A stretch of DNA of 60,676 nucleotides from the NCBI GenBank assembly GCA_034003145.1, contig JAVEZE010000001.1, positions 1 through 60,676 of the forward strand, in the 5' to 3' direction. The translations under genes were made by a program, and so were the position numbers. Of this stretch, positions 1 through 60,676 are shown piece by piece; the first letter of the stretch is position 1, and every line of letters starts with the position of its first letter. This DNA comes from Spirochaetia bacterium. GTDB lineage: Bacteria; Spirochaetota; Spirochaetia; CADAEX01. The notes under the pieces are model-generated. The model was given only the letters and a program-made list of their open reading frames with translations, ran no database searches and was not told the origin of the DNA.

Positions 1-928
1 TATTTAAGTCTTCATGGGATTCATGGGCAATTGCGCCGAATACATACTGACCTATAGCGCTTGAACAAAGGTTTGCAGTGTTTTCAGCTACAGCTTTTGT
101 GTGGAATTCTTCATTGTCTGTTATAAGAGCGCCTATCCTGAGTCCGCAGCAGTTCCATACCTTGGAAGTTGTTTCTATGCTGATCCTTCTTCCTTCAATT
201 CCAGGGACATCCTTATCAGTGATTCCCCAGATACTGCTCACTTTTTCGCCGCTGTAAAGAAGTTCTCTGTATGCCTCATCGCTTACCATCCACATATTGT
301 GTTTTACGCAAAGCCGGGCAAGAGATATCATTGCTTCCTTGTTATAAAAATGGCCTGTAGGGTTATCATAGGGGATTACAATCATAACTCCCGGGTTGTT
401 TTTTGTTATTACCTTTTCAATCTCTTCCATATCAGGAAGTGAAAATTTACCATTCTTTTCTAGTTTTCGTTTGACAGAAACGCTTTTTCTTCCAACCCTG
501 TCTTTCATGGAAAGATAGTTTGTGTAGGCAGGGTCAATAAGCAGTATAGGTTTTTCATCACTCCCTGCAGGGCCGCATATTCCAAGTATAATAATCTCCA
601 TAGCCTGGCTTCCGCCGTCTGTAATCTGGGAATAAAGCCCTTCTGTTTTAAAGCCGCCTGATGCTATGACATTCAAAAAAGCATCATTGGTTTCTTTCAT
701 CCCGACAGTAGCTGTATACTTTACAACTCCCTCTTTAAAAGGTGAGTCCGGCCCGTCAAGATTAAACATCCTCTTCTGCATCGCAGGGTGAGTCGGCAGG
801 GTTACATTCCCTATCGCGGTATTTATCTCTTTTACCTTATCTTTTCTTTTGGCAAATTCAATCTGTGACATCCTTATTGCCGAAGGTTTCCTGGCCTGAA
901 AATAAACTGACATCTGCGGTTTATTCAT
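1..928 (-). CDS. class I/II PLP-dependent aminotransferase, N-terminal ~309 codons (C-terminus lies beyond the left edge)
   Basis: My own minus-strand translation from ATG 926-928 gives MNKPQMSVYFQARKPSAIRMSQIEF.... SKVWNCCGLRIG fits the SKxxxxxGxRxG PLP-lysine motif. GGAGG RBS at 934-938. Absent from the ORF track because no stop lies in the window. Confidence 0.8.
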   Translation of the reverse strand, partial: MNKPQMSVYFQARKPSAIRMSQIEFAKRKDKVKEINTAIGNVTLPTHPAMQKRMFNLDGPDSPFKEGVVKYTATVGMKETNDAFLNVIASGGFKTEGLYSQITDGGSQAMEIIILGICGPAGSDEKPILLIDPAYTNYLSMKDRVGRKSVSVKRKLEKNGKFSLPDMEEIEKVITKNNPGVMIVIPYDNPTGHFYNKEAMISLARLCVKHNMWMVSDEAYRELLYSGEKVSSIWGITDKDVPGIEGRRISIETTSKVWNCCGLRIGALITDNEEFHTKAVAENTANLCSSAIGQYVFGAIAHESHEDLN

Positions 929-990
929 GATTTCCTCCTGTCTCTAAAAAGAGTTTATCAACTTTTTCCATTATTTTTGCTATATAAATC

Positions 991-1045
991 ATTATATCAC
1001 ACATATATTGATAAATAAAGTATTACAAGGCGCATATATTGATAA
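991..1045 (-). promoter_or_regulatory. extended -10 promoter (TGATATAAT, 991-999) plus two 13-nt direct repeats upstream of the aminotransferase gene
   Basis: The minus strand reads TGATATAAT about 60 nt upstream of the ATG. CATATATTGATAA occurs at 1002-1014 and 1033-1045, spaced 31 bp apart. Confidence 0.5.
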
Positions 1046-1096
1046 TAAATGAATGAAACAACTTGTTTTTTGATGTTTTGACTAAAAACGCTGACT

Positions 1097-1130
1097 AAAA
1101 AACCGCAGTTTTCACTCTGCGGCTTTTTTT
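1097..1130 (-). terminator. rho-independent terminator after the amino-acid ABC operon (T-runs on both sides)
   Basis: Stem CCGCAG (1103-1108) / CTGCGG (1117-1122) with an 8-nt loop. It is flanked by A6 (1097-1102) and T7 (1124-1130) and lies 23 nt past the ATPase stop. Confidence 0.6.
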
Positions 1131-1152
1131 CAGTTCACTTCAAGTGATAATG

Positions 1153-1896
1153 CTAAAGGATGTGCTTGAGAAACTTTTTTGTCCTTTCTTCTTTAGGCTG
1201 GTCAAAGATATCATCAGGCGTGCCGATTTCAATAATCTCACCGCCGTCCATAAATACTACCTTATCAGCCGCTGCTCTCGCGAAACCCATCTCATGGGAT
1301 ACGACAAGCATTGTCATGCCGTCTTTTGCAAGCTGAAGCATGACATCAAGAACCTCTTTAATCATTTCAGGATCAAGCGCGCTTGTCGGCTCATCAAAAA
1401 GCATGACTTTGGGATTCATGGCAAGGGCTCTTGCAATCGCGACTCTCTGCTGCTGTCCGCCTGAAAGCTGATCAGGATAGTTATTTTCCTTATCTGAAAG
1501 ACCAACCCTTGCGAGCAGTTCTCTTCCTTTTTTTTCTGCTGTTTCCTTTGGAATTTTCTTTACTGTCAGCGGCGCAAGAGTCACATTTTCAAGTGCGGTA
1601 AGGTGTGAAAACAGATTGAAACTCTGAAAAACCATTCCAACCTCTTCCCTTATCTTCCGTATATCTGATTTATTATTTGTCAAAAGATCGTCATCAACCC
1701 AGATATCTCCCGAGGTAAGGTTTTCAAGCCTGTTTACACTGCGAAGCAATGTACTTTTCCCGCTTCCGGAAGGGCCAATTATAAGGACAACTTCCCCGAT
1801 TTTTACTTCAAGGTTGACATTTTTCAACGCAACTACTTTATCAAAATTTTTTGATGCATTTTCTATTCTTACTCTTGTTTTGTTGTTAATTTTCAC
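1153..1896 (-). CDS. polar amino acid ABC transporter ATP-binding protein (GlnQ/HisP-like)
   Basis: Walker [10 protein letters not shown], signature [15 protein letters not shown] and Walker [12 protein letters not shown]. Overlaps the upstream permease by 11 nt. Confidence 0.9.
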
Positions 1897-2671
1897 GTCT
1901 TACCAGCTTTTCTTCCATTATTGCCACAAGCCGTGACAAAAACAGGGTTATAATAAGGTACACAAGAGCTACTATTGTGTAGCTCTCGAAATACATAAAT
2001 GATGTTGATGCATATTCCCTTCCGCGTCTTAGCAGGTCCGATACAGCAAGGATTGAAACAAGAGATGAATCTTTTAAGAGAGCTATAAATTCATTGCCGA
2101 TCGGGGGGAGTATCACTTTGACTGTCTGGGGCAGTATTACCTTCCACAGAGCCTGTCCCCTGGAAAGACCAAGCGCAAGAGCTGCTTCCATCTGCCCCCT
2201 CGGGATTGCAAGTATACCTGCCCTGAATATCTCTCCCATGTATGCTCCGTAGCACACAGCCATGGCAATTACAGCTGAGGCAAGGCGGGGAACCTGAACA
2301 ATTTTACCAAGCGCGTAATAGATATAAAAAAGCTGTACAAGAAGCGGAATCCCTCTTATAACCTCAACATAAACAGTTGCGATCCGGTTGAAAATAGTTA
2401 CTCTTGAGATCCGGCCCAGCCCTGTAAGCAGTCCTATAAAAAACGACAGCACAATAGACAGTACTGTCACCTGAAAAGTCGCAACAATCCCGTCTGGTAT
2501 GAATTTCAGAATATATAAATAGGGGTCAGGTTTGACAATGGGAAGAATAATCAGTAGAGATATTGCCCCGAAAAAGGCAATTTTCCATGCTGAAAATATG
2601 GATTTCTCGCCTTTATCCGGGATCAACGTACCGTCTGTTACTTCAAAACGGGGAGTTTTTATCTGAGCCAC
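1886..2671 (-). CDS. amino acid ABC transporter permease (His/Glu/Gln/Arg/opine family)
   Basis: 261-aa polytopic protein. The EAA-type loop [21 protein letters not shown] is typical of HisM/GlnP permeases. Overlaps both neighbouring genes. Confidence 0.85.
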
Positions 2672-3417
2672 TTGTCTTCAAGCTCTTCTGCTTTTCCTGA
2701 GTCTATGACTTTTTTCAGTCCCGCATTTATGATATCAAGAACTTCCTTGTTCCCTTTTTTCACAGCCACGCCGTAGTATTCATCTGTAAAAGGAACACCT
2801 ACTATTTTGAGGCTTTTCTTGTATTCTTCGTTCTGGAGTACAAAATCAGCTGCGATGGGAGCATCAGCTACAACACCTGCGATTCTTCCGTTTGCAAGAT
2901 CTGCAATCGCAAGCCCGATTTCATCGTAGGTTTTAAGAATAACGCCTTCTGTATTCTGGATTTCGATAGCTCCGGTTGTTCCGATCTGGGCGCCTACATC
3001 CTTCCCTTTCAAATCAGCAAGTAGTGTATCTGTATTATTATCTGCAGATACCATAAGAACCTGTCCAGCGTTAACATAGGGGATTGAGAAATCCATTGTC
3101 TCTTTTCTTTCTTCAGTAATTGTAACTGATGAGCAGACAGCATCATATTCGCCGTTTGCGAGCCCCGCGAATATTCCGTCCCACGCGGTATTTTTAATCA
3201 CTATCTCATAACCGCCTGCCTCGGCTGCGGCATGCATCAAATCAATATTAAATCCGACAAGTTCCTTATTCTCGTCAACAAATTCCATCGGCGGCCATGT
3301 CGCGTCTGATGCAATTGTTATAACCTTTTTTTCTCCTGCTGCCTGCTCTTTTTTTGAACATGAGGCAATTCCGAAAATTAGAACTGCTGCAAGCAGTATA
3401 AGTAAAATCTTTTTCAT
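2659..3417 (-). CDS. amino acid ABC transporter substrate-binding lipoprotein (SBP family 3)
   Basis: Signal peptide with lipobox GIASC. Family-3 blocks DATWPPMEF, GFNIDL and DFSIPY. Confidence 0.85.
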   Translation of the reverse strand: MKKILLILLAAVLIFGIASCSKKEQAAGEKKVITIASDATWPPMEFVDENKELVGFNIDLMHAAAEAGGYEIVIKNTAWDGIFAGLANGEYDAVCSSVTITEERKETMDFSIPYVNAGQVLMVSADNNTDTLLADLKGKDVGAQIGTTGAIEIQNTEGVILKTYDEIGLAIADLANGRIAGVVADAPIAADFVLQNEEYKKSLKIVGVPFTDEYYGVAVKKGNKEVLDIINAGLKKVIDSGKAEELEDKWLR

Positions 3418-3568
3418 CCGTAATACTCCTTATTTTATGTTTAATTGATAAATAAACACATGTTTTATTTTTACATATACAATTGAGAATAGTCAAGTTT
3501 TTAGATTATAAGAAGCATAAATAACGTTACTAATTGAACTAATAAATGGATTATGTTAGTTTTTAGCC

Positions 3569-4606
3569 ATGTCTGCATTTATCTCAATTGGAATTATACT
3601 CTTGTTTTTGTTCGCAGGCATGGCTGCGGCAAAAATTAATATTCTCCCTGACGGCAGGGTCTTCAATTCCCTGATAAATATTTCACTTTTTCTCCTCCTT
3701 TTCTTCATGGGATTCAGGATAGGAAGAAATGAAGAAATTGGGAAAGCGTTAAAAACCATAGGTATTGTTTCCATAACTTTTGCCGCTGCATCGGTTGCCG
3801 GAACTGTTATTGTTCTTTTCATAATTTTTTCTGTTCGGGATTATTTCCGGGGGAAAAAAAGAGATGTGCCTCCCGCTTATGACGAAAAATCCAAAGCTGA
3901 CAGAAAGATTGAAAGCTGGGAAGAAGCTGCAAATATCACCCAAAGATCTGATGCTGCATCTGATTCCATCAAAAACAGCAGCAAAGACGAAAGCTTTCTC
4001 CACCATTTAAAAGAGCCGCTTAAACTTGTAGCTTATGTAATTGCCGGTTTTGCATCCGGCTGGCTGATAAAGATTTATCCCTTATTTACAGGTTCGCACC
4101 TCACTACATGGCTTTTGTACCTGCTTTTGTTCTTAATCGGCGCCCAGCTTATAAAGAATAATATAAGCCTGAAAGAGACACTTGCCCACCCTGAGACTGT
4201 ATTGCTGCCGCTTGGGACAATAATAGGCTCGCTGCTTGGAGGGCTTGCTGCCGCCCCGCTTCTTATGATAACCCCGGGAAAAGCGCTTGCGCTTGTATCA
4301 GGGTTCGGCTGGTATTCTCTGTCCGGTGTTATAATCACCGATATGGGAGATCCTGTGCTTGGTTCGGCAGGGTTTCTGATAAACCTGATGAGGGAAAGTA
4401 TCGCCCTTGTTACAATCCCGTTTATCGCACAGACAAGGTATCCCAATATCGCGATAGGTGTCGCGGGGGCGACAAGCATGGATGTAACACTGCCTCTTAT
4501 TGAAAAAAGCTGCGGCGATGAGATAGTGCCGCTTTCAATTTCAAGCGGCGCTATTTTATCGCTGACAGTCCCTGTTCTGGTGCCGATTTTTTTCCAGGCA
4601 GGATAA
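3569..4606 (+). CDS. lysO: LysO (YbjE/DUF340) family lysine exporter-like membrane protein
   Basis: The C-terminal half carries SGFGWYSLSG, GSAGF, GATSMDVTLP and ILSLTVPVLVP, which match blocks of E. coli LysO as I recall them. It has an extra hydrophilic linker of about 60 aa mid-protein. Confidence 0.75.
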   Translation: MSAFISIGIILLFLFAGMAAAKINILPDGRVFNSLINISLFLLLFFMGFRIGRNEEIGKALKTIGIVSITFAAASVAGTVIVLFIIFSVRDYFRGKKRDVPPAYDEKSKADRKIESWEEAANITQRSDAASDSIKNSSKDESFLHHLKEPLKLVAYVIAGFASGWLIKIYPLFTGSHLTTWLLYLLLFLIGAQLIKNNISLKETLAHPETVLLPLGTIIGSLLGGLAAAPLLMITPGKALALVSGFGWYSLSGVIITDMGDPVLGSAGFLINLMRESIALVTIPFIAQTRYPNIAIGVAGATSMDVTLPLIEKSCGDEIVPLSISSGAILSLTVPVLVPIFFQAG

Positions 4607-4685
4607 GCAGCAAAGAAATGCAGCTGCCGCCAGAAACTATTACAGATTATCAAACCGGTTTCACAGGAATTCCAGGAGGATAAAC

Positions 4686-5615
4686 ATGGATCAGGTTCTA
4701 TGCATCGGAAACACATCCTATGATATAACAGCCTATTTTGAAAAATATCCTGAGGAAAACTCAAAATACATGACACAGGATTTTAATGAATGCAGCGGAG
4801 GCCCTGCCGCGAACGCCTCAGCACTTCTTGCCGAATGGGGGCTTGATGCCGCATTCATCGGAGTAACAGGAGATGATATTTACGGAGAACTTATTGAAAA
4901 GGAACTTTCACAGAAAGGGGTAGACTGCAGCGGCATGATAAAAAGAATAGGGACAAAGACTCCTCTTTCAATTATCATTGTAAACCTTGAAAATGGAAGC
5001 AGGACACTTATAAACAGGAACAAACTTGAACAGACAGGCATCCAGGCATCACAGGGGCTTAAAAAATACAACCCTTCTGTCCTTCTTTTTGACGGGTATG
5101 AACTTGAAACCGCGCTTGAATCGATAAAAATGTTTCCAGGCGCAAAAACAATACTTGACGCAGGCTCGCTCAGAAAAGAGACAGAGATTCTTGCATCCAG
5201 AGTTGATTACCTTGTATGTTCAGAGCGTTTTGCCTCTTCTGTCTCTGGAATTGAAAACATAAAGGAAAATTCCGGTTACACCAGGGCATTTAAGGCGCTA
5301 AAAGGTTTAAACAAAAACAATATAGTAATTACCATGGGCGAAGAGGGAATGGTTTTTGAAAAAGAAGGAGAAGACTCTGGAGTTACCCGCCTTGACGCAT
5401 TCAAAGTCAAGGCAGTAGACACGACAGGGGCCGGGGATATATATCACGGCGCATTCGCGTGGTGCCTGACTCAAGGCTATAGCCTTGAAAAAACCATTGT
5501 TTTTTCAGCCGCGGCCTCGGCTCTCTCTGTACAGAAGAGAGGGGGAATTACTTCAATCCCCTCTCTGGCAGAGGTAAGGGAATTTCTTGGAAAACAAGAT
5601 CAGGGTAATTGGTAG
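4686..5615 (+). CDS. PfkB-family carbohydrate kinase (ribokinase-like), substrate unknown
   Basis: PfkB signature DTTGAGDIYHGAF near the C-terminus and an N-terminal GG motif (CSGGPAANA). AGGAGG RBS 6 nt upstream. Confidence 0.85.
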   Translation: MDQVLCIGNTSYDITAYFEKYPEENSKYMTQDFNECSGGPAANASALLAEWGLDAAFIGVTGDDIYGELIEKELSQKGVDCSGMIKRIGTKTPLSIIIVNLENGSRTLINRNKLEQTGIQASQGLKKYNPSVLLFDGYELETALESIKMFPGAKTILDAGSLRKETEILASRVDYLVCSERFASSVSGIENIKENSGYTRAFKALKGLNKNNIVITMGEEGMVFEKEGEDSGVTRLDAFKVKAVDTTGAGDIYHGAFAWCLTQGYSLEKTIVFSAAASALSVQKRGGITSIPSLAEVREFLGKQDQGNW

Positions 5616-5648
5616 TTATCCCGTATTGCGGGTAAGCTGCATCCTTTA

Positions 5649-6347
5649 TTAAAATTCAATATCCGGGTAATTGGTAATTATACCGTCGCATCCGGCATCT
5701 GTCAGCACTCTTGCATATCCGGCATCATTAACCACCCATGGATATATTTTTATATTATTATCATGAAGCTCATTTATTAGATCAGCATCAGCATAATAAA
5801 AAACAGGATGGAGGCTGTAGCATCTGAAGCTGCTTAGGTATCTCACAGGATTTATCAGCATCGACGCGATTATAAGCGCGGTTTTTATTTCACTGTCAAT
5901 TTTTTCAATTTTTGCGATTGTTTTATGATTGAATGATGAAATTATTACACGCTCTGTCATTCCCATATCCCTTACGCATTTGACAACCTTATCCTCGACT
6001 TCTCTTGTATCTACCGATGTTTTCTTTATCTCAATATTGACTATCTTCCCTTTCGGGACAGCATCAAACGCTTCTTCCAGTGTCGGCAATTTTATCCCGG
6101 CGAATTTGGAGGAAAACCAGCTGCCGGCATCAATCTTCTTTATTTCTGCCATGGTTTTCGATGTAATTAAAGCTTTATCTCCTGTTACTTTTTCAAGGTC
6201 CCAGTCATGGAACAGAAAAAGCTCTCCATCACGGCTCATCTGAACATCAATCTCGATACCGTCCGCTCCAAGTTCAAATGCCTTGTTAATCGCCTCTATT
6301 GTATTGTCCGGGGCATATGCGCTTGCCCCCCTGTGTGCCATTATCAT
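5649..6347 (-). CDS. glycerophosphodiester phosphodiesterase (GDPD family)
   Basis: HRGASAYAPDNT and EIDVQMSRDGELFLFHD motifs. The ORF-track start at 6407 is a TTG followed by 20 unconserved residues. I prefer ATG 6347 (MIMAHRG), but no clear SD supports any candidate start. Confidence 0.8.
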   Translation of the reverse strand: MIMAHRGASAYAPDNTIEAINKAFELGADGIEIDVQMSRDGELFLFHDWDLEKVTGDKALITSKTMAEIKKIDAGSWFSSKFAGIKLPTLEEAFDAVPKGKIVNIEIKKTSVDTREVEDKVVKCVRDMGMTERVIISSFNHKTIAKIEKIDSEIKTALIIASMLINPVRYLSSFRCYSLHPVFYYADADLINELHDNNIKIYPWVVNDAGYARVLTDAGCDGIITNYPDIEF

Positions 6348-6453
6348 GGATTCACAATACAAAATAAGAATATCCCATGTCAAACCCTCTATTGATGAAT
6401 CTTTCAATAAATAATATTCTCACAGAAGCAGTACGACTTCCAACGGAGAGATA

Positions 6454-7260
6454 ATGAAAATCATAGCACCGGTCAGCGAAATACCAAAAGAACTTTGCAA
6501 AAACCTCAAATACCTTTTCGCAGATATTGATGATACAATCACTACCAATGGAAAACTACCTGCTTCAACTTTTGAGGCTATCTGGAAACTTTACAATGCC
6601 GGCATCAAGATCGTACCTGTAACAGGGCGGCCCGCAGGATGGTGCGATCATATAGCAAGGATGTGGCCTGTCGCTGGGGTTGTAGGGGAGAACGGCGCTT
6701 TTTATTATTCCTACAATCCTGATCAAAAAAAGGTCATAAGAAAATATCTTCAAAGCGCTGATGAGAGAAAACAGGGAAGGGTAAAACTTGACAGGATAAA
6801 AGAGCGGGTACTGAATGAGGTACCAAACGCGGGGATAGCATCAGACCAGGAGTTCAGAATCGCGGACCTTGCGATTGATTTTTGCGAAGATGTACCCCCT
6901 TTGAGCCAAAAAGAAATAGACAAAATCTGCAGTATCCTTGATGAGGAGGCCGCAGTTTACAAGATATCAAGCATCCACATAAACTGCTGGTACGGCGATT
7001 ATGACAAGCTTACCTGTTTCAATCTTTTTCTCAAAGATCATACAGGAAAGGAGCTGAAAGCAATGCAGGATTACATACTTTTCGCAGGCGACTCACAGAA
7101 TGATGAGCCTATGTTTGAAGCGCTTAAGCATACAATTGCTGTAGCAAACATCAAAAAGTTCCTCCCGATCATGGAGCATTATCCGGCATATGTCACAGAG
7201 AAGAATGACGCTGATGGTTTTTTTGAGGCTTCTCAGATAATTCTTGCCAAAAGAAAATAA
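6454..7260 (+). CDS. HAD-IIB (Cof/sucrose-phosphatase-like) phosphatase
   Basis: Nucleophile motif FADIDDTIT, motif II VTGRP and motif IV GDSQND. GGAGAG RBS. Confidence 0.8.
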   Translation: MKIIAPVSEIPKELCKNLKYLFADIDDTITTNGKLPASTFEAIWKLYNAGIKIVPVTGRPAGWCDHIARMWPVAGVVGENGAFYYSYNPDQKKVIRKYLQSADERKQGRVKLDRIKERVLNEVPNAGIASDQEFRIADLAIDFCEDVPPLSQKEIDKICSILDEEAAVYKISSIHINCWYGDYDKLTCFNLFLKDHTGKELKAMQDYILFAGDSQNDEPMFEALKHTIAVANIKKFLPIMEHYPAYVTEKNDADGFFEASQIILAKRK

Positions 7261-7305
7261 AAAAAGGGCAGAGATAAATCCGGTATTTCCCGGATCATTC
7301 TGCCC
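7261..7305 (-). terminator. rho-independent terminator after the GHMP-kinase gene, abutting the HAD stop codon
   Basis: Stem GGGCAGA (7266-7272) / TCTGCCC (7299-7305) with an inner CCGG/CCGG pairing. On the minus strand it is followed by a long U-tract (plus strand AAGAAAATAAAAAAA, 7251-7265). Confidence 0.7.
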
Positions 7306-7336
7306 CCTCACTCAACGCCTGAACAGCGACCAGGTA

Positions 7337-8314
7337 TTATTTGAGAATCCTGAACTTTACGTTATCCGCAGCATTGATTCCAAGCTGAGCAGTAATAACA
7401 GGAACACCTTCAGACTCGAATTTTGATGCAATTTTTTTCTGCAAATCAGCATCTTTTACCAGAGCCACCATGTAGCCGCCTTTTCCGCCTCCTGTAAGCT
7501 TTGCCCCGTAAGCGCCCATCTCTATTGACCTTCCGCAAAGCTCAATCAGCCTTTCCTGGCTTAAATCCATTTCAATAAGCAGTTTGTGGTTTTCTGTCAT
7601 GATTTTACCGGCTGATGCAAGATCCCCTGTTTCAATCGCTTTTTTCATTTCATAAACCTGGGATGTAATTTTGCTCATTGTTGTGTAAAAAAGCTCAGGA
7701 TTGTTTTTAATCATATCTTCAACATGCTCATCAAGAAGAGCAGTGTTATATGTAACGCCGCTGTTTGCAAGAACAATATAAAGAGGTTTTGCGGGAACAA
7801 TTCTCTCATACATTTTTTTCCCGTCCCGGATCATGTACATCATGAGCCCTCCGAAAGATGAGGCTGTATTGTCTACACCGCTTGGAATACCGTGGTAGGC
7901 ATGCTCCCCCTCCCAGCCTATATAGTTCTCCTCAAGCGCATCAAGGCCGAGATTAAACTCCCTGTTGCATGCGCGGGCAAATGAAACACTTATCGCGGCG
8001 CTTGCCCCTACACCGCTTCCGGCAAGCAGATCGCCTCCGACAGTAATTTTTATCGGGTTTTTTTTAAGATCAAGCCCCATCACCTTTATCATCTGCTCAT
8101 ACGACCTGTAGCAGGCTTCCTCTTTTTTCTTTTTGTATCCCGGTACTTCAACCCTGTTGTCAACAACTGTAAACCCCCGCCCGCCAAGGCCTGGAGCCTT
8201 TTCAACAATGGTTTCTGTCTGATACGGCAGCGCGGATAATATCGCGGGTACCCCGTTTAAAACAAACTGGTCGCCGATAAGTATAGATTTTCCAAAAGCA
8301 GTCCCTTTACCCAT
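7337..8314 (-). CDS. GHMP kinase, mevalonate-kinase-like
   Basis: N-terminal GKSILIGDQFVL resembles the MVK GKxILxGEHxVV motif, with EH replaced by DQ. ATP loop AGSGVGASAA, HGIPSGVDNTAS and KLTGGGKGG are present. The GGAGG RBS lies inside the upstream gene. Confidence 0.7.
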   Translation of the reverse strand: MGKGTAFGKSILIGDQFVLNGVPAILSALPYQTETIVEKAPGLGGRGFTVVDNRVEVPGYKKKKEEACYRSYEQMIKVMGLDLKKNPIKITVGGDLLAGSGVGASAAISVSFARACNREFNLGLDALEENYIGWEGEHAYHGIPSGVDNTASSFGGLMMYMIRDGKKMYERIVPAKPLYIVLANSGVTYNTALLDEHVEDMIKNNPELFYTTMSKITSQVYEMKKAIETGDLASAGKIMTENHKLLIEMDLSQERLIELCGRSIEMGAYGAKLTGGGKGGYMVALVKDADLQKKIASKFESEGVPVITAQLGINAADNVKFRILK

Positions 8315-9563
8315 TTAATCCTCCATTTTTCTTCATCTTTGATTCCAGAACTTTCTGTGTTTCATCCATAAGCTCGCTTTCCCGTCCCGCGCCAATCGTG
8401 GTTGCTGCCGCTATACTGTGGCAGGCATCCGCGAATCCGCCCAGATTATTTGTAGCTTCAGGAAGAAAATCACTCATTCCAGGCATTTTTTTATCAATTA
8501 TTTTTTTAGAGAGTTCTGATGAACTTCTCATAGATATCTTTGTCTGTCCCATCTTTACAGTACCGAATCCGGGAACTGTATCAGGTATTATCTGAAAACC
8601 TGCAAGATATTTACCATGGTCAAGAAAATCAAGCTCTGCTATCTCTTCGCAGAAAACCCCAATCATCTTGACTCCCATCGGTGAAAATCTCTCTTTCACG
8701 TCAAACCACTGGATATTGCCGGTATCGTGCAGCCCTTTCTTTTTAAGAGTCTCAAGTTCCTGAGCGAAAAGAGAATCCTTGATTTTTTTAAGCTTTTCAA
8801 TTTCCCCAAGTTTACCAGGAGTTAGCCCTTCAAGCAGAATTGAAATACCCAGCTCAGGCCCTCCGTTATAAAAGCCGACTCCCCCTGCGATATCAAGCAT
8901 CGGATAAAAATCAACTACATCAACCTCCATTTCTCCCAGAGTAATAAAAAACCTCTCCTCTTCTCCTGCCGCATCGCTTCTCATTAGGCCGGACTTTACC
9001 GCATCCTCAAAACAGATCCTGTTGTATGAGTGTACCTGCCTGTCAAGATAGTAGAAATCCGCGATTCCGCCGAATGCTGCGATATGGACAAGTTCGCGGT
9101 TTGCCTTATCAAGCTCTACAGCAAAATAATAGCACACGACAGAGGCTGATATATCCCTGTCTCCCCTTAGGCCGTAAAGGTCGGGGTCAAGATTAAGGAC
9201 AGTTTCATCAGGGGATGCTTCTGCCCTGTGATGGTCAAGGAGAAGGACAAGATTTCTCCCCCTGTTTATTTTCGCGATTACCGGGGCAATCTTTCCCGCG
9301 AAATCGGCAAATACAACAATCTTCCCGCTGTTTTCATCAAACAGTTTTTCAAGTACAGCGGGATACGGCTTTTCAAGTGAAAATCTGCTTACGCTGAAAC
9401 CTGCCCTCTGGAAAGCCTTAAGCAGAATCGCACCAGATGTAAGTCCGTCAGAATCGTTATGATGCAAAAGAATAAGCTCTTTTGATCCGTAGTTTTTTAA
9501 TTTCTCAATCCCGATTCTTAAATCGGCAAGGTACCTTTCCATCCCTTTATTTAAATCCATCAC
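8307..9563 (-). CDS. DHH-family phosphoesterase (RecJ/NrnA-like, DHH + DHHA1-like domains)
   Basis: DHH motifs HHNDSDG, FADFAG, LLLDHHR and GGIADF. C-terminal GGFADACHSIAAA resembles the DHHA1 GGGHxxAAG motif. Overlaps the kinase gene by 8 nt. Confidence 0.75.
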   Translation of the reverse strand: MMDLNKGMERYLADLRIGIEKLKNYGSKELILLHHNDSDGLTSGAILLKAFQRAGFSVSRFSLEKPYPAVLEKLFDENSGKIVVFADFAGKIAPVIAKINRGRNLVLLLDHHRAEASPDETVLNLDPDLYGLRGDRDISASVVCYYFAVELDKANRELVHIAAFGGIADFYYLDRQVHSYNRICFEDAVKSGLMRSDAAGEEERFFITLGEMEVDVVDFYPMLDIAGGVGFYNGGPELGISILLEGLTPGKLGEIEKLKKIKDSLFAQELETLKKKGLHDTGNIQWFDVKERFSPMGVKMIGVFCEEIAELDFLDHGKYLAGFQIIPDTVPGFGTVKMGQTKISMRSSSELSKKIIDKKMPGMSDFLPEATNNLGGFADACHSIAAATTIGAGRESELMDETQKVLESKMKKNGGLNG

Positions 9564-9646
9564 TGCTCCTCTGGTATTGATATTGCCCTGCCTCTTTAGC
9601 AGTTATTCCTCATATCACAGCTATTCCGGCAATTATTCTAATCCGC

Positions 9647-9695
9647 AAAAAAGCCGGGACCTGATGCGTCTATAAACACATTCGAGGCCGCGGCT
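9647..9695 (-). terminator. terminator after the Pot-type ABC operon
   Basis: Minus-strand arms AGCCGCGGCCT / AGGTCCCGGCT pair at 9 of 11 positions, with a loop of about 22 nt, followed by T6. It lies 43 nt past the permease stop. Confidence 0.55.
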
Positions 9696-9737
9696 CTCAT
9701 TAACCTGCCAGCTAACCATAACCACTATTCTGATTTC

Positions 9738-10595
9738 TTAATATTCCTCCTTCTTATAAAAATAGAGGTTCGCTACAGCGAATATTGAATTGGAAACAAT
9801 AAGAAGGAAGGAAATTGCGTTTATAACAGGTGTTGATCCGTCCCTTACCTGAAGATAGAGCGTAATAGGGAGGGTCGCCTCTGACCCTACAAGAAAGAGA
9901 GAAGTATTAAAGTTTTCAAATGACATCAGAAAAGCTACAGCAGCTCCTCCTATTATGGATGGACGCAAAAATTTCAATGTTATGAACCAGATAACCTCAA
10001 ACCTGTTTGCACCAAGATTGTAAGCTGCCTCTTCGAGAGTCTTGTCAAATTTCTTCAGCCGTGCTCCCACAACAAGCGCGACAAAGGTTGTGATAAATGA
10101 AAATTGCCCCATTATGACAAGCCAGATACCAGGGTTGAACAATTTAACATAGATATCAAGTTTTTCCTCAATAAATATTCCAGCGGAATTTGAAAACAGC
10201 AGAATCGAGATACCAAGGATAACACCTGGAATTACAAGAGGCGCAAGCATCAAAAAGTAGAAAAAATTCTTGAACCTGAATTCCTCCTGCTCAAAGAGAA
10301 ATGCCGCGCATGTTCCGACTACAGTTGACAACGCGGAAACAACAACAGCGACCCTGAATGAAACTACGATGCTTCGGAGGTTTATTTTATCGTGGAATAT
10401 ACCTATTTTTTCAGGACCTGTCCCTGTAAACCAGTCAAGGGTAAAACCTTTCCAGGGAAGGGATGGAAACATTGAGTTATTAAACGCCAGAATGCAGGTA
10501 ATAAGCAGGGGAGCGAAGAGAAACATAAAATAGAGAAAAATAAATATTGAAAAACTTGCCTTATATATATTTGATCTCGGTAATGTTCTTATCAT
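9738..10595 (-). CDS. ABC transporter permease, PotC-like
   Basis: 285-aa, 6-TM protein of the binding-protein-dependent transport family. Overlaps the upstream permease by 4 nt. Confidence 0.8.
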   Translation of the reverse strand: MIRTLPRSNIYKASFSIFIFLYFMFLFAPLLITCILAFNNSMFPSLPWKGFTLDWFTGTGPEKIGIFHDKINLRSIVVSFRVAVVVSALSTVVGTCAAFLFEQEEFRFKNFFYFLMLAPLVIPGVILGISILLFSNSAGIFIEEKLDIYVKLFNPGIWLVIMGQFSFITTFVALVVGARLKKFDKTLEEAAYNLGANRFEVIWFITLKFLRPSIIGGAAVAFLMSFENFNTSLFLVGSEATLPITLYLQVRDGSTPVINAISFLLIVSNSIFAVANLYFYKKEEY

Positions 10596-11461
10596 TTCAC
10601 TACCTCGCTAAGCTGCTGACCTGAAAGCTTGAGCGCAATCCAGATTATGCCTGAAGACATAAGGAGAAGCAGAAACCCGAACGCGGCGCCCTGGTTCCAG
10701 TTAAAATATGTAATAAACTGATTATAAATCTGCTGGGTAAACCAGAGGGAATTTTTTCCTCCCATAAGGTTCGGAGTCAGATAGCTTCCAAGAACAAGCA
10801 TAAACACAACAATCGAACCTGACATTACCCCCGGCATACAGTGGGGAATAATAATCTGCTGCCATATTACCAGCTTCTTTGCCCCAAGGTCATACGCTGC
10901 CTCAATATAGGAATCATCAAGGCTTTCCATTACCCCGATTATCGGGATTACCATAAAAAGCATCGAAGTATAAACAAGGCCCATTATCATTACCGCATCG
11001 TTGTAAAGCATTTCAACCGGTTTATCCCAAATCCCCAGGCTTGTAAGAATTTTATTTATTACACCGCTTTCACGGAGCAGAATCATCCAGCCGTAAACCC
11101 GGATAAGCTCACTTACCCAGAATGGAAGCATCAGAAGCACCATAAGAAAACCCTGTACCTTGAAACCTGAAACCTTTGTAACATAAAAAGCAACAGGAAG
11201 TGCAACAACAAGTACAATAAATGTCACAGTAATGGAATAAAGCGCGGTTCTTACAAATGTAAGCCAGTAGATAGGCTCTGTAAAAAAAGCGCCGTAGTTC
11301 GACAGTGTTATTCCTGATTTCCCTCCGTAATCTGTTGCAAGAAAAGACATTCTAAGCAGCTCTGCGTGGGGTAACACAATAAGCAGGAAAAGCCAGAGAA
11401 AAACAGGGGTAAAAAATATCCAGAATCCCCATCTTATCTTGTGATGTTTAGAGTTCAGCAT
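10592..11461 (-). CDS. ABC transporter permease, PotB-like
   Basis: 289-aa polytopic protein with the EAA-type loop SYIEAAYDLGAKKLVIWQQIIIP. Overlaps the ATPase gene by 14 nt. Confidence 0.8.
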   Translation of the reverse strand: MLNSKHHKIRWGFWIFFTPVFLWLFLLIVLPHAELLRMSFLATDYGGKSGITLSNYGAFFTEPIYWLTFVRTALYSITVTFIVLVVALPVAFYVTKVSGFKVQGFLMVLLMLPFWVSELIRVYGWMILLRESGVINKILTSLGIWDKPVEMLYNDAVMIMGLVYTSMLFMVIPIIGVMESLDDSYIEAAYDLGAKKLVIWQQIIIPHCMPGVMSGSIVVFMLVLGSYLTPNLMGGKNSLWFTQQIYNQFITYFNWNQGAAFGFLLLLMSSGIIWIALKLSGQQLSEVVK

Positions 11462-12557
11462 AGGTTTTTACTCCTGCATCACTGAAACATACGGCAGATT
11501 TAATATCCCACCCGATTTCTATGGAATCACCTGATTTTATATAATCAAACTGCCTGTTCTGGGGCAGCGAAACTATGAGTTCTTTATCGCTTCCATCAAG
11601 CACAACAAGAAGGCGGCTGTTGGCACCGTCAAAAAGGATTGCCTTTACAAGAACCTTTATAGTATTGAAATTTGATTTGCCGGCTTCCGGTTTTATAATT
11701 ACAGCTTCCGGCCTGATATACATTTCAACACTTTCCCCTTCAGATAAATCACAGTCGCTGCTTACAAGGTATTTCCTTTCATCTTCAGTTATAACATAAT
11801 GGGAACCGCTCTCATCGCGGTGCAGTTTTCCTGTAAACTTATTATTGTCTCCGACAAATTGGGCGACAAAAGATGAGTGGGGATTGTTGTAGAGTGTCTG
11901 CGGTGTGTCAAGCTGCTCAAAGTGGCCGGTGTTCATGACAGCAACATAATCACTCATTACCATAGCTTCTGACTGGTCATGGGTGATGTAAACAAATGTT
12001 GTGCCGACCTGCACCTGCAGTTTTTTAAGCTCAACCTTCATGTGTTCCCTGAGCTTAAGGTCAAGTGAGCCGAGCGGTTCATCAAGAAGAAGGACTGCAG
12101 GCTCAAGAATAAGGCACCTTGCAATCGCGACTCTCTGTTTCTGGCCCCCTGAAAGCTGGCTGATTTTCTTGTTAGCCTGCTCGGGAAGTCCGACCCTTTC
12201 CAGCAAATCATTAACCTTTTTATAGACTCCCGGCCCCCTCTCTCCCCTTCTTTTAAGGCCGAACGCTATGTTTTCCTTGACATCCATCATCGGGAAAAGC
12301 GCCAGATGCTGAAAGACAAGGTTAACAGGCCTTTTGTTAGGCTCAACCCCTGCCATATCCTCACCCCGGATCTCAACCGATCCGCTTGTTGGTTCATAAA
12401 AGCCTGCAATCATTCTGAGCAGTGTTGTTTTCCCGCACCCGGACGGGCCCAGTATTGAAAAGAATTTGCCGCTTTCAACATTGAAAGATACCCTGTCAAC
12501 AGCTGTAAATTCGCCGAATTTTTTGGTAATATCTTTAACCGATAAATCAATCTGCAT
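11448..12557 (-). CDS. ABC transporter ATP-binding protein, PotA-like with a C-terminal TOBE-type domain
   Basis: Walker A GPSGCGKTT, signature LSGGQKQRVAIARCL and Walker B LLLDEPLGSLD, plus a C-terminal extension of about 120 aa. Confidence 0.85.
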   Translation of the reverse strand: MQIDLSVKDITKKFGEFTAVDRVSFNVESGKFFSILGPSGCGKTTLLRMIAGFYEPTSGSVEIRGEDMAGVEPNKRPVNLVFQHLALFPMMDVKENIAFGLKRRGERGPGVYKKVNDLLERVGLPEQANKKISQLSGGQKQRVAIARCLILEPAVLLLDEPLGSLDLKLREHMKVELKKLQVQVGTTFVYITHDQSEAMVMSDYVAVMNTGHFEQLDTPQTLYNNPHSSFVAQFVGDNNKFTGKLHRDESGSHYVITEDERKYLVSSDCDLSEGESVEMYIRPEAVIIKPEAGKSNFNTIKVLVKAILFDGANSRLLVVLDGSDKELIVSLPQNRQFDYIKSGDSIEIGWDIKSAVCFSDAGVKTYAEL

Positions 12558-12614
12558 CTTCCAATACCCCTATAATTTATTTTTATTTGTATGTATTTGC
12601 CGAAATCAATGATA

Positions 12615-12684
12615 CCGGCGGACACTGGTTCAAAACCATGCTTTGAACCAGTGTTTTGAAGCTAAACCAAACAGAAACCGCCGG
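12615..12684 (-). other. nested intercistronic stem-loop between the binding-protein and ATPase genes
   Basis: Perfect 13-bp stem ACACTGGTTCAAA (12622-12634) / TTTGAACCAGTGT (12642-12654) with a 7-nt loop. An outer pair CCGGCGG (12615-12621) / CCGCCGG (12678-12684) encloses it. Confidence 0.7.
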
Positions 12685-12714
12685 CGTTTAAAAAAGTTTA
12701 TTAAAGACCTGCGC

Positions 12715-13800
12715 CTACTTGGCAGCCTTGATCTTGTCCATTGTTTTTCCTTCCATCTCTTCAAGACCTGCAGGAACTGTAGGATACCAGTTCATTTTTG
12801 CCATTACTTCAGGAGTAAAGCATCTTGAGAAGTTGGCTGCTGCTTCAGGATTCAGGAATTTAACCGCGTCTTTTGAAGCTGTTCCGTAGTTTTCAACATT
12901 TGTGAATCCTGCGGCATTTTCCGGTCTCAGAATAAAGTTGATGTATTTGTATGCTCCTTCAACATTTTCTGATTTGGCAGGGAGGGCGAATGTATCTACC
13001 CATGCCATTGCGCCGCTTGCAGGAGCTACATAGTCTATATCCTTATTTTCCTTATAAAGCTTCCAAGCCTGCTGTTCCCAGCCCATTGCTGCCCATACCT
13101 CGCCTGATCTCATTGATTCAAGAAGCGCGTCCCCATTTTCCCAGTAGTTTCTTACAACCGGTTTTGCTTTTATAAGAACATCGCCTATCTCATCAAGAAA
13201 TTTCTGGTATGCAGCCTTGTCGCTGTAAAGGGCAAAAGGATCATAACCGAGAGAAAAACCCATAGCCATGAGTGTAGGCCTTTTCATTCTGTACGCAGTT
13301 CTTCCTGTATATTTTGGGTCAAGAAGATCTTTATAATCTTTTACATCGGGAGCTTTTGCCCTGTTTACAATAAGACCTGATGTTCCAAATACATGGGGGA
13401 CAGCGTATGATTTGCCGTTAACCTCTGTATATTTTTTTGTAGCCGCAAGCATGCTGGGGTCAAGCTGATCTGTGTTAACCTTAGAATAATCAATAGGCTG
13501 ATATATCCCGAACTGTTCAACCATTGATGATATCCTGTCCTGTGAAGGCTGCGCAAGGTCAAACCCGCCTCCTCTTGTTGCCCTGAGTTTTGAAATCATC
13601 TCTTCATTGCTGCTGAGTGTTACTTCAACAGTAATTCCGGTTTCTTCCTTAAATTTTTCAAGCTGATCAGCAGGCGCATAACCTGTCCACGAGATAAGCC
13701 TTAAAACCTTGTTTTCTTCTGCAGCTTCTTTTTTACCGCCTGCAAACACGCCTGTTGCAATTACAACAAGGCATAGAAAAATCAATAGTACCTTTTTCAT
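12715..13800 (-). CDS. extracellular solute-binding protein, PotD/PotF-like (polyamine-type SBP family 1)
   Basis: 361 aa with a cleavable signal peptide (VFAGGKKE). It is the first gene of the SBP-ATPase-permease-permease operon. Confidence 0.75.
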   Translation of the reverse strand: MKKVLLIFLCLVVIATGVFAGGKKEAAEENKVLRLISWTGYAPADQLEKFKEETGITVEVTLSSNEEMISKLRATRGGGFDLAQPSQDRISSMVEQFGIYQPIDYSKVNTDQLDPSMLAATKKYTEVNGKSYAVPHVFGTSGLIVNRAKAPDVKDYKDLLDPKYTGRTAYRMKRPTLMAMGFSLGYDPFALYSDKAAYQKFLDEIGDVLIKAKPVVRNYWENGDALLESMRSGEVWAAMGWEQQAWKLYKENKDIDYVAPASGAMAWVDTFALPAKSENVEGAYKYINFILRPENAAGFTNVENYGTASKDAVKFLNPEAAANFSRCFTPEVMAKMNWYPTVPAGLEEMEGKTMDKIKAAK

Positions 13801-14025
13801 TGTTTCCTCCTATGGAAATCTAATACAATTATACACCTCAATAAAAAATTAAACACTTATAAACAGGTTTATTATATTTTTATTTAAGATGTTATTGACC
13901 TAAAAGTATTAAGAGAGCAGAATCTCCAGCCATATATCCAGGCAAAAAAAAACGGCAAAACAAGACAACAATCTGTGCCCCATTTTCCCGTCTCTTTATT
14001 CCTCCGCCATCTTGTTTACTTTTTT

Positions 14026-14055
14026 ATTATAACCCCATAAACATCAGACTGTCAA
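14026..14055 (-). promoter_or_regulatory. sigma70-type promoter for the Pot-type operon (TTGACA-18-TATAAT)
   Basis: The minus strand reads TTGACA (14050-14055), an 18-nt spacer, then TATAAT (14026-14031). This implies a 5' leader of about 215 nt before the ATG at 13800. Confidence 0.6.
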
Positions 14056-14161
14056 ATTTTTAATAGGGGCTGCGCTGGGGAAGTATTAAAGAGAGGCTCT
14101 GATCCGGCATTGCGCCAGATGACCGACCTGTCGGCCCGACCGTCCCGCTGGCCGCAAATAA

Positions 14162-15316
14162 TCACATATCAAGTCTATTGCCTTTCCAAATAACAGAAGG
14201 CTTGAATGTCGCTGCCGCAGTAACTACCGGGAAAAGAAATTGCGCTATCAAGAGGCAAACCGGCAGACTCAGCCAGAAAGACTTTCCCGGTTTCAGGTGA
14301 AAGCCGTAGGCAAGTGAAACAGAAAGCATGCATAAAATACCGCAAAAGAATACCGGAAAAAAGGAGGGGATGAAAAAAGCAAGGGGAAAAAGGATTATCC
14401 CGATCAGAAGCTGATACATTATAAATCCGTACCCTATGCGCGAATTGATATCAGGTGCGTGGATCGCGCCTGTACTCCACCTGAGCTCCTGAAGATAAAG
14501 CTCTTTCCAGCTTGTAACCGGAACAGTGCTGACCATTGAGTCAGCAGAGGTCTGGGCAAATATTTTCCATTTCCCCGTATCCCTTACCCTCGCGATCAGC
14601 TGGGCATCTTCTGTAACAGTATATTCAAGCTTTTCAAATCCCCCGATATCATCAAGTGTTTTTCTCCTGACCGCAAGATTGTTTCCAAACCCGCCGTTAG
14701 GCATGTTAAGCCCGGCAGCGGCAGCAGTATAGTGATATCTTAAAAGGTGGTCATACTGCTGAAACCTTTCAAGCAGTGATCTGCCGCCCGGTGATACAGT
14801 AACAGTCCCGAAAACAAGCCCGGTGCCGGGGTTTGCAAAAGGCTTCATCATTGTCTCAACCCACTGCGGCGGCACCTGGCAGTCTGCGTCAGTATACAGA
14901 AACACTTCACCCTCGGCAGCAGTTTCCCTCTCTGCGAGAGACAGCGCCATCTGCTTCGGGTTCTTTCCGCTGAAAGAGTGCCTGTTGTCAATTACCTTTA
15001 CCCGGCCGGGATTCGCATCCCTGAAGCTCTCCATAATTTCAAGAGTGTTATCTTGTGATCTGTCATTAATAAGAATTATCTCAAAATTATCTACGCTTTG
15101 CGAAAGCAGCGATTTGAAAAGCGCAGGCAGTGTTTTTTCCTCATCCCGCGCCGGAACAATTACAGATATTTTTACATCAGGAATTTTATGGTTTTTAGCC
15201 TTCCTCTCTCTATTGAATGAAGAGATCACTCCTGCAATTACAAAAATGTGGATAAATAAAAAAACAGCAGTATAAAAATAGATAAGAAAAAGTACTGATG
15301 AAACAACAAAAGCCAT
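14162..15316 (-). CDS. membrane-bound family-2 glycosyltransferase
   Basis: N-terminal TM helix. GT-A motifs VIVPARDEE and YTDADC, a QxxRW-like LQELRWSTG, and several C-terminal TM helices. Confidence 0.8.
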   Translation of the reverse strand: MAFVVSSVLFLIYFYTAVFLFIHIFVIAGVISSFNRERKAKNHKIPDVKISVIVPARDEEKTLPALFKSLLSQSVDNFEIILINDRSQDNTLEIMESFRDANPGRVKVIDNRHSFSGKNPKQMALSLAERETAAEGEVFLYTDADCQVPPQWVETMMKPFANPGTGLVFGTVTVSPGGRSLLERFQQYDHLLRYHYTAAAAGLNMPNGGFGNNLAVRRKTLDDIGGFEKLEYTVTEDAQLIARVRDTGKWKIFAQTSADSMVSTVPVTSWKELYLQELRWSTGAIHAPDINSRIGYGFIMYQLLIGIILFPLAFFIPSFFPVFFCGILCMLSVSLAYGFHLKPGKSFWLSLPVCLLIAQFLFPVVTAAATFKPSVIWKGNRLDM

Positions 15317-15537
15317 ATAATTCCCCGTATTATGAAAATGCTTTTAAAAGGAGAGATCCTGCCTTCCTATCCTCTCCGGTTATGTATGAAAGATGTAAAG
15401 AAATATTTATCTTTTTTTGAGTATATTATTAATAGGCAAAGAGATACAGATTATAATAAAATATTTAAAACTATCAGGTGATATAGTAATTGCAAACATA
15501 ACCGCGGCAAGAAATATGTAGCAGTTTTTTTAAAATA

Positions 15538-15546
15538 TGCTACAAT
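15538..15546 (+). promoter_or_regulatory. extended -10 element TGCTACAAT, 6 nt before the nitroreductase ATG (possible leaderless mRNA)
   Basis: TGCTACAAT spans 15538-15546 and the ATG is at 15553. No SD sequence lies between them. Confidence 0.4.
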
Positions 15547-15552
15547 TACCAT

Positions 15553-16116
15553 ATGAGTCAAAACACAATATTAAATGAGATTTATGACAGAAGAGCATCA
15601 AGAGCCTTAAAAAGTGATAAAATCCCGCGCGAAACAATAAACAGGCTGATTAAAGCTGCCACCCTTGCCCCGTCATGCTTTAACAAGCAGCCCTGGAGAT
15701 TTATTGCCGCCGATGATCCGCAAACACTTGGAAAAGTGCATGAAGCACTTACAGGCGCAAATTACTGGGCAAAGAAAGCTCCAGTAATGATCGCGGTCCT
15801 TACAGATGTTTCTCTCGGATGCAGCCTTTCAGACAGGCGGGATTATGCCCTGTTTGATACCGGTTTTGCTGTGATGAATATTATGCTGCAGGCTGAAAAA
15901 GAAGGGCTGATAGCCCATCCCATGGCAGGATTTGACCCTTTTAAAATCAAGGAGATTTTCAAGGTTTGTGATTCCTATATAGTGATAACCCTGATAGCGC
16001 TCGGAGGCAAGGGAGGCAGCACAGATCACCTTAATGAAAAACATCTTTCATCTGAAACATCGCCAAGGGACCGCAAGCCGATAGATGAAGTGCTTTCCTA
16101 CAACCGCTGGATTTAA
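15553..16116 (+). CDS. nitroreductase family protein
   Basis: 187 aa with the nitroreductase-fold N-terminus RRASRALKSDKIP...APSCFNKQPWRF. Confidence 0.85.
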   Translation: MSQNTILNEIYDRRASRALKSDKIPRETINRLIKAATLAPSCFNKQPWRFIAADDPQTLGKVHEALTGANYWAKKAPVMIAVLTDVSLGCSLSDRRDYALFDTGFAVMNIMLQAEKEGLIAHPMAGFDPFKIKEIFKVCDSYIVITLIALGGKGGSTDHLNEKHLSSETSPRDRKPIDEVLSYNRWI

Positions 16117-16153
16117 AGTAATTAAATGAAAGGATAATCAGGAGGAAATTGAA

Positions 16154-16723
16154 ATGGTAAAAGAACTCATATTAAAAAACAGGACTTACAGGCGTTTTTA
16201 TCAGGATACTAAAATAACGCGGGATGATTTACTGGAATTTATAGAACTTGCCCGTCTTTCCTCATCTGGAGGCAACCTGCAGTCGCTGAAATATATTTTA
16301 TCGTATGATGAAAAGAAAAACAGCCGGATATTCCCCTACCTCAAGTGGGCAGGGTATTTAAAAGACTGGGACGGCCCGAAAGAAGGGGAAAGGCCTTCCG
16401 CATACATCATAATGGTTGGAGACAGCGAGATCAGCACAAATCATTTCTGGGATCACGGTATTGCCTGTCAGAGCATCCTTTTGGGCGCAGTTGAAAAAGG
16501 TTTCGGCGGATGCATGTTCGGCTCGATCGACAGGGAAGGCCTTAAAAAGGAACTTGGAATAACAGAGCGGTTTGAACTGATCCTTGTAATAGCGCTCGGC
16601 AAGCCGAAGGAAACAGTTGTACTTGATGAGGTAAAAGATCCCAAAGACATAAAATACTGGCGGGATGACAAGTGGATCCATCATGTCCCGAAGCGGAGGC
16701 TTGAAGATCTGATTATTGAATGA
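16154..16723 (+). CDS. nitroreductase family protein (second, divergent copy)
   Basis: 189 aa containing RTYRRF...LARLSSSGGNLQSLKY. AGGAGG RBS. Confidence 0.8.
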   Translation: MVKELILKNRTYRRFYQDTKITRDDLLEFIELARLSSSGGNLQSLKYILSYDEKKNSRIFPYLKWAGYLKDWDGPKEGERPSAYIIMVGDSEISTNHFWDHGIACQSILLGAVEKGFGGCMFGSIDREGLKKELGITERFELILVIALGKPKETVVLDEVKDPKDIKYWRDDKWIHHVPKRRLEDLIIE

Positions 16724-16746
16724 TTATTGAATGATTTTCAGATAAA

Positions 16747-16775
16747 CTGCTGCTGCCGTCATTTGACAGCAGCAG
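16747..16775 (-). terminator. stem-loop between the convergent nitroreductase and nfnB genes
   Basis: Perfect 9-bp stem CTGCTGCTG (16747-16755) / CAGCAGCAG (16767-16775). A short T-rich tract follows only on the minus strand. Confidence 0.45.
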
Positions 16776-16803
16776 GAAGGGTTCGATCAAGACACAGCAG
16801 CAA

Positions 16804-18291
16804 TCATTTATCTGCAAGATATTTGTTTATACTTTCAGCAGCTTTCCTGCCCTCTCCCATTGCCAGGATAACAGTCGCAGCTCCACGGACAATATCGCCG
16901 CCTGCCCATACCTTTTTCAGGCTGGTCCTCTGCTGCTCATCAACAATAATATTCCCCCGCAGCGTAACATCAAGCCCTTCAGTGGTTTGCGCCATCAGGG
17001 GATTTGAATCATTACCCAAAGCAATGATCATCGCATCAATCGGAATTTCGTGCTCAGTCCCCGGAATTGCGACAGGACTTCGCCTGCCTGAAGAATCCAC
17101 ATCTCCAAGTTTATAATCAAGTACCTCAACCGCGCGGACCTGTCCTTTGTCGTCAGAGAGAATTTGAGTGGGATTTTGTAGAAAGAAAAACTCAACACCT
17201 TCTTCCTCTGCGTGCACTACCTCTTCAGCTCTCGCAGGCATCTCATCGCGTGTACGGCGGTAGATACAATAGACCTTGTCAGCCCCCAGGCGCAAAGCCA
17301 TACGGCATGCATCCATTGCGACATTTCCCCCGCCGACAACCGCGACAACCTTCGCAGGATACAATGGAGTGGCGGCTCTATCAGTATCATAGGCTTTCAT
17401 CAAATTGGCCCGGGTCAAATACTCATTCGCGCTAAAAACTCCAACCAGATTCTCGCCTGGAATATTCATGAATTTGGGATGACCCGCGCCTGTGCCGATA
17501 AAAACCGCGTCATAACCCTCACGGTCAAGCAAATCAAACAAAGACTCAGTGCGGCCGACAAGAAAATTGGTACGGAACTGAACTCCCATCTCTTTTAAAA
17601 CCTCAACTTCCTTGGCAACAATAGCTTTGGGTAAGCGGAACTCAGGAATTCCATATACCAGAACTCCGCCAGTCTTGTGGAATGCCTCAAAAACCGTAAC
17701 ATCATGCCCTTCTCGGCGGATATCTGCAGCAACAGTCAAACCGGCAGGCCCTGAGCCCACAACCGCAACCTTCTTTCCTGTAGGAGGCGCGACAGGAGGA
17801 GGGGTGATCATATCATTCTCCCTCTCCCAATCAGCTACAAACCGCTCAAGCCGCCCGATCGCCACTGCCTTATCTATAGATTTCAAAGATTTCCCCAGGG
17901 TACATGTACTTTGGCACTGCTTCTCCTGCGGGCACACCCGTCCGCAGATTGCGGGGAGCAGATTGGTAATCTTTATTGTCGCAACTGCTTTGGCATAATC
18001 GCCGTCCTGGATACAGGCAATAAACTCAGGGATAGGTACGCCGACAGGACAAGCTGCCACGCAGGGCCTGTTTTTGCACCCCAGACAGCGGGCAGCCTCA
18101 AGCTTTGCCTGCTCCTCCGAATAGCCGAGAGTCACCTCACTCATCTGCCGTGAGCGAATCAAGGGATCCCCGGCTGCCATCTCCTGCACCGGGATAGCCA
18201 TTCTCTCTTTCGGTTTCAGGTCTTTATTTTTCAAACCTGCCCACAGCTTCCTGGCCCCGGCATACAAAACATCCTTATCCACGTGACTCAT
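16804..18291 (-). CDS. nfnB: NfnB/SudA/GltD-type NAD(P)H oxidoreductase large subunit (Fe-S flavoprotein)
   Basis: Cys clusters CLGCKNRPCVAACP and CGRVCPQEKQCQSTC. Two dinucleotide folds, VVGSGPAG and VVGGGNVAMD. Overlaps nfnA by 4 nt. Confidence 0.8.
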   Translation of the reverse strand: MSHVDKDVLYAGARKLWAGLKNKDLKPKERMAIPVQEMAAGDPLIRSRQMSEVTLGYSEEQAKLEAARCLGCKNRPCVAACPVGVPIPEFIACIQDGDYAKAVATIKITNLLPAICGRVCPQEKQCQSTCTLGKSLKSIDKAVAIGRLERFVADWERENDMITPPPVAPPTGKKVAVVGSGPAGLTVAADIRREGHDVTVFEAFHKTGGVLVYGIPEFRLPKAIVAKEVEVLKEMGVQFRTNFLVGRTESLFDLLDREGYDAVFIGTGAGHPKFMNIPGENLVGVFSANEYLTRANLMKAYDTDRAATPLYPAKVVAVVGGGNVAMDACRMALRLGADKVYCIYRRTRDEMPARAEEVVHAEEEGVEFFFLQNPTQILSDDKGQVRAVEVLDYKLGDVDSSGRRSPVAIPGTEHEIPIDAMIIALGNDSNPLMAQTTEGLDVTLRGNIIVDEQQRTSLKKVWAGGDIVRGAATVILAMGEGRKAAESINKYLADK

Positions 18292-19175
18292 CGATTCCCC
18301 CCGGAAACTTTCAACTTATCGGATTCTTTAAGCGCATCAGCTGCCATTTCCATATGACACTTGTGATGATCCGCATCTTCCTGGCTCTTATACGCTTTCA
18401 AGCGGAGCATCATGTTATCCCAGTCAACCAGATGGCCGTCAAACTCAGGCCCGTCAACACAGACAAACTTTGTCTCATTGCCGACAGTTACCCGGCAGCC
18501 GCCGCACATACCTGTCCCGTCAATCATAATAGTATTTAAAGAAACCACTGTATGAATATTAAACGGCTTTGTTGTAAGCGTGCAAAATTTCATCATAATT
18601 GGAGGGCCGATAGCAACCACCTCAGATGGAGGGTTCTCACTCTCGCAAAATTCCTTCAAAGGCTCTGTGACCAAACCTTTTCTCCCATATGAGCCGTCAT
18701 CAGTAACCACAATTACCTCATCGCACACTTCCCTCATCTCATCCTCAAAAATAATCAGATCTTTTGTGCGGGCGCCAATAATAGCTGTAACAATATTGCC
18801 TGCAGCCTTATGGGCTTTTACAATCGGATAAAGGGGGGCAACTCCAATACCTCCGCCAACGCAGACTACAAAACCACTCTTCTCAATAAGAGTCGGCCTG
18901 CCAAGCGGCCCCAGAATCGCCTCAATCTTCTCCCCGGGATTTTTCAGGGCAAGCTTATGGGTAGTCGCTCCAACTGTTTGAAATACAAGGGCAATCCATC
19001 CCTCTTCCGGATTCGCATCCGCAATGGTAAGCGGAATCCGCTCTCCAAATTCTATGTCAATTTGAACCAGCACAAACTGGCCGGCCTTCCTGTTTCGGGC
19101 AATTTCCGGAGCCATAACACGAAGGTAAAAAACCTCATCTGAAAATTGCTTCTTTTCAAGAATTTTGTGCATCAC
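18288..19175 (-). CDS. nfnA: NfnA/SudB/PyrK-type ferredoxin-NADP reductase-like small subunit
   Basis: 295-aa FAD/NAD(P)-binding fold with the C-terminal 2Fe-2S motif GMCGGCRV...FVCVDGP. Confidence 0.8.
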   Translation of the reverse strand: MMHKILEKKQFSDEVFYLRVMAPEIARNRKAGQFVLVQIDIEFGERIPLTIADANPEEGWIALVFQTVGATTHKLALKNPGEKIEAILGPLGRPTLIEKSGFVVCVGGGIGVAPLYPIVKAHKAAGNIVTAIIGARTKDLIIFEDEMREVCDEVIVVTDDGSYGRKGLVTEPLKEFCESENPPSEVVAIGPPIMMKFCTLTTKPFNIHTVVSLNTIMIDGTGMCGGCRVTVGNETKFVCVDGPEFDGHLVDWDNMMLRLKAYKSQEDADHHKCHMEMAADALKESDKLKVSGGNR

Positions 19176-19312
19176 ATTCCCCTTTGACTTTTATAATATC
19201 TAAATATCTGTAACACTACAATGCTTATGCATAATTATGCAATTGTCATACATAAAAGAGGAAGCAGGCAATTAAATCATTCACATAAGACAAGTGATGT
19301 TTTGATAGTTTA

Positions 19313-20293
19313 TTATAAAACCAAAACCGCCGGATTGGCAACGTTTTCCATCTCCTCTCCGTTAAAAAACCTTACAACCCGTTTTACCCCTTCCATAGCC
19401 ATCCGGAGAGTGCATTCAACAGTAAGGGCTGCGGTATGGGGGGAGAGAATAACATTATCCAGTTTAAGCAGGCCGCTTTCCATTTCAATCGGCTCATTTT
19501 CAAATACATCAAGTCCGGCGCCTGCCATTATTTTCTCTTCCAGCGCCTTAACCAGATCTTTTTCATTTATTATTCCTCCCCTTGATGTATTTATCAGGAA
19601 AGCGGTTTTTTTCATTTTTTTCATTTTGCTGAAATCAAAAAGATCTTTTGTCTCTTTTGTCAGAGGCACATGGATTGAGATATAATCAGATTTTTCGATC
19701 AGGGTATCAAGATCAGTAAACCTGACCCAGTCAGAGAAAGAATCCTTTGCTTGAGGAGGAAGAAAATCATCATTCGCGATTATATTCATAGCGAAACTGT
19801 CGCGGCATATTCTGGCAAGTCCTGATCCTATTCTTCCAAAACCGACAAGGCCGAGTGTTTTATCCCTTACATCTGAAGAGAGGCTCTGATACCTAACCTT
19901 AAAATTACCCTTTCGCACCTCAGAATCAATTTTTATTATATTTTTCGAAAGAGAGAGGATAAACATGAGAGCATGCTCAATCACGCTTGTTGTATTTGCC
20001 CCGAGGCTTGATGTGACAACTATACCAGCTTCAGTTGCCGCCTCAAGATCCACGTTATCCACTCCAGCGCCAGTCCTGCTGATGGTTTTAAGTTTTTTTC
20101 CCTTTTCAATAAGATCACGTGTAATTTTGATTCCTGTCCTTAGAACCACAGCCTCAGCATCAGCGATCTTTTCCGCGACTTCTGAATGTTCGCATTTTGA
20201 ACAAACAACAACTTCGCAGTTGTTTTCAAGAAGATAATCATGCGCTTCCTTTTCAATAGGCTGAGGAAGCAGAACCTTGTGTTTCCCGCTCAT
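19313..20293 (-). CDS. D-isomer-specific 2-hydroxyacid dehydrogenase (PGDH/GyaR-like)
   Basis: NAD fold GLVGFGRIGSGLA, followed by HVPLTKET, NTSRGG, LDVFENEP and SPHTAA. Confidence 0.85.
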   Translation of the reverse strand: MSGKHKVLLPQPIEKEAHDYLLENNCEVVVCSKCEHSEVAEKIADAEAVVLRTGIKITRDLIEKGKKLKTISRTGAGVDNVDLEAATEAGIVVTSSLGANTTSVIEHALMFILSLSKNIIKIDSEVRKGNFKVRYQSLSSDVRDKTLGLVGFGRIGSGLARICRDSFAMNIIANDDFLPPQAKDSFSDWVRFTDLDTLIEKSDYISIHVPLTKETKDLFDFSKMKKMKKTAFLINTSRGGIINEKDLVKALEEKIMAGAGLDVFENEPIEMESGLLKLDNVILSPHTAALTVECTLRMAMEGVKRVVRFFNGEEMENVANPAVLVL

Positions 20294-20318
20294 TTATTTG
20301 ACTCCAATATTAACTTTA

Positions 20319-21089
20319 TCACCTTAGGTATCTGCCTCCGCTGACATCAAGTGTGATTCCTGTTATGTATGATGCCTCATCAGACGCGAGAAAAACAACA
20401 GCTGATGCAATTTCACCAGGTGTGCTTAACCTTCTTAACGGGATATTTTTAAGCGTTCTTTCCTGCTCTTCCTTCCCCTTGTCATCCCAGAGCCCTTTTA
20501 CCCGCTCCCCTGTCATTGTGATAGTAGGGGCAACCCCGGTTACCCGTATTCCTTTTTCACCCCAGTCATAGGCAAGCTGCCTGGTAAGACCCTCAACTCC
20601 CGCCTTGGCGGCAGTATACTGTACTCCGGCAAGGCTTGCCCTGTAGTGTGCCGCAAGAGCTGAAATATTGACGATTGAGCCGCCTCCCTGCTCTGCCATT
20701 ATATTTATGGCTTTTCTGCAGCAGAAAAACGCCCCTTTAAGGTTTACATCAAGAACAAGGTTCCAGTGTTTATCCTCAATCTCATTTAATTTATAAGGGG
20801 TGTTAAGCGCGCCTCCAGCGTTATTTACCAGTATATCAAGTTTTCCGTATTTATTTTTAACCGCGTCAAAAACCTCTCCTACCTGCGCATCAACTGTAAC
20901 GTTCATGCTGTAGCCGTCTGCGGTAAATCCTTCCGATTCAAGAGCGGCAACAGTTTTTTCAACCTGCTCGCTGTTAATATCTGTTATTATTATTATGGCG
21001 CCTTCATTGCCAAGTGCTTTCGCGATGGCAAGTCCCATTCCCTGCGCCGACCCGGTAACAATGGCAACTCTTCCCTCAAGTCTTTTCAT
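20319..21089 (-). CDS. SDR-family oxidoreductase
   Basis: TGSAQGMGLA (TGxxxGxG), NNAG and YTAAK (YxxxK). I trimmed the start to the ATG at 21089 (MKRLEG), which follows a GGAG RBS. The 33 upstream codons in the ORF track look non-coding. Confidence 0.85.
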   Translation of the reverse strand: MKRLEGRVAIVTGSAQGMGLAIAKALGNEGAIIIITDINSEQVEKTVAALESEGFTADGYSMNVTVDAQVGEVFDAVKNKYGKLDILVNNAGGALNTPYKLNEIEDKHWNLVLDVNLKGAFFCCRKAINIMAEQGGGSIVNISALAAHYRASLAGVQYTAAKAGVEGLTRQLAYDWGEKGIRVTGVAPTITMTGERVKGLWDDKGKEEQERTLKNIPLRRLSTPGEIASAVVFLASDEASYITGITLDVSGGRYLR

Positions 21090-21229
21090 GGTTTCTCCTA
21101 CAGGATTTATCTTTATGATATTCCAGGTGTGTATCCGGTCTGGCCCTGATGCGCACCTTACAGTAAGATACCCCGAACCTTGCGGCACGGGGCATCTGTA
21201 TTAACATTTAATTACAAAAACCCCGATAA

Positions 21230-22108
21230 CTACGCGCGGTTATTGAAAGCTCTTTTTTCTTCAGGAACCTTAATGTCGAATTTTTTGATTTCCTCGATAA
21301 GAGCAGCAAGAAGTTCGCCGCCTCTCTTGAGGATTTTCTCTCCCTTCTCTTTTGAGGCGCGCAAGGGATTTCCGATTGTTGCAGTATCAGAATATTCATG
21401 GTGTTCCATCGGTACCCACATGCATTCATCGCCCCTGAATGTCACGAATCCTGAACCGTCATGTTTTGTGAACTCCTTTGTCATCCATTTCGGCGCGTGT
21501 GTTCTGTCTTCCTTGGCAAGTTCCATGGCAACAGACTCAGGTTTATACGCCCATGCTGTTGATGTCTCAAGCTCGCCTGCGTGCCAGCCCGGTGTTTCCT
21601 CAGGTGTTCCCTCAAGGATATCTGCGATAAACCTGTAATTCCTTTCTGTCGGGGTTTTAAACCATCCTACAAAACATCCGGTTTCATACCTTATTTTTCT
21701 AAGTACATCATCGATAACTTTTGAGTTGCTTCCATGGTGTGTAACAAATATAAGTTTGTTGTAACCGTGGTATATAAGGCTTTTGGCAAGATCATAAACT
21801 ACTCTTCTGTATGTATCGCCTGAAAAGGTAAGTGTTCCTGTTCCCTCTCCCTCTCTTCCCATATGGTGGGGAGAATATCCTACCGGCATTAAAGGTGTGT
21901 AAAGGGTATCTGTTAATTTAGCAGCTTCTTCAATAACACCCATAGCTGTAAAACTGTCTGTTCCAAGCGGACAATGCGCTCCGTGTTTTTCGATAGATCC
22001 CATGCTTACGATAATTGTATCGTTTTTCTTGAGATGCTCCCGTACATCTGTATATCCCAGATCCAGGATATTCAGGCTTTTTCCTCTTTTCATTCCATCT
22101 GATGACAT
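21230..22108 (-). CDS. creatininase-superfamily metal-dependent hydrolase (copy 1)
   Basis: GSIEKHGAHCPLGTDS, THHGSN and GELETS fit the creatininase-fold metal-ligand pattern. GGAGG RBS 7 nt upstream. Confidence 0.75.
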   Translation of the reverse strand: MSSDGMKRGKSLNILDLGYTDVREHLKKNDTIIVSMGSIEKHGAHCPLGTDSFTAMGVIEEAAKLTDTLYTPLMPVGYSPHHMGREGEGTGTLTFSGDTYRRVVYDLAKSLIYHGYNKLIFVTHHGSNSKVIDDVLRKIRYETGCFVGWFKTPTERNYRFIADILEGTPEETPGWHAGELETSTAWAYKPESVAMELAKEDRTHAPKWMTKEFTKHDGSGFVTFRGDECMWVPMEHHEYSDTATIGNPLRASKEKGEKILKRGGELLAALIEEIKKFDIKVPEEKRAFNNRA

Positions 22109-22136
22109 CTGTAAACCTCCATTGGTTAAATACTAT

Positions 22137-23033
22137 TTATTTCAAAAACCCGCTTTCCTTAAGGTCAGCTTCAAGTGTTTTTTTCTGTTCATCGGTAAGT
22201 CCTAAAAGAGGCTTCCTTGTCAGCCCCCCAGAGAACCCGGCAAGATCCATCGCGTATTTTACTCCCGCAACCCCGTAGGCCCCTGATACTTTTTTATTGA
22301 GATCAACAAGCTTTTTGTTAAGCTCTACCGCTTCAGCTTTTTTTCCTGAAACATAAAGGCTGTAAAGCTCGGCGCAGGAATCAGGAAAAACATTAGCGAG
22401 AGATAAAACCCCGCCTGTTCCCCCTTTATCAAGAAGATCAAGAAAGTATCCCGCGCTCCCTGCCATTACGGAAAAATCGCTGCTGTTAAATACCACGTTT
22501 TCAGGCCATGTCTCCTTGCTCGAATCCTTGATTCCCGCGACATTGGCATGCTGTGATACCACCTTGATAACAGCCGGCCTTATTGTGACTCCCGCTGCCA
22601 CTGAAGGATTGTTGTAAAGAACCACAGGTATTGGGGATGCGTCTGCCACATCCGTGATATGCCTTATCATCACTTCATCTGTAATTTTCTTCGCGAAAAA
22701 ATTGGGCATCAGAAGACTTACCATAACCGCGCCCATATCGGCGGCTTTTTTAGTAAGTCTGATTGTTTCCCTGGTGCTTTCGGCTCCGGTTCCTGCCATT
22801 ACAATTTTCCCCGGAGCAGCTTTTTTAATTGCGATAGAGAGTACCCTGAATCTTTCTTCTTCAGACATGGTTTTGAATTCTCCATTTGTTCCAAGGACAA
22901 AATACCCTTTAAGGCCTGAAGAGTTCATCAGTTCCACATTTTTTTCAAATCCGGCATAGTCTACTTCATCATTTTCAAATGGAGTACACATCGGGGAATA
23001 AACCCCGGAAAGCATTTCTTTAGCTTTGATCAT
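22137..23033 (-). CDS. DHDPS/N-acetylneuraminate-lyase family class I aldolase
   Basis: GYFVLGTNGEF and the Schiff-base lysine context AGIKDSS. I moved the start to the ATG at 23033, which follows AGGAGG. The track start at 23048 is a TTG. Confidence 0.8.
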   Translation of the reverse strand: MIKAKEMLSGVYSPMCTPFENDEVDYAGFEKNVELMNSSGLKGYFVLGTNGEFKTMSEEERFRVLSIAIKKAAPGKIVMAGTGAESTRETIRLTKKAADMGAVMVSLLMPNFFAKKITDEVMIRHITDVADASPIPVVLYNNPSVAAGVTIRPAVIKVVSQHANVAGIKDSSKETWPENVVFNSSDFSVMAGSAGYFLDLLDKGGTGGVLSLANVFPDSCAELYSLYVSGKKAEAVELNKKLVDLNKKVSGAYGVAGVKYAMDLAGFSGGLTRKPLLGLTDEQKKTLEADLKESGFLK

Positions 23034-23075
23034 TATTCCTCCTGGCAAATTATCCGCCTATAAGTTATAAGTTAA

Positions 23076-24329
23076 TCACTTTCCCTTTATAAAACTGAAA
23101 AGCTTATTGACTGCTATATCAATAAATTCACTGTCATTTATATGCATATCAAGTTCGTTATACGGAACATCTTTACGTAAATTCTTTTTAAGCGCCCCTA
23201 TAAATGCCGCGTTCCCTTCCGGGTCCCAATGCTCCCTCTCTATTGAATCAGGAAAGGAAAATCCCCTAAGCGGGATGTAAACATGCACCTTGCCTTTTGA
23301 AAGATTTATTTTTTGCGCAGTTATCTTCCCGACTTCGGTAAGCTCATCAGGTGTAAGTCTTACGAGAGTGAGAAAAGAGTTGTGTATAATGTGCTGCCTC
23401 TTTTTAAGCTCATCGCTTACTTCAGCATAAGGGCCCTGTACTGTATAGTTGATGCTGCCCGGCGCTATAACCTGGGGAAGCCCTGTCCTTGCCGCGCTTT
23501 CAAGCCGCCCTTCCCTTACCGAGCCGTGAAGCCCTCCGAAATAACGGTCGCCGATTTCATGAAGATTTATGTCAAGAACTCCCTTAAAAAGCCCTTCCTC
23601 TATCATTTCTTCCATCGCTATTCCGCCTGTGCCGTTCTGGTGAAACGCGACAAAATCATAATTCTCTTTTTCGATAAGTTCCTTGGCATAAAGGGCTCCC
23701 GGGGTTGTAGTGCCAAGCATACTGACAGCGATTGACCCTGCCCGCCCTGCGCCGCTTCGCCCTAAGCTTTGCCGTCTTGCCTTAACCATACCGCAGACTG
23801 CAGAAGCTGCATTGTCAAAAACACTTCTTGTGACTATATTAAGCCCTTGAATATCGCATACAGAATGCATCATTATAATGTCTTTTGTCCCGGTAAAAGG
23901 GCCGAAAGCCGCCTTTCCTGAGGCAACTGTTGATACCATGAATTTGGGAACTCCGAAAGGAAGCTCTCTCATCGCGGCTGTCCCAATATCTGTTCCTTGA
24001 GCTCCGCCTATTGAAAGAACTGCCGCTATTTTACCTTCGCTGTAAAGCCTCTTCGTGATTATCTTGATTCCCTTTGTAATCGACTTTATGCTGTAGCCTT
24101 TGTCTTTTTTTGCCTTAAGCTCGTCTATGGAAAGGGCGCAGCCTGCCTTGACAATCTCTTCCCCCCTGATGTCTTCTTTTCCCATGATGTCAGTTTTCCC
24201 GGCAAGAGAAAGGAATACTCCGGTGTTAGCAAGTATTACTTTTTCCCCGTGGCTTTCGATCCGGGCCTTTACATAGGAGGCTTCTTCTGATTTTGTATCA
24301 AGTGTTGCGATAAGTAAAACAGAGGACAT
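23076..24329 (-). CDS. UPF0261 / Tm-1-like ATP-binding domain protein
   Basis: 417 aa with N-terminal LLIATLDTKSEEASYVKARIE, characteristic of the UPF0261 family. No PEP-hydrolase-like TIM-barrel partner lies next to it. Confidence 0.7.
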   Translation of the reverse strand: MSSVLLIATLDTKSEEASYVKARIESHGEKVILANTGVFLSLAGKTDIMGKEDIRGEEIVKAGCALSIDELKAKKDKGYSIKSITKGIKIITKRLYSEGKIAAVLSIGGAQGTDIGTAAMRELPFGVPKFMVSTVASGKAAFGPFTGTKDIIMMHSVCDIQGLNIVTRSVFDNAASAVCGMVKARRQSLGRSGAGRAGSIAVSMLGTTTPGALYAKELIEKENYDFVAFHQNGTGGIAMEEMIEEGLFKGVLDINLHEIGDRYFGGLHGSVREGRLESAARTGLPQVIAPGSINYTVQGPYAEVSDELKKRQHIIHNSFLTLVRLTPDELTEVGKITAQKINLSKGKVHVYIPLRGFSFPDSIEREHWDPEGNAAFIGALKKNLRKDVPYNELDMHINDSEFIDIAVNKLFSFIKGK

Positions 24330-24334
24330 TACAC

Positions 24335-25411
24335 CTACTCCTGGGGCTTTGAAATAACTTTTATCGCGCCGTCAATCCTGTTGTTGAATGTATCAAATGC
24401 CTCATTTATTTTAGCAATCGGGAATGTATGGGTAATAAGCGGCTTAAGATCAACAATCCCTTTATTTAAAAAAGTCGCTGCCCGTCCAACGTTTGCCCAT
24501 CCTTCGCCCCTTACAGTAAAAATATGCTTATTGTTAAGGGCAAGATCCTCAAAATCGGCAGGAAACGGTTTATGAGGGAAAGCAAGAAGGAGAATTTTTC
24601 CCATTCTTTTTGCTGATTTTATTGAAAGCCCAAGCCCTGCCTCAGAACCGGAAGCCTCTATCGCGAGGTCACACCCTTTACCGCCTGTTTCCTTCATTAT
24701 TATTTCAAGAGGATCCTGCTTTTTGGTATTGATGATAATATCGGCACCTGTCTTTTCAGCAATCTGCAGCCTTGAGTCTCTTGTGCCAAGCAGTATTATC
24801 TTTCCCGCGCCAAGAGCTCTTGCAGCCTGAACCGCGTTTAGACCCAGAGGTCCCGGGCCGATTATCACAATTGTGTCGCCTGCTATAAATCCGCCGATTG
24901 TCTCAAATCCGTATAATACGCATCCCAGGTTTGTCGCGAGGGATGCCTCATCAAAAGATACTTTGTCCGCTATTTTGTGAACTGTATTTATATGGTTTAT
25001 AACATACTGGGCATTGCCGCCGTTAGTGGTAAAACCGTTTGCCCTGTGCCCTTTGGCGGTATCACCGTAATTAAGGCATCCTGTGTAGTTTCCAAGGCGG
25101 CAATTCCTGCACCTGCCGCATCCGTTATGCGCCTCTACTGTTACCCGGTCGCCCACTGCGAACTCGTCAACCGTCTCACCAAGGGCAGCGACTGTTCCGG
25201 AATACTCATGTCCTATTATAAAATCCCCGTAGGGAGGCTGGCCCGGAAAAGGTTTGTGGATAAGCCCTGTATCAGAGCCGCACAATGCGCAGGACTCGAC
25301 TTTAATAAGTACATCTACCGGCCCAGGTGCCGGCACCTTCATCTCCTTGACTTCAAGTTTATCCGGCCCCATAAGGACAACAGCTTTCATAAATTCCGGA
25401 ATATTAGTCAT
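24335..25411 (-). CDS. MDR-family Zn-dependent dehydrogenase (sorbitol/threonine-DH-like)
   Basis: CGSD...GHEYSG, structural-Zn cluster GCGRCRNC and the GPGPLG fold. It is a clear paralog of the 41528-42598 product. Confidence 0.85.
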   Translation of the reverse strand: MTNIPEFMKAVVLMGPDKLEVKEMKVPAPGPVDVLIKVESCALCGSDTGLIHKPFPGQPPYGDFIIGHEYSGTVAALGETVDEFAVGDRVTVEAHNGCGRCRNCRLGNYTGCLNYGDTAKGHRANGFTTNGGNAQYVINHINTVHKIADKVSFDEASLATNLGCVLYGFETIGGFIAGDTIVIIGPGPLGLNAVQAARALGAGKIILLGTRDSRLQIAEKTGADIIINTKKQDPLEIIMKETGGKGCDLAIEASGSEAGLGLSIKSAKRMGKILLLAFPHKPFPADFEDLALNNKHIFTVRGEGWANVGRAATFLNKGIVDLKPLITHTFPIAKINEAFDTFNNRIDGAIKVISKPQE

Positions 25412-25417
25412 CAGATG

Positions 25418-26119
25418 TTATTCTCCTTCAATTATAATCTTGAACTCGTTTTCAACATCCACTATGTGATCATACATGTATGAAAAAGCCAGATGTTCAT
25501 CCCCAATGCTGATTGCCTTGAAAATCTTTTCATGAAAATCAAGTGATTTAGGCATTATATTGCTATACCTTTCAATCAGGACTACTGCCTGATTTTTCTT
25601 CATAAGATCCTTGAAGCTTTTAATAAAAGTCTCAAGAATTGTATTGCCTGAAGCTTCAAAAACAAGATCATGAAAACGGCTGTCATGAAGTATGAAATCA
25701 TCAACATTTCCTGCGCCGTTTTTCATCTCATCAAGCTCAAGCTCAAGCTTCTCAACCAAATCTTTATCAGCGCGCCTGGCGGCAAACCCTGCCAATGCCG
25801 GCTCTATAACTTTCCTTACTTCAATAATTTCAATTATATCCCTGTATTCATCAAGTTTGATTTCTACATCAGGTTTTAACTTTCCTTCTGTTACAAAGGT
25901 CCCGTTCCTTTTCCTTTCAACAAGTCCCATATGTATCAGAACTTTAAGTGCTTCACGCACAGTTCCCCGTCCGACACCCATGCTTTCTGCGAGTGACTCC
26001 TCCGCAGGCAGCCTTTGCCCTGTTTTAAGTCTTCTGCTTAAAATTTCGTTTTTGAGATATTCAACAATCTCTTCTGACATACTCACGCGGTCAATTTTTT
26101 TAAAATCCATACCTGTCAC
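25418..26119 (-). CDS. GntR-family transcriptional regulator, FadR subfamily (wHTH + FCD domain)
   Basis: The N-terminus LPAEESLAESMGVGRGTVREALKVL is a GntR wHTH. The C-terminal all-helical region of about 150 aa is typical of FCD domains. Confidence 0.85.
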   Translation of the reverse strand: MTGMDFKKIDRVSMSEEIVEYLKNEILSRRLKTGQRLPAEESLAESMGVGRGTVREALKVLIHMGLVERKRNGTFVTEGKLKPDVEIKLDEYRDIIEIIEVRKVIEPALAGFAARRADKDLVEKLELELDEMKNGAGNVDDFILHDSRFHDLVFEASGNTILETFIKSFKDLMKKNQAVVLIERYSNIMPKSLDFHEKIFKAISIGDEHLAFSYMYDHIVDVENEFKIIIEGE

Positions 26120-26137
26120 CTTTTTTAAAAATTATGC

Positions 26138-26182
26138 TTTGTATGACAATACTACTGTACCATCATTTTACCTAATTGTCAA
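26138..26182 (-). promoter_or_regulatory. promoter TTGACA-17-TACAGT with the dyad operator ATTGTCATACAAA 3 nt downstream (GntR autoregulation site)
   Basis: Minus strand: -35 at 26177-26182, -10 at 26154-26159 (preceded by TGG), dyad at 26138-26150. Confidence 0.6.
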
Positions 26183-26211
26183 GCTGAATACAACATTCTC
26201 CCTGCCTGTTC

Positions 26212-27252
26212 TCAAAGTTCTTTAAAAACTATCCTGCCGTAGATGCTGTCAAGCATAGAACCGTCAAAAACCTTATTTAAGGAAGACATTTCCATCTCAG
26301 ATGAGACAATCGGCTTCAGTGTACCGTTTTTAACATAATTTATCAGCTCAATTAATTCCTGTTTTGTACCAAGCCGGGAGCCTATAATTTCCCATTCATT
26401 GTAATGCATACCCAGGGCATCAAGCGGAACAGGCTTAAGAGGATCATACCCCATCAGAACAAGCTTGCCTCCCTTTTTCAGGCTTTTAAGCGCCCAGGGA
26501 AATGTCACTGCTGTACCTACTCCGTCAAGAACAACATCAGCGCCAAAACCTTCAGTCCATTCCCTGATTGCAGAAACAGGGTCCTGAGATTCCGGGTTAA
26601 ATACAACATCAGCCCCAAACCTCGTTGCTTCAGCCAGTGATTTATCCCTGATGTCAGCACCGGCAACTTCCGCACCAAGCATCTTGCCAAGCAAAACAGC
26701 ATGAAGGCCGAGTCCTCCAAGTCCGATGACAAGAACTTTTACGCCACTTTTTACTTTTCCAAGCGCTTTTAAGGCATGGTAAGGGGTAAGGACTGCATCA
26801 GGAAGGACAGCCATCTCTGCCCATAAGACCTTATGGTCATCAACAGGGCAGAAATTATATGCAGGGATTGCTATATATTCAGCAAATGCCCCGTCAAGCT
26901 CAAACCCTGTCCTTTTTATCTCAAAACAGATGTTCTCTCTTCCTGTTCTGCAAAGCCCGCAGTCCCTGCATGGTATGTAGTGATATACTATCCCCCTGTC
27001 ACCAGGTTTTAATCTTTTAACATTCTTTCCTGTCTCAACTATTTCCCCTGCCCCTTCATGTCCGGGGATATGGGGAAGCTTGATTATTCCGTCAAGTTTA
27101 CCGGTATATATTTTCATGTCTGTTCCGCAGATTCCTGCAGCTTTTACCCTTACAAGAACATCATCATCGCCGACCGGCGGCAGTGGAACATCTTTTAATA
27201 CCAGGGGGCTGTTATACTTTTCAAGAACCCAGGCTTTCATTGTATTTTTCAT
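26212..27252 (-). CDS. MDR-family Zn-dependent alcohol dehydrogenase
   Basis: CGTD, GHEGAG, CRDCGLCRTG and GLGGLG. I placed the start at ATG 27252 (MKNTMKAWVL), which follows a GAGG RBS. The track start at 27264 is a TTG. Confidence 0.85.
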   Translation of the reverse strand: MKNTMKAWVLEKYNSPLVLKDVPLPPVGDDDVLVRVKAAGICGTDMKIYTGKLDGIIKLPHIPGHEGAGEIVETGKNVKRLKPGDRGIVYHYIPCRDCGLCRTGRENICFEIKRTGFELDGAFAEYIAIPAYNFCPVDDHKVLWAEMAVLPDAVLTPYHALKALGKVKSGVKVLVIGLGGLGLHAVLLGKMLGAEVAGADIRDKSLAEATRFGADVVFNPESQDPVSAIREWTEGFGADVVLDGVGTAVTFPWALKSLKKGGKLVLMGYDPLKPVPLDALGMHYNEWEIIGSRLGTKQELIELINYVKNGTLKPIVSSEMEMSSLNKVFDGSMLDSIYGRIVFKEL

Positions 27253-27270
27253 TTTCAACCTCAATTTTCT

Positions 27271-28146
27271 TTAATCGTTGAATCCGAACGCTGTTCCCTT
27301 AACCCCGTAAAGACCGGTTGGTTTTATAAGGATAGTGATAAACATAACGATAAATGGGCCTACAAATGCAAGAGGAGCCCAGATTGTCCCTCCGACATTT
27401 ATAACCTGCCCCAGGACAAGGGAGGCGACCATTGTTCCCTTAATACTTCCCAGGCCGCCCAGTATTACGGTAATGAATGCGAATAAAAGCATATCAAACC
27501 CCATATAAGGTCCGACCATCACAAGAGGCGCGTTAAGCGCTCCCCCAAGCCCGGCAAAAGCGCTTGCGATTACAAATGTGGTTGTGAATATCCTGTTGAT
27601 ATTAACCCCAAGCCCTTCTACGTTTTCCCTGTTTTCAATTCCTGCCCGCAGAGCTTTGCCGGTAATTGTTTTGTTCATTAAAATCTGTATAAAAAGATAT
27701 GCGGCTGCAGCAATAACAATAATGATAAGCCTGTAAAGCGGTATCTGAATATTCATCAGCCGTACTATTGTTGAAATCGGAGATGCAACAGGTTTTGGGT
27801 CAAGGCCGTAGATAAACTGGATAACGCCGATACCTATCATGAATACACTGAAAGTCACAACCATCGTAAACATCATGTTCCTGTGATAAACTTTTCTTAA
27901 AAGGGTTGTTTCGACAATGAATCCAAGCAGCCCTCCTATAAGCGCTGCTCCTACCGCTCCAAGGAGAAAGCTTCCGGTTAAAGTTACTATCGTATATGTA
28001 ATATATGCGCCGAATGAATAGTAAAGCATTGCTTCCATGTTAACTATTCTCATAAGTCCGTAACCGATTGATAATGCAAGTGATATCAGAAATAATATTC
28101 CGCTTGTACTTAATCCGTATATAATTGCTGTAAACCAGGTTTCCAT
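27271..28146 (-). CDS. livH: branched-chain-amino-acid-type ABC permease (LivH-like)
   Basis: 291-aa polytopic protein in a LivG-F-M-H-type gene order. The substrate is not inferable. Confidence 0.8.
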   Translation of the reverse strand: METWFTAIIYGLSTSGILFLISLALSIGYGLMRIVNMEAMLYYSFGAYITYTIVTLTGSFLLGAVGAALIGGLLGFIVETTLLRKVYHRNMMFTMVVTFSVFMIGIGVIQFIYGLDPKPVASPISTIVRLMNIQIPLYRLIIIVIAAAAYLFIQILMNKTITGKALRAGIENRENVEGLGVNINRIFTTTFVIASAFAGLGGALNAPLVMVGPYMGFDMLLFAFITVILGGLGSIKGTMVASLVLGQVINVGGTIWAPLAFVGPFIVMFITILIKPTGLYGVKGTAFGFND

Positions 28147-28164
28147 AATTTTCCTCTTGATATT

Positions 28165-29154
28165 TTATTTTTCTGCTGTCTTGATACTTTCTTTTTTGTA
28201 TTTTTTGGATAAATCAAAGATAAAGCTGCCGGTATCCTGAATCAGGCCCCATAGCCCCCTGTTGAATTTAAAAAGGACAACAAGCGTCATAATGCCTACA
28301 ACAAATTCCCATCTTGAAAGCCAGCTGCTCACAAAGTCTTTCATCCCGAGGAAACCAAGCGCTCCGAAAAAAGGGCCGTAAACTGTCCCGATACCGCCGA
28401 TCAACGTAGCCAGCAGAACCTCAATCGCTCTTGAATTTTCCCCGAGACTGGGATTGACAAACCCGAAATTGACAGCATAAAGCGATCCTGCAATTGTTGA
28501 GAATACTACAGAAATAGTATAGGCGAGCCATCTGATCCTGAAAACATTGTAGCCGAGAAACCTCATTTTCCGCGGATTGGAGTTTGAGGCCTTGAGTATA
28601 GATCCTAGCGCTGATTTGTCCATTTTCCGGTAAATATATAATGCGGCCAGAAGGACAAACATTATAAAAAAGAAATAATTCTGCGGCAGCCTTATGTCAA
28701 GGAAAGGTGTCTTTGCCATATTGCTTCTGTACCACAGTCCGTCATTTCCGTTTGTAATATCGATAAGAAGCCTCTCAAACATGAATACTCCGATCGCGCA
28801 AAGAGAGGCGTTGATAAGGGTAAAATAACTCCCCTTAAGCCGCATCAGGCTGGGGCCAAGTATCAAAGAAAGCAGGAGGCCGACCAGAACGGCAAATAAC
28901 ATTGCGACAAAAACATTCCCGCCGAGATATGCCAGGTAAAGGGCTGCTGCATATGCCCCGCAGCTTAAATAGAACGGCTGGCCGAATGAGGTATATCCCA
29001 TATATCCCATAAGGATATTGTTGCCCATTACAAAAATTGTATATATCGATATTTCAGTAAAAAAGGTTATCTTGTTGGGAAACAGATAACGGCTTATCAA
29101 AAGACCGATAATAATAAAAACCGGTCCGAATATTTCAAGTTTCTTAAGTTTCAT
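28165..29154 (-). CDS. livM: branched-chain-amino-acid-type ABC permease (LivM-like)
   Basis: 329-aa polytopic protein adjacent to the LivH-like gene. Confidence 0.8.
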   Translation of the reverse strand: MKLKKLEIFGPVFIIIGLLISRYLFPNKITFFTEISIYTIFVMGNNILMGYMGYTSFGQPFYLSCGAYAAALYLAYLGGNVFVAMLFAVLVGLLLSLILGPSLMRLKGSYFTLINASLCAIGVFMFERLLIDITNGNDGLWYRSNMAKTPFLDIRLPQNYFFFIMFVLLAALYIYRKMDKSALGSILKASNSNPRKMRFLGYNVFRIRWLAYTISVVFSTIAGSLYAVNFGFVNPSLGENSRAIEVLLATLIGGIGTVYGPFFGALGFLGMKDFVSSWLSRWEFVVGIMTLVVLFKFNRGLWGLIQDTGSFIFDLSKKYKKESIKTAEK

Positions 29155-29171
29155 AGAAGCTCCTGTAACCT

Positions 29172-29867
29172 TTATAAATATTGCTCAAAGCATAAATTAC
29201 CAATATCTTCCCTGCTGATAATTTCATTGACAACCTTGCCTTCTTTCATGCAGTAAACCCTGTCGGCGATTTCCGCTATCAGGGGAAGGTTCTGTTCCAC
29301 TATAAACAATGTCGTGGTTTTACTAAGTTTTTTAAAAATTGCAGCCAGGTCCTTGATTACATGGGGAGCAAGCCCTTCAGTCGGCTCATCCAGCATGACA
29401 AGGCTGGGCTTTCCTATCATGGCCATAGCGATAAGAAGCATCTGTTTTTCACCGCCGCTTAAGTTCCCTGCCTTCCTGTCAATCAGCTCCCTGAGCTTCG
29501 GAAACATTCCAAGAACAGGTTCCCAGTCATAATCTTTTGTCGCATAACTGCTTAACTCGAGGTTTTCTTTTACGGTAAGATCTCCGAAAACCTGCTTATC
29601 CTGATGGATATATTTAAGCCCTGATCTTGCAGTCTTGTAGGCCCCTGTTTTATTTATGTTATTACCCTTGAATTCTATATTTCCCTCCGCGGGGGAAAGA
29701 AAGCCGGCAATTGTCCTGAAAAGGGTAGTTTTTCCCGCTCCGTTTCTGCCTACAAGAAATACAACCTCGCCGGCATTCACATTAACAGAAACATCAAAAA
29801 GCACAGCAAGTTTTCCGTAACAGACATTCAGATTGTCAACTTTCAAAAGTTTACTTTCCTGATTCAT
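29172..29867 (-). CDS. livF: ABC ATP-binding protein, LivF-like
   Basis: Walker A GRNGAGKTT, signature LSGGEKQML and Walker B LDEPTEGL. 231 aa. Confidence 0.85.
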   Translation of the reverse strand: MNQESKLLKVDNLNVCYGKLAVLFDVSVNVNAGEVVFLVGRNGAGKTTLFRTIAGFLSPAEGNIEFKGNNINKTGAYKTARSGLKYIHQDKQVFGDLTVKENLELSSYATKDYDWEPVLGMFPKLRELIDRKAGNLSGGEKQMLLIAMAMIGKPSLVMLDEPTEGLAPHVIKDLAAIFKKLSKTTTLFIVEQNLPLIAEIADRVYCMKEGKVVNEIISREDIGNLCFEQYL

Positions 29868-29902
29868 TTACTTCTCCGTATTTTATAAAAAATATTGAAA
29901 AA

Positions 29903-30664
29903 TCATTCTTCGATTTTCCAATAGGATTTTCGAACAACAGGATTATTAAGTGTTTCCTCACACGGCCCTGATGCTATCATTTTCCCCTCATGCATTACGC
30001 ACAGGGTATCAACAATCTCTGTCAGCTTTGAAAGCTTGTGCTCAACAATAATTATTGTCTTTTTATGCAGCTGCTTTTTTAATATTTCAATTATCTCGTC
30101 AATTTCATGATCGCTTATTCCTGCAAACGGTTCATCAAGAATAAAAACATGGGGATCGGAAATCCAGGCCATGGCAATTTCAAGCCTTTTCTGACTGCCC
30201 AGTGAGAGATTACCGACAATCTGACTGCTTTCTTTTTCAAGGCTGAATACCCTGAGCGCCTCTTCAACTTTCTCTGTAATCTTATTGTGTTTTTTGAAAT
30301 TTGTATTGTAAAGATTCAGAGGCATGGATTTGTTTTCCATTTTTCTGTAAATCGATAACGCGAGATTTTCAAAAGCAGTTATATTATCAAAAACATGAAC
30401 CAGCTGGAATGTTCTGACTATACCCTTTGCTACCCTCTTTTCGCTTTTCATCGAAGTTATATCCTCGCCCTGAAAAAAAACGCGTCCTTCTTCCGGAATA
30501 TATTCACCTGTCAATATGTTTATAAATGTTGTTTTACCGGCGCCGTTAGGCCCGAATATTCCGACAGCATCGTTTTCTTTTATGCTGAAATCAACATTAT
30601 CAACTGCTTTGAATAATCCGAATATTTTTGATACATTTTTTGTCTCAAATATGGCTTCGCTCAT
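29903..30664 (-). CDS. livG: ABC ATP-binding protein, LivG-like
   Basis: Walker A GPNGAGKTT, degenerate signature LSLGSQKRLEIA and Walker B ILDEPFAG. 253 aa. Confidence 0.85.
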   Translation of the reverse strand: MSEAIFETKNVSKIFGLFKAVDNVDFSIKENDAVGIFGPNGAGKTTFINILTGEYIPEEGRVFFQGEDITSMKSEKRVAKGIVRTFQLVHVFDNITAFENLALSIYRKMENKSMPLNLYNTNFKKHNKITEKVEEALRVFSLEKESSQIVGNLSLGSQKRLEIAMAWISDPHVFILDEPFAGISDHEIDEIIEILKKQLHKKTIIIVEHKLSKLTEIVDTLCVMHEGKMIASGPCEETLNNPVVRKSYWKIEE

Positions 30665-30771
30665 TTTTTACTCCCGATATTAAAATACCGCATCCGCCAG
30701 GGATGCATGATGCATTAATTAGCATTTTTTTGAGATCAGATGCTTTATTACCTTGGGATCATCGCTTTCAT

Positions 30772-31149
30772 TTATTTTTTAGCAGGCATATAAGGCATAG
30801 CCGGCGCGAACACATTGTAAAGCTTGACAGTTTTTTTGATGTTTTTTATGGTATGTTTTGTGTTAGGCGGAACCATAACAACCATTCCCGCTTCAAGGGG
30901 AAACTCACCTTCTCCCTCGATAAACATTGTTGCCTCCCCCTCAAGGACATGAATAAGGTCAGGCTGGTCGCGGTGAACATGCTCAGGCAAAGAGAGCCCT
31001 TCCCTGAGTTCTATCAGCATAACAGTAATCGGTGTTCCGTCTTTTTCCCTGGAATATATCCATTTAATTTTACTGCCGCCGTCATCCATGAAATGCTCTT
31101 CCCATGGGACATCGCTTATTTTTTTCTTTACTTCATATTTTGGTACCAT
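30772..31149 (-). CDS. cupin domain protein
   Basis: 125 aa with cupin motifs LPEHVHRDQPDLIHVLEG and VMVPPNTKH. Confidence 0.75.
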   Translation of the reverse strand: MVPKYEVKKKISDVPWEEHFMDDGGSKIKWIYSREKDGTPITVMLIELREGLSLPEHVHRDQPDLIHVLEGEATMFIEGEGEFPLEAGMVVMVPPNTKHTIKNIKKTVKLYNVFAPAMPYMPAKK

Positions 31150-31173
31150 TTTTTACCCCTTCTCCTATTTGAA

Positions 31174-32418
31174 TTAATATCCCATTACAGAAAGAGGAGG
31201 AAGAACTTCTTCTCCTCCGAATGAGTCGACCACAGTGAATAAATCCCAATTATTTTTCTTTTCAGCAGGGGTTTTCCCCTTTAAAAGAAAAGCGGTATGG
31301 TCATTTATCGGCTGTCTGTCTTTTCTGAAAATGTAGCTCCCTTTTATTGTGTCGATTTTTTTAGTCTCAAATATATTACTAACCTTTTCAGGATCAAATG
31401 TCCCTGCCTCTTCAACTGCCCCGAATATAAGCTTCGCGGCAAGGTATGCCGCAGTTCCCATATTATCCGGCGGCTCATTCCATCTTGCCATGTAGGCATC
31501 CGAGTATTTTTTTACCTTTTCAGCTACTGCCTTGTCTTTGAATCCTGTTAAATCATAATAAAACCACGCAAGCGCATAATGCCCGGCAAGAGCGTTCTCG
31601 GGAATCCCCTTGGCTACTATATTTGCGGTCCAGACATTAAAAATTGTGCTTACATCATAAAACCCAAGGTCATATGCCTGCTTAAGATTTGCTATCGCGT
31701 CTCCGCCGAACATTGTAGTGACAAAAACATCGGGTTTTAACCTGAGCGCCTTGTTTATGACTGCAGAATAATCAACAGTCCCTGCCGGCAGCTCTTCAAC
31801 CGCAACTATTTCTGTACCGTATTGTTTACACGCCGCTTCAAGCCCTTCCTGAATAACTGTACCCCATGAATCAGCTCTCTTCAGCAGAAAAATGGTTTTT
31901 TTACCCAGATTCTTCGCGATAGACTGGCCTGTAATATACCCGATGCTCCACGGTGTAAAAGTGGGAGTGTAGGAACATACAGCAGGATTTCCTGCCATAA
32001 AAGCGTCTTTCGCCGGCACAAAGCCAGGAACATATATAACAGGATTTATTTTTGTCTCTTCATTAAGTGCAGCAGACATGGGATTCCAGATTCCCCCTGT
32101 AAGTGCATCCATTCCCTGGTCCATCATTTCCCTGAATTTTCTCACCCCCACATCAAGCTTTGCCTGATCATCCTCTATCATTGATTCAACAGGAATCTTT
32201 CCCCAGGGCATATCAAGACCGCCGGCTGCGTTTATTTCTTCCACTGCAAGGATAAATGATTTTTTCTGGGTTTCTGCGACACCTGCAAAAGTGCCGCTCA
32301 ATGAAGAAGAAAAACCCATCTTGAAAACTGTGGGGTTTTCCTCTTCCTTCTTTCCTGCTGCGAATAGAACTGATGCGGCGCATATCAAAAGTATGGCAAA
32401 AAATAATTTTTTCTTCAT
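31174..32418 (-). CDS. Liv-type (periplasmic-binding-protein type 1) ABC substrate-binding protein, copy 2
   Basis: Signal peptide (LFAAGKKE). It shares long blocks with copy 1: FKMGF, ETQKK, GGLDMPWGK, AKLDVGVR and WNPMSAA. Confidence 0.8.
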   Translation of the reverse strand: MKKKLFFAILLICAASVLFAAGKKEEENPTVFKMGFSSSLSGTFAGVAETQKKSFILAVEEINAAGGLDMPWGKIPVESMIEDDQAKLDVGVRKFREMMDQGMDALTGGIWNPMSAALNEETKINPVIYVPGFVPAKDAFMAGNPAVCSYTPTFTPWSIGYITGQSIAKNLGKKTIFLLKRADSWGTVIQEGLEAACKQYGTEIVAVEELPAGTVDYSAVINKALRLKPDVFVTTMFGGDAIANLKQAYDLGFYDVSTIFNVWTANIVAKGIPENALAGHYALAWFYYDLTGFKDKAVAEKVKKYSDAYMARWNEPPDNMGTAAYLAAKLIFGAVEEAGTFDPEKVSNIFETKKIDTIKGSYIFRKDRQPINDHTAFLLKGKTPAEKKNNWDLFTVVDSFGGEEVLPPLSVMGY

Positions 32419-32459
32419 TTTTAATAAAACTCCTTAAAACCTTTTTCAGGAAATATTTT

Positions 32460-32531
32460 ACAGCCGCAGCCGGATGTGATACCCGGCGCTGCTGTAATTT
32501 TTTTCTCTGATATCAGTTCCCGGATATCAGA
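32460..32531 (-). other. two stem-loops between the tandem binding-protein genes
   Basis: Imperfect GC-rich hairpin at 32460-32495. Perfect 9-bp stem TCTGATATC (32506-32514) / GATATCAGA (32523-32531), 2 nt after the copy-1 stop codon. Confidence 0.55.
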
Positions 32532-32533
32532 AT

Positions 32534-33796
32534 CTAATAACCGAGTGATTTAAGTGAAGGAAGTGCTGATTCGCCGCCGAAAGATCCTATAACCTTAAAT
32601 ACATCATTGGGATCTTTCATTTCGTCTTTGGATTTCCCTTTTACAATAAACGCCAGGTAATCGCCGACAAGCTGCTGATCTTCCCTGAATTTCATTTTTC
32701 CTTTTACAGTATCAAACGTTGTTTCTTTCATTACTTTTGCTACAGCGACAGGATCAAAAGTTCCTGCTTTCTCTACTGATTCAAATATCATTTTTGCTGC
32801 CATGTATGAAATTGTTCCGTAAGCATCAGGCGGCTCGTTCCACATTTTCATGTGCGCCTCAGTATATGCCTTGGCCTTTTTCTCAAGCTCAGGATTACCA
32901 AAACCTTCCAGGTTGTAATAATAGAAATTAAGAGCGTAAAGCTCTTTAAGCGCGTCTGACGGTATTCCTTTTCCAACAACATTAGTTGTCCAGGTATTGA
33001 ACATTTTTGACTGTTTGTGAAGTCCCATATCATAAGCCTGTTTGAAGATTGCAATTGCATCTCCTCCAAACTGGCATGCCATAAATACGTCAGGTTTGAT
33101 TTCAAGCGCCTTGTTTATGGCTGATGAAAAATCAACTGTGCCGAGCGGATATTCAGCAAATCCTACAACTTCCCCGCCGTGCTCCGCGATTGCGGCTTTT
33201 AGCCCTTCAAATATTGTACTTCCCCATGAATCTGCCCTTGATACAAAAAAGATTTTTTTGGCGCCAAGTTCCTGGATAGCCGAAGCTCCCGCAAGATAAC
33301 CGATACTCCAGGGGGTAAACGCGACAGAAAAAGTTCCCACAGCCGGGTTTCCTTTTCTAAATGAATCAAGAGCTGGAACATTACCGGCAAGATACGGGAG
33401 AGGAGCGATCTTTGTTTCTTCATTTATTGCGGCAGACATCGGGTTCCAGACAGTACCTGTAAGGCCGTTGATACCTGCACCGACTAGCTCCCTGAACCTT
33501 CTGACTCCGACATCAAGTTTAGCCTCATCATCCTTTACCAGGGTCTCTATTTTAACCTTGCCCCATGGCATATCAAGGCCCCCTTTCGCGTTTACTTCCT
33601 CTGCCGCAAGGAGTGTCCCTTTTTTCTGGGTTTCACCTACAGCGGCAAATGATCCGCTTAATGATGTCATAAACCCCATTTTGAACTCGGCAGGTTTCGA
33701 ATCTTCTTTGGCGCCTCCTGCCGAAACACTGAAAACAGAAAACAGTACCATTATCAATGCCATAAGCAGAGATAGCAGTTTAATACTTCTTCTCAT
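32534..33796 (-). CDS. Liv-type ABC substrate-binding protein, copy 1
   Basis: 420 aa with a signal peptide. Paralogous to 31174-32418. It is the first gene of the transporter operon. Confidence 0.8.
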   Translation of the reverse strand: MRRSIKLLSLLMALIMVLFSVFSVSAGGAKEDSKPAEFKMGFMTSLSGSFAAVGETQKKGTLLAAEEVNAKGGLDMPWGKVKIETLVKDDEAKLDVGVRRFRELVGAGINGLTGTVWNPMSAAINEETKIAPLPYLAGNVPALDSFRKGNPAVGTFSVAFTPWSIGYLAGASAIQELGAKKIFFVSRADSWGSTIFEGLKAAIAEHGGEVVGFAEYPLGTVDFSSAINKALEIKPDVFMACQFGGDAIAIFKQAYDMGLHKQSKMFNTWTTNVVGKGIPSDALKELYALNFYYYNLEGFGNPELEKKAKAYTEAHMKMWNEPPDAYGTISYMAAKMIFESVEKAGTFDPVAVAKVMKETTFDTVKGKMKFREDQQLVGDYLAFIVKGKSKDEMKDPNDVFKVIGSFGGESALPSLKSLGY

Positions 33797-33821
33797 ATTT
33801 AACTCCTATAAATTATGTTGT

Positions 33822-33865
33822 ATTGTATTACAATATTATTTTAGCACGACGTGGCTGGATGTCAA
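33822..33865 (-). promoter_or_regulatory. promoter TTGACA-16-TAAAAT with the perfect dyad ATTGTAATACAAT 3 nt downstream
   Basis: Minus strand: -35 at 33860-33865, -10 at 33838-33843 (preceded by TGC, an extended -10), dyad at 33822-33834. AGGAG RBS precedes the ATG at 33796. Confidence 0.65.
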
Positions 33866-33970
33866 GAAAAAATGAAAAAGATCATAATATGAGAAGCGCT
33901 GTTCAGGGTACTGATAATCAGATTAAGGGGAAAAAGTTAACTAAATGAGAATCACCATGATTGAAAGGTA

Positions 33971-34663
33971 TCAGAGAATAAAAAAGAGGAGTAAAGGGGT
34001 GATCAAGGCTGTTATTATTCCCGCGATTACCACAGCCATGCTGCTTACAGAGCCCTCAAGCATTCCCATTTCCACAGCACGGCCGGTACCGAGGATATGG
34101 GCTGATGTGCCGAGGGCAAGCCCTTTTGCGGCAGGGTTTTTTATACCGAAAATCTTGAACAGCAAGTCAGCTGTAAAAAGGCCTGCCATACCTGTAAAGA
34201 CAACTCCGGCAGCAGCCAATTCCTTGAATCCGCCAATTTTTTCAGCTATCCCCACAGCAAGCGGCATTGTGACTGATTTGGGAATAAGTGAAACATAGAT
34301 ATCAAATGGTATCCCCATCAATCTGCCGAGCCAGACAACTGCGGCAATTCCGGAGGCGCTTCCCGCGATAATGGAGATTATCATAACAGGCAGATATCTG
34401 CGGACAGAGGATAATTTAAGATATAAAGGAACAGCCAGAAACAAGGTTGCAAGCGGAAGAAAGGCAAATATAATTCCTCCCCCCTTCATATAACTTCCGA
34501 CAGGTATTTTGAATATGTAAAGCAGGATAATTATTGCAGCGCTTGCTGTTATTACAGGCTGAAGAAAAGCCTTCCCAGTTTTGAGATATAATTTCCTGAA
34601 TAAAACATACATGGAAAATGTGATAAAAAGTCCAAAAAGGGGATCTGATGCTACTGCTTTCAT
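33971..34663 (-). CDS. lrgB: LrgB/CidB-family membrane protein
   Basis: 230-aa polytopic protein. An ATGA overlap with the upstream 137-aa LrgA-like gene gives the canonical small-plus-large pair architecture. Confidence 0.75.
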   Translation of the reverse strand: MKAVASDPLFGLFITFSMYVLFRKLYLKTGKAFLQPVITASAAIIILLYIFKIPVGSYMKGGGIIFAFLPLATLFLAVPLYLKLSSVRRYLPVMIISIIAGSASGIAAVVWLGRLMGIPFDIYVSLIPKSVTMPLAVGIAEKIGGFKELAAAGVVFTGMAGLFTADLLFKIFGIKNPAAKGLALGTSAHILGTGRAVEMGMLEGSVSSMAVVIAGIITALITPLLLFFIL

Positions 34664-35073
34664 CCCTCACCCCCTTTGCCGGGATTTGATCTGCCGCTGG
34701 CGCTTCCAGGGGATGATCCGCCGCGTCCGTGAAATATTTTCATCAAAAGCTGAGCTGTAATCCCTGTAACAAGCATCACAATTATAGTCCCTGCAGCTAT
34801 CAGGAGGAATATTTTAAAAAGATAATGGCCGGCGTATCTGCCGATATCTGCGCTGCTTACAACAACCGGAATAAGGAAGAAAACAATATTATCAAGAAAA
34901 AAACCTGAAACATCAGCAATTGCTTCGTATTTTACAATATTTGAAAAAAGAAGGAGTGTCATAACAATGATCCCGATTACGCTTCCCGGTATCATGGGAA
35001 GCAACAATCTGGACAAAAGCTCACTTGCAAACGCAACTGCGGATGCAAGCGTGACTACAAAAAACACTTTCAT
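34660..35073 (-). CDS. lrgA: LrgA/CidA-family small membrane protein
   Basis: 137 aa with four predicted TM helices and a Gly/Ser/Pro-rich tail. Its start lies 3 nt after the CoADR stop codon. Confidence 0.7.
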   Translation of the reverse strand: MKVFFVVTLASAVAFASELLSRLLLPMIPGSVIGIIVMTLLLFSNIVKYEAIADVSGFFLDNIVFFLIPVVVSSADIGRYAGHYLFKIFLLIAAGTIIVMLVTGITAQLLMKIFHGRGGSSPGSASGRSNPGKGGEG

Positions 35074-35076
35074 TCT

Positions 35077-36807
35077 TTAGGTCTTGCCTGAAGCTGCGCT
35101 GATGCTCTGTGGCGCGGCTGAGGCTTCCAGCCTTATTTTTTCCCAGAAGTGAGTTGAAAACACGGTACCTCCGGATAAAACAGCAATTTTTTTAAATCCT
35201 GCTTTTTCGAGGATTTTATATGCGTTATACGCTCTTATACCTCTGCGGCAGACTATTGCGTATTCCTTGTCTTTATCAAGTTCACCGATCCTGTCAGACA
35301 GGTAAGTATTTTCAATGTGGATTGATCCCGGAATAGACCATTCTGCCACCTCATCATCTGTTCTGATATCAAGTATGATAACATCCCTGTTTTTCTCATC
35401 CGAGAAAAGATCAACAGGATGGACAGTCTTGACTCTTCCTGAAAGCTTGTTCCGCCCTGTATTTGAAGAGGCAATGGTTGATGCCATAGCGTTTGAAAAC
35501 GGTGGAGCATAGGCAAGATCAAGATTTGAAAGATCAAAAATTGTAGCGTTAAAGCTTATTGCGGTAACAAGGATATCTACCGGTTTATCCACGACACCCC
35601 AGCCGAAAACCTGCCCGCCGAGAACCCTGCCGCTTTTCTTTTCATATATAAGTTTGGTTATTATCTCTTTAAATCCAGGATAGTATCCTGCGCTGTCATT
35701 GCCGGGAACAATTACAGTATCATAGTCATATCCGCCAGCTTTGGCATCCTTTTCTGTAAGGCCTGTCTTTCCCGCTGTCATCTCAAAAACCTTGATTATC
35801 ATTGTGCCGAGAACTCCGGGGAAAACCTCTGTAGATCCTCCGAACCGTTTCTCTGCCATAATTCTGCCCATCTTGTTGGCGGTAGATCCGAGCGGGACCC
35901 AGCACTCTTTTCCTGTAATCCTGTTTTTCATTTCAACACAGTCGCCTACAGCGAAAATATCCTTGATATTTGTCTCAAAATTATCATCAACCTTTATTGC
36001 CCCCGCAATACCTGTTTTTATACCGCATCTTACAGCAATCTCTGAATTTGCTTTAACGCCTGCAGCCGCGACAACAAAATCCACATCAACATCGCCTCCG
36101 CTGCGCAGCGATACTTTTATCCTTCCGTCATCAAGCTGGGAAAAACCAGTTACCATCTCGCTGGTTTTTATTTGAAGCCCTTTCTGCTCCATAAAATATC
36201 TGATATAAAGTGATACATCATAGTCAAACCCGGCGAGAATCTGATCCTTCATTTCAACAACAACAGTCTCAATACCCATGTCAAATAAATTTTCGGCTGT
36301 TTCAATACCTATTAAACCTGATCCAATTACAAGGGCACGCCCTTTTTTTGCAGCAGTCTTTACTGCCGCGTCTTTTATTTTGTTGGAATCCCTGACTGTT
36401 CTCAGATTGTAAATACCGGGAAGGTCAGCGCCAGGAAGCGGAAGTGGAAATGGAATCGCGCCTGTAGCGATAACAAGGGTATCATATTCATACTTCTTCA
36501 GTTCACCGCTCTTTAAATCAAGGGCAGAAACAGTTTTGTTCCCGGGATCAATATCTTTGGCTTCTGTATTAAGCTCAACTTTAATGTCGCGGACTTTTTC
36601 AAACGATTCAGCTTTAACAATCTTTAACGCTTCTTCAGTTTCTATAACACCGCCTATATAATAAGGCAGTCCGCAGCCGGCATAGGAGATCATATCTTCA
36701 TTGGATAAAATTGTAATATCAAGGGACTGGTTCTCCCTTCTGGCTTTTGCCGCGGTTTTTGCACCCGCGGCGACACCGCCGATTACAAGCAGTTTTTCTT
36801 TTTTCAT
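35077..36807 (-). CDS. CoA-disulfide/persulfide reductase-type flavoprotein fused to a C-terminal rhodanese domain (CoADR-RHD)
   Basis: FAD fold GGVAAG, redox Cys in SYAGCGLPYY, second fold VIGSGLIG and a C-terminal rhodanese loop CRRGIRA. Confidence 0.8.
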   Translation of the reverse strand: MKKEKLLVIGGVAAGAKTAAKARRENQSLDITILSNEDMISYAGCGLPYYIGGVIETEEALKIVKAESFEKVRDIKVELNTEAKDIDPGNKTVSALDLKSGELKKYEYDTLVIATGAIPFPLPLPGADLPGIYNLRTVRDSNKIKDAAVKTAAKKGRALVIGSGLIGIETAENLFDMGIETVVVEMKDQILAGFDYDVSLYIRYFMEQKGLQIKTSEMVTGFSQLDDGRIKVSLRSGGDVDVDFVVAAAGVKANSEIAVRCGIKTGIAGAIKVDDNFETNIKDIFAVGDCVEMKNRITGKECWVPLGSTANKMGRIMAEKRFGGSTEVFPGVLGTMIIKVFEMTAGKTGLTEKDAKAGGYDYDTVIVPGNDSAGYYPGFKEIITKLIYEKKSGRVLGGQVFGWGVVDKPVDILVTAISFNATIFDLSNLDLAYAPPFSNAMASTIASSNTGRNKLSGRVKTVHPVDLFSDEKNRDVIILDIRTDDEVAEWSIPGSIHIENTYLSDRIGELDKDKEYAIVCRRGIRAYNAYKILEKAGFKKIAVLSGGTVFSTHFWEKIRLEASAAPQSISAASGKT

Positions 36808-37262
36808 TTACAGTGTTCCTCAATATCTTCAATTACCCATTCGCATACTTTCCGCACAAGCGGTTTGCATATATTTTCATGTACCTTTAGTTTTTCATCA
36901 TCAGTCGGCTGGGTTTTTTTAAGATCAAGCCCTGTAATATCAAGGCAGTTTATATTGCCGATATTTTCCTTGAATTTCGCGAGAAGCCGGTCGACTGCCT
37001 CATAAGCAGGGGCTCTTTCCTCATCTATGCTGTCGCGCCCGTATACAATACCAAGCGCCATTCCTCCTGCTGCAAGGCTTCCGCACATCATTCCGTTTCT
37101 CCCGAATCCTCCGCCGAACGGGGTAGCTATTCTCGGAATCAGCTCACTGTCAATTTCAAGATATTTAGCAAGTCCGTACAGGGTGGATTCGGCGCAGTTA
37201 TACCCGCCTGTGCTTCCGCTGTTGTAATATTTTATGCATTCATCACATTTATCTCTGCTCAT
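36804..37262 (-). CDS. C_GCAxxG_C_C family putative redox-active protein
   Basis: 152 aa with conserved cysteines in YNCAESTLYG, GMMCGSLAAG, INCLD and ICKPLVRKVCE. ATGA overlap with the CoADR-RHD start. Confidence 0.65.
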   Translation of the reverse strand: MSRDKCDECIKYYNSGSTGGYNCAESTLYGLAKYLEIDSELIPRIATPFGGGFGRNGMMCGSLAAGGMALGIVYGRDSIDEERAPAYEAVDRLLAKFKENIGNINCLDITGLDLKKTQPTDDEKLKVHENICKPLVRKVCEWVIEDIEEHCK

Positions 37263-37304
37263 TAATTAACCTCCACAATATATTCAGGATTTTTAAATTT
37301 TATA

Positions 37305-38828
37305 TTATTTTTCATCGTTTTTGGGGGTACATTTCTCTGCCCCTTTTGACCATGCCTTTTTAAGTGAAGGCATTAAAAATGGAGCAGAAAGTGAAAAAAT
37401 TGAAACTATAATAAAAAACAGACTAATGGGATGCCTTACAAAGACCATCGGATTTCCCTGACTTATAATTAAAGACATCCTCAGGTGCTCCTCAAGATTC
37501 GGGCCCAGAATAAGGGCAAGAAGCAGGGGAACAACAGGAAAACCGTATTTTTTCATTAAAAAGGCAAGGATGCCGAAGAATATCATTATCCCTGTATCAA
37601 AAAAGGTGTTCCTGAGTGAATAAGAACCCACAACACAAAGCACTAGTATAATGGGAAGTAATATACGCTGAGGTACTTTCAGGATCCTTACCCAGAAATT
37701 GATGCTTGTAAAAGAAACTATCAGATTGAAAATATTTGCGATTAAAAACGCCCAGAAGATTGAAAAGACAAACTGGGGATTTGTCTCAAAAAGAAGAGGC
37801 CCGGGTATAAGGCCGTGAATCATCAAAGAACCAAGAAGGATAGCTGTAATGGGATCACCTGGAATTCCAAGTGTAAGCATCGGGATAAGAGCTCCGCCTC
37901 CAACTGCGTTATTGGCTGCCTCAGGCGCCGCGATACCGTCAGCTGAACCATTGCCGTAATTATCCTTATCCTTTGAAATCTTTTTAGACGCATCATAGGC
38001 GAGAAAAACAGCAATTGCCCCACCCGCACCCGGTATTGCCCCGATTCCAGTGCCTATAAAGGAGCCGACCAGGATTGCCTTCATTCTTTTTCCCACATCT
38101 GAAAACTTTGGCAATATGCCGGTAATTTTTTTATCATACTTAGGGATTACACTTCCCTTGTTTGTGAGTCCCGATATAATTTGAGGAATCGCAAACAGCC
38201 CTATCATTGCGGGAAGAAAAGGAATTCCAGCCTGGAGGTCAAGCATGCCGAATGTAAACCGGGGCGTTCCGGTCATGGAATCAAGACCTGCTGTCATGAT
38301 AATAAGTCCCAAAAGCCCTGCTATAACACCTTTAAGCAAAGATTGCTGCCCGAAGCTGCAGATCAGTGTAATACCGAGCAGAACAAGGGCGAAAAGCTCA
38401 GGCGCGCCGAATTTAAGCGCGGCTTTCGCGAGAAACGGGGATATCGCAGAAAGACATATAAGGCCGATTATTCCTCCGATAAAAGAGGCGATAATTGCTG
38501 TGCCGAGCGCCTGCCCCGCCTTGCCCTGCTGCGCCATGATATGGCCGTCAATAGCAGTGGCAGAGGCTGACGGTGTTCCGGGAATATTAAGAAGAATCGC
38601 GGAAAAAGATCCTCCTGTCATTCCTGCCGCGTAAAGGCCCAAAAGGAGGCAGACAGAGGTAACAGGATCAAGTGAGAAAGTTATTGGAAGCAGGAGGACC
38701 ATTCCAAGAGAAATTGTCAGCCCTGGAGTGGCTCCTATAAAAAGGCCAAATGAAACACCTAAAAGCGATGCAATAATATTTTGCAGTTTCAACACTTCAA
38801 ACATTGAAGCCAATATATATTCTAACAT
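37305..38828 (-). CDS. tctA: tripartite tricarboxylate transporter permease TctA
   Basis: 507-aa, 12-TM-type protein with the Gly-rich motifs typical of TctA. It follows the TctB-like and TctC-like genes. Confidence 0.85.
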   Translation of the reverse strand: MLEYILASMFEVLKLQNIIASLLGVSFGLFIGATPGLTISLGMVLLLPITFSLDPVTSVCLLLGLYAAGMTGGSFSAILLNIPGTPSASATAIDGHIMAQQGKAGQALGTAIIASFIGGIIGLICLSAISPFLAKAALKFGAPELFALVLLGITLICSFGQQSLLKGVIAGLLGLIIMTAGLDSMTGTPRFTFGMLDLQAGIPFLPAMIGLFAIPQIISGLTNKGSVIPKYDKKITGILPKFSDVGKRMKAILVGSFIGTGIGAIPGAGGAIAVFLAYDASKKISKDKDNYGNGSADGIAAPEAANNAVGGGALIPMLTLGIPGDPITAILLGSLMIHGLIPGPLLFETNPQFVFSIFWAFLIANIFNLIVSFTSINFWVRILKVPQRILLPIILVLCVVGSYSLRNTFFDTGIMIFFGILAFLMKKYGFPVVPLLLALILGPNLEEHLRMSLIISQGNPMVFVRHPISLFFIIVSIFSLSAPFLMPSLKKAWSKGAEKCTPKNDEK

Positions 38829-38893
38829 GTATTATCCCTAAATTATTTTGTTTTCTGTATAATCATATAATAATCATATTATATGTTTATTAT

Positions 38894-39349
38894 CTATATG
38901 ATCATTCCGCCTGGCAGCTGAACCCTGAAAACAACCACAAACAGTAAATATACTGAAACAGAGACCAGGACAGATGTAAGAAACATCTCTTTCAGGTTTG
39001 CTGCTCCCATCATTTTCATCAGCAGAAATACAGCAACCGGGGTTATCATTGCAAAACCGATAATCCTCATCATAAAAACATAACCAATTATAAGCAAAAC
39101 AATTTTAGCAATTCCCAATATTTCATATTTATGTATTACATAATCGCATTTTTCAAGACACGGTCTGATTAAGGAAGTAACAAGAAATGCTGTATTAATT
39201 ATCATCAATAAAACAAAAAGCAGGGTAGGCATAAAACTGCTTTTCAAGGTTCCCGGCATATTTCTATCCGGAAGCATAAGAATCTGCCAGAAATACCAGA
39301 TGGCAAATATATAAATAATAGCAGATAAAATAATATTAATTTTTTTCAT
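38894..39349 (-). CDS. tctB: tripartite tricarboxylate transporter small subunit TctB
   Basis: 151 aa with four TM helices, positioned between tctC and tctA. Confidence 0.7.
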   Translation of the reverse strand: MKKINIILSAIIYIFAIWYFWQILMLPDRNMPGTLKSSFMPTLLFVLLMIINTAFLVTSLIRPCLEKCDYVIHKYEILGIAKIVLLIIGYVFMMRIIGFAMITPVAVFLLMKMMGAANLKEMFLTSVLVSVSVYLLFVVVFRVQLPGGMII

Positions 39350-39371
39350 TAAGGTAATCCGATTTTAAAGC

Positions 39372-39400
39372 TGTATAATAATTTTGTTTTTTCCTGTCAA
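39372..39400 (-). promoter_or_regulatory. candidate internal promoter TTGACA-17-TATACA ahead of tctB
   Basis: Minus strand: -35 at 39395-39400 and -10 at 39372-39377, 23 nt upstream of the tctB ATG. Confidence 0.4.
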
Positions 39401-39406
39401 ATTTGG

Positions 39407-39480
39407 CAAAAAACAATAAAAATTATGGTAAAGCACTGCGCCAACTGAAGCTGATGCAGTGCTGAAACCAAAACTACCAT
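39407..39480 (-). terminator. terminator/attenuator immediately after tctC
   Basis: Stem AGCACTGC (39432-39439) / GCAGTGCT (39456-39463), extended by ATGGTA/TACCAT. On the minus strand it is followed by AATTTTTATTGTTTTTTG. Confidence 0.6.
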
Positions 39481-39489
39481 ACCTGGCTG

Positions 39490-40491
39490 TTATTTTTTAA
39501 TCAATCCGGCAGCATCCATTGCTGCGTAAACCCTTTTGTACTGATCAGCAAGAACTACTTCAAAATCAGCCCTCCCCTTGAAATCAACAACAAAACCGGT
39601 TTTATTTGCAAGATCCTGGAATTCTTTGCTCTCTGATGCTGCCTTGAATGCTTTTTCAAGCATAGCTGATACAGCAGGATCTGTCCCCTTTGGAAGGCTT
39701 ACACCCCTGAAAAGATCCATGACAACATCATAGCCCTGTTCCTTTAACGAAGGAACGTCAGGAAATGAAGGATCTCTTTTGGCTGTTGATACACCCAGGA
39801 TTCTGGCTTTACCTGCTTTTACCTGGGGAGCAATTTCAGGAAGAGGAACACATACTGCTTCCACTTCGCCGCCCAAAAGACTTGCGATTCTTCTTTCAGC
39901 GCCTAAAGGAACATGGATAGCCTGGACTCCTGCCGCCTGCTGGAACATTACACCGGTAAGATGTGTTCCGCTTCCAGTACCCGCGTTGCCTATTTTAAGC
40001 TTTCCAGGGTTCTTTTTTGCCCAGTCTACAAGATCATCTGCTGTTTTCCAGGGCGAGTCGGCAAGAACTGCTATCGGCATTGATGTATAACCTACAACAC
40101 AGATGTTATCAAAATCTGTGTAAGGAAATGGAACATTTCCCATAATTGTTGTGGTAAGAATTGAAGTTGAGTTCCAGGCTGTTGTATATCCGTCCGGTTC
40201 AGCTTTGTGAAGCTCACCGTACATGATTCCGCCGCCTGCTCCCGGCCTGTTTACAGGGACAACCGGCTCACCGATAATATTATCCATTGAGCTTACAAGA
40301 GCTCTTCCAAGAAGGTCGGCATCACCGCCGGCTCCGAACGGGATAAGAAAACTTATCGGTTTTTCAGGAAACTTTGCACTCATTTCCGCAGCCTGGGGAG
40401 CTGCTTCGCTGCCGCCTGCCGCAAAAACGAAAGAAACAGATGCAATCAATAAAACTGCTGCAACTGTTATTCTCATAAAATTTTTCATCAA
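39490..40491 (-). CDS. tctC: Bug/TctC-family tripartite tricarboxylate transporter substrate-binding protein
   Basis: 333 aa with a signal peptide (FAAGGSE). NRPGAGGGIM fits the TctC PGAGG motif. Confidence 0.85.
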   Translation of the reverse strand: MMKNFMRITVAAVLLIASVSFVFAAGGSEAAPQAAEMSAKFPEKPISFLIPFGAGGDADLLGRALVSSMDNIIGEPVVPVNRPGAGGGIMYGELHKAEPDGYTTAWNSTSILTTTIMGNVPFPYTDFDNICVVGYTSMPIAVLADSPWKTADDLVDWAKKNPGKLKIGNAGTGSGTHLTGVMFQQAAGVQAIHVPLGAERRIASLLGGEVEAVCVPLPEIAPQVKAGKARILGVSTAKRDPSFPDVPSLKEQGYDVVMDLFRGVSLPKGTDPAVSAMLEKAFKAASESKEFQDLANKTGFVVDFKGRADFEVVLADQYKRVYAAMDAAGLIKK

Positions 40492-40567
40492 AAACTCCTT
40501 TGTTTATTTATTGTTATTTATTGTTATTTTTACATATATAGCTTATCCACTAATTTTAATAATCATA

Positions 40568-41488
40568 TTATTCCTGCGCTGCCGCCCAGGCCAGCTTTAT
40601 CACCCGTTTTGCCTGGGCAATAATTGCTTCTGAATATTCTTCCATTAGCAGCGGCCTCACCTCAACACTAACAACAGGGCGCTTTTCAGGAGAGACAAGT
40701 TTTCTTTCAAGAAGAAGCCTGAAAAAATCCGCAACCTCTTTAACATCAGTCTCACCGCCGGGAATCCCGAACCTCGGCTGAAGATCACCGTAAAGGGGAT
40801 GCTTCCTGTCTCTCATTATGCAGTTGCCAAGATGAAAATGCATTGGAAATTTTTCAACAAGAGGGATTACATCTTCCGGTTTTTCCCTTAAAAGAGGAAA
40901 ATGTGAAAGATCTGCAAGAACGCCGAAATTTTTATACTTTGCATATACTTCATCTGCTACATCTGCGGCATCGCTGAAAAGGCCGATAAGCGCTTTTTTA
41001 TCAATATCCCGGTCAAATATTTTAAGATAAAGCATCGCGTCGCCGAAATCGCTGTTATATTCACAGAGCTCTGAAAGCGAATCAACAAAGATTTTCTTTG
41101 CCTCTCCCCTTTTTTCATCACCAGGATCTTTTCCCGAAAGGACACGGATTGATGTCGCCCCGATATGATATGCTTCAGCGATCCCTTTCTTTACACCCTC
41201 AATTGCTTTCCGTCTTTCTGCCTTGTCAAAGGAATTGAGATTAAGCTTTTGTGATAATATCCTCGGCTGGCAGGCATAGCATACCTTCATTGCTGATATT
41301 TCAAGAAGTTTTCTTACTTCGCTTCTTTTTTTGTCATCCTTGATCCAGCCTATCTCGACCGCTGTCCAGAAATCATCTTCCACAAGCTTTTTAAGCGATT
41401 CAATTATTGTCCCGCCTCCGTCAACAATTTCGGGGAAAGCCTTGAAATGGACAATCCCAAGATCCATATATCTATAAATATCTCTCAT
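40568..41488 (-). CDS. xylose-isomerase-like TIM-barrel protein (sugar phosphate isomerase/epimerase family)
   Basis: 306 aa. The call rests on the overall alternating beta/alpha pattern and His/Asp/Glu-rich ligand positions (HFHLGN, SVEVRP). This is a weaker, family-level call. Confidence 0.6.
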   Translation of the reverse strand: MRDIYRYMDLGIVHFKAFPEIVDGGGTIIESLKKLVEDDFWTAVEIGWIKDDKKRSEVRKLLEISAMKVCYACQPRILSQKLNLNSFDKAERRKAIEGVKKGIAEAYHIGATSIRVLSGKDPGDEKRGEAKKIFVDSLSELCEYNSDFGDAMLYLKIFDRDIDKKALIGLFSDAADVADEVYAKYKNFGVLADLSHFPLLREKPEDVIPLVEKFPMHFHLGNCIMRDRKHPLYGDLQPRFGIPGGETDVKEVADFFRLLLERKLVSPEKRPVVSVEVRPLLMEEYSEAIIAQAKRVIKLAWAAAQE

Positions 41489-41527
41489 CTGTTTACTCCC
41501 AAAATTTATTTTTTAACCAGACTGATA

Positions 41528-42598
41528 TCACGGATGGACTACAACCTTGATGGCCCCTTCCTTCCTTCCCATAAATACATCAAAAGCCTCATTTATCTGG
41601 TCAAGTTTAAAAGAGTGGGTAATAATTTCCTTTCCGCTAACCTTTCCCTCTCTCATAAGCTCAAGTCCCCTGTGGACACACTGCCTGCCTTCGCCCCTGA
41701 TCGTAAAAATATTGTTCATATTTTGAACAGCAAGCCCTACATCAATGGTAACAGGATCCTCAAAATGGGCAAGAAGAGTAATATCTCCCCCTTTCCTTAC
41801 TGCCCTCAAGGCAAGCTGGAATGCATCTGTTGTACCCGAGGCAAGAAGAACAAGGTCTGCGCCGTATCCGCCTGTAAGTGATTTGACAAAGGCAATTGCA
41901 TCTTCCTCTCTTACATTGACTGTGTGTTCTGCCCCAAGTTTTTTTCCAAGATCAAGCCTTTCCTTTCTGGTTCCTGCGAGAATCACCTTACCGGCACCCA
42001 GTGCTTTCGCACACTGGACTGCCATCAGTCCTATGGACCCCGGCCCTATTACAAGAACTGACTCGCCGACAATAAACCCCCCGTTCCGTGAAATGCCGAA
42101 AAGGGGTGTGCCTACAGTTGTAATCATTGTAGCTTCGTCAAAAGAGATATTATCCGGGATAAGACTAATTGTATTAACATGATTTACAGCGTATTCAGCA
42201 AAACCACCGTTTGTCGTAAAACCGTTTGCGATATGCCCCTTGTCCTTGTTACCGTAGTTTAAGCACGCGGTCTGTTTTCCGTCGAGGCAGTTCTTGCATC
42301 TTCCGCACCCTTTATGCACCTCAACAGTTACCCTGTCGCCTATGTTAAACTCATCTACCGAGGAACCTTTTTTGACAATTATTCCGGCATATTCATGTCC
42401 GATGATGAAATCTCCCATGGGAGGCTGTTTAAGCATTCCCCTGGTTATAATTTTTACGTCGCCGCCGCATATAGAACATGACTCAACTTTGATCAGAACT
42501 TCATCCTCACCAGGTGACGGAACAGGCCTTTCGACCACTCTTACATCATTCCAGTCAAAAAGAACCGCAGCCTTCATTTTTTCAGGCACATTCATCAA
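41528..42598 (-). CDS. MDR-family Zn-dependent dehydrogenase, paralog of 24335-25411
   Basis: CGGD...GHEYAG, GCGRCKNC and GPGSIG. It shares blocks with the paralog: QPPxGDFIIGHEY, CLNYG..KGH.ANGFTTNGG, IFT.RGEG and INEAFD. Confidence 0.85.
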   Translation of the reverse strand: MMNVPEKMKAAVLFDWNDVRVVERPVPSPGEDEVLIKVESCSICGGDVKIITRGMLKQPPMGDFIIGHEYAGIIVKKGSSVDEFNIGDRVTVEVHKGCGRCKNCLDGKQTACLNYGNKDKGHIANGFTTNGGFAEYAVNHVNTISLIPDNISFDEATMITTVGTPLFGISRNGGFIVGESVLVIGPGSIGLMAVQCAKALGAGKVILAGTRKERLDLGKKLGAEHTVNVREEDAIAFVKSLTGGYGADLVLLASGTTDAFQLALRAVRKGGDITLLAHFEDPVTIDVGLAVQNMNNIFTIRGEGRQCVHRGLELMREGKVSGKEIITHSFKLDQINEAFDVFMGRKEGAIKVVVHP

Positions 42599-42627
42599 AT
42601 TCCCCCATATTAGTTATTGTTTTTTTT

Positions 42628-42681
42628 ATTGTACGACAATTGGACTGTATTATTTTATGTCTGAATATTTTGTTTTGTCAA
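42628..42681 (-). promoter_or_regulatory. promoter TTGACA-18-TAAAAT with the dyad ATTGTCGTACAAT 11 nt downstream
   Basis: Minus strand: -35 at 42676-42681, -10 at 42652-42657, dyad at 42628-42640. It lies in the divergent spacer shared with the plus-strand cupin gene. Confidence 0.6.
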
Positions 42682-42796
42682 GGAAAATCTGCCTTCTTTA
42701 CTTGAAGAAAGGTAGAATCTTATTTAATAATAGTATTAAAGTATGAAAATTGCTAATTCAAGGATTAAAATAGACTTATTTTTACAGGAGATGAAC

Positions 42797-43144
42797 ATGC
42801 CAATACTTAGAAACAGTGATATGAAAAAAATCCCTCTTGACGCTCCGGGGATGAAAAATGTGACTAAACAGGTTGCAATCTCACCGCAGCAGGGCTGGGA
42901 CGGATGGGTAATGAGAATTTTCACTCTCGGAAAGGGGGGATTTTCACCTCGGCACATACATGAATGGCCTCACATAAACTATGTAATAGAAGGAAGCGGT
43001 AATCTCTACCTTGACGGAAAGGAAAATCCGGTTAAAGCAGGCGATACTGCATATATTCCTGCCGGTGAAGAACATCAGTTTACAAATACAGGAGGCGGGA
43101 TTCTCTCATTTATCTGCATTGTGCCGGAAGAAGGGGAAAAATAA
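42797..43144 (+). CDS. cupin domain protein
   Basis: Cupin motifs GGFSPRHIHEWPHINYVIEG and AYIPAGEEHQF. I placed the start at ATG 42797, 6 nt after AGGAG. The track start is 42743. Confidence 0.75.
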   Translation: MPILRNSDMKKIPLDAPGMKNVTKQVAISPQQGWDGWVMRIFTLGKGGFSPRHIHEWPHINYVIEGSGNLYLDGKENPVKAGDTAYIPAGEEHQFTNTGGGILSFICIVPEEGEK

Positions 43145-43150
43145 CCAGAT

Positions 43151-43978
43151 ATGTTTGTGAAGCTTGAGCAGGCAGATGTTTATACAGAAATTATAGGGAG
43201 CGGAAAACCCCTGCTCATGATTCACGGCAACTGGTGCGATCACAGGCTGATGAGCGGCTGCATGGAAAGGATATTTACAGCAAAAACCGCGGATGGGATT
43301 GCGGATAAATGGAAACGGATATATTTCGACCTTCCGGGGATGGGCAGCACTCTCCTTAAAAAAGAGATTTCAACAACTGATGATATTTTAGATATTGTTG
43401 ATGCCTTTGTCAGGGCTGTAATAAAGGAAGAGCCTTTTTATATCGCATCTGAATCCTACGGCTCTTACATCGCTCAGGGGATTGTAAATAAATACCCGGA
43501 TCAGGTTGCCGGAATAATGATGCTCTGCCCTGTTATTGTGCCGCTTCACGAAGATAGAGACCTCCCGTTCAAGAATATAATTTTCAGGGATGATGATTTT
43601 TACAGTACGCTGTCAAACAATGAACAGGATACCTGCGACAATATGCTTACTATCCAGAGCAGGGAAAACTGGGAAAGATATGTGAATGAGGTAAGATGCG
43701 GAGTCAGGAAAGCTGATATCGCGCTTCTTAAAAAAATAAAAAGATACGGCTATCCATTACATGAAAATGCTGATGCCCTGAAAACCCCTTTCAAAAAGCC
43801 ATCCCTGATTATTACAGGCAGACAGGATACAGCTGTCGGATACAAAGATGCCCTCCCCCTTTTAGAAAACTATCCAAGGGCGGATTTTGTAATTCTTGAC
43901 AGCGCGGGGCACATGCTTCAGATAGAGCAGGCAGATATTTTCGAAGATCTTGTATTAAACTGGCTTTCAAAACTATAA
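43151..43978 (+). CDS. alpha/beta-fold hydrolase
   Basis: 275 aa with HGNW (oxyanion region), nucleophile elbow ASESYGS (GxSxG-like) and C-terminal DSAGHM (catalytic His). Confidence 0.75.
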   Translation: MFVKLEQADVYTEIIGSGKPLLMIHGNWCDHRLMSGCMERIFTAKTADGIADKWKRIYFDLPGMGSTLLKKEISTTDDILDIVDAFVRAVIKEEPFYIASESYGSYIAQGIVNKYPDQVAGIMMLCPVIVPLHEDRDLPFKNIIFRDDDFYSTLSNNEQDTCDNMLTIQSRENWERYVNEVRCGVRKADIALLKKIKRYGYPLHENADALKTPFKKPSLIITGRQDTAVGYKDALPLLENYPRADFVILDSAGHMLQIEQADIFEDLVLNWLSKL

Positions 43979-43983
43979 AAACA

Positions 43984-43999
43984 GGGCTGTTAGCAGCCC
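43984..43999. terminator. short GC hairpin between the convergent hydrolase and MFS genes
   Basis: GGGCTG (43984-43989) / CAGCCC (43994-43999) with loop TTAG. An A-run precedes it and a T-containing tract follows. Confidence 0.45.
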
Positions 44000-44051
44000 G
44001 GGCTTCTTACGTTACACGCCATATTTTTAGAATAAAATCCCGAAGCCTTTT

Positions 44052-45518
44052 TTAAAGATATCCTGTAATTTCCCACCACTGGATATCGCTCTTTTTTTTA
44101 CGCTTTGCCGGTAACCCGGAATCAGGCAATCCTGGCGATGCGGAAGTTTCCAGCAGTTCAGAATGAGAATGTCCGGAAGATACTGATCCTTTTGCAACTG
44201 CAGTCCGGGAATGACCGGAAGAAACAGCAGCATCCCGTGAAAAATCCTCCTCCCTTTCCCCCGCCTCAGCTGCAGCTCCCTTTTTTTCTGATTTTATCCT
44301 TAAAAGCCTTAAAGCAAGAGATGCGTTGACAACAGAAATTACCGCAGTTGAAATGAAAACAAATGTGAAGCTGTTCCCCTCTTCGCCAAAAAAATGAATA
44401 TAGATATCAATCAGCGCTCCGCTGTAAAGGCCGATGATAAACGAAAAAAATGATGCTGTGAAATTTATCATTGACATGAATGTAACTTCCTTTCCCGGAA
44501 GCATCTTGTTGATAATAAGCCTCATGATAAGATAGTTGTTGAAATGGAGAAAAAAGCAGGTAATAAATCCGAGAAACAGCGGGAAAATAATACCTGAAGA
44601 AATAAATATCCAGAATATCGAAAGACAGGCAAGGGAAACTGAAGAAAGCAGAATAAGGGGAGAGCTTCCTGTCCTGTCGCTGAACACGGCAAGTGATTTA
44701 GCAGCAGTTATTGCTGCTAAACTCTGCAGTATCAAAAACGCAAAGACAAGATTTGCCTCAAATCTCAGTTCCCTGCTGTAAAAAGCGACAAGCAGACCCA
44801 TCATTATGTCGGCAGAGAGGATCAGCCATTTAAGCAAAAGGATAAGCCTTTTTTCCCTGTCAAGGACAGACTCTTTAAGAATCTCAAGCATGTTTCTGCC
44901 GGAATAAGGCTCTATCTTCTCAGGACACTTCAGCTTAAAAAGCTGCAATGCCGCGGCTGTGTTGGCAATTATTCCGACAAACTGCAGGACAAGGAGTGCG
45001 GTAAGCGTTCCTATTTTCTCAATAGAAGTAAAGAAAAAAGAAGCTGCCCGCGCGATGAGGGATGACCTGTGAAATCTGACAGAGCTAAGCCCTATAATCT
45101 CGCCTGTATTATCAGCTGATGAGATATATTTTCTGGTAATCTGATTTAACACGCTTCCGATTTCGCGGGCGAAGCAGTATATGGTATAAACAATCATTAT
45201 TGTATATACAGCAAAACTTTTATCAACAAAGGGGAGGATAAAATAGAGCATGCATATCACACCCCTTACAACCCAGATAGTTGCGTGTACCCTTACAGTA
45301 TTTTTACCACCAAAGATTACCGGCAGAAGAAGAAGTGATATTCCCGCGCTGTGGATGATAGAAGAAAGGTAGCCAAGCTGAATGTTTGAGGCTCCGAAGT
45401 AAAGGGCAAGAAGCATAACCGGCCCTTTTGCTATAAACCCGGCACCAAAGCCGTTGTAAAAGGCATAGTTAAAATAGTGTTTTATGTTTTTCTCACCCGG
45501 GGTTAACTCTTTCTTCAC
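44052..45518 (-). CDS. MFS transporter with a hydrophilic C-terminal tail of about 80 aa
   Basis: About 12 hydrophobic segments over the first roughly 405 aa. The start codon is GTG with no well-spaced SD, so the N-terminus is uncertain. Confidence 0.7.
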   Translation of the reverse strand: MKKELTPGEKNIKHYFNYAFYNGFGAGFIAKGPVMLLALYFGASNIQLGYLSSIIHSAGISLLLLPVIFGGKNTVRVHATIWVVRGVICMLYFILPFVDKSFAVYTIMIVYTIYCFAREIGSVLNQITRKYISSADNTGEIIGLSSVRFHRSSLIARAASFFFTSIEKIGTLTALLVLQFVGIIANTAAALQLFKLKCPEKIEPYSGRNMLEILKESVLDREKRLILLLKWLILSADIMMGLLVAFYSRELRFEANLVFAFLILQSLAAITAAKSLAVFSDRTGSSPLILLSSVSLACLSIFWIFISSGIIFPLFLGFITCFFLHFNNYLIMRLIINKMLPGKEVTFMSMINFTASFFSFIIGLYSGALIDIYIHFFGEEGNSFTFVFISTAVISVVNASLALRLLRIKSEKKGAAAEAGEREEDFSRDAAVSSGHSRTAVAKGSVSSGHSHSELLETSASPGLPDSGLPAKRKKKSDIQWWEITGYL

Positions 45519-45596
45519 TTTATTTAACTTTTACTCCAACTCCTTAAAAACTTTGTTTTTTATGCTGCATCTTTAACACTTCAGCTAATTTAAAAA

Positions 45597-45605
45597 ATTA
45601 TACCA
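45597..45605 (-). promoter_or_regulatory. extended -10 element TGGTATAAT upstream of the MFS gene
   Basis: The minus strand reads TGGTATAAT, 79 nt upstream of the GTG start. Confidence 0.45.
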
Positions 45606-45717
45606 GATATTCTTGTTTTTTTAATTTAATTTTACAAGTCCTGATTTAATGAATATAAATTAAATAAATTATCCAGAAGTGCAATCCCTGTCGGTATGGA
45701 TAATTAATCAGGTTTAA

Positions 45718-45757
45718 TTGACGTTTATCTATGACATATGGTATACAATTGGTATAT
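45718..45757 (+). promoter_or_regulatory. promoter (TTGACG-18-TATACA) of the second GntR gene, overlapped by TGGTATACA / TGGTATAT motifs
   Basis: -35 at 45718-45723 and -10 at 45742-45747. TGGTATACA at 45739-45747 and TGGTATAT at 45750-45757 resemble the TGGTATACCA dyad at 51844-51853. Confidence 0.5.
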
Positions 45758-45775
45758 GTTTAACAAAGAGAGCAG

Positions 45776-46444
45776 TTGAAAAAATTTATGTTTGAAAAAA
45801 AAGAAGTAATATCTGATAAGCTTTTTCGTGAGCTTAAAGAAATGATAATCACGAATAAACTCAAACAAGGGTCTCCCCTTTCTGAAAGAAAATTATGTGT
45901 GCTGCTCAACGCAAGCAGAACCCCTATCAGGGAAGCTTTGCGAAAACTTTACAACGATCATTTTGTAGAATTGAAACCGGATTACGGCGCATTTGTATCC
46001 ATAGTTACCTTTGAACAGGTATCTCAAATCTATGATATAAGGGAAATGCTGGAAGCTCTTGCCGTGCGTTCATTTACCCAGTCTATTAATGTAAAACAAA
46101 TTGAAACAATAAAAGATATCCACAGGAAACTAATAACAGCGATAAACCTGAAAAAGTACGAAGAAGCCTTAAATATTGATCTGTTTTTCCACAAATATAT
46201 AATTGAAGAATCCAAGAACGAACTTCTCCAGAGTATATTAATTTCAATATTTGATCATATCAGAAGAATAATCAATTTAACCAATTATACCGATGACTGG
46301 GCACATGAATCACTTGATCAGCATAATTTAATATTTGAATGCATTCTTAAAAAAAATGTCAACGGAGCAGAGAAAGCAATGAGAAAACATTCACGTACCA
46401 GTAAAAAACACCAGCTTGAACAATGGATAAAAATAAAACAGTAA
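45776..46444 (+). CDS. GntR-family transcriptional regulator, FadR subfamily (FCD domain)
   Basis: wHTH LSERKLCVLLNASRTPIREALRKL plus a helical C-terminal domain. The start could be TTG 45776 or ATG 45788. Confidence 0.8.
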   Translation: MKKFMFEKKEVISDKLFRELKEMIITNKLKQGSPLSERKLCVLLNASRTPIREALRKLYNDHFVELKPDYGAFVSIVTFEQVSQIYDIREMLEALAVRSFTQSINVKQIETIKDIHRKLITAINLKKYEEALNIDLFFHKYIIEESKNELLQSILISIFDHIRRIINLTNYTDDWAHESLDQHNLIFECILKKNVNGAEKAMRKHSRTSKKHQLEQWIKIKQ

Positions 46445-46474
46445 AAAACTCTGTTATCTTATGCTGATTAATAT

Positions 46475-46502
46475 CCGGAGAGATTCATATGAATCTCTCC
46501 GG
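46475..46502. terminator. perfect 28-nt palindrome between the convergent GntR and dehydrogenase genes
   Basis: CCGGAGAGATTCATATGAATCTCTCCGG forms a stem of up to 13 bp with AT-rich flanks on both sides. Confidence 0.65.
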
Positions 46503-46508
46503 TATTGA

Positions 46509-47564
46509 TTAATCAAATTTTATCATTACTTTTCTTGCGTTAGCCTTGTCATGACAGGCAATATCAAAAGCTTTGTGGATATCGGCAAATTTGAATCTGT
46601 GGGTATTTAAGGCCTTGAAGTCATAATTGGCCTTGATCCTGCTCAGGAATTTTATAGTCCTCGGCATGAAAGTTTTTGTGCCGCCAGATCCGACTATACT
46701 TAAGTTTTTCCAGATAACCTTTCCAAGTTCGGCTGAAACTTTCCGGCCTATCGAGTGCCCGACAAATCCTACACGGCAGCTGTGCCCTGCAATATCAAAA
46801 ACTGATGCAATACCCTTATCATTACCTGAACATTCAACAATTACAGAAGGACCTTTTCCTTTGGTCAGCTTATTTATAGATTCAACTACTTTTCCGTCGG
46901 ACGGATCCACAACATGATCAGCTCCATATTTTAATGCTGTTTCCCTGCGGCTTGCCAGAGGATCAACAACTATAACCATGGCATTTGATGCCTTTGCAGT
47001 CATGGTCGCGGAAAGCCCTATAGGGCCTGCTCCCAATACAACAACATCATCGCTTGCATCAAGATATCCTCCATTTCCCCATACTCCCCAATAACCTACA
47101 GAGAAAGTCTCAACCCAGGCTCCAAGCTCATAATCCCAGTCATCAGGAAATGGATGGGTATACTGTTCTTCAAGTATCATGTATTCACCCATGGCGCCGG
47201 GAGAATCCGGCCTGAATCCCAGTTCCCTCATATTAAGACATGCTGAAGGCATAAGTCCGTTTTTACAGTTTTCACATTTTCCGCATGCCATTACACAATC
47301 GCCGGTAACTTTCATCCCTTTTTTGATGCTAGTTACCTTGCTTCCTGTTTCAACGACTTCTCCTGCCCATTCGTGCCCGGGTGTATAGGGTGCTATATCA
47401 TATCGCCCTTCTGCAGATTCTCCCTCAAAACATTCCACATCAGATCCGCAGATGCCGACAGCATGCATCTTTATCAATACCTGGTCATCCCTCAATGCGG
47501 GAAGTTCTACTTCTTCAACCCTTAAGTCCTTAGGACCGTATAGAAAAGCAATTTTAGCTTTCAT
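46509..47564 (-). CDS. MDR-family Zn-dependent dehydrogenase (sorbitol-DH-like)
   Basis: CGSD, GHEWAG, CGKCENC and GAGPIG. It is the last gene of the operon. Confidence 0.85.
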   Translation of the reverse strand: MKAKIAFLYGPKDLRVEEVELPALRDDQVLIKMHAVGICGSDVECFEGESAEGRYDIAPYTPGHEWAGEVVETGSKVTSIKKGMKVTGDCVMACGKCENCKNGLMPSACLNMRELGFRPDSPGAMGEYMILEEQYTHPFPDDWDYELGAWVETFSVGYWGVWGNGGYLDASDDVVVLGAGPIGLSATMTAKASNAMVIVVDPLASRRETALKYGADHVVDPSDGKVVESINKLTKGKGPSVIVECSGNDKGIASVFDIAGHSCRVGFVGHSIGRKVSAELGKVIWKNLSIVGSGGTKTFMPRTIKFLSRIKANYDFKALNTHRFKFADIHKAFDIACHDKANARKVMIKFD

Positions 47565-47578
47565 ATTATTTTTCTCCT

Positions 47579-48778
47579 CTATTCCTTGACATGTTCAATC
47601 TTTTTGTAATGTGTACTTACCAGAACTTTTCCTGCTACACGATTACCGGCTAGTGCCATTCCATCCATTATGTTTTCCAGAGGGACCCTTGATGTAACCA
47701 TTTTTCTCATATCAATACGGCCGCTTGCCATTAGAGAGATTACATCGGTGTAAATCCCCTGTCCGGATTGTCCATTTGAACCGCACATCATGGCTGCGTT
47801 GAACTGAATCGGATATAAATCTATACTTGTTTTTCCGATTGAATGTCCAATCTGTACAATTTTTCCGCCTATAGCCATAGCTCCTGCCATTACAGGATAG
47901 GTCGCATTGGTAGCACCTGAACATTCTGCGAAAAGAGAGATACCGCGCCCATTTGTGAGGTCCATCAGCATTTCTGAAGGGTTTATTGATTTTTTTGAAA
48001 GTTCAATCGGATCATAAACATAATCAGCTCCCATTTTTTTTGCCAAATCCCTTCTTTCAGGGGTTGTCTCGAAACAGATCAATTTACCTGCCCCGCTGGT
48101 TTTCATAAGAGCAACAGCAGCAAGTCCCACAGGGCCGCCTCCAAAAACAACTGTATGCCCTCCCGGCCTGACCCCGCCTGCCCTGACAAATAAACCGTTA
48201 TATGCAACACCTGCCGGTTCAATCATTGATCCCAGTTCCAGAGCCGACATTTTATCCTCATAGAGATTCATGATATCATTAAGCAGATAACAGTACTTTG
48301 CTTTTACAGTAACGTACTCTGCAAAACCTCCATCGTATGTGAGTCCAGGCTCTTCAAGCATCCGGCACTGATTAAACATGCCGGTCCGGCAGGGATCACA
48401 TTCACCGCACCAGTGCATTGATTCAACACTTACAAGGTCTCCGGTTTTTAAGGTTTTTACGTTTTTTCCTGCAGAGACAACTTCTCCTGAAAATTCATGT
48501 CCTGTAATAATCGGGTATCTGGAATGTCCATTATATTTCGTATATCCATCATCATCCATCTGAAGAAGATGGGCGTCTGTACCACATATTCCTGCAGCAC
48601 CAACTTTCAAAAGAACCTCTCCGTCTTTTACCACAGGTTCCGGCCTGTCAACAACAGAGCCCCTGATATTTTTCCAGATTGAGTTTCCTCTTGCAGATCT
48701 ATGTGTTTCTGATTCTCTTTTGGAAAGGACATAATCTTTTTTGGGCGCCCAATCCGCTTCTACATAAAATGCTCTCAT
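47579..48778 (-). CDS. MDR-family Zn-dependent dehydrogenase with an N-terminal extension (IolM-like candidate)
   Basis: CGTDAH, GHEFSG, CGECDPC and GGGPVG. I placed the start at ATG 48778, which follows GGAGG and forms an ATGA overlap with the upstream stop. The track start 48835 overlaps the upstream gene. Confidence 0.8.
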   Translation of the reverse strand: MRAFYVEADWAPKKDYVLSKRESETHRSARGNSIWKNIRGSVVDRPEPVVKDGEVLLKVGAAGICGTDAHLLQMDDDGYTKYNGHSRYPIITGHEFSGEVVSAGKNVKTLKTGDLVSVESMHWCGECDPCRTGMFNQCRMLEEPGLTYDGGFAEYVTVKAKYCYLLNDIMNLYEDKMSALELGSMIEPAGVAYNGLFVRAGGVRPGGHTVVFGGGPVGLAAVALMKTSGAGKLICFETTPERRDLAKKMGADYVYDPIELSKKSINPSEMLMDLTNGRGISLFAECSGATNATYPVMAGAMAIGGKIVQIGHSIGKTSIDLYPIQFNAAMMCGSNGQSGQGIYTDVISLMASGRIDMRKMVTSRVPLENIMDGMALAGNRVAGKVLVSTHYKKIEHVKE

Positions 48779-49596
48779 TTGACCACCTCCTGATTTAAAC
48801 AGCTCCTGATAGTTTTTATGGCTGTCTGCGCACATGTTTTACTGTCCGGTACAGGTAAAACCTCTACCCCTATGTATTTAAGATTTTTAAAATTTTTAAC
48901 CTGGCTCAAAATACTCCTGAAGTCGATATGCCCCATCCCGGGAGCCAGCCGATTGTTGTCCGCGCAATGAATAGCACCTACATCCTCAGCTGCCCCTTTC
49001 AAAGCTTCATGGATAGAGCTTTCCTCAATATTCATGTGATATGTATCAGGTAAAACCCTGAGATGAGATGAGTTCATGGATAGAACATATTCATGGCATG
49101 AGCCTACTGTATTGAAAAAATTTGTTTCATACCGGTTTATGGCCTCAAGCAGAAGATAAGCGCCAGCTTTTTCGGCATGGGAAAGACATTCAGCGATAGC
49201 GCTGCTGCCTGATTCAAACTGTTTTTTATCATCAGTTCCTGCAAGTTTTCCCTTGATACCTCCGAGAATAACACAACCGCCAGTCCCGGAGAGGAGATCA
49301 ATATAACCTTTAATCCGCCGTACTGTTTCTTTCCTTTTTCCCTCTTCAAAGGAAAAGAGAGAAAGTGAATCCTCAATAAAGCTTTGCCCTGTTGCGATTG
49401 ACAACAATTCCATATCATATTTTTCAAGCAGTCCAAACAACACTTTCTTTTCCATATCGTCAGGCGTTCTGAGGCTTAATTCAATTCCGTCATAACCCAT
49501 TTCAGAAAGTTCTTTCAATCCCCTTTCAATATCACCTGGATACAAAAGAGGGCCGAATTTCGTCTTATTGGGTGTAACGCTGGCTGCAATTTTCAT
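48775..49596 (-). CDS. xylose-isomerase-like TIM-barrel sugar (phosphate) isomerase/epimerase (IolO-like candidate)
   Basis: 273 aa with N-terminal MGYDGIELSLR and later EAINRYE, PDTYHMNIEE and IGVEV, which look like TIM-barrel metal-ligand positions. Confidence 0.7.
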   Translation of the reverse strand: MKIAASVTPNKTKFGPLLYPGDIERGLKELSEMGYDGIELSLRTPDDMEKKVLFGLLEKYDMELLSIATGQSFIEDSLSLFSFEEGKRKETVRRIKGYIDLLSGTGGCVILGGIKGKLAGTDDKKQFESGSSAIAECLSHAEKAGAYLLLEAINRYETNFFNTVGSCHEYVLSMNSSHLRVLPDTYHMNIEESSIHEALKGAAEDVGAIHCADNNRLAPGMGHIDFRSILSQVKNFKNLKYIGVEVLPVPDSKTCAQTAIKTIRSCLNQEVVK

Positions 49597-49604
49597 TATT
49601 TCTC

Positions 49605-50576
49605 CTATGTAGGATATCCAAGTGTATAGATATGTTTTCCGCCATTAAGCGGTCCTTTTATCACATCTTCAATTTCTTTCTTGTCTCTCATTGTCATGTA
49701 CTCGATCGGAGGAAGTTTCCCGGCAGGATACATCGTCATAATATCGTTTATCAGCTTTTCGAGATAATCAAGTATGGCATACACTCCTGGTTTGGCTTTC
49801 TCAGGATCAGCAAGTGTCGCATCCCCTACAACACCTTCGGGCGTTGAGACAACTTCTATAGCTGATGCGCCAACCTGGCACCAGAAATCAATTGGAGACT
49901 CTTCCTTGTAAACACTTCCTGATTTGTTTATATGACCTTCCGGAAATATTTTTGCAGGTGTGGATTTTTCAGCATAATCCTGATTGATCAGTTCCGGAAA
50001 AAGAGCCATTGAAAAAGACGTTTCAACTTCATCCGCATGAATAAACGGAGTTTCAAAAACACCGCCATGGGCTTTGTCCTTTAAAAACTCGGGGATAACA
50101 AACCACCAGTTGACATTTACAAGAATGGCCGGAACCTGGTATTTTTTTGCGAACTGATGTATCGCGAGCGGCAGTACATAATCCTGGCCATGCCCGTTTA
50201 ATAATATTATTTTCCTGAATCCTGAATTCCAGAATCCTGCGATTACCGCGCGGATATAGGCAGATAAATCTTCTTCCGGAACAACAATTGTTCCTGGCAT
50301 TCCAAGGTGATGAAAAGGATGTGATCCGTACCATATAGGTTCAGCTACAGTGCAACCTGTCTTTTGCGCTACAGCCTCAGCAAGACGCGTTACCAAAAAA
50401 GTATCTTCACCAGAACAGGCATTTTTCCCGTGGTTTTCTGTACTTCCTATTGGTAAAATCAGCATATCGCTTTTCTTGAGCCGCTCTTCAATCTCATGAC
50501 CGTTCATTGTCTGATAATAAATCCCTGTAGGTCTTTCCATGTGACCACCCTGAGGCGGAATTGTCCATTTACTCAT
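49605..50576 (-). CDS. creatininase-superfamily hydrolase (copy 2; IolN-like candidate)
   Basis: GSTENHG, NGHGQ and ADEVETS fit the creatininase-fold ligand pattern. AGGAG RBS. Confidence 0.75.
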   Translation of the reverse strand: MSKWTIPPQGGHMERPTGIYYQTMNGHEIEERLKKSDMLILPIGSTENHGKNACSGEDTFLVTRLAEAVAQKTGCTVAEPIWYGSHPFHHLGMPGTIVVPEEDLSAYIRAVIAGFWNSGFRKIILLNGHGQDYVLPLAIHQFAKKYQVPAILVNVNWWFVIPEFLKDKAHGGVFETPFIHADEVETSFSMALFPELINQDYAEKSTPAKIFPEGHINKSGSVYKEESPIDFWCQVGASAIEVVSTPEGVVGDATLADPEKAKPGVYAILDYLEKLINDIMTMYPAGKLPPIEYMTMRDKKEIEDVIKGPLNGGKHIYTLGYPT

Positions 50577-50614
50577 AACTTTATTCTCCTTATAAAACTT
50601 ATATTTTTTATATT

Positions 50615-51733
50615 TTAAATTTCAACCCAGCTTGAATTGCTTTCTGCGCTTTCAAGGGACCTCTTTACAAAAAGAAGGCTTTCAACACCATCTTTCAGGG
50701 TCGGGAATTTATACTTTCCATTATTGACGGGGGAGTTTTTTGTCAGAAGCTCATCAATAAAAGAATTATAAATATTAGCCAAAGCCTCATAATATCCTTC
50801 AGGATGACCTTCCGGCAAACAGGTGTTTTCCTTCTGCAGAGCAGATAAATATACAGCTCCTCTTTTTAATATCCGTGAAGGTTCATTCAGCGGTGAAAAG
50901 ATAAGCTCATTAGGCCTCTCCTGTACCCAAATCAATGACCCTTTGGATCCATAAATTTCTATCTTCATGCCATTGCCGTGACCGATGGCGATATATGAAA
51001 GCCAATATAATCCCTTGGCTCCGTCCTCATATTCAAGCATAACAACCGCATTGTCATCCAGCGCTCTTCCTTCAACAAAGCTGTCCAGAACAGCGCATAC
51101 TTTTTTTATTTTAAGCCCTGTAACATAGCTGACAAGATTTTCGATATGTACACCGATATCACCAAGACAATTTGTTTTTCCTGTCTGGGCAGGGTCTGAT
51201 CTCCACTGCGCCTGCCTGTTTCCCATCTCTTCAACTTTTTCAGCCATCCATGCCTCAGGGCAGTCAGCCTTGACAAACCGTAATTTTCCCAGTTTCCCAT
51301 CATCAATAAGAGCTTTCATTTCTTTTACCATTGGATATCCGGTGTAGGTATAGGTTACAGCAAAATGACAGCAATTCTTTTCACTTAATTTTTTCAGCTC
51401 CAGCGCATCCTCAAGTGTAACTGTAACCGGTTTTTCGCAAACCACATTAATTCCATGTTCAAGACATTTTTTGGCGATCGGATAATGAAGATTATTGGGA
51501 GTTACAATAGTTATAAAATCTATTTCCTTTTCTTTTTCAAGAAGCTCTTCATAGCTTGAATAAACCCTAGAGGGATCCAAAAACAATGATTCGCCTGTTT
51601 TTTTGTTATTTACCGCATCCCTTGAAAAAGACCCTGCAACAAGTGCTGCCCTGCCGTCAAATCTTATGGCTCTTCTGTGAACATCACCAATGAATGCCCC
51701 TTCCCCGCCGCCAATCATCGCGTACTTTAACAT
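50615..51733 (-). CDS. Gfo/Idh/MocA-family NAD(P)-dependent oxidoreductase
   Basis: N-terminal Rossmann motif MIGGGEGAFIGDVHRRA, plus VCEKP. AGGAG RBS 6 nt upstream. Confidence 0.85.
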   Translation of the reverse strand: MLKYAMIGGGEGAFIGDVHRRAIRFDGRAALVAGSFSRDAVNNKKTGESLFLDPSRVYSSYEELLEKEKEIDFITIVTPNNLHYPIAKKCLEHGINVVCEKPVTVTLEDALELKKLSEKNCCHFAVTYTYTGYPMVKEMKALIDDGKLGKLRFVKADCPEAWMAEKVEEMGNRQAQWRSDPAQTGKTNCLGDIGVHIENLVSYVTGLKIKKVCAVLDSFVEGRALDDNAVVMLEYEDGAKGLYWLSYIAIGHGNGMKIEIYGSKGSLIWVQERPNELIFSPLNEPSRILKRGAVYLSALQKENTCLPEGHPEGYYEALANIYNSFIDELLTKNSPVNNGKYKFPTLKDGVESLLFVKRSLESAESNSSWVEI

Positions 51734-51833
51734 TTAACACTCCTTAAGGATTTGACTGTAGAAAAAACCCAACATGCGGAAGGCTATTCAGCAATGGGAG
51801 GTACAGTACAAGGTTTTTTCATCACCCATTAAT

Positions 51834-51862
51834 ATTATGCCACTGGTATACCATTTAGTCAA
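51834..51862 (-). promoter_or_regulatory. promoter TTGACT-17-CATAAT with the perfect 10-bp palindrome TGGTATACCA inside the spacer
   Basis: Minus strand: -35 at 51857-51862, -10 at 51834-51839 (preceded by TGG), palindrome at 51844-51853. Confidence 0.65.
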
Positions 51863-51924
51863 GATACACAATGCCCGATCCAAAACAAGACATACTTTAA
51901 AAAATTCCAGTCTATAAACAATCT

Positions 51925-51957
51925 TTAAAATCAGGGCGGCAGTAAACCGCCCTTTTC
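51925..51957 (-). terminator. terminator after the Hyi-like TIM-barrel gene
   Basis: GGGCGG (51934-51939) / CCGCCC (51947-51952) with a 7-nt loop. T/A-rich tracts flank both sides. It lies 28 nt past the stop codon. Confidence 0.55.
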
Positions 51958-51979
51958 AATTATAAAATTTTTAGTAGTA

Positions 51980-52768
51980 TCAGACCATACTCTTTTTAAT
52001 CGCGTCTACTGCTTTTTTGTTATCGCTTATCGGAGAAAGCTCAAATCCCACAAAGCCGTCATATCCGGCAACCTTTAATGCCTTGAATATATTTTCAAAT
52101 GAAAGCTCTCCTGTACCAGGCTCATGCCTTCCGGGAACATCAGCAGCATGAACATATCCCACATGCTCAATATTCTTTTGAAGCCGCTCAATTATATTCC
52201 CTTTCATGATCTGCATGTGATAGATATCAAATAATAATTTGATATTTTTTGATGCAACTGCTTCGATCAGCTCAAAAGATCTGTCGGGATCTGAAAGAAA
52301 ATAATTTTTATGATCAACCAAAGTATTAAGAGGTTCAAGAACCAGGGTAATCCCTTTTTTTTCTGCAAGAACTGCACACTTTTTCAGGGTATCATAAGTA
52401 TTTATAAGTTTTTGGCCCTCACTTAAATAATTTTTGGTTTTTTTGGCACTGCCGTCTGCCGGGTTGAGTGCATCTGTATGGATTACAAGATTCGGACACC
52501 CTATTGATACAGCCTTCTCTATTGAACGTCCTAAAAAATCAAGATAGGAAGAGGAATCTTCAGGATCTACAAGAGAGTATTTATCATCACCTGAGAATGA
52601 GGATACTTTAAGGCCTGATTTCTTCACTGCATCTATAATTTTATTCCAGTCTCTTCCTTCCCATCTCCAGAATTCGCAATATTCAAATCCGTCAGCTGCT
52701 GCTGCTTTGAATCTGTCTGTAAAATCAAGCTTACCGTACATCATTTCAGTACATATTGAATATTTCAT
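51980..52768 (-). CDS. hydroxypyruvate-isomerase-like TIM-barrel protein
   Basis: The N-terminus MKYSICTEMMYGKLDFTDRFKAAAADGFEYCEFW resembles the Hyi/OtnI-type N-terminus. HTDALNP, LEPLN, DIYHMQ and GFEL sit at metal-ligand positions. Confidence 0.7.
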   Translation of the reverse strand: MKYSICTEMMYGKLDFTDRFKAAAADGFEYCEFWRWEGRDWNKIIDAVKKSGLKVSSFSGDDKYSLVDPEDSSSYLDFLGRSIEKAVSIGCPNLVIHTDALNPADGSAKKTKNYLSEGQKLINTYDTLKKCAVLAEKKGITLVLEPLNTLVDHKNYFLSDPDRSFELIEAVASKNIKLLFDIYHMQIMKGNIIERLQKNIEHVGYVHAADVPGRHEPGTGELSFENIFKALKVAGYDGFVGFELSPISDNKKAVDAIKKSMV

Positions 52769-52808
52769 CCATTTACTCCATCTGGCTGATCAAAATCAGC
52801 TTAAGCCA

Positions 52809-53825
52809 TTAACCCATCTCGCTGATTTTGACTGGTCTGTTTTCCTTAAGTGATTTAAGTGCCGCTTTTGCTATTACAACAGAGGCAAGACCGGCATCAC
52901 CTCCAACTGGAACATCTTTACCATTCTTTATTGCTGAGACAAACTCTCCTACCTCAGCAGCATAAGCCTGCATATATCTTTCAAGAAAAAAATAAAGCGG
53001 TTTCTCTTCACATACCGCATCTTTATTGCTTATTTTATTTGTTGAGGGTTTTTCGTTCTCTACAGCTGCGCATCCTGCCGATCCGAAAACTTCGGCTCTC
53101 TGGTCATATCCGTAAACCGCCTGCCTTGAGTTATCAATTACACCGATAGCGCCATTTTCGAATTTAAGGTTTACAATTGCTGTATCAATATCCCCGGCTT
53201 TTCCAATGGCAGGATCAACAAGAACAGTTCCGTTTGCAAAAACTTCAACTACCTCACTACCGGACAAAAATCTTGCGAGATCAAAGTCATGAATCATCAT
53301 GTCGCAGAACAGTCCTCCTGAAACCTTTATATACTCAACAGGAGGCGGAGCAGGATCCCTTGAAGTAATTTTTACAATATGAACATCGCCGATCTTCCCT
53401 TCAACAACACTTTTTTTTAATGCTCTGAAGTTGCGGTCAAATCTCCTGTTAAAACCAACCTGAAATTTCACTCCGGCATCTTTGACTGCTTTCAGGGTTT
53501 CTTTTATCCTGTTTATATCAAGGTCTATCGGTTTTTCACAAAAAATATCTTTTCCTGCTTTTGCCGCCTCGATTGTAATCTCTGCATGTGTATCTGTTGA
53601 TGAGCAGATAAGAACAGCATCTATATCCTTTCTTGCAAGGATATCCTTATAATCTTTTGAAACATCTTTTACTCCAAGATTACTGAAAAATATTTTCCCT
53701 TCCTCAGTAATAAAAGGATCAGCAACAGCGGCTACCTCTGCATCCGGAATATGGAATGTTACGCTTTCTGCGTGTACGCGGCCGATTCTTCCGGCGCCGA
53801 TTATACCTAATTTGATTTTTTCCAC
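52809..53825 (-). CDS. iolG: inositol 2-dehydrogenase-like Gfo/Idh/MocA oxidoreductase
   Basis: GIIGAGRIGRVH, FCEKP, QVGFNRRFD and DMMIHDFD follow the IolG block pattern as I recall it from B. subtilis IolG. Confidence 0.65.
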   Translation of the reverse strand: MEKIKLGIIGAGRIGRVHAESVTFHIPDAEVAAVADPFITEEGKIFFSNLGVKDVSKDYKDILARKDIDAVLICSSTDTHAEITIEAAKAGKDIFCEKPIDLDINRIKETLKAVKDAGVKFQVGFNRRFDRNFRALKKSVVEGKIGDVHIVKITSRDPAPPPVEYIKVSGGLFCDMMIHDFDLARFLSGSEVVEVFANGTVLVDPAIGKAGDIDTAIVNLKFENGAIGVIDNSRQAVYGYDQRAEVFGSAGCAAVENEKPSTNKISNKDAVCEEKPLYFFLERYMQAYAAEVGEFVSAIKNGKDVPVGGDAGLASVVIAKAALKSLKENRPVKISEMG

Positions 53826-53946
53826 GACTTTATCTCCTGTTTATATATCAAGAAGGATAAAATGAGCCAAATAACCTCACTTACCCCTCTCACAGACCCG
53901 TTCGTACAGGTCTCGCATACGGCTCAAAAACTGCCGGATATTATTT

Positions 53947-54942
53947 TTATCTTTTGGCAGCAAGTCTCTTTGACTTGGCTTCTGCTCTTGCTCTAAGTAC
54001 ATCAACATAAACCGCAACAATAATTACAAGACCGATTACAACAAGCTGCATATCTGCAGATGCGCCGATAAGGTTCAGCCCGTTTCTCAATACTGTAATA
54101 AGAAGAGAACCGATCAATGTGCCCCAGATTGTTCCTTTTCCTCCAAGGAATGAAACACCTCCGATAATACAGGATGCAATTGCATCCATATCAGAAGTAG
54201 ATCCCGCAAGGGGGAAAGCTGTATTAAGACGGCCTACCATAACCAGCGCTGCGAATGCACACATAAATCCGCAAATTGCATATACGATAACCAGTATTTT
54301 ATTTACATTAAGTCCGGAAAGTCTTGCTGCCTCTTTATTGCCCCCGACCGCATAGATATGCCGTCCTAAAGCTGTTTTATTCAGAAAAATATGAATACCT
54401 AAATACATTACAATAACAATTATAAAACTTACCGGTATCCCAAAAACTATATCACCTGTTCCAGGATACTGTACCGCTTTGGGAAATCCTGATATGGGCG
54501 ATGCGGCTGTGATAAGAAGAGCCAGCCCCCTGAAAATATTTCTGGTACCGATTGTAGAGATAAATGGATGGGGAAGGCGTAATTTGGTAAGCAGAATACC
54601 ATTGATATAACCGACAAAAGTACCTGAACCAAAACCAGCCGCGATCAGGAGAACTGGATTCATGATGCCGTTTTTAATCATTACTCCCATTACACAAGCG
54701 GCAAAAGCTGTTATCGAACCTACGGACAGGTCAATACCGCCGGTAAGAATAACCATCATCATACCTGCAGCGATAAGGCTGTTGATGGAAGCCTGTCTCA
54801 TTATATTTGTGATATTCCCGACTGTCATAAACTGCTCAGTTCCAAGCGATAAAGCTATACTAACCAGTACAAGCGCGAGAAGCGGCCCAAGTTTGGACAG
54901 CACCTCTTTATAATCAATATTTTTACCATTCATGTTTTTCAT
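53947..54942 (-). CDS. sugar ABC transporter permease (RbsC/AraH type)
   Basis: 331-aa polytopic protein carrying the GGIDLSVGS motif typical of RbsC-family permeases. Confidence 0.85.
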   Translation of the reverse strand: MKNMNGKNIDYKEVLSKLGPLLALVLVSIALSLGTEQFMTVGNITNIMRQASINSLIAAGMMMVILTGGIDLSVGSITAFAACVMGVMIKNGIMNPVLLIAAGFGSGTFVGYINGILLTKLRLPHPFISTIGTRNIFRGLALLITAASPISGFPKAVQYPGTGDIVFGIPVSFIIVIVMYLGIHIFLNKTALGRHIYAVGGNKEAARLSGLNVNKILVIVYAICGFMCAFAALVMVGRLNTAFPLAGSTSDMDAIASCIIGGVSFLGGKGTIWGTLIGSLLITVLRNGLNLIGASADMQLVVIGLVIIVAVYVDVLRARAEAKSKRLAAKR

Positions 54943-54951
54943 CTTTTACTC

Positions 54952-56454
54952 CTATATGGCGCTGTCATCCCAGGATGCATGCATAATATCTTCCTGATTA
55001 AACTGCTTGTTTCCCCTTTTTATTTCAGCAGTTATACTTCCATTTCTCATAACAAGAACCCTGTCGCTCATTCCAAGAATCTCAGTTAACTCTGAAGATA
55101 TCATTATGATGGCTTTTCCCTGTTCAAGAATTTTATTCATCAGATTATAAACTTCAACCTTTGCCCCGACATCAATGCCGCGGGTAGGTTCATCAAATAT
55201 ATATATTTCAGCATCGCTGTTAAGCCATTTTCCGACAACAACTTTCTGCTGATTGCCGCCGCTTAACTGTTCCGCGAGTGTATCAGGACCAGGTGTTTTA
55301 ATTTGCAATGATTTAATATTATGATCAACTGCTTTACCTATTTTACTGTCGTCAAGAAAAAGACCTTTTTTAAACTTCCAAAGACATGTAATTATCAAAT
55401 TTGAAAGAATCGATGCACCAAGGACCAAACCTTGTGTTTTTCTGTCTTCTGTCAAAAGAGCGAATCTGTTCCTGACTGCAACTTCCGGACTGTAAATGTT
55501 TTCTTCTTTGCCGTTTAAATACAATTTACCCTCATCAATAGGATCAGCCCCAAATATTCCCCTGATAAGTTCTGTCCGGCCGGCTCCCACAAGACCAGAA
55601 AAACCGAGTATTTCTCCTCTTGAAAGAGAAAAATTAATCTTTTGATATACCCCGTATCTTGTAAAATTTTCTACCCTAAGTATTTCCTCACCTTTTTTAA
55701 ATTCTATTTTTGGAAACTGTTGGGTTATCTCCCGGCCTACCATATTGTGAATAAGTAGATCATTTGTAAAATCTGTAACAGGTCCAGTTATAACATGCTG
55801 CCCGTCCCTGAAAACAGTAACCTTATCGCACAATTCAAATATCTCTTCCAGCTTGTGCGAAACAAACAGAATACCGACTCCGCGGCTTTTTAATTTGCGG
55901 ACAGCTTTTACAAGTTCATTAACCTCTGTCTCACTAAGACTGGATGTAGGTTCGTCCATAATCAGCAGCTTTATATCTTTTGTAATAGCTTTTACAATCT
56001 CAACCATCTGCTGATGCCCCATCCCAAGTTTTTCTATAGGCAAAGTTGGATCAATATCCTGTCCCAAATCTTTCAGGAGTTCTCTTGCTTTTTTATGCAT
56101 TGTCTCATAATCGAGTAATCCGGATCTTTTCTTCAACTGGCATCCCAGAAAAATATTATCAGTTACAGAAAGCTGAGGAATATTGTTAAGCTCCTGATAA
56201 ATACACCCAATTTCAAGATCAATTGCGTGTTTCGTGTTTTCAATTTTTATAGGATTCCCTTTTAAAATTAATTTTCCTTTTTCAGGGGTATGGACACCTG
56301 TAAGGATTTTTATAAATGTTGATTTACCGGCGCCATTCTCGCCAATGAGACCATGAATCTCTCCCTGAAAAAGATCCAAAGAGACATTATTAAGAGCAAC
56401 AACCCCTGGAAACTTTTTTGTAATATTTTCCAGTTTTATAAATGGTTGAGTCAT
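54952..56454 (-). CDS. sugar ABC transporter ATP-binding protein with duplicated ATPase domains (RbsA type)
   Basis: 500 aa. First domain: GENGAGKST, with IMDEPTSSL. Second domain: degenerate Walker A GLVGAGRTE, signature LSGGNQQK and FDEPTRGID. Confidence 0.9.
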   Translation of the reverse strand: MTQPFIKLENITKKFPGVVALNNVSLDLFQGEIHGLIGENGAGKSTFIKILTGVHTPEKGKLILKGNPIKIENTKHAIDLEIGCIYQELNNIPQLSVTDNIFLGCQLKKRSGLLDYETMHKKARELLKDLGQDIDPTLPIEKLGMGHQQMVEIVKAITKDIKLLIMDEPTSSLSETEVNELVKAVRKLKSRGVGILFVSHKLEEIFELCDKVTVFRDGQHVITGPVTDFTNDLLIHNMVGREITQQFPKIEFKKGEEILRVENFTRYGVYQKINFSLSRGEILGFSGLVGAGRTELIRGIFGADPIDEGKLYLNGKEENIYSPEVAVRNRFALLTEDRKTQGLVLGASILSNLIITCLWKFKKGLFLDDSKIGKAVDHNIKSLQIKTPGPDTLAEQLSGGNQQKVVVGKWLNSDAEIYIFDEPTRGIDVGAKVEVYNLMNKILEQGKAIIMISSELTEILGMSDRVLVMRNGSITAEIKRGNKQFNQEDIMHASWDDSAI

Positions 56455-56535
56455 TATTTTCTCCCATGATTATTTTAAATACCCTTTCCGAAACGGAAAG
56501 GGTATTATCAAACTAAATCAGTAACTACACTTCTA

Positions 56536-57495
56536 TTATTTGCCAAGCATTTTTTTAAGATCGTCACTGTATGCCTGCACATTGGATGCATCAATCATTT
56601 TCGCACCAGTATCAATTCTTTTTTCAACAGCTTCGCCTTTGGCAGCTTTGATTGCATTCTCAACACCCATATAACCTATATTATAGGGACTCTGGGCAAC
56701 TGAGCCTTTAAATGTTTTACCTTTCATAATCTCTTCAACTGCAACAGGTATAGCATCAAAACCGATAACAATGATGTTTTTGCCTGATTTCTCTACAGCC
56801 CGGTTGGCGCCAATTGCCATAGCATCGCTTGTACAGAATACACCCTTGATATTGGGATTAGCCTGAATCAGGTTTTCCATAACATCCATGGCTTTTGCCA
56901 TATCGCTGTCAGCTGGCTGAATATCTATGACTTTACATCCGCCGGCTTTTGCAGCTTCTGCTGCGCCGCTGCTTCTCTGATCATGTGTAAGGTCGCCAAG
57001 AGCGCCTCTTACAATAACAATTTCAGCTCCTGCGCCAAGTTTTTTCGCGATATATTCACCGCCGATTTTGCCAGCTGCTTCATTTCCTGTTCCAAGAAAA
57101 GTAACTTTTTTATCCCAGTCTGCATTTGTATCTGCAAGAAGAACAGGTATACCTGCCGCATCTGCTTTGTCAAATACGGAAATCGCGGCTTTAGGCTGTG
57201 AAGGAGCAACTACAAGTGCAGCTACTTTCTTTGTTATCATATCTTCCATCATAGATACCTGCTGCATAACTTCTGTCTCGGCATTCGGGCCATTGTATAA
57301 AACTTCAACATCAAAATCCTTGCCTGCAGCCATTGCACCAGCCTGAACAATTTTCCAGTAATCACCTGTGTTGTCTTTAACAACATAACCGATTTTCATT
57401 TTTCCGCCATCTGCTTCTTTCTTGCCGCCTGCAAAAACTGCAGAAGTGATAAGAACACAGATGATAAGTGCAAAAAGCAATACTCTCTTTGTCAT
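56536..57495 (-). CDS. sugar ABC substrate-binding protein (RbsB/PBP-type-1 family)
   Basis: Signal peptide (VFAGGKKE) and a periplasmic-binding-protein type 1 pattern. I placed the start at ATG 57495 (MTKRVLL), 5 nt after GGAGG. The track start 57507 overlaps that RBS. Confidence 0.85.
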   Translation of the reverse strand: MTKRVLLFALIICVLITSAVFAGGKKEADGGKMKIGYVVKDNTGDYWKIVQAGAMAAGKDFDVEVLYNGPNAETEVMQQVSMMEDMITKKVAALVVAPSQPKAAISVFDKADAAGIPVLLADTNADWDKKVTFLGTGNEAAGKIGGEYIAKKLGAGAEIVIVRGALGDLTHDQRSSGAAEAAKAGGCKVIDIQPADSDMAKAMDVMENLIQANPNIKGVFCTSDAMAIGANRAVEKSGKNIIVIGFDAIPVAVEEIMKGKTFKGSVAQSPYNIGYMGVENAIKAAKGEAVEKRIDTGAKMIDASNVQAYSDDLKKMLGK

Positions 57496-57516
57496 AAATT
57501 CCTCCATTATTGAATT

Positions 57517-57553
57517 ATTACGGTAATTATAACACAGCTTTTTGGTTTGTCAA
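57517..57553 (-). promoter_or_regulatory. promoter TTGACA-16-TATAAT for the sugar ABC operon, with the 11-bp dyad ATTACGGTAAT at -10/+1
   Basis: Minus strand: -35 at 57548-57553, -10 at 57526-57531 (preceded by TGT), dyad at 57517-57527. Confidence 0.6.
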
Positions 57554-57629
57554 CTTTATTTATAAATGTCTTTACGTATTATGAATTAGGCTTTATGCTT
57601 ATTAATAAAATGAGATTCCGAGGTTAAAA

Positions 57630-58847
57630 ATGAGCCCAACAGGCGCAAAGCCAAAGTCACTAAAAAATAAAAACCAGAAGCTTGTATTTAAGCTATTCAG
57701 GGAAAATGATTATATATCAATAACCGAAGCAGCTAAAACAATTAAACTCAGTAAAACCACAGTTATTAAAATATTTGAATATTTAATACAAAAAAACCTG
57801 ATTATTTTTAAAGGCAAGGGAATTTCCAGCAGCAAGGGGGGTAAAAAACCTGATCTTTACGGGTTAAACCATTTATACGGCTATACAATATCTGTTCATA
57901 TTTTAGATATTAAAATCCGCCTGGTAACTACCGATACAAACGCGAATATTGAAATCGACAGGACAATTCCTATTGGCAATAATGAACCAATAGAAAATGT
58001 AATTTCAATAACTTCAAATTTTATCAATGAAGTAACTTCTGATGCTGTTTATATATCACGAAAATTACTTGGACTTTCCATCGCTGCCCCTGGAGTTGCT
58101 GATTCTGAAAAAGGAGAAATACTGACCGCTTCACGGTTCCCTTCATGGAAATATAAAACTCCTATAATAAGAATGCTAAAAGAAAAAACTTCTGAAAATT
58201 TTAATTTTCACCTTGATAATCAGATCAGGTTTATATGCCTGGCAGAACAGGCAATCGGCAAAGCCAGAAACACAAAGAATTTTCTTGTGTTTTCCGCAGG
58301 TTCTGAAGGCGTCGGCGGCGGTATCATAATTAAAGGGAATATGTATATAGGTAATAATTATCTTGCCGGTGAAATTGGCCATATCAGGATTGACCCGGCA
58401 TCCCAGGAAGTGTGTCACTGCGGAGGAAGAGGGTGTTTTGAAAATGTCATATCATATGATAAAATCATTAACAGAGCAAAAGAATTATACAAAGAAAGCG
58501 GTAATACAGAAGATTCTGGTTCACTTACAATTTCAATTATTTTTAATGACTCAAATAATGGGAATCCTGCTGCAATGAAAGTAATGGAAGAGTTTGCAGA
58601 ATTATACGCTATCGGAATATCCAACGTATGCATGATGATTGATCCTGAACTGATTATTATTACAGGCGAAATTGTTGATGCAGGTGATTTTTTTATTGGT
58701 AAATTAAGGGAAAAAATATCTGATATTTCACTGAACAATATGAGGAAATATTATGATATTCAATACACATCTTTTAAAAAAAATGGAAGTATCCTGGGCG
58801 GGGCAATCCATTCAATAAACACCTTTTTTGACAGCTTCTTTTTTTGA
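57630..58847 (+). CDS. ROK-family transcriptional regulator (N-terminal wHTH + ROK sugar-kinase-like domain)
   Basis: 405 aa with the N-terminal HTH ISITEAAKTIKLSKTTVIKIF. ROK Zn motif GHIRIDPASQEVCHCGGRGCFE. Confidence 0.85.
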   Translation: MSPTGAKPKSLKNKNQKLVFKLFRENDYISITEAAKTIKLSKTTVIKIFEYLIQKNLIIFKGKGISSSKGGKKPDLYGLNHLYGYTISVHILDIKIRLVTTDTNANIEIDRTIPIGNNEPIENVISITSNFINEVTSDAVYISRKLLGLSIAAPGVADSEKGEILTASRFPSWKYKTPIIRMLKEKTSENFNFHLDNQIRFICLAEQAIGKARNTKNFLVFSAGSEGVGGGIIIKGNMYIGNNYLAGEIGHIRIDPASQEVCHCGGRGCFENVISYDKIINRAKELYKESGNTEDSGSLTISIIFNDSNNGNPAAMKVMEEFAELYAIGISNVCMMIDPELIIITGEIVDAGDFFIGKLREKISDISLNNMRKYYDIQYTSFKKNGSILGGAIHSINTFFDSFFF

Positions 58848-58906
58848 CAGTCAGGTTAATAATCTGCTCTTTGCATCTGTTGTTTATATTCTATTCCCCG
58901 TAAAAA

Positions 58907-59923
58907 TCAGGAAATAAAATATTTTTCAATCAAATCTGCTGTTTTTAATATATCAGGCTTATTTACATCAAGATGAGTTACAAACCTGATTATCTTGCCA
59001 GGCAGAATCAATATGCCATCATTTTTAAGTACGCTAGCAAGTGATGCAGGGTCTCCTTTAAGGAGTTTTACAAAAACCATATTGGTAGCCTGGTAAATAA
59101 TTTCCATCTCCTTTATATCTGATAAACCTTCTGCAAGTAATTTCGCGTTTTCATGATCCTCACAAAGTCTTTCTATATTATTCTCAAGCGCGTAAAGCCC
59201 TGCCGCGGCGATAATACCGGCCTGCCTCATTCCACCGCCAAGGACTTTTCGCCATCTTCTTGCTGTATCGATATTTTCCTTTTTCCCGCACATAAGCGAG
59301 CCTATAGGCGCGCCAAGTGCTTTTGAAAGGCACACAGACACTGTATCAAAGAGGGATGCTATCTCTTTTGCCGGAACATTTGCGGCGGCGGCTGCGTTGA
59401 AAAGCCGTGCACCGTCAAGATGGAAAGAAAGGTTTTTTCCCCTGCAAAAAAGGGATGCCTCTTTCATGTAATCAAGAGGAAGCGCTTTTCCGTCCTGCGT
59501 ATTTTCAAGGCATAAAAGCCGTGTTCTTGCAAAATGAAAATCATCCGGCTTTATCTTTGCCTCAACCTCATCAAGTGAGAGCGTACCGTCTCCCTTAAAC
59601 TCTACCGGCTGCGGCTGGATGCTCCCAAGGACGGCAGCCCCTCCCCCCTCGTGGCTGTAACAGTGAGCGCTCTGCCCGGCAATGTATTCATCCCCTCTTT
59701 CGCAGTGGCTCATTATGGAAAGAAGGTTAGCCTGAGTTCCGCTTGATACAAACAGGGCGCTTTCCGTGCCGAGCAGGGAGCATATCCTCTCCTCAAGTTT
59801 TTTAACTGTCGGATCGTCTCCAAGGACATCATCCCCGACCTCAGCTTCATACATAGCCTTCCTCATACCTTCGGTCGGTTTTGTTACAGTGTCGCTTCTG
59901 AAATCTATAATCATTTTTTCCAT
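58907..59923 (-). CDS. ltaE: low-specificity L-threonine aldolase
   Basis: The N-terminus IDFRSDTVTKPT and GDDVLGDDPTV are characteristic of LtaE/GLY1-type aldolases. The PLP lysine context is CLSKALGAP. Confidence 0.8.
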   Translation of the reverse strand: MEKMIIDFRSDTVTKPTEGMRKAMYEAEVGDDVLGDDPTVKKLEERICSLLGTESALFVSSGTQANLLSIMSHCERGDEYIAGQSAHCYSHEGGGAAVLGSIQPQPVEFKGDGTLSLDEVEAKIKPDDFHFARTRLLCLENTQDGKALPLDYMKEASLFCRGKNLSFHLDGARLFNAAAAANVPAKEIASLFDTVSVCLSKALGAPIGSLMCGKKENIDTARRWRKVLGGGMRQAGIIAAAGLYALENNIERLCEDHENAKLLAEGLSDIKEMEIIYQATNMVFVKLLKGDPASLASVLKNDGILILPGKIIRFVTHLDVNKPDILKTADLIEKYFIS

Positions 59924-60057
59924 TTTTCCATCCTTTTTTTTAGGCTCAACCTGATTAAGGGTACATCTTAAAAATAAATAGTACTATAATTAAAGCTGCA
60001 AATAAATATTTATTTATGCTCAATTGCATATCAGGAAAAAAGGAGAAGTGCATTATT

Positions 60058-60676
60058 TTGACTAATCAGATTTCAGGGGGAGCAGTTCCTTCAGGCAGGG
60101 CTGATGTAATTGTAATAGGAACCGGATTTGCCGGCTTAAGCGCAGCCATTGAAGCCCATAATGCCGGCGCATCTGTTGTTATCATAGAAAAAATGCATGC
60201 CCCCGGGGGCAACTCCCTGATCAGCGACGGAGGTATTGCAGCAGCCGGTACAGTAGAGCAGAAGAAAGCAGGTATAACTGATTCACCAGAACTCTTTTAC
60301 AAAGACATGATGAGAGCAGGGCTTGGAATCAATCATCCTGAGCTTGTAAAAACTGTAACTGATAATTCAAAAGAAGCCTATGAATGGCTGCGTGACTATA
60401 TCGGCGTTCCATTCCTTGAAAAGATCGAGATATTCGGCGGACACTCTGTCCCGAGATGTTTCACACCTGAAGGGATTTCAGGGGCCGTGATTGTAAAAAA
60501 ACTGATACAGAAAATAAAAGAAAAAAATATTAAAATCATGTTTCACACACACTTCACCGGTTTCATCAGGAATACCGGAGGAAAAGTAACAGGGATAGAG
60601 GTTACTGAAAACTATAATTATAAAAAAGGGGATACAGGAAGTATAAAACATATAATTGCAGACAAGGCTGTGATAC
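60058..60676 (+). CDS. FAD-dependent flavoprotein of the fumarate-reductase/flavocytochrome-c family, N-terminal part (continues beyond the right edge)
   Basis: My own translation gives TNQISGG...ADVIVIGTGFAGLSAAIEAHNAGASVVIIEKMHAPGGNSLISDGGIAAAG, the FAD_binding_2 N-terminus. The start is a tentative TTG at 60058, 12 nt after AGGAG. Confidence 0.7.
   Translation, partial: MTNQISGGAVPSGRADVIVIGTGFAGLSAAIEAHNAGASVVIIEKMHAPGGNSLISDGGIAAAGTVEQKKAGITDSPELFYKDMMRAGLGINHPELVKTVTDNSKEAYEWLRDYIGVPFLEKIEIFGGHSVPRCFTPEGISGAVIVKKLIQKIKEKNIKIMFHTHFTGFIRNTGGKVTGIEVTENYNYKKGDTGSIKHIIADKAVI

Follow-up and report, generated by a model that had tools for sequence, protein, structure and literature searches.

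What does a 14.5-kb stretch of spirochete DNA encode when it sets a Liv-type ABC importer beside dehydrogenases, a hydrolase, and an aldolase that fit no obvious pathway? Positions 19313 to 33865 of a 60,676-nt sequence from a Spirochaetia bacterium (the window) had been read, without database searches, as two transcription units forming a catabolic island. In our analysis, this span tentatively represents the larger part of a three-unit, GntR-repressed regulon, which most likely takes up and breaks down a ring-shaped polyol or sugar acid. All 15 reported genes lie on the minus strand at the positions originally given (ORF check), and Pfam upheld every family call. Unit 1 comprises two Peripla_BP_6 proteins, a Cupin_2 protein, two ABC_tran and two BPD_transp_2 components, and an MDR dehydrogenase; unit 2 comprises GntR-FCD, MDR, UPF0261 (N- and C-terminal domains), DHDPS, creatininase, SDR, and 2-Hacid_dh proteins (Table 1). 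Gaps within units are 5 to 42 nt, except for the SBP1/SBP2 (115 nt) and cupin/LivG (107 nt) spacers.

The two-unit arrangement is supported by P1 and P2, the top-scoring sigma-70-like sites of the minus strand, which sit where two units would need them (P2 within the 92-nt MDR1/GntR gap). Each is followed, 3 nt downstream, by a GntR-type palindrome (TATTGTAATACAATA after P1 and TATTGTCATACAAAG after P2). Within the 60.7 kb, the motif TATTGTNATACAA matches only at the O1 and O2 places, giving 3 matches with both strands counted versus 0.42 expected. Taken together, the promoters and common operator bear out the claim that these genes form co-regulated units. An ATTGT-N3-ACAAT palindrome follows a TTGACA promoter in units 1 and 2 and also in a third unit, with genes (36804 to 42598) ordered MDR3, AP_endonuc_2, TctC, TctB, TctA, and C_GCAxxG protein. 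The boundaries first drawn were thus too narrow, leaving out this operator-bearing unit (36804 to 42640). Its promoter-like site, P3, lies outside the reported span. GntR1, for which the best curated models (NanR, 100 bits; LldR, 95 bits) both score below cutoff, is the presumed repressor of all three units. The palindrome is kept upstream of six orthologous clusters (L024, L025, L026, L008, L074, and L075), and in L026 it also occurs 5' of the MDR3/TIM-barrel/Tct unit.

The label "island" gains no support from composition, as the GC content (0.41 to 0.45) is like that of the remainder of the window. The absence of an internal terminator was asserted correctly only in part: the SBP1/SBP2 spacer is strongly structured (-39 kcal/mol; z = -5.4; equaled by 0 of 200 shuffles), which suggests that the first binding-protein gene is followed by a candidate mRNA stabilizer or attenuator.

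Table 1. Features of the three units, with positions in the window
Feature	Position	Strand	Basis
P1, promoter-like, unit 1 (TTGACA-16-TAAAAT, TG-extended)	33838..33865	-	11/12 matches
O1, putative operator, perfect palindrome ATTGTAATACAAT	33822..33834	.	3 nt downstream of -10
SBP1, HAAT-type (Peripla_BP_6) binding protein, signal peptide	32534..33796	-	Pfam, 194 bits
SBP1/SBP2 spacer, two hairpins	32419..32533	-	Folding
SBP2, SBP1 paralogue, 54% identity	31174..32418	-	Pfam, pairwise comparison
Cupin_2 protein, 125 aa, His motif intact	30772..31149	-	Pfam
LivG-like ABC ATPase	29903..30664	-	Pfam
LivF-like ABC ATPase	29172..29867	-	Pfam
LivM-like permease	28165..29154	-	Pfam
LivH-like permease	27271..28146	-	Pfam
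MDR1, Zn-dependent dehydrogenase	26212..27264	-	Catalytic Cys/His/Glu, structural Cys4 site
P2, promoter-like, unit 2 (TTGACA-17-TACAGT, TG-extended)	26154..26182	-	Sigma-70-like site scan
O2, putative operator ATTGTCATACAAA, one mismatch to palindrome	26138..26150	.	3 nt downstream of -10
GntR1, GntR/FCD (FadR-type) regulator	25418..26119	-	Pfam
MDR2, polyol-dehydrogenase-type MDR	24335..25411	-	Pfam, curated models
UPF0261 (Tm-1-like) protein, predicted ATP-dependent kinase	23076..24329	-	Pfam, MarK similarity
HOGA1-like class I (Schiff-base) pyruvate aldolase, DHDPS family	22137..23048	-	Pfam
Creatininase-family metallohydrolase	21230..22108	-	Pfam, curated models, metal ligands
SDR oxidoreductase	20319..21188	-	Pfam
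D-2-hydroxyacid dehydrogenase (2HADH)	19313..20293	-	Pfam; resembles PGDH, glyoxylate/hydroxypyruvate reductase
P3, promoter-like, unit 3 (TTGACA-18-TAAAAT)	42652..42681	-	Direct sequence reading
O3, putative operator, perfect palindrome ATTGTACGACAAT	42628..42640	.	Motif match, sequence reading
MDR3, orthologue of type-B cluster dehydrogenase	41528..42598	-	Sequence comparison
Xylose-isomerase-like TIM barrel (AP_endonuc_2)	40568..41488	-	Orthologue of type-B protein
TctC, tripartite tricarboxylate-type transporter binding protein	39490..40491	-	
TctB	38894..39349	-	
TctA permease	37305..38828	-	
C_GCAxxG_C_C putative redox protein	36804..37262	-	

To place the gene set among other bacteria, a collection holding one genome per species (185,579 species) was searched; it contains the creatininase-family orthologue at no fewer than 495 places. 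We examined 147 nonredundant loci, 75 of which have at least 7 kb on both sides. Co-conservation, whose absence the sequence-only reading had named as a refutation, is strong: within 7 kb of the hydrolase, 87% of the 75 flanked loci carry a UPF0261 gene on the same strand and 93% carry an MDR. This three-gene core was found across at least 10 phyla. The system's signature enzyme, the hydrolase, is also the best-conserved protein of the set (57 to 71% identity across phyla). Twenty loci carry a DHDPS-type aldolase and 47 carry a class II aldolase; none has both. Type A, represented by this window, combines a HOGA1-like class I aldolase with SDR and 2HADH, while type B has a class II aldolase in place of the class I enzyme. 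The SDR adjoins the hydrolase in 17/20 type-A loci, and 2HADH is present in 16/20 type-A versus 0/49 type-B loci. MDR3 is 49% identical to MDR2 and 55 to 73% identical to its counterparts in type-B and hybrid loci; the unit 3 TIM barrel is 74% identical to the L021 protein.

One of the regulon's two uptake systems is of the TTT type; the other is an HAAT ABC importer served by a pair of binding proteins (SBP1 scores 56 bits against the LivJ-type model; cutoff, 477). The Liv-type importer, prominent in the original description, is not a defining feature, as orthologous clusters carry HAAT, TTT, DASS, TAXI-TRAP, MFS, or CUT2 transporters. MDR1 (179 bits against IolM; cutoff, 450) is the gene that travels with the transporter. 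The small Cupin_2 protein, a candidate isomerase or epimerase, is also found 3' of the transporter in L036, L038, and L042, and the C_GCAxxG_C_C protein 3' of TctA in L026, L048, and L050.

The view that the enzymes match no nameable pathway holds for the gene set itself: none of the cluster's proteins reaches a curated function-specific cutoff, and the searchable literature contains no paper describing the set or linking these families. It does not hold for pathway logic, as a close analogue exists in the inositol pathway of Thermotoga maritima, with MDR2 resembling IolM, the hydrolase IolN, and the unit 3 TIM barrel IolO/TM0416. The top curated model for MDR2 is IolM (scyllo-inosose 3-dehydrogenase; 204 bits; cutoff, 450), and the solved structures nearest to it are those of threonine and sorbitol dehydrogenases; zinc ligands are present in the MDRs. 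Among solved structures, the TIM-barrel profile best matches IolO/TM0416 (E = 4.8e-9), and profile comparison found no similarity to the IolE dehydratase. The hydrolase aligns nearly full-length to the IolN model, its second-best family (82 bits; cutoff, 245), after creatininase (86 bits; cutoff, 235). Glu40, His42, Asp51, His125, His176, and Glu181 are invariant, and the metal-site variants H-x-G and HA[GD]E.ETS are like those of IolN and unlike those of creatininase. The enzyme is a paralogue rather than an orthologue of IolN and shares only 24% identity with the window's own IolN. Given this value and the similar creatininase and IolN scores, the sequence fits hydrolysis of a lactone or an amide equally well. 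At 46.5 to 58.8 kb, 13 kb from the reported genes, is a genuine IolG/IolM/IolN cluster with its own regulators, a ROK protein and GntR2 (27% identical to GntR1). The reported cluster is therefore a separate, paralogous system.

UPF0261 had been treated as a family without an assigned role, a view superseded by MarK, a member that acts as an ATP-to-ADP kinase and phosphorylates an acidic phenolic hydroxyl (PMC12624787). The window's protein matches the MarK structure 9MPY (E = 3e-56) and keeps Gly206, His230, His316, and the DTK lysine, the counterpart of MarK E16K and Tm-1 Lys20. Because MarK is a kinase of this family, the pathway should include a phosphorylation. The aldolase, which likely starts at the ATG at 23033, scores higher against human HOGA1 (181 bits) than against the best DHDPS (141 bits); GTNGE, Tyr, K-D-S, and the Schiff-base Lys are kept, as are HOGA1 Asn78 and Ser198. 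Scores for 2HADH were 287 bits (PGDH) and 234 bits (glyoxylate reductase), both below cutoff.

The originally suggested order of oxidation, hydrolytic cleavage, pyruvate-type aldol cleavage, and fragment reduction is still the best reading of these enzymes. By analogy with the Thermotoga inositol enzymes IolM, IolN, and IolO, MDR1, MDR2, and MDR3 would use NAD(P)+ to convert ring hydroxyls to a ketone or 1,3-diketone, and metal-assisted ring hydrolysis by the IolN-like enzyme would yield a keto-acid with a hydroxymethyl-ketone end, which the IolO-like TIM barrel may epimerize beside the ketone. The SDR and 2HADH could then adjust oxidation states to give a 4-hydroxy-2-oxo acid, a hydroxyl group of which would be phosphorylated by the UPF0261 kinase at the expense of one ATP. 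Finally, cleavage by the class I aldolase would give pyruvate and a second fragment, either a phosphorylated aldehyde or a small oxo-acid (glyoxylate, tartronate semialdehyde, triose phosphate, and tetrose phosphate are candidates), which would be reduced by 2HADH or, in relatives, taken up by a transketolase/transaldolase set. Counting against this scheme, most type-B clusters have a single MDR, whereas converting a polyol to a diketone requires two oxidations. Because a dehydratase is absent, the type-A set cannot turn a fully hydroxylated cyclitol into a 2-oxo-3-deoxy acid; the substrate or ring-opened product must already bear a deoxy carbon. No one common intermediate fitting both the class I and class II endings could be drawn.

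A semi-phosphorylative Entner-Doudoroff-type oxidative route for a sugar or sugar acid is an unlikely alternative. A deoxy sugar or 4-deoxy-uronate would be oxidized at its hemiacetal by an MDR, forming a lactone; weak Glu_dehyd_C (archaeal glucose dehydrogenase) matches in MDR2 and MDR3 are consistent with this. The creatininase-family enzyme would serve as lactonase, the five-membered cyclic amide hydrolyzed by creatininase being chemically near a gamma-lactone; however, lactonases are usually dispensable and patchy, whereas the hydrolase here is the defining gene. The SDR and 2HADH, the latter similar to glyoxylate/hydroxypyruvate reductases, would lead to a 2-oxo-3-deoxy acid or from tartronate semialdehyde to glycerate, with UPF0261 as a glycerate kinase or a kinase of the KDG type. 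The aldolase of the DHDPS family would act on KD(P)G or a keto-deoxy-aldarate, and this family does include archaeal KD(P)G aldolases (96 bits), but the type-B class II aldolase does not act on keto-deoxy acids. Acid sugars suit the transporters and GntR-FCD regulator, although the missing dehydratase excludes ordinary sugars. Nor does this route explain why three separate proteins resemble IolM, IolN, and IolO.

It is improbable that the cluster couples ATP use to the opening of a nitrogen heterocycle or a compound resembling an amino acid. UPF0261, a near-constant neighbor of the hydrolase, would use ATP to activate the oxygen of an enol or lactim, just as MarK acts on its phenol, and the hydrolase would open the ring by the logic of ATP-dependent 5-oxoprolinase or hydantoinase, C-N hydrolysis accounting for most known creatininase-family reactions. 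The product would be converted to 4-hydroxy-2-oxoglutarate, which the aldolase, with its HOGA1-specific residues, would split into pyruvate and glyoxylate; 2HADH (second-best model, glyoxylate reductase) would yield glycolate, much as HOGA1 and GRHPR end human hydroxyproline catabolism. The Liv-type importer and the top model of MDR3 (threonine 3-dehydrogenase) also favor this route. However, genes for an aminotransferase, a deaminase, or ammonia handling do not recur in any of ~150 loci, most clusters have LacI regulators and TTT, DASS, or CUT2 transporters, and the core is accompanied by sugar-phosphate enzymes (TK, TAL, RpiB, FBA, and class II aldolase). Very improbable is a role as the downstream half of the neighboring Thermotoga-type inositol pathway, converting 5-keto-L-gluconate or D-tagaturonate, made by IolN/IolO or imported, to pyruvate and triose: the reductase, kinase, and aldolase could stand in for UxaB, UxaA, KdgK, and KdgA, as UxaB, UxaA, KdgK, and Eda are not visible in the iol cluster, and carboxylates suit the importers, but the other ~160 loci have no IolN, IolM, or IolG within 10 kb, the iol cluster is separately regulated, the cluster's own MDRs and ring-hydrolase paralogue would be superfluous, and UxaA is absent here too.

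Relatives of the cluster bear on what the ring-polyol or sugar-acid pathway would deliver. In some type-A sets, SDR and 2HADH are replaced by a split transketolase, RpiB, and a PHP phosphatase, together with a TAL/FSA-like protein and class II FBA, and the last gene of Moorella type-B clusters is an FBP aldolase/phosphatase; both suggest phosphorylated C3-C5 products. In most hosts, the kind of regulator and the transporters present favor a carboxylate as the substrate, with TTT and DASS systems suggesting an anionic substrate and CUT2, in some hosts, a neutral one.

The ORF map gave 15 minus-strand genes in two units (see the table below). It reproduced to the base the gene coordinates of the sequence-only reading, and Pfam searches confirmed every family named there. 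The two binding proteins are paralogues (SBP1 and SBP2, 54% identity), and the zinc dehydrogenases MDR1 and MDR2 (29% identity) both retain their catalytic and structural zinc sites. The component set of a LIV-I importer is present (binding protein, two permeases, and two ATPases). An exact copy of the cluster occurs on an independent metagenome contig. The composition of the cluster in the window shows no anomaly, giving no signal of horizontal transfer.

The original boundaries were drawn too narrowly, as a third operator-bearing unit lies outside them (36804-42640). Unit 3 was spotted during annotation of the flanks and is preceded by TTGACA-18-TAAAAT and then by a perfect ATTGTACGACAAT operator. 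GntR1, the regulator encoded in unit 2, combines the winged-helix GntR domain and the FCD domain of GntR/FadR-type repressors. Three putative operators with the palindrome t.GT-N3-AC.a sit just downstream of -10 boxes, and relatives conserve them. On the coding strand, promoter-like sites are strongest ahead of SBP1 and within the MDR1/GntR gap, and both are followed 3 nt later by a GntR-type palindrome; a motif search with this palindrome across the window gave 3 matches against 0.42 expected, none beyond the unit 1 and unit 2 promoter sites. In other phyla, orthologues of the unit 3 proteins are found beside the same hydrolase: a Thermodesulfobacteriota locus has counterparts of the TIM barrel, TctA, and TctC with 74%, 68%, and 63% identity, and MDR3 shares 49% identity with the dehydrogenase of the Thermus cluster. 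In one hybrid locus (L026), the unit 3 equivalent directly follows the catabolic genes, with the same operator upstream. The common operator, the unit 3 orthologues beside the hydrolase elsewhere, and the arrangement of this hybrid locus place units 1, 2, and 3 in one predicted GntR1 regulon; the operator is assigned at the sequence level, and we infer that GntR1 binds it.

Several neighboring features were recorded. The CoA-disulfide-reductase/rhodanese and LrgA/LrgB genes follow unit 3 with 3- to 4-nt gaps or overlaps and may be cotranscribed with it. The SBP1/SBP2 spacer contains two strong hairpins (-39 kcal/mol, z = -5.4) and may act as an mRNA stabilizer or attenuator, lifting SBP1 expression over that of the downstream genes. 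NfnA/NfnB-like genes (DHODB Fe-S plus GltD-like) come directly after the cluster. Past the D-2-hydroxyacid dehydrogenase (2HADH) gene, four related loci (L003, L004, L007, and L024) carry unannotated 181-aa and 597-aa ORFs and a 685-aa protein that resembles the GltD-like NfnB of the window; a redox-balancing module may be linked to the pathway. Between unit 3 and the inositol cluster of the same window are an alpha/beta-hydrolase gene and a 488-aa ORF without a Pfam match.

Coordinates of the three units, their promoter-like sites, and neighboring features of the window (bit scores with equivalog cutoffs where given)
Feature	Coordinates	Strand	Content or score
NfnA/NfnB-like genes	16804-19175
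Promoter-like site of the Nfn-like genes	19341-19312
Cluster (units 1 and 2)	19313-33796	-	15 genes
Unit 2		-	GntR, MDR2, UPF0261, DHDPS, creatininase-family hydrolase, SDR, 2HADH
Hydrolase	21230-22108	-	creatininase family
Aldolase	22137-23048	-	DHDPS family
Kinase	23076-24329	-	UPF0261
Promoter-like site, MDR1/GntR gap	26182-26154	-
Unit 1		-	SBP1, SBP2, cupin, LivG, LivF, LivM, LivH, MDR1
SBP1/SBP2 spacer	32419-32533
Promoter-like site upstream of SBP1	33865-33838	-
LrgA/LrgB	33971-35073
CoA-disulfide-reductase/rhodanese	35077-36807
Unit 3	36804-42598		MDR3, AP_endonuc_2 TIM barrel, TctC, TctB, TctA, C_GCAxxG protein
Unit 3 operator	42628-42640
Alpha/beta-hydrolase gene	43151-43978	+
488-aa ORF	44052-45518
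Second GntR/FCD (inositol cluster)	45776-46444	+
Inositol cluster	46509-58847		Thermotoga type
Extra IolM-like MDR (inositol cluster)	46509-47564
Real IolM	47579-48835		530 bits vs 450
IolO-like TIM barrel (inositol cluster)	48775-49596		232 bits vs 300, below cutoff
Real IolN	49605-50576		524.6 bits vs 245
Real IolG	52809-53825		471 bits vs 355

No protein of the 15 genes or of unit 3 reached an equivalog cutoff; the models passed were generic subfamily models only (an unnamed UPF0261 model and a glucose-1-dehydrogenase-type SDR model). The hydrolase scored 184 bits against PF02633, and its Glu40, His42, Asp51, His125, and His176 align with creatininase Glu34, His36, Asp45, His120, and His178, of which the first four are metal ligands and the last is the catalytic histidine; Glu181 is also kept. 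It scored 86.3 bits against the creatininase equivalog (TIGR04448, cutoff of 235) and 81.7 bits against the IolN equivalog (NF041098, cutoff of 245), and it is 24% identical to the real IolN of the window. In place of the creatininase H-Y-E (Tyr121, Glu122) it has H-G-S (Gly126, Ser127), as do IolN and the uncharacterized protein 3LUB, and all three share H-x-G and HA[GD]E.ETS. Against the IolM equivalog (NF041097, cutoff of 450), MDR2, MDR1, and MDR3 scored 204, 179, and 199 bits, with IolM the best curated model for MDR2. The unit 3 TIM barrel gave no match to the IolO equivalog (NF041099, cutoff of 300) at E < 1e-10, and its orthologue in L021 scored 38 bits. When its profile was searched against solved structures, T. 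maritima TM0416 (IolO) came first (E = 4.8e-9), followed by tagatose 3-epimerases. This search showed no likeness to the IolE dehydratase, and an IolE-type role for the TIM barrel, which would account for a deoxy carbon, is not supported.

The best solved match of the aldolase was human HOGA1 (3S5O; 181 bits versus 141 for the best DHDPS), and its score against the DapA equivalog was 166.4 bits (TIGR00674, cutoff of 206). The motifs GTNGEF, VVLYNNP, and GIKDSS supply the GxxGE element, the catalytic Tyr, and the Schiff-base Lys. Alignment to 3S5O shows HOGA1 Asn78, Tyr168, Lys196, and Ser198 conserved, Asn78 and Ser198 being HOGA1 specific. The 2HADH scored 287 bits as a phosphoglycerate dehydrogenase and 234 bits as a glyoxylate reductase. 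The binding proteins reached 56 and 36 bits against the LivJ/LivK model (NF011933, cutoff of 477) and 79 to 82 bits against a urea-type UrtA model (cutoff of 493); homology was uninformative as to their ligand, yielding weak matches to structural-genomics HAAT proteins.

The window also holds a complete Thermotoga-type myo-inositol cluster in which IolM, IolN, and IolG exceed their NCBIfam equivalog cutoffs. A Hyi/OtnI-like TIM barrel, another Gfo/Idh/MocA protein, a divergent ROK regulator, and a CUT2 ABC transporter are encoded there too, whereas no UxaB, UxaA, KdgK, or Eda that could finish the pathway is visible. Because these genuine enzymes are present, the organism has the Thermotoga-type myo-inositol route, and the cluster under study is a separate, paralogous system. 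The Thermotoga maritima pathway, which two papers (PMC5931981, PMC12632266) credit to Rodionova et al. (2013), consists of IolG, IolM, IolN, and IolO, from operon TM0411-TM0416. Its regulated cluster likewise unites a kinase gene with an MDR, a hydrolase of the creatininase family that opens the ring, and an epimerase with a xylose-isomerase-like TIM barrel; these three enzyme families have homologues here in MDR2/MDR3, the hydrolase, and the TIM barrel. However, the scores fall far under the equivalog cutoffs (204/450, 82/245, and no match/300 for the TIM barrel), and units 1 to 3 contain no Gfo/Idh/MocA IolG, which is present only in the neighboring inositol cluster. The kinase is a UPF0261 protein, whereas that of Thermotoga belongs to the ribokinase family; the cluster further encodes an aldolase, an SDR, and a 2HADH; and the transporters are of the HAAT (Liv-type) and TTT (TctCBA) types rather than CUT2.

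A similar logic runs through the Bacillus subtilis iol pathway (IolG-E-D-B-C-J), in which a cyclitol is oxidized, the ring is opened hydrolytically, the keto-acid is phosphorylated, and aldol cleavage then gives a C3 phosphate plus a C3 acid. Relatives of the cluster that carry an MDR, the hydrolase, UPF0261, and a class II aldolase follow this outline. A different protein family would, however, serve every step, and the ThDP-dependent IolD, PfkB-type IolC, and FBA-type IolJ are lacking. Judged from its sequences, the system appears to work like the Thermotoga and Bacillus inositol pathways, yet it falls outside both by every membership test. The earlier statement that no pathway could be named needs qualification, since the Thermotoga route is a near analogue; it holds insofar as no equivalog was reached and no description of the gene set was found in the literature searched on its families combined.

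The nearest relatives of the hydrolase (92 to 98% identity) are in spirochete MAGs, with termite guts among the sources. In scans covering 185,579 species, each represented by one genome, the family alignment retrieved 283 hydrolase relatives and the Thermus orthologue at least 495. Hosts include Spirochaetota, Bacillota (cultured Moorella and Neomoorella among them), Atribacterota, Desulfobacterota, Syntrophia, SAR324, Methylomirabilota, Rokubacteria, Armatimonadota, and Actinomycetota (Georgenia, Pseudonocardia, and Rubrobacter), and the cluster is also found on Thermus thermophilus megaplasmids. To measure co-conservation, all ORFs of ∼160 loci were clustered and reference proteins were mapped with tblastn. 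Among 75 nonredundant loci flanked on both sides by 7 kb or more, UPF0261 (87%) and an MDR (93%) lay on the same strand within 7 kb of the hydrolase, which is itself the most conserved gene of the set (57 to 71% identity across phyla).

Two architectures were seen and never mixed. Type A (20 loci, including the window) pairs the hydrolase with the DHDPS-family aldolase and often has the SDR (17/20), 2HADH (16/20), GntR (12/20), and Liv-type importer (11/20). Type B (49 loci) pairs it with a class II (PF00596) aldolase-fold protein, accompanied by LacI (46/49), TTT (20/49), and the TIM barrel (at least 18/49). No type B locus has 2HADH (0/49), and the window has no class II aldolase. In a type A subvariant of Bacillota, Atribacterota, and Sphaerochaetaceae, the place of the SDR and 2HADH is taken by a split transketolase, RpiB, a PHP phosphatase, a 396-aa TAL/FSA-like protein, and class II FBA. 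An 802-aa transketolase-like gene lies ahead of the aldolase gene in Treponema loci, and an FBP aldolase/phosphatase closes the type B clusters of Moorella. Transport modules interchange among loci (HAAT, TTT, DASS, TAXI-TRAP, MFS, or CUT2). The sequence-only reading had named a lack of co-conservation among the grounds for refutation; given the frequencies of UPF0261 and MDR and the two steady architectures, this refutation fails and the cluster is real. It is also wider than first reported and undescribed in the literature searched.

Individual loci showed further features. One complete spirochete chromosome (OY759746.1) has two type A copies ∼80 kb apart (L004 and L005, at 1.64 and 1.72 Mb), with nearly identical hydrolases (97% to that of the window) and different transporter arrangements. 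On plasmid pAA1-1b of T. thermophilus AA1-1 (L088), a transposase inside the UPF0261 gene interrupts the type B cluster, which is intact on pTF19b of strain TF19 (L089, 178.9-188.0 kb), where it adjoins nar nitrate-respiration genes; these strains are a natural knockout pair. The creatininase-family gene is duplicated, in tandem or nearby, in L127, L146, L070/L151, and L081, and in Gracilibacter and Desulfitobacteriia loci a second copy lies beside an acetyl-xylan-esterase-like gene and TctC. The surroundings of the cluster repeatedly include a Creatinase_N/Peptidase_M24 gene (L071, L081, L010, and the SAR324 loci L020/L056, where a PPDK_N/PEP-utilizer protein and an HMGL-like protein are also nearby).

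The UPF0261 protein matched both UPF0261 domains (172 and 206 bits), and its closest solved relative is MarK (9MPY; E = 3e-56, ∼32% identity), of the same two-domain fold family. MarK, a UPF0261 aromatic kinase of Novosphingobium aromaticivorans, phosphorylates phenolic hydroxyls with conversion of ATP to ADP; this activity, seen in an evolved MarK variant, is the first to be demonstrated for a UPF0261 member (PMC12624787). The ATP-site lysine (Tm-1 Lys20, MarK E16K) is present as Lys13 of a DTK motif, invariant in 8 sequences. From this residue and the likeness to MarK, the UPF0261 protein is predicted to be an ATP-dependent kinase. In the acceptor site, Gly195, His219, and His304 of MarK are kept, whereas His348 is replaced by Pro, Phe283 by Tyr, and Ile285 by Val; the pocket motifs are more polar than in MarK, and the cluster context has no acetovanillone carboxylase or phosphatase genes. 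These motifs read FHQNGTGG and Y[TS]VQGP in type A and FHASGAGG and Y.[CV]FGP in type B, which suggests that the phosphoryl acceptors differ between the types. Greater overall divergence of the kinase than of the hydrolase between the types was considered and rejected, since identity drops proportionately in both and only the kinase pocket motifs are type specific.

At the sequence level, the analysis establishes three units under one operator, two uptake systems, a conserved dehydrogenase/hydrolase/kinase trio whose catalytic residues are intact, two aldolases that exclude each other, and sugar-phosphate enzymes downstream in relatives. We read the three units as a putative regulon, assembled from nonorthologous parts, for the catabolism of a polyol or sugar acid. 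In the general scheme, the MDRs would oxidize ring hydroxyls (by analogy with IolM), the hydrolase would open the ring to a keto-acid (IolN), the TIM barrel would epimerize (IolO), and the SDR and 2HADH would adjust the oxidation state; UPF0261 would then phosphorylate, and the HOGA1-like aldolase would release pyruvate and a small oxo-acid or phospho-aldehyde. We hold this order of steps, drawn by analogy, tentatively and at a little below an even chance. Dihydrophloroglucinol cyclohydrolase was set aside as a precedent for the ring hydrolysis, as it belongs to the cyclase/isatin-hydrolase family rather than the creatininase family.

The units encode no dehydratase, so formation of a 2-oxo-3-deoxy acid would require a CH2 to be present in the substrate from the start. 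On paper, a deoxy-inositol would use every type A enzyme once: two oxidations and hydrolysis would give 3-deoxy-5-keto-hexonate, 2HADH would convert this to 2,5-diketo-3-deoxygluconate and the SDR to KDG, and the kinase step and aldolase would then yield pyruvate and glyceraldehyde 3-phosphate. This scheme misfits the class II ending of type B and leaves the carboxylate-type transporters unexplained. No single intermediate satisfying both the class I and class II endings was found on paper. Quinate or shikimate, conceivable for type A, fits poorly, as we infer that hydrolysis of 3,5-didehydroquinate would give a branched citrate analogue without the C3 hydroxyl that the class II aldolase needs, a 2-oxo acid would require two more oxidations, and the kinase would be left idle. 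A fully hydroxylated inositol is unlikely, given the genuine inositol pathway in the window and the lack of a dehydratase in type A.

A more specific version of the general scheme, possible but doubtful, is that the hydrolase, UPF0261 kinase, and MDR form the core of a third, unrecognized ring-opening route for carbocyclic polyols (such as deoxy-cyclitols or hydroaromatic acids) with two interchangeable endings (a class I HOGA1-like or a class II aldolase), widespread among anaerobes (Spirochaetota, Bacillota, Atribacterota, and Desulfobacterota) and also in Thermus and Actinomycetota. In a bolder form, the kinase and hydrolase would act as one ATP-coupled ring-opening pair.

Zhang et al. in 2016 reportedly described acid-sugar pathways with DUF1537 kinases (OtnK/OtnI/OtnC, for threonate and erythronate), and type B resembles these in its dehydrogenase, TIM-barrel isomerase, novel-family kinase, and class II aldolase-fold enzyme yielding DHAP. 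However, the kinase family differs, Otn routes need no hydrolase, and the window has no such aldolase; type B relatives scored 104 to 126 bits against the OtnC model, and the OtnI and OtnC cutoffs were missed. An ascorbate analogy for type B (UlaE/UlaF or SgbU/SgbE) is weak, as the class II aldolase-fold proteins have 195 to 205 aa and no UlaE model matched; the epimerases of ascorbate catabolism have roughly 230 aa.

We consider it rather unlikely that the system is a lactonase-based oxidative sugar-acid route. It is improbable that an ATP-coupled opening of a heterocycle leads to 4-hydroxy-2-oxoglutarate and then glyoxylate. HOGA1 followed by GRHPR ends human hydroxyproline catabolism, and here too a 2HADH resembling glyoxylate/hydroxypyruvate reductases comes after the aldolase gene, but the cluster has no proline- or glutamate-handling enzymes. 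Least probable is a downstream branch of the neighboring inositol pathway: IolN, IolM, or IolG lies within 10 kb in 0 of ∼160 other loci.

The real inositol cluster beside its paralogue is a natural pair for working out the difference in substrate. With these genuine paralogues for comparison and cultured hosts (Thermus thermophilus TF19, Neomoorella, Moorella species, Rubrobacter, and Georgenia), the system is a good target for function discovery. If the third-route reading is true, the UPF0261 family would for the first time have a part in central carbon catabolism, and the creatininase fold would gain a second subfamily of C-C hydrolases. If the general scheme is true, it would assign a function to a cluster found at no fewer than 495 places in the species scanned, whose genes are now annotated as "creatininase family protein," "Tm-1-like ATP-binding protein," and "zinc-binding dehydrogenase." It would likewise place UPF0261, which occurs in every domain of life and has had one activity demonstrated so far, in a physiological context, and would identify a carbon source of uncultured anaerobes in sediments, digesters, and termite guts.

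Follow-up and report, generated by a model that had tools for sequence, protein, structure and literature searches.

The window, that is, the whole stretch of 60,676 nucleotides that was analysed, belongs to a 2.8-Mb Spirochaetota MAG that is 95.6% complete. On the minus strand, positions 21230-24329 carry three genuine open reading frames, just where an earlier note on this DNA had placed them: a creatininase-superfamily hydrolase (copy 1, P0001, 292 aa; 21230-22108; PF02633 Creatininase, 184 bits), a class I aldolase of the DHDPS/NAL family (P0002; 22137-23048; PF00701 DHDPS, 178 bits) and a UPF0261 protein of the Tm-1/MarK family (P0003; 23076-24329; PF06792 and PF23189, 172 and 206 bits). 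The gaps within this triad are 27-28 nt, and the aldolase start is ambiguous (TTG at 23048 or ATG at 23033). The triad lies in an operon of seven minus-strand genes running from 26119 to 19313, with all intergenic gaps of 5-41 nt. A regulator with GntR and FCD domains comes first (25418-26119), followed by a Zn-dependent MDR dehydrogenase (MDR_B; 24335-25411; ADH_N and ADH_zinc_N), the UPF0261 protein, the aldolase, the hydrolase, an SDR oxidoreductase directly 3' of the hydrolase (20319-21188; adh_short_C2, 210 bits) and, last, a D-isomer-specific 2-hydroxyacid dehydrogenase (2HADH; 19313-20293; 2-Hacid_dh and 2-Hacid_dh_C).

This operon is one of three co-directional operons that form an island from 42598 to 19313. 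The upstream operon (26212-33796, minus strand, Pfam assignments) encodes two Liv-type binding proteins (32534-33796 and 31174-32418), two ABC ATPases, two permeases and the dehydrogenase MDR_A (26212-27264). Liv-type importers frequently carry amino acids or amides, a point counted against the route proposed below. The accessory operon (37305-42598, minus strand, also by Pfam) encodes MDR_C (41528-42598), the divergent AP_endonuc_2 TIM barrel APE2 (40568-41488), TctC (39490-40491), TctB (38894-39349) and TctA (37305-38828); a small Cupin_2 protein (Pfam) is divergently transcribed from the plus strand at 42743-43144.

A search for the dyad ATTGTA-N-TACAAT yielded 2 hits in the window where 0.16 would be expected. 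An exact dyad, ATTGTATTACAAT, lies at 33822-33834, just 3' of the best promoter-like site of the ABC operon (TTGACA-16-TAAAAT at 33865-33838), and the operator-like ATTGTACGACAAT, with one mismatch, lies upstream of MDR_C at 42628-42640. A weaker dyad with two mismatches, ATTGTCATACAAA, is found at 26138-26150, just 3' of the -10 in the promoter of the GntR operon. That the operons have an operator-like dyad in common was counted in favour of the route proposed below.

Two divergent creatininase-superfamily hydrolases

Profile search found exactly two PF02633 genes in the genome. The earlier note had described them as divergent and as embedded among MDR dehydrogenases, and on both points it was right: the two proteins share 26% identity across ~200 residues, copy 1 is accompanied by the dehydrogenases at 24335-25411 and 26212-27264, and copy 2 (49605-50576, minus strand) by those at 46509-47564 and 47579-48835. 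Copy 2 scores 524.6 bits on NF041098 (IolN; cut-off 245) and is flanked by IolM (530 bits), IolG (471 bits) and an IolO-like protein (232 bits, under the cut-off of 300). These scores identify it as a genuine IolN (3-dehydro-scyllo-inosose hydrolase). The Thermotoga-type inositol cluster around it occupies 46509-53825 of the window and is orthologous to that of T. maritima. The oxidative myo-inositol pathway of T. maritima, IolG-IolM-IolN-IolO, was described by Rodionova et al. (2013, Environ Microbiol 15:2254, as cited in PMC5931981).

Judged by profile scores, copy 1 is a member of no named creatininase subfamily. It reaches 86 bits on the creatininase equivalog (cut-off 235), 82 bits on IolN (NF041098; cut-off 245) and 75 bits on MftE (cut-off 172), and the last value led us to reject an assignment as MftE peptidase. 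Similarity to the creatinine amidohydrolase of Pseudomonas putida (1J2T, 1Q3K, 3A6x) lies in the fold (TM 0.67-0.69 for an AlphaFold model with pLDDT 78) and in the alignment of the catalytic centre, where copy 1 keeps the binuclear metal ligands (E40, H42, D51, H125, E181) and the base H176, the His178 equivalent. In contrast, identity is only 22-23%, copy 1 has an extra segment (208-236) that is clade-specific, conserved and not confidently modelled, and the creatininase residues E122, Y121 and W154/D155 are replaced by S127, G126 and Y158/R159. The low score and the loss of the contact residues E122 and W154/D155 also exclude an assignment as creatinine amidohydrolase, and no creatine or sarcosine genes occur near copy 1. 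Thus, by scores and active-site residues, copy 1 groups with neither creatinine amidohydrolases nor MftE peptidases. Three of the four characterised reactions of the superfamily are amide hydrolyses, which was likewise counted against the proposal below.

The earlier note had suggested, by analogy with IolN, that copy 1 may open a different oxidised ring. This analogy is plausible, but copy 1 is no nearer to IolN than to creatininase (82 vs 86 bits), and an 'HH' loop considered as a link between copy 1 and IolN was dropped when the motif turned out to be superfamily-wide; IolN-type C-C cleavage is therefore an analogy of context only.

Aldolase, UPF0261 protein and accompanying dehydrogenases

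P0002 scores 166 bits on the DapA equivalog, below the cut-off of 206, and a true dapA is present elsewhere in the genome (386 bits), so that identity with DapA was rejected. Its closest solved relative is human mitochondrial 4-hydroxy-2-oxoglutarate aldolase, HOGA1 (3s5o, 180.6 bits; next match 141; see also 3s5n). The two proteins align at the GxNGE, Y and K-D-S active-site motifs, T54-N55-G-E, Y145 and K174-D-S176 of P0002 matching GSNGE, Y and MKDS of HOGA1, and the Schiff-base Lys is present in the alignment. P0002 is thus HOGA1-like, and we propose a pyruvate-forming retro-aldol step for it. GRHPR acts together with HOGA1 when humans catabolise hydroxyproline, and the operon of P0002 likewise holds a 2HADH of the glyoxylate/hydroxypyruvate-reductase superfamily (top solved relatives McyI, 246 bits, and phosphoglycerate dehydrogenase, 225 bits). 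Unlike HOGA1, P0002 is bacterial and has no hydroxyproline-pathway enzymes nearby. The likeness to HOGA1 suggests a non-phosphorylated dicarboxylate as substrate, and a kinase just ahead of the aldolase therefore fits poorly. Pyruvate aldolases require a 3-deoxy carbon in their substrate, and the cluster contains no dehydratase gene to supply this CH2; both points count against the route proposed below.

P0003, the product of the only UPF0261 gene in the genome, exceeds the cut-off of NF002674 (419 vs 335 bits) and matches MarK with 194 bits. MarK (Saro_1862) of Novosphingobium aromaticivorans (PDB 9MPY) is the one member of UPF0261 whose activity has been demonstrated; it was shown in 2025 to be an ATP-dependent aromatic kinase that phosphorylates phenolic OH groups (PMC12624787). 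P0003 shares its two-domain architecture; K13 aligns with the ATP-contacting lysine of the DTK motif (K16 in MarK, K20 in Tm-1), and the acceptor-site residues His219 and His304 of MarK correspond to H230 and H316. Unlike in MarK, the position of the ketone-binding His348 is taken by P360, no biotin carboxylase or acetovanillone genes lie near P0003, and the context is sugar-acid-like rather than aromatic. We propose that P0003 could act as an ATP-dependent kinase of the lower pathway. The PEP-hydrolase-like TIM barrel said to be missing is indeed so: profile search found no PF09370 gene in the entire genome, while a control, Haloferax volcanii, matched both UPF0261 and PEP_hydrolase.

MDR_B stays under the cut-offs for IolM (204 bits) and Tdh (192 bits); its nearest solved relatives are threonine and sorbitol dehydrogenases, which points to a polyol or secondary-alcohol type rather than an aldose-1-dehydrogenase type. 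The SDR passes only the generic subfamily model NF005559 (225 vs 215). APE2 has no significant match in NCBIfam or PDB, and the IolO model likewise finds none.

Conservation of the neighbourhood

The census comprised ~97 non-redundant loci from genome and metagenome collections, the metagenome loci being phylogenetically non-independent. Gene families were called by tblastn with the window's own proteins as queries, and counts were taken on the 33 non-redundant loci that include 3 kb or more of flanking sequence on each side. A DHDPS aldolase lies near the hydrolase in 21/33 loci and a class II aldolase in 10/33, one or the other in 31/33 and both together in 0/33. MDR, SDR and 2HADH genes are nearby in 23/33, 19/33 and 18/33 loci, with the proviso that MDR and SDR may be mis-assigned since these families are generic and the queries came from the window. 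Clusters occur in at least four phyla as labelled in the records (Spirochaetota, Thermodesulfobacteriota, Bacillota and SAR324). The triad of the earlier note therefore stands as a conserved neighbourhood, but not as the unit itself: its strict form is found in 16/33 loci, the real unit is larger (MDR, UPF0261, aldolase, hydrolase, SDR and 2HADH), and DHDPS is swapped for a class II aldolase in about one third. Nor is UPF0261 the orphan it was taken for, since it partners this hydrolase clade in 27/33 loci and its family includes a demonstrated kinase (MarK; PMC12624787). The GntR regulator keeps its position in related loci, the hydrolase is directly 5' of the SDR gene in 34 loci, and orthologues of the upstream ABC/MDR_A operon flank the hydrolase in L005-L007, L017, L024, L049, L052, L076 and L110.

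In type A clusters, where MDR_B pairs with UPF0261, the aldolase gene separates UPF0261 from the hydrolase. Clusters with a class II aldolase (type B) contain a dehydrogenase, the hydrolase, an AP_endonuc_2 barrel, the kinase and an Aldolase_II protein, whose best NCBIfam matches include L-ribulose-5-P 4-epimerase (145 bits) and 3-oxo-tetronate-4-P decarboxylase (126 bits), neither of which reaches its cut-off. The accessory operon of the window encodes the proteins found in type B clusters, with identities to L019, L020 and L023 of 56-74% for APE2, 59-69% for TctC and TctA and 46-54% for MDR_C. No protein of the cluster is better conserved than the hydrolase, which is 94% identical between a class II and a DHDPS locus (L073 and L079), whereas A-type and B-type UPF0261 proteins share just 37-42%. 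Kinase subtype tracks aldolase type (the A-type accompanies DHDPS in 28 loci, the B-type accompanies class II in 14, and 1 locus is mixed). Kinase and aldolase thus resemble a lower module that can be swapped as a whole below a hydrolase step common to the cluster types. One variant (L001, L014-L016) keeps aldolase, hydrolase, SDR and 2HADH and does without UPF0261 or MDR, so that the kinase may serve a side branch. UPF0261 is also missing from the surroundings of the hydrolase in some type B loci (L073, L074, L081 and L082), and both observations count against the route proposed below. Cupin homologues adjoin the hydrolase in L055, L064, L066, L072 and L073.

Transporters across the loci are TctABC or DASS (carboxylate types), MFS or Liv-type, and regulators are GntR/FCD or LacI; this was counted in favour of an acidic substrate. 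The conserved type A and type B gene sets contain no aminotransferase, deaminase or amino-acid dehydrogenase, and the lack of nitrogen-handling genes was counted in favour of the proposal.

A putative catabolic route and its alternatives

We give about even odds (0.5) to the triad being the core of a GntR-controlled catabolic island that acts by oxidation, hydrolytic ring opening, phosphorylation and aldol cleavage. Its substrate would probably be a ring compound that carries a carboxylate, lacks nitrogen and resembles a sugar or polyol. We infer all catalytic roles and the order of steps as follows. Import would proceed through the Liv-type ABC system and/or TctABC, MDR_B or MDR_C would oxidise a secondary alcohol, and the creatininase-family enzyme, proposed as the upper-pathway step common to every cluster type, would open the oxidised ring with water. 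SDR and 2HADH could then redox-tailor the open-chain acid to a 4-hydroxy-2-oxo acid, UPF0261 would phosphorylate at the expense of ATP, and the HOGA1-like enzyme would release pyruvate and a small C2-C3 fragment by retro-aldol cleavage. In other lineages the steps after ring opening would instead fall to another module, in which a TIM-barrel isomerase is combined with a second UPF0261 subtype and a class II aldolase. Hydrolysis followed by aldol cleavage, as the earlier note had it, agrees with the gene anatomy, but the aldolase does not have to take the hydrolase product directly; SDR, 2HADH and kinase probably intervene.

The island resembles the T. maritima inositol route in combining three superfamilies, MDR dehydrogenases, creatininase-family hydrolases and AP_endonuc_2 TIM barrels, and in having several dehydrogenase genes ahead of the one for the hydrolase. 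A kinase, TM0415, is part of the T. maritima operon too, though it is uncertain which acceptor it truly uses. However, MDR_B and MDR_C reach only ~200 bits on IolM (cut-off 450), copy 1 and APE2 fall short of IolN and IolO as described above, the transporters of the island point to a carboxylate rather than a neutral cyclitol, and in the lower pathway UxaB/UxaA/KdgK/KdgA would give way to a UPF0261 kinase plus an aldolase of either the DHDPS or the class II kind. For the bond cut by copy 1, C-C cleavage in a 1,3-dicarbonyl ring, as by IolN, is a tentative assignment; a lactone C-O bond is a doubtful candidate and an amide or lactam an unlikely one, some other kind of bond accounting for the remainder.

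Were copy 1 a lactonase, which we consider doubtful, its substrate would be dehydroascorbate or else an acid-sugar lactone of the 1,4- or 1,5-type, namely a C4-C6 aldono-, aldaro- or urono-lactone. The remaining route would be Otn- or Yia/Sgb/Ula-like, with UPF0261 in place of a DUF1537 or FGGY kinase, the TIM barrel acting like OtnI or UlaE and the class II aldolase like OtnC or UlaF; here the last cleavage would fall to the HOGA1-like aldolase of the window. Type B clusters indeed follow the logic of L-threonate/D-erythronate degradation (LtnD/DenD-OtnI-OtnK-OtnC: dehydrogenase, AP_endonuc_2 isomerase, kinase, Aldolase_II) and the same order of enzyme kinds as the L-ascorbate/2,3-diketogulonate routes (UlaG-D-E-F; YiaK-LyxK-SgbH-U-E), and their sub-cut-off Aldolase_II matches, carboxylate-type transporters and LacI or GntR regulators agree with this. 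Such a logic also dispenses with a dehydratase, which is not needed in the ula and yia-sgb pathways of E. coli nor, reportedly, in the Otn route. Yet UPF0261 is neither a DUF1537 nor an FGGY kinase, the clusters lack an OMP-decarboxylase-type UlaD/SgbH, every equivalog score is below cut-off, and the aldolase in this window is class I. As far as we know, no member of the creatininase superfamily is a lactonase, and the strong conservation of this hydrolase contrasts with the frequent dispensability of lactonases; APE2 has no match to back OtnI or UlaE, and MDR_B is not of the aldose-1-dehydrogenase type.

It is unlikely that copy 1 hydrolyses a cyclic amide or N-acyl bond in an amino-acid-like or heterocyclic carboxylate imported by the Liv-type ABC system, with release of ammonia or a small amine. 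The importer is present, L001 and L046 carry an FmdA/AmdA-like amidase and an adenosine-deaminase-family protein beside aldolase, hydrolase, SDR and 2HADH, and creatininase, ArfB and MftE, the majority of the characterised superfamily, are amide hydrolases. Against this stand the gene sets devoid of amino-group enzymes, the loss of the creatinine contacts, and the TctABC, DASS or MFS transporters and LacI regulators of type B clusters, typical of sugar acids. Quite improbable, too, is a functional pair in which UPF0261 phosphorylates the acidic enol or enediol of a cyclic dicarbonyl, as MarK does a phenol (PMC12624787), and the metal hydrolase processes the phospho-intermediate in place of the usual PEP-hydrolase-like TIM-barrel partner. 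Hydrolase and UPF0261 are immediately adjacent in 19 type B loci, they are still found together where hydrolase identity is as low as 46% (L028), L112 combines a hydrolase+UPF0261 pair with a classical UPF0261+PEP_hydrolase pair, and PF09370 is absent from the genome. But the kinase follows the aldolase type while the hydrolase remains near-identical, the aldolase gene interrupts the pair in type A clusters, and several loci have the hydrolase without UPF0261. SDR, MDR and 2HADH genes are common in catabolic islands generally, but a chance assembly of neighbours from unrelated pathways is barely credible, given the 5-41 nt gaps, the operator-like dyad common to the operons, and a gene order and content that recur, by the census, in dozens of loci across four or more phyla.

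Two conserved architectures around the hydrolase

The creatininase-family hydrolase studied here (copy 1; 21230-22108; PF02633, 184 bits) belongs to a run of seven genes on the minus strand, separated by gaps of 5-41 nt. The run opens with a GntR/FCD regulator (25418-26119) and continues with the Zn-MDR dehydrogenase MDR_B (24335-25411), whose nearest solved relatives are threonine and sorbitol dehydrogenases, a two-domain UPF0261 protein (23076-24329; PF06792, 172 bits; PF23189, 206 bits; NF002674, 419 bits, cut-off 335), a DHDPS-family aldolase (22137-23048; PF00701, 178 bits), the hydrolase, a generic SDR (20319-21188) and a D-2-hydroxyacid dehydrogenase (2HADH; 19313-20293) closest to McyI and phosphoglycerate dehydrogenases. 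In the ORF calls, the triad of hydrolase, aldolase and UPF0261 protein forms the middle of this run. For the aldolase gene, either a TTG at 23048 or an ATG at 23033 could be the start codon; alignment with homologues begins only near residue 12. Upstream, and in the same orientation, are two more operons: one (33796 to 26212) encodes a Liv-type ABC importer, its two binding proteins and the dehydrogenase MDR_A, the other (42598 to 37305) the dehydrogenase MDR_C, a divergent AP_endonuc_2 TIM barrel (APE2) and the TctCBA transporter. The palindrome ATTGTA-N-TACAAT has an exact copy at 33822-33834 and a copy differing at one position at 42628-42640; chance alone would give 0.16 such matches. A third copy, with two mismatches, lies at 26138-26150, beside the promoter-like site of the GntR operon. 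These sites are compatible with a shared GntR operator. The operon is followed, after a 137-nt gap and with its own promoter-like site, by an NfnAB-like pair (16804-19175) composed of a sulfide/dihydroorotate-dehydrogenase-like FAD/NAD protein and a GltD-like subunit. This pair probably lies outside the module, because only distant relatives (37-39% identity) recur, about 3 kb downstream, in three of the homologous loci (L005, L006 and L009).

Homologues of copy 1 with 57-98% identity, and the sequence on either side of them, were drawn from genomic and metagenomic collections, and the loci were scored by tblastn with the proteins of the window and of variant clusters. Conservation of the neighbourhood, which the earlier note had set as a test of its proposal, held in the form of two architectures that recur across loci. 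Type A has the order (GntR)-(MDR_B)-UPF0261-DHDPS-hydrolase-SDR-2HADH, often with an added Liv-type ABC system, and is carried by Spirochaetota, SAR324 (L022) and many metagenome contigs. Type B, ordered LacI-hydrolase-UPF0261-class II aldolase-(MFS)-APE2-TctCBA-MDR_C, is represented by two loci of Thermodesulfobacteriota (L019, L023), by L020 of Bacillota, which has a DASS carrier, and likewise by many metagenome contigs. Features were counted in those non-redundant loci, 33 in number, whose flanks extend for 3 kb or more on both sides. UPF0261 is near the hydrolase in 27 of the 33 and an MDR dehydrogenase in 23; a DHDPS aldolase is found in 21 and a class II aldolase in 10, so that one aldolase type or the other is present in 31/33 loci and both together in none. 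SDR (19/33) and 2HADH (18/33) are also frequent, and the strict triad of hydrolase, DHDPS aldolase and UPF0261 is kept in 16/33. In the window itself a type A operon is joined by accessory genes of type B: APE2 shares 56-74% identity, and TctC and TctA 59-69%, with the proteins of type B loci.

A third variant (L001/L046, 3348-8861; L014-L016) retains an aldolase-hydrolase-SDR-2HADH block without MDR or UPF0261. Upstream of the block are genes for a 789-aa transketolase-like protein, in which the transketolase match is confined to the N-terminal third, an adenosine-deaminase-family protein, two small cupins and, in divergent orientation, a FmdA/AmdA-like amidase. This variant may process a nitrogen-containing precursor.

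The cluster is an uncharacterised catabolic operon of known superfamilies. A literature search retrieved no paper on this gene combination. The present analysis adds the census, the mutual exclusion of the two aldolases, the match between kinase subtype and aldolase type set against a near-identical hydrolase, and the HOGA1-like identity of the DHDPS-family aldolase. To our knowledge, the creatininase superfamily has been assigned four reactions only, and the sole activity demonstrated for UPF0261 is that of an evolved mutant kinase; the cluster is a natural, well-conserved setting in which a physiological substrate could be assigned to each of the two families.

Hydrolase copy 1 and its inositol-pathway relative

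The two creatininase-family genes of the window, described as divergent in the earlier note, are indeed so: their products share 26% identity, and they are the only two PF02633 genes in this 95.6%-complete MAG. Copy 2 (49605-50576) can be named IolN, the 3-dehydro-scyllo-inosose hydrolase, with confidence: it scores 524.6 bits on the IolN model (NF041098) and has IolM, IolG and an IolO-like protein as neighbours. On the same model copy 1 reaches 81.7 bits (cut-off 245). It scores 86.3 bits on the creatinine amidohydrolase model (TIGR04448, EC 3.5.2.10; cut-off 235), with residues 17-206 only being aligned, and 75.1 bits on that of the mycofactocin peptidase MftE (TIGR03964; cut-off 172); no radical-SAM or Mft-like gene was seen in its annotated neighbourhood. 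Copy 1 is therefore equidistant to creatininase, IolN and MftE (86, 82 and 75 bits), and the HMM scores place it in no subfamily.

The creatininase binuclear metal ligands E34, H36, D45, H120 and E183 and the catalytic His178 align with E40, H42, D51, H125, E181 and H176 of copy 1. Such an alignment is a mark of the superfamily, not of creatininase activity specifically. Of the creatinine-contact residues of published structures, E122 is replaced by S127, Y121 by G126, and W154/D155 by Y158/R159; W174 alone is kept, as W175. Structure entries for the creatininase mutants E122Q and W154F/A are on record. The AlphaFold model of copy 1 (pLDDT 78) bears out a creatininase fold (TM 0.67-0.69, 22-23% identity), this evidence reaching the level of fold. 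A segment covering residues 208-236 (WMTKEFTKHDGSGFVTFRGDECMWVPMEH; window 21400-21490) is nearly invariant in the copy-1 clade, in particular at K215, D217, G218, F224, G226, E228 and P233-M-E-H236. It is modelled with a pLDDT below 50, lies outside the part alignable with the Pseudomonas creatininase, and could serve as a substrate lid or an oligomer contact. The loop P-(F)-H-H-[ML]-G was considered as a feature peculiar to copy 1 and IolN and rejected, being superfamily-wide: HH is found in 45 of 103 aligned sequences and xHM in most, and true creatininase is the outlier of this alignment.

The surroundings of copy 2 form a Thermotoga-type inositol cluster (46509-53825) with IolG (52809-53825; 471 bits), IolM (530 bits) and an IolO-like protein at 232 bits, under the cut-off of 300. 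A second GFO/IDH/MocA dehydrogenase, a hydroxypyruvate-isomerase-like TIM barrel and a further MDR are also encoded there. The inositol operon of T. maritima includes the kinase TM0415, whereas this cluster has no kinase.

Predicted kinase and proposed exchangeable lower modules

The UPF0261 protein aligns at 194 bits with MarK, the UPF0261 kinase of Novosphingobium aromaticivorans (PDB 9MPY). The ATP-contacting K16 of MarK arose by the mutation E16K, which gave the active form (PMC12624787). D11-T12-K13 of the window protein aligns with D14-T15-K16 of MarK, so that K13 is a native counterpart of the ATP-contacting lysine; the equivalent in tomato Tm-1 is K20, and each of the seven UPF0261 sequences in the comparison carries the DTK motif. 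Two histidines of the MarK acetovanillone site are conserved (H219 as H230, H304 as H316) and H348 is replaced by P360. Judged from these alignments, the window protein is probably a kinase with an acceptor other than that of MarK. Members of the family occur in bacteria and archaea and also in eukaryotes, among them plants. A PEP-hydrolase-like partner, noted earlier as missing beside this gene, is also missing from the rest of the assembly, since a search of the 95.6%-complete genome gave no PF09370 match while the H. volcanii control matched; the genome has one UPF0261 gene. A metagenome contig (L112; Ga0233431_1000049, 1-20864) carries three UPF0261 paralogues in 20 kb, the first in a classical UPF0261 and PEP_hydrolase pair behind a Liv-type ABC importer, the second in a type B hydrolase cluster and the third after a second MDR and a cupin.

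The DHDPS-family protein reaches 166 bits on the model for DapA, the 4-hydroxy-tetrahydrodipicolinate synthase (TIGR00674; cut-off 206), and a separate dapA (386 bits) is located on another contig of the genome (C57); by these scores the window protein is not DapA. Its top solved relative is the human 4-hydroxy-2-oxoglutarate aldolase HOGA1 (180.6 bits; runner-up 141), and its counterparts of the HOGA1 motifs MKDS, YS.P and GSNGE are, in turn, the Schiff-base lysine K174, the catalytic tyrosine Y145 and the GxxGE carboxylate-binding motif G53-T-N-G-E57. This likeness suggests a non-phosphorylated dicarboxylate as substrate. The class II aldolases of type B score under every NCBIfam equivalog cut-off. 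Characterised sugar-acting members of the class II family take phosphorylated substrates, which fits a kinase acting just before the aldolase in type B.

In a quick IQ-TREE run on 95 sequences restricted to the copy-1 clade, type A and type B hydrolases interleave. The hydrolases of L073, a locus with a class II aldolase, and L079, which has DHDPS and 2HADH, are 94% identical, whereas the UPF0261 proteins of the two types share just 37-42% identity. Kinase subtype also tracks aldolase type: DHDPS is accompanied by the A-type kinase at 28 loci and class II aldolase by the B-type at 14, with a single mixed case. Taking the interleaved tree, the near-identity of the hydrolases and the kinase-aldolase match together, we infer that the hydrolase would catalyse the same reaction everywhere, as a step of the upper pathway, and that kinase and aldolase would constitute two alternative lower modules, partnered by SDR and 2HADH in type A and by APE2 in type B.

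Proposed pathway, candidate substrates and distribution

The conserved genes can be read as a pathway in which a substrate would be taken up, oxidised by an MDR dehydrogenase, opened hydrolytically by the creatininase-family enzyme, subjected to redox tailoring by SDR and 2HADH, phosphorylated by UPF0261 and finally split by retro-aldol cleavage into pyruvate and a small fragment; we assign this reading a probability of about 0.5. The substrate is likely to be nitrogen-free and acidic, because the conserved cluster sets include no nitrogen-handling enzyme, the transporters are of carboxylate type and the regulators are of the LacI and GntR families.

The bond opened by the hydrolase may be a C-C bond, as with IolN, since IolM, IolN and IolO come from the same three superfamilies and several secondary-alcohol dehydrogenases are encoded in the cluster; this analogy makes the reaction possible but doubtful. 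The superfamilies are shared with the IolG-IolM-IolO context but the members are not orthologues: MDR_B scores 204 bits on the IolM model (cut-off 450), APE2 gave no match to IolO, nor to any PDB sequence or NCBIfam model, and the conserved copy-1 set holds no GFO/IDH/MocA gene. Hydrolysis of a lactone, suggested by the likeness of type B to the Otn and Ula/Yia-Sgb routes, would be only slightly less probable than the C-C reaction, and an amide, the bond opened by creatinine amidohydrolase, is quite improbable. A pyruvate aldolase needs a 3-deoxy carbon, and no dehydratase to make it was found in the cluster. Quinate/shikimate, 5-keto-hexonates, aldarates, KDG/DKII, metasaccharinate and dehydroascorbate were each considered on paper and set aside; each fits some of the enzymes and not all, none accounts for the 3-deoxy carbon unless a dehydratase is assumed, and in all of them the kinase is at odds with a HOGA1-like aldolase.

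A broader hypothesis, to which we would give somewhat less than even odds, is that the copy-1 clade and the UPF0261 kinases define a new anaerobic pathway of wide occurrence for a common cyclic carboxylate from plants or algae. The hydrolase would then perform a ring opening new to its superfamily and not of an amide (C-C or C-O), UPF0261 would for the first time be assigned a physiological role as a kinase of a non-aromatic compound, and two interchangeable kinase-aldolase modules would lead one ring-opened product into central metabolism. Candidates for the cyclic carboxylate include a hydroaromatic acid (such as quinate or shikimate), an oxidised product of ascorbate, and a saccharinic or aldaric lactone.

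The spread of the hydrolase is patchy, with an orthologue in 4 of 401 sampled Spirochaetota genomes. Sample names point to anoxic digesters, sediments and possibly termite guts as habitats of the carriers, and the substrate may therefore be a plant- or algae-derived acid of quantitative relevance. One closed Spirochaetia chromosome (OY759746.1) carries two MDR-UPF0261-aldolase-hydrolase-SDR blocks about 82 kb apart (L006, 1724702-1745577; L007, 1642687-1663562), with hydrolases that are 97% identical. Joined to the second block are another Liv-type ABC set (49-65% identity) and a GntR regulator of its own, so that the block may have been duplicated recently and have changed its transporter.

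Follow-up and report, generated by a model that had tools for sequence, protein, structure and literature searches.

DgoR is a GntR/FadR-subfamily repressor of D-galactonate catabolism, and some proteins of this subfamily, such as FadR at fabA, activate as well as repress. In PMC4494728 (Suvorova et al., 2015), FadR-subfamily operators are described as A/T-rich palindromes with TKGT/ACMA boxes and a GT-AC gap of 3 nt (sometimes 2 nt), and weaker extra half-sites adjoining GntR palindromes are also described; Spirochaetes are absent from the excerpt of its taxon table. Here, we analysed a window of 60,676 nucleotides (the whole stretch of DNA) from a Spirochaetia bacterium, in which three minus-strand promoters of a 23-kb gene cluster carry similar dyads. 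The three-promoter pattern is genuine and exceeds chance by a wide margin. We predict from the sequence that a single local repressor, encoded at 25418-26110 and carrying GntR and FCD domains, is likely to use the dyads as its operators.

Three dyads and their promoters

An earlier note had described three 13-bp sites, all of which are present with the coordinates and sequences it gave. Of the three sites, only the second is a perfect copy of the dyad that they were said to share, ATTGTA-N-TACAAT. The promoters and start sites given here are predictions of a consensus scan.

26182-26154, minus strand: promoter P1, TTGACA-17-TACAGT, TG-extended, 10/12 consensus
26150-26138, minus strand: predicted operator O1, ATTGTCATACAAA, 15.2 bits (PWM)
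33865-33838, minus strand: promoter P2, TTGACA-16-TAAAAT, TG-extended, 11/12 consensus
33834-33822, minus strand: predicted operator O2, ATTGTAATACAAT, perfect 6+1+6 dyad, 20.8 bits, the PWM maximum
42681-42652, minus strand: promoter P3, TTGACA-18-TAAAAT, 11/12 consensus
42649-42644, minus strand: hexamer TACAGT, 3 nt upstream of O3
42640-42628, minus strand: predicted operator O3, ATTGTCGTACAAT, 16.5 bits (PWM)

O1 and O2 are located 3 nt past the -10 hexamer and O3 is located 11 nt past it. These distances and the TTGACA -35 elements, both claimed previously, were borne out by the consensus scan, in which P1, P2 and P3 rank among the best promoter matches across 17 kb. The sites lie 27, 25 and 32 nt ahead of the ATG codons of the gntR, binding-protein and dehydrogenase genes, respectively. 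The TACAGT hexamer beside O3 is invariant across all site-3 orthologs and, with the equal 3-nt gap, is the same as the -10 hexamer of P1; because ACAGT resembles ACAAT, it is a possible auxiliary half-site.

The conserved core of the dyads is ATTGT-NNT-ACAAT, and TTGT-N3-ACAA can be read at 3/3 sites. This fits the published consensus and, together with the GntR and FCD domains of the regulator, agrees with the FadR-subfamily operator pattern proposed earlier. Within the window, exact TTGTNNNACAA is confined to the promoter sites, with one copy at each of O1-O3. Furthermore, the layout of a -10-like hexamer, 3 nt and the dyad recurs at most promoters, and locus L001 has a further promoter module with this layout, a fourth, ahead of livG.

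The regulon may comprise more than three units. A weak candidate for a fourth site was identified upstream of an NfnAB-like gene pair (16804-19175), which is not syntenic in relatives; the candidate abuts a perfect palindrome, TGCATAATTATGCA (19228-19241).

19242-19254, plus strand: weak candidate fourth site, ATTGTCATACATA, 9.7 bits only

Motif density and conservation

Using a PWM trained solely on sites from other genomes, with none from the window, O2, O3 and O1 were placed at ranks 1-3 in the 60.7-kb window. The next-ranked match reaches 11.9 bits and lies in coding DNA, and no match of at least 12 bits was found in the 54.8 kb of coding DNA scanned. When the intergenic DNA (5.7 kb, 35% GC) was simulated with a first-order Markov model, 0.04 matches of at least 15 bits were expected versus 3 observed (P ~3e-4). 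A comparison of intergenic with coding DNA, proposed in the earlier note, was run on the window together with loci fetched by protein homology (412 kb), and the density of the exact motif in intergenic DNA is about 20 times that in coding DNA. The motif also has the highest intergenic count among 64 palindromes of equal composition (8 versus at most 3).

Phylogenetic footprinting, also suggested earlier, revealed that all three sites are retained before orthologous genes, in genomes whose regulators are 48-89% identical. In Spirochaetia with a regulator identity of 42-89%, the motif still precedes the orthologs of gntR, of the Liv-type binding-protein gene and of the dehydrogenase/TIM/TctCBA genes, while the flanking intergenic DNA is diverged or unalignable and the gene order is rearranged. 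An intergenic motif beside gntR1, its orthologous targets, or both was observed in 11 genomes (at least 10 relatives). The O1 block TACAGTAGTATTGTCATACAA is invariant across 5 genomes, the -35 and -10 hexamers of P1 are kept at orthologous loci, and the O1 geometry is repeated in L017, whose regulator shares 48% identity. O2 is kept in L001 and L002, with the version ACTGTAATACAAT in L003, and the spacer between -35 and -10 has diverged. O3 is kept in L005-L009, L017 and L018, and the TTGACA element and 18-nt spacing of P3 are kept in L005-L009.

Loci L010-L016 retain the motif despite an altered promoter architecture. The site-3 motif is shifted there to a position between the -35 and -10 hexamers, inside an intergenic region common to the divergent gntR and dehydrogenase genes. 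At this position it lies 190-240 nt from the gntR start, which makes autoregulation less clear in those genomes. Additionally, tandem dyads 16 bp apart were observed in L011, L012 and L016.

Regulator and gene units

25418-26110, minus strand: gntR1, GntR wHTH and FCD domains (Pfam), first gene of unit 1
19313-25411, minus strand: enzyme genes of unit 1, downstream of gntR1 (Pfam and NCBIfam)
26212-33796, minus strand: unit 2, Liv-type importer (Pfam)
33971-42595, minus strand: unit 3, dehydrogenase/TIM-barrel/TctCBA (Pfam)

The gene previously placed at 25418-26119 is indeed a GntR gene, but its start is more likely ATG 26110 than GTG 26119. Its product matches PF00392 (GntR wHTH; E = 1.1e-18, residues 15-76) and PF07729 (FCD; E = 5.5e-22, residues 97-219, full profile covered), and the PDB entries that it matches best are 6az6, 2di3 and 7c7e (DgoR). 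The recognition helix GVGRGT(V/I)REAL is invariant among orthologs. At the alignment level, the HD..FH, FH and DH positions correspond to those of 7c7e, 2di3 and 6az6 and are kept in all orthologs; we take the D-x3-H, H and H residues to be FCD metal ligands, as in DgoR and CGL2915. Judged by these domains, the protein is a FadR-subfamily GntR regulator that falls in no named orthologous group. It scored under every NCBIfam equivalog cutoff (for instance, NanR 100.2 versus 260, LldR 95.3 versus 311 and PdhR 75.9 versus 330), and its identification as LldR, PdhR, GlcC, NanR, UxuR, ExuR or FadR was rejected.

Unit 1 encodes a Zn-ADH, a UPF0261 protein (MarK-type kinase family, with an activity described in PMC12624787), a DHDPS-family aldolase, a creatininase-family hydrolase, an SDR and a D-2-hydroxyacid dehydrogenase, and is syntenic with gntR1 in L001-L003, L008 and L017. 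Unit 2 encodes two Peripla_BP_6 binding proteins, a cupin, LivG/LivF-type ATPases, LivM/LivH-type permeases and a Zn-ADH, with a hairpin and T-run at 30707-30689, between the cupin gene and livG. Unit 3 begins with genes for a Zn-ADH, a xylose-isomerase-like TIM barrel, TctC, TctB and TctA, followed by genes for a C_GCAxxG_C_C protein, a protein with Pyr_redox_2 and rhodanese domains, LrgA and LrgB. ATG 42595 is the more likely start of its dehydrogenase. The genes of unit 3 overlap or are tightly spaced, with the same order in L005, L006 and L009, and the unit probably continues as far as 33971, taking in the GCAxxG, CoA-disulfide-reductase-like and LrgAB genes. Convincing terminators were not found between the units, and P1, P2 and P3 may therefore act as internal promoters of a co-directional supercluster.

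The proposal that two different importers, Liv-type and TctCBA, are under one regulator is supported by site conservation before the orthologous genes. In contrast, the analysis lends no support to the suggested control of the divergent cupin and hydrolase genes: the dehydrogenase start is about 30 nt away from O3 but the cupin start about 150 nt, O3 is upstream of any cupin promoter candidate, and there is no second site. As a regulon prediction for a set of catabolic pathway genes, this is sound but ordinary.

Mechanism, alternatives and known systems

The regulator was assigned from co-localisation and motif class; binding by the gntR1 protein, repression and an effector are accordingly worded here as predictions. 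A dimer would bind each ATTGT-NNT-ACAAT palindrome, with one wHTH per half-site. Relative to the predicted start, the operators would span about -3 to +10 at P1 and P2 and about +5 to +17 at P3, so that bound repressor would block open-complex formation or promoter escape; the positions past the -10 hexamer are those expected of a repressor, as had been argued earlier. A small-molecule effector would bind the metal-containing FCD domain and release the DNA, and this effector is probably a carboxylate that the encoded pathway uses as a substrate or forms as an intermediate. Release would co-induce the enzyme operon of gntR1 itself, the Liv-type ABC importer and the dehydrogenase/TIM-barrel/TctCBA (TTT) importer unit. 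The earlier idea that one FadR-subfamily regulator acts on three promoters is predicted to hold, supported by the conserved sites and the co-occurrence of gntR1, as is autoregulation, given that O1 precedes gntR1 and is conserved in relatives.

It is improbable that the dyads are real operators of another binder, whether GntR2, a gntR1 paralog elsewhere or an unlinked global factor. GntR2 is encoded by a second gene that was absent from the earlier note:

45776-46444: GntR2, second GntR/FCD gene, FadR subfamily

This protein belongs to the same subfamily, its gene is only 3 kb from O3, and it is kept beside the cluster in L005 and L006; however, the motif persists in L008-L018 without a GntR2 homolog within 10 kb. 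GntR2 and gntR1 have different recognition helices (NASRTPIREAL in GntR2), the region upstream of GntR2 carries TGGTATA boxes instead of the dyad, and the neighbouring inositol cluster also contains the palindrome TGGTATACCA. By contrast, gntR1 adjoins the motif wherever a locus extends far enough to reveal it, and its orthologs accompany the motif in 11/11 genomes where both regions are visible, with GntR2 in only 2 of those 11. GntR2 is therefore unlikely as the binder of the dyads. In L004, the closest complete genome, a 49%-identical gntR1 paralog encoded elsewhere has a near-identical recognition helix (GVSRGTMREAL) and could cross-bind the dyads, although its own cluster lacks the motif. 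A global factor is countered by the distribution of the dyad: across loci totalling about 410 kb, it was found ahead of no unrelated gene.

A little less probable again is that gntR1 binds but acts as an activator or in a dual manner, or controls only some units, the other sites being non-functional look-alikes. Activation is known within the subfamily and O3 lies further downstream than O1 and O2, yet sites at or just past the predicted start, or between -35 and -10 as in L010-L016, are repressor positions, and the three sites are conserved equally strongly. We regard it as very improbable that the dyads are not protein operators but chance palindromes, core-promoter or initial transcribed parts, repeat copies or 5'-mRNA hairpins. 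The sites are AT-rich in AT-rich intergenic DNA and always adjoin promoters, and when 13-mers are simply counted with one mismatch allowed, the result by itself lacks significance (13/100 shuffles reach it). Against this stand the simulation, which accounts for intergenic composition, the ranking among equal-composition palindromes and the retention of the dyads across genomes with diverged flanks. Moreover, the three regions resemble one another only in their dyads and their -35 and -10 hexamers, and are therefore not repeat copies. A 6+1+6 dyad with a 1-nt loop forms no stable hairpin, and the motif of L010-L016 precedes the -10 hexamer, which places it outside the transcript.

The preferred reading, repression by gntR1, can be compared with three described systems. 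In the DgoR system, E. coli IR1, CTAAATTGTAGTACAACAATAT, contains ATTGTAGTACAA, which equals ATTGTANTACAAT at 12/13 positions, and operators overlap the promoter in both cases (PMC11705089). Both regulators are the first gene of their own operon and autoregulated (here predicted), and both have an FCD domain with D/H/H/H metal ligands (here by alignment). DgoR uses two closely spaced repeats, to which the TACAGT-N3-dyad and the tandem dyads of L011, L012 and L016 look similar. However, the gntR1 match to 7c7e is no better than E = 9e-14 (54.9 bits) and is surpassed by those to two other PDB regulators. Given this weak match, and as dgoK, dgoA, dgoD and dgoT were not found in the cluster, we rejected gntR1 as a DgoR ortholog. 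Furthermore, dgo has a single promoter (PMC11705089), whereas three promoters and two importers are predicted here.

The Thermotoga-type inositol pathway resembles the regulon in its Zn-dependent dehydrogenases, creatininase-family hydrolase and xylose-isomerase-like TIM barrel. The best NCBIfam matches of the regulon enzymes are IolM, IolN and IolO, with scores far under the cutoffs (204 versus 450, 82 versus 245 and 29 versus 300), indicating distant paralogs. This locus differs in its additional UPF0261 kinase-family protein and DHDPS-family aldolase, and in having TTT and Liv-type importers, not a ribose-type sugar ABC transporter. Next to the cluster, at 46.5-53.8 kb, is a bona fide IolG/IolM/IolN set.

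Finally, the locus can be set beside the FadR-subfamily local regulons (LldR, PdhR, GlcC and ExuR/UxuR, among others) that comparative genomics has reconstructed, as represented in RegPrecise and PMC4494728. The host here differs, being an uncultured Spirochaetia lineage. The same motif architecture, a site before the regulator's own operon and a weaker half-site beside the palindrome are found in both, and the targets are likewise catabolic genes for oxidised or carboxylate substrates together with transporters.

Predicted operators, promoters and gene units

The three 13-bp dyads reported in the earlier note were read from the sequence exactly as described, as predicted operators on the minus strand:

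Predicted operator dyads
26150-26138, minus strand: O1 (site 1), ATTGTCATACAAA
33834-33822, minus strand: O2 (site 2), ATTGTAATACAAT
42640-42628, minus strand: O3 (site 3), ATTGTCGTACAAT

The perfect 6+1+6 dyad claimed for site 2 is found there, and at that site alone; the core common to the three is ATTGT-NNT-ACAAT. A consensus promoter scan placed each dyad just 3' of a sigma-70-like match that is among the best of the 17-kb region. These promoters read TTGACA-17-TACAGT with a TG at -15/-14 (P1, at O1), TTGACA-16-TAAAAT, also with TG (P2, at O2), and TTGACA-18-TAAAAT (P3, at O3), and the gaps between -10 hexamer and dyad (3, 3 and 11 nt, respectively) agree with those noted before. Additionally, a TACAGT hexamer lies exactly 3 nt 5' of the dyad at O1 and O3 alike in all orthologs; at P1 it is the -10 hexamer itself, and at P3 it falls 8 nt 3' of the better-spaced -10. 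Half-sites beside many GntR palindromes have been reported in the literature, and TACAGT, in which ACAGT resembles ACAAT, may be an auxiliary half-site of similar kind.

Based on Pfam and NCBIfam annotation, the cluster is co-directional on the minus strand and consists of three units:

Gene units and neighbouring regulatory gene
42595-33971, minus strand: unit 3, Zn-dehydrogenase, xylose-isomerase-like TIM barrel, TctC/B/A, C_GCAxxG_C_C protein, Pyr_redox_2 plus rhodanese protein, LrgA/B
33796-26212, minus strand: unit 2, two Peripla_BP_6 binding proteins, cupin, LivG/F ATPases, LivM/H permeases, Zn-dehydrogenase
26110-19313, minus strand: unit 1, GntR/FCD regulator (GntR1, 25418-26110), Zn-dehydrogenase, UPF0261, DHDPS-family aldolase, creatininase-family hydrolase, SDR, D-2-hydroxyacid dehydrogenase
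19175-16804, after unit 1: NfnAB-like pair, with a DHODB-type Fe-S subunit (18288-19175) and a GltD-like subunit (16804-18291)
45776-46444, plus strand: GntR2, a second GntR/FCD gene, absent from the earlier note

P1-P3 may be internal promoters, because no convincing terminators were observed between the three units. A GC-rich hairpin with a T-run is located within the importer unit between the cupin gene and livG (30689-30707, minus strand), and could lower the membrane and ATPase gene transcripts relative to those of the binding-protein genes. At this same junction, the homologous loci L001 and L002 from other Spirochaetia genomes carry two extra Zn-dehydrogenase genes, and L001 additionally bears a fourth promoter/operator module (L001 5255-5308). 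Regarding start codons, gntR1 probably begins at ATG 26110 rather than GTG 26119, and the unit 3 dehydrogenase at ATG 42595 rather than TTG 42598. The divergent cupin gene is likely to start at ATG 42797, with AGGAG six nt upstream, rather than at 42743; an alternative ATG at 42791 directly abuts the AGGAG.

Distribution and conservation of the motif

Chance occurrence was considered as an explanation for the repeated dyad, and a simple count of the 13-mer with one mismatch over the whole window was not significant. This crude count was replaced by intergenic versus coding counts, palindrome controls of equal composition, an independent weight matrix and a simulation of intergenic composition. 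The exact motif TTGTNNNACAA occurs three times in 60.7 kb, in all cases at these promoter sites. With a weight matrix built from sites of other genomes only, the window sites ranked 1–3 (20.8, 16.5 and 15.2 bits), followed by a next-best match of 11.9 bits, and no coding match of at least 12 bits was found in 54.8 kb. When DNA was simulated with the same first-order composition as the intergenic part of the window (35% GC), the mean number of matches scoring 15 bits or more was 0.04, compared with the 3 observed (P ~3e-4). The earlier note had raised the case of a similar density in coding DNA; over 412 kb, comprising the window and loci fetched by protein homology, the density of the exact motif in intergenic DNA was about 20 times that in coding DNA. 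In the non-redundant subset, its intergenic count of 8 ranked top of 64, with other equal-composition palindromes reaching at most 3. An explanation at the RNA level, including known RNA families, was rejected; Rfam gave no match at the gathering threshold for the window or L011, and none at E <= 1 for the L016 leader.

Metagenome-assembled genomes of Spirochaetia are the closest relatives, and the footprinting proposed in the earlier note showed that sites are retained before orthologous genes and that flanking DNA has diverged. For site 1, the block TACAGTAGTATTGTCATACAA and the -35 TTGACA are invariant before gntR in five genomes (regulator identity 55-89%), and the rest of the intergenic DNA is unalignable. 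L017, with a regulator 48% identical, reads TTGACA-17-TATAGT-act-ATCGTAATACAAT. Before the binding-protein gene, L001 and L002 retain site 2, which reads ACTGTAATACAAT in L003; the -35/-10 spacer has changed among these loci. Site 3 persists in front of the dehydrogenase ortholog of L005-L009, L017 and L018. The fourth module of L001, TTGACA-16-TATAAT-ttt-ACTGTATTACAAT, precedes livG after the two inserted dehydrogenase genes. L010-L016 form a clade with another arrangement: regulator identity is 42-44%, the genes are reordered, and gntR and the dehydrogenase gene are transcribed divergently. The motif, (A/G)TTGTA(G/C)TAC(A/T)GT, has here moved into the intergenic region that these two genes share, between its -35 and -10 hexamers, and further sites occur before the binding-protein gene. 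L011, L012 and L016 contain dyads in tandem at a distance of 16 bp, which is compatible with two dimers binding. No comparable site was found before unrelated genes in about 410 kb of loci. This pattern is that expected of a local regulon with an operator under selection. The sites are confirmed as an observation, and comparative genomics supports the regulon interpretation.

Other features of these loci were also observed. L010-L016 share a conserved leader of ~105 nt between the operator-bearing promoter and the dehydrogenase start (e.g., L016 9899-10003), a type of leader that the window lacks; in its predicted fold a 5' CCTTGG segment pairs with the Shine-Dalgarno GGAGG, and a single compensatory pair was found. 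The closest complete genome (L004, OY759746.1 1649522-1670202) contains the enzyme block a second time, ~70 kb away from the main cluster and with proteins sharing 83-97% identity with those of the window. Fused to this copy are a paralogous importer of the Liv type and a GntR paralog of 49% identity, and the dyad motif is missing from the copy.

The suggested control of the divergent cupin and hydrolase genes found no supporting site or geometry. O3 is ~30 nt from the dehydrogenase start versus ~150 nt from the probable start of the cupin gene; it is upstream of every candidate promoter for that gene, and there is no second site. The sequence ATTGTCATACATA (19242-19254), before the NfnAB-like genes, is a weak candidate for a fourth operator; it scores only 9.7 bits, and the genes that follow it lack synteny in relatives. 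Abutting it, upstream of the same pair, is a perfect palindrome of 14 bp, TGCATAATTATGCA (19228-19241), which may be a site for another regulator.

Predicted regulator and mode of repression

We infer that GntR1 is the protein that binds O1-O3. It carries GntR and FCD domains, O1 sits in its own promoter, and its orthologs accompany the motif in every genome with both regions visible. The fit of the motif to the FadR-subfamily consensus and its near match to DgoR IR1 (see below) also favour GntR1. The recognition helix of GntR1, GVGRGT(V/I)REAL, does not vary among orthologs, and the D-x3-H, H, H metal-ligand positions are conserved in the FCD domain; NCBIfam places it in no named orthologous group. 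GntR2 also encodes a GntR/FCD protein, and is unlikely to be the binder: it is missing from most loci that keep the motif, its helix (NASRTPIREAL) differs from that of GntR1, and its own upstream region carries TGGTATA boxes. Some uncertainty about the binder remains with the 49%-identical GntR1 paralog elsewhere in the closest complete genome, whose helix is nearly identical, although its own cluster is without the motif. The TGGTATA boxes and a palindrome, TGGTATACCA, occupy window positions 45599-45605, 45739-45756 and 51844-51853, the palindrome being in the neighbouring inositol cluster, in intergenic DNA 5' of 50615-51733; together they may represent a separate operator motif with 2-nt GT/AC spacing.

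With GntR1 as the predicted binder, the simplest model is that the bound protein would sterically repress initiation or promoter escape at P1-P3, because the operators are predicted at about -3 to +10 (P1 and P2), at about +5 to +17 (P3), or, in L010-L016, within the spacer. Repression would be lifted when an effector binds the FCD domain.

Predicted pathway and comparison with known systems

NCBIfam gave no substrate for the regulon. IolM, IolN and IolO were the best or near-best matches of the three Zn-dehydrogenases, the creatininase-family protein and the TIM barrel, with scores far under the cutoffs (204 versus 450, 82 versus 245 and 29 versus 300), and a literature search on IolM/N/O found nothing pertinent. 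A Thermotoga-type inositol catabolic cluster (about 46509-58847), which also holds a ribose-type ABC transporter, directly adjoins the regulon:

Inositol cluster genes
47579-48835: IolM, 530 bits, above the cutoff of 450
48775-49596: IolO-like TIM barrel, 232, below the cutoff of 300
49605-50576: IolN, 525 bits, above the cutoff of 245
52809-53825: IolG, 471 bits, above the cutoff of 355
57630-58847: ROK-family regulator

The GntR1-regulon enzymes are distant paralogs of those in this cluster. Recent work has established UPF0261 proteins as kinases that depend on ATP (MarK; PMC12624787). The regulon probably encodes a paralogous, uncharacterised catabolic route, because its Iol-like enzymes score below cutoff, a genuine inositol set is adjacent, and UPF0261 is a kinase family. 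The TTT and Liv-type importers and the FCD regulator may point to a carboxylate-type substrate. We propose, tentatively, a Spirochaetia-wide regulon for an undescribed route in which Zn-dehydrogenase oxidation, ring or amide hydrolysis by the creatininase-family protein and TIM-barrel isomerisation would provide the IolM/IolN/IolO-like steps, together with a MarK-type UPF0261 kinase and a DHDPS-type aldolase. Both the TTT and the Liv-type ABC importer would feed this route; the substrate would probably be a carboxylated or cyclic polyol-like compound other than the myo-inositol of the adjacent cluster, and the GntR1 effector that substrate or an intermediate.

The analysis provides a well-supported cis-regulatory definition for a gene set of 23-26 kb from an uncultured lineage of spirochaetes, and joins two importers that belong to different families with about a dozen enzymes of unassigned specificity in one functional unit. 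This definition opens the spirochaete pathway and its inducer to experiment: the purified regulator and its operator could serve in screens for the metabolite that acts as inducer, the two binding proteins are open to ligand screening, and the operator/regulator pair is a possible biosensor part.

The arrangement is a canonical, textbook FadR-type repressor/operator system, with nothing mechanistically new. The published FadR-subfamily consensus consists of TKGT/ACMA boxes with GT and AC 3 nt apart (PMC4494728), and the GT..AC core recognised in the earlier note agrees with it. Furthermore, the motif almost matches CTAAATTGTAGTACAACAATAT, the inverted repeat IR1 in the operator of DgoR, the E. 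coli FadR-subfamily repressor of D-galactonate catabolism, which likewise overlaps its promoter (PMC11705089).
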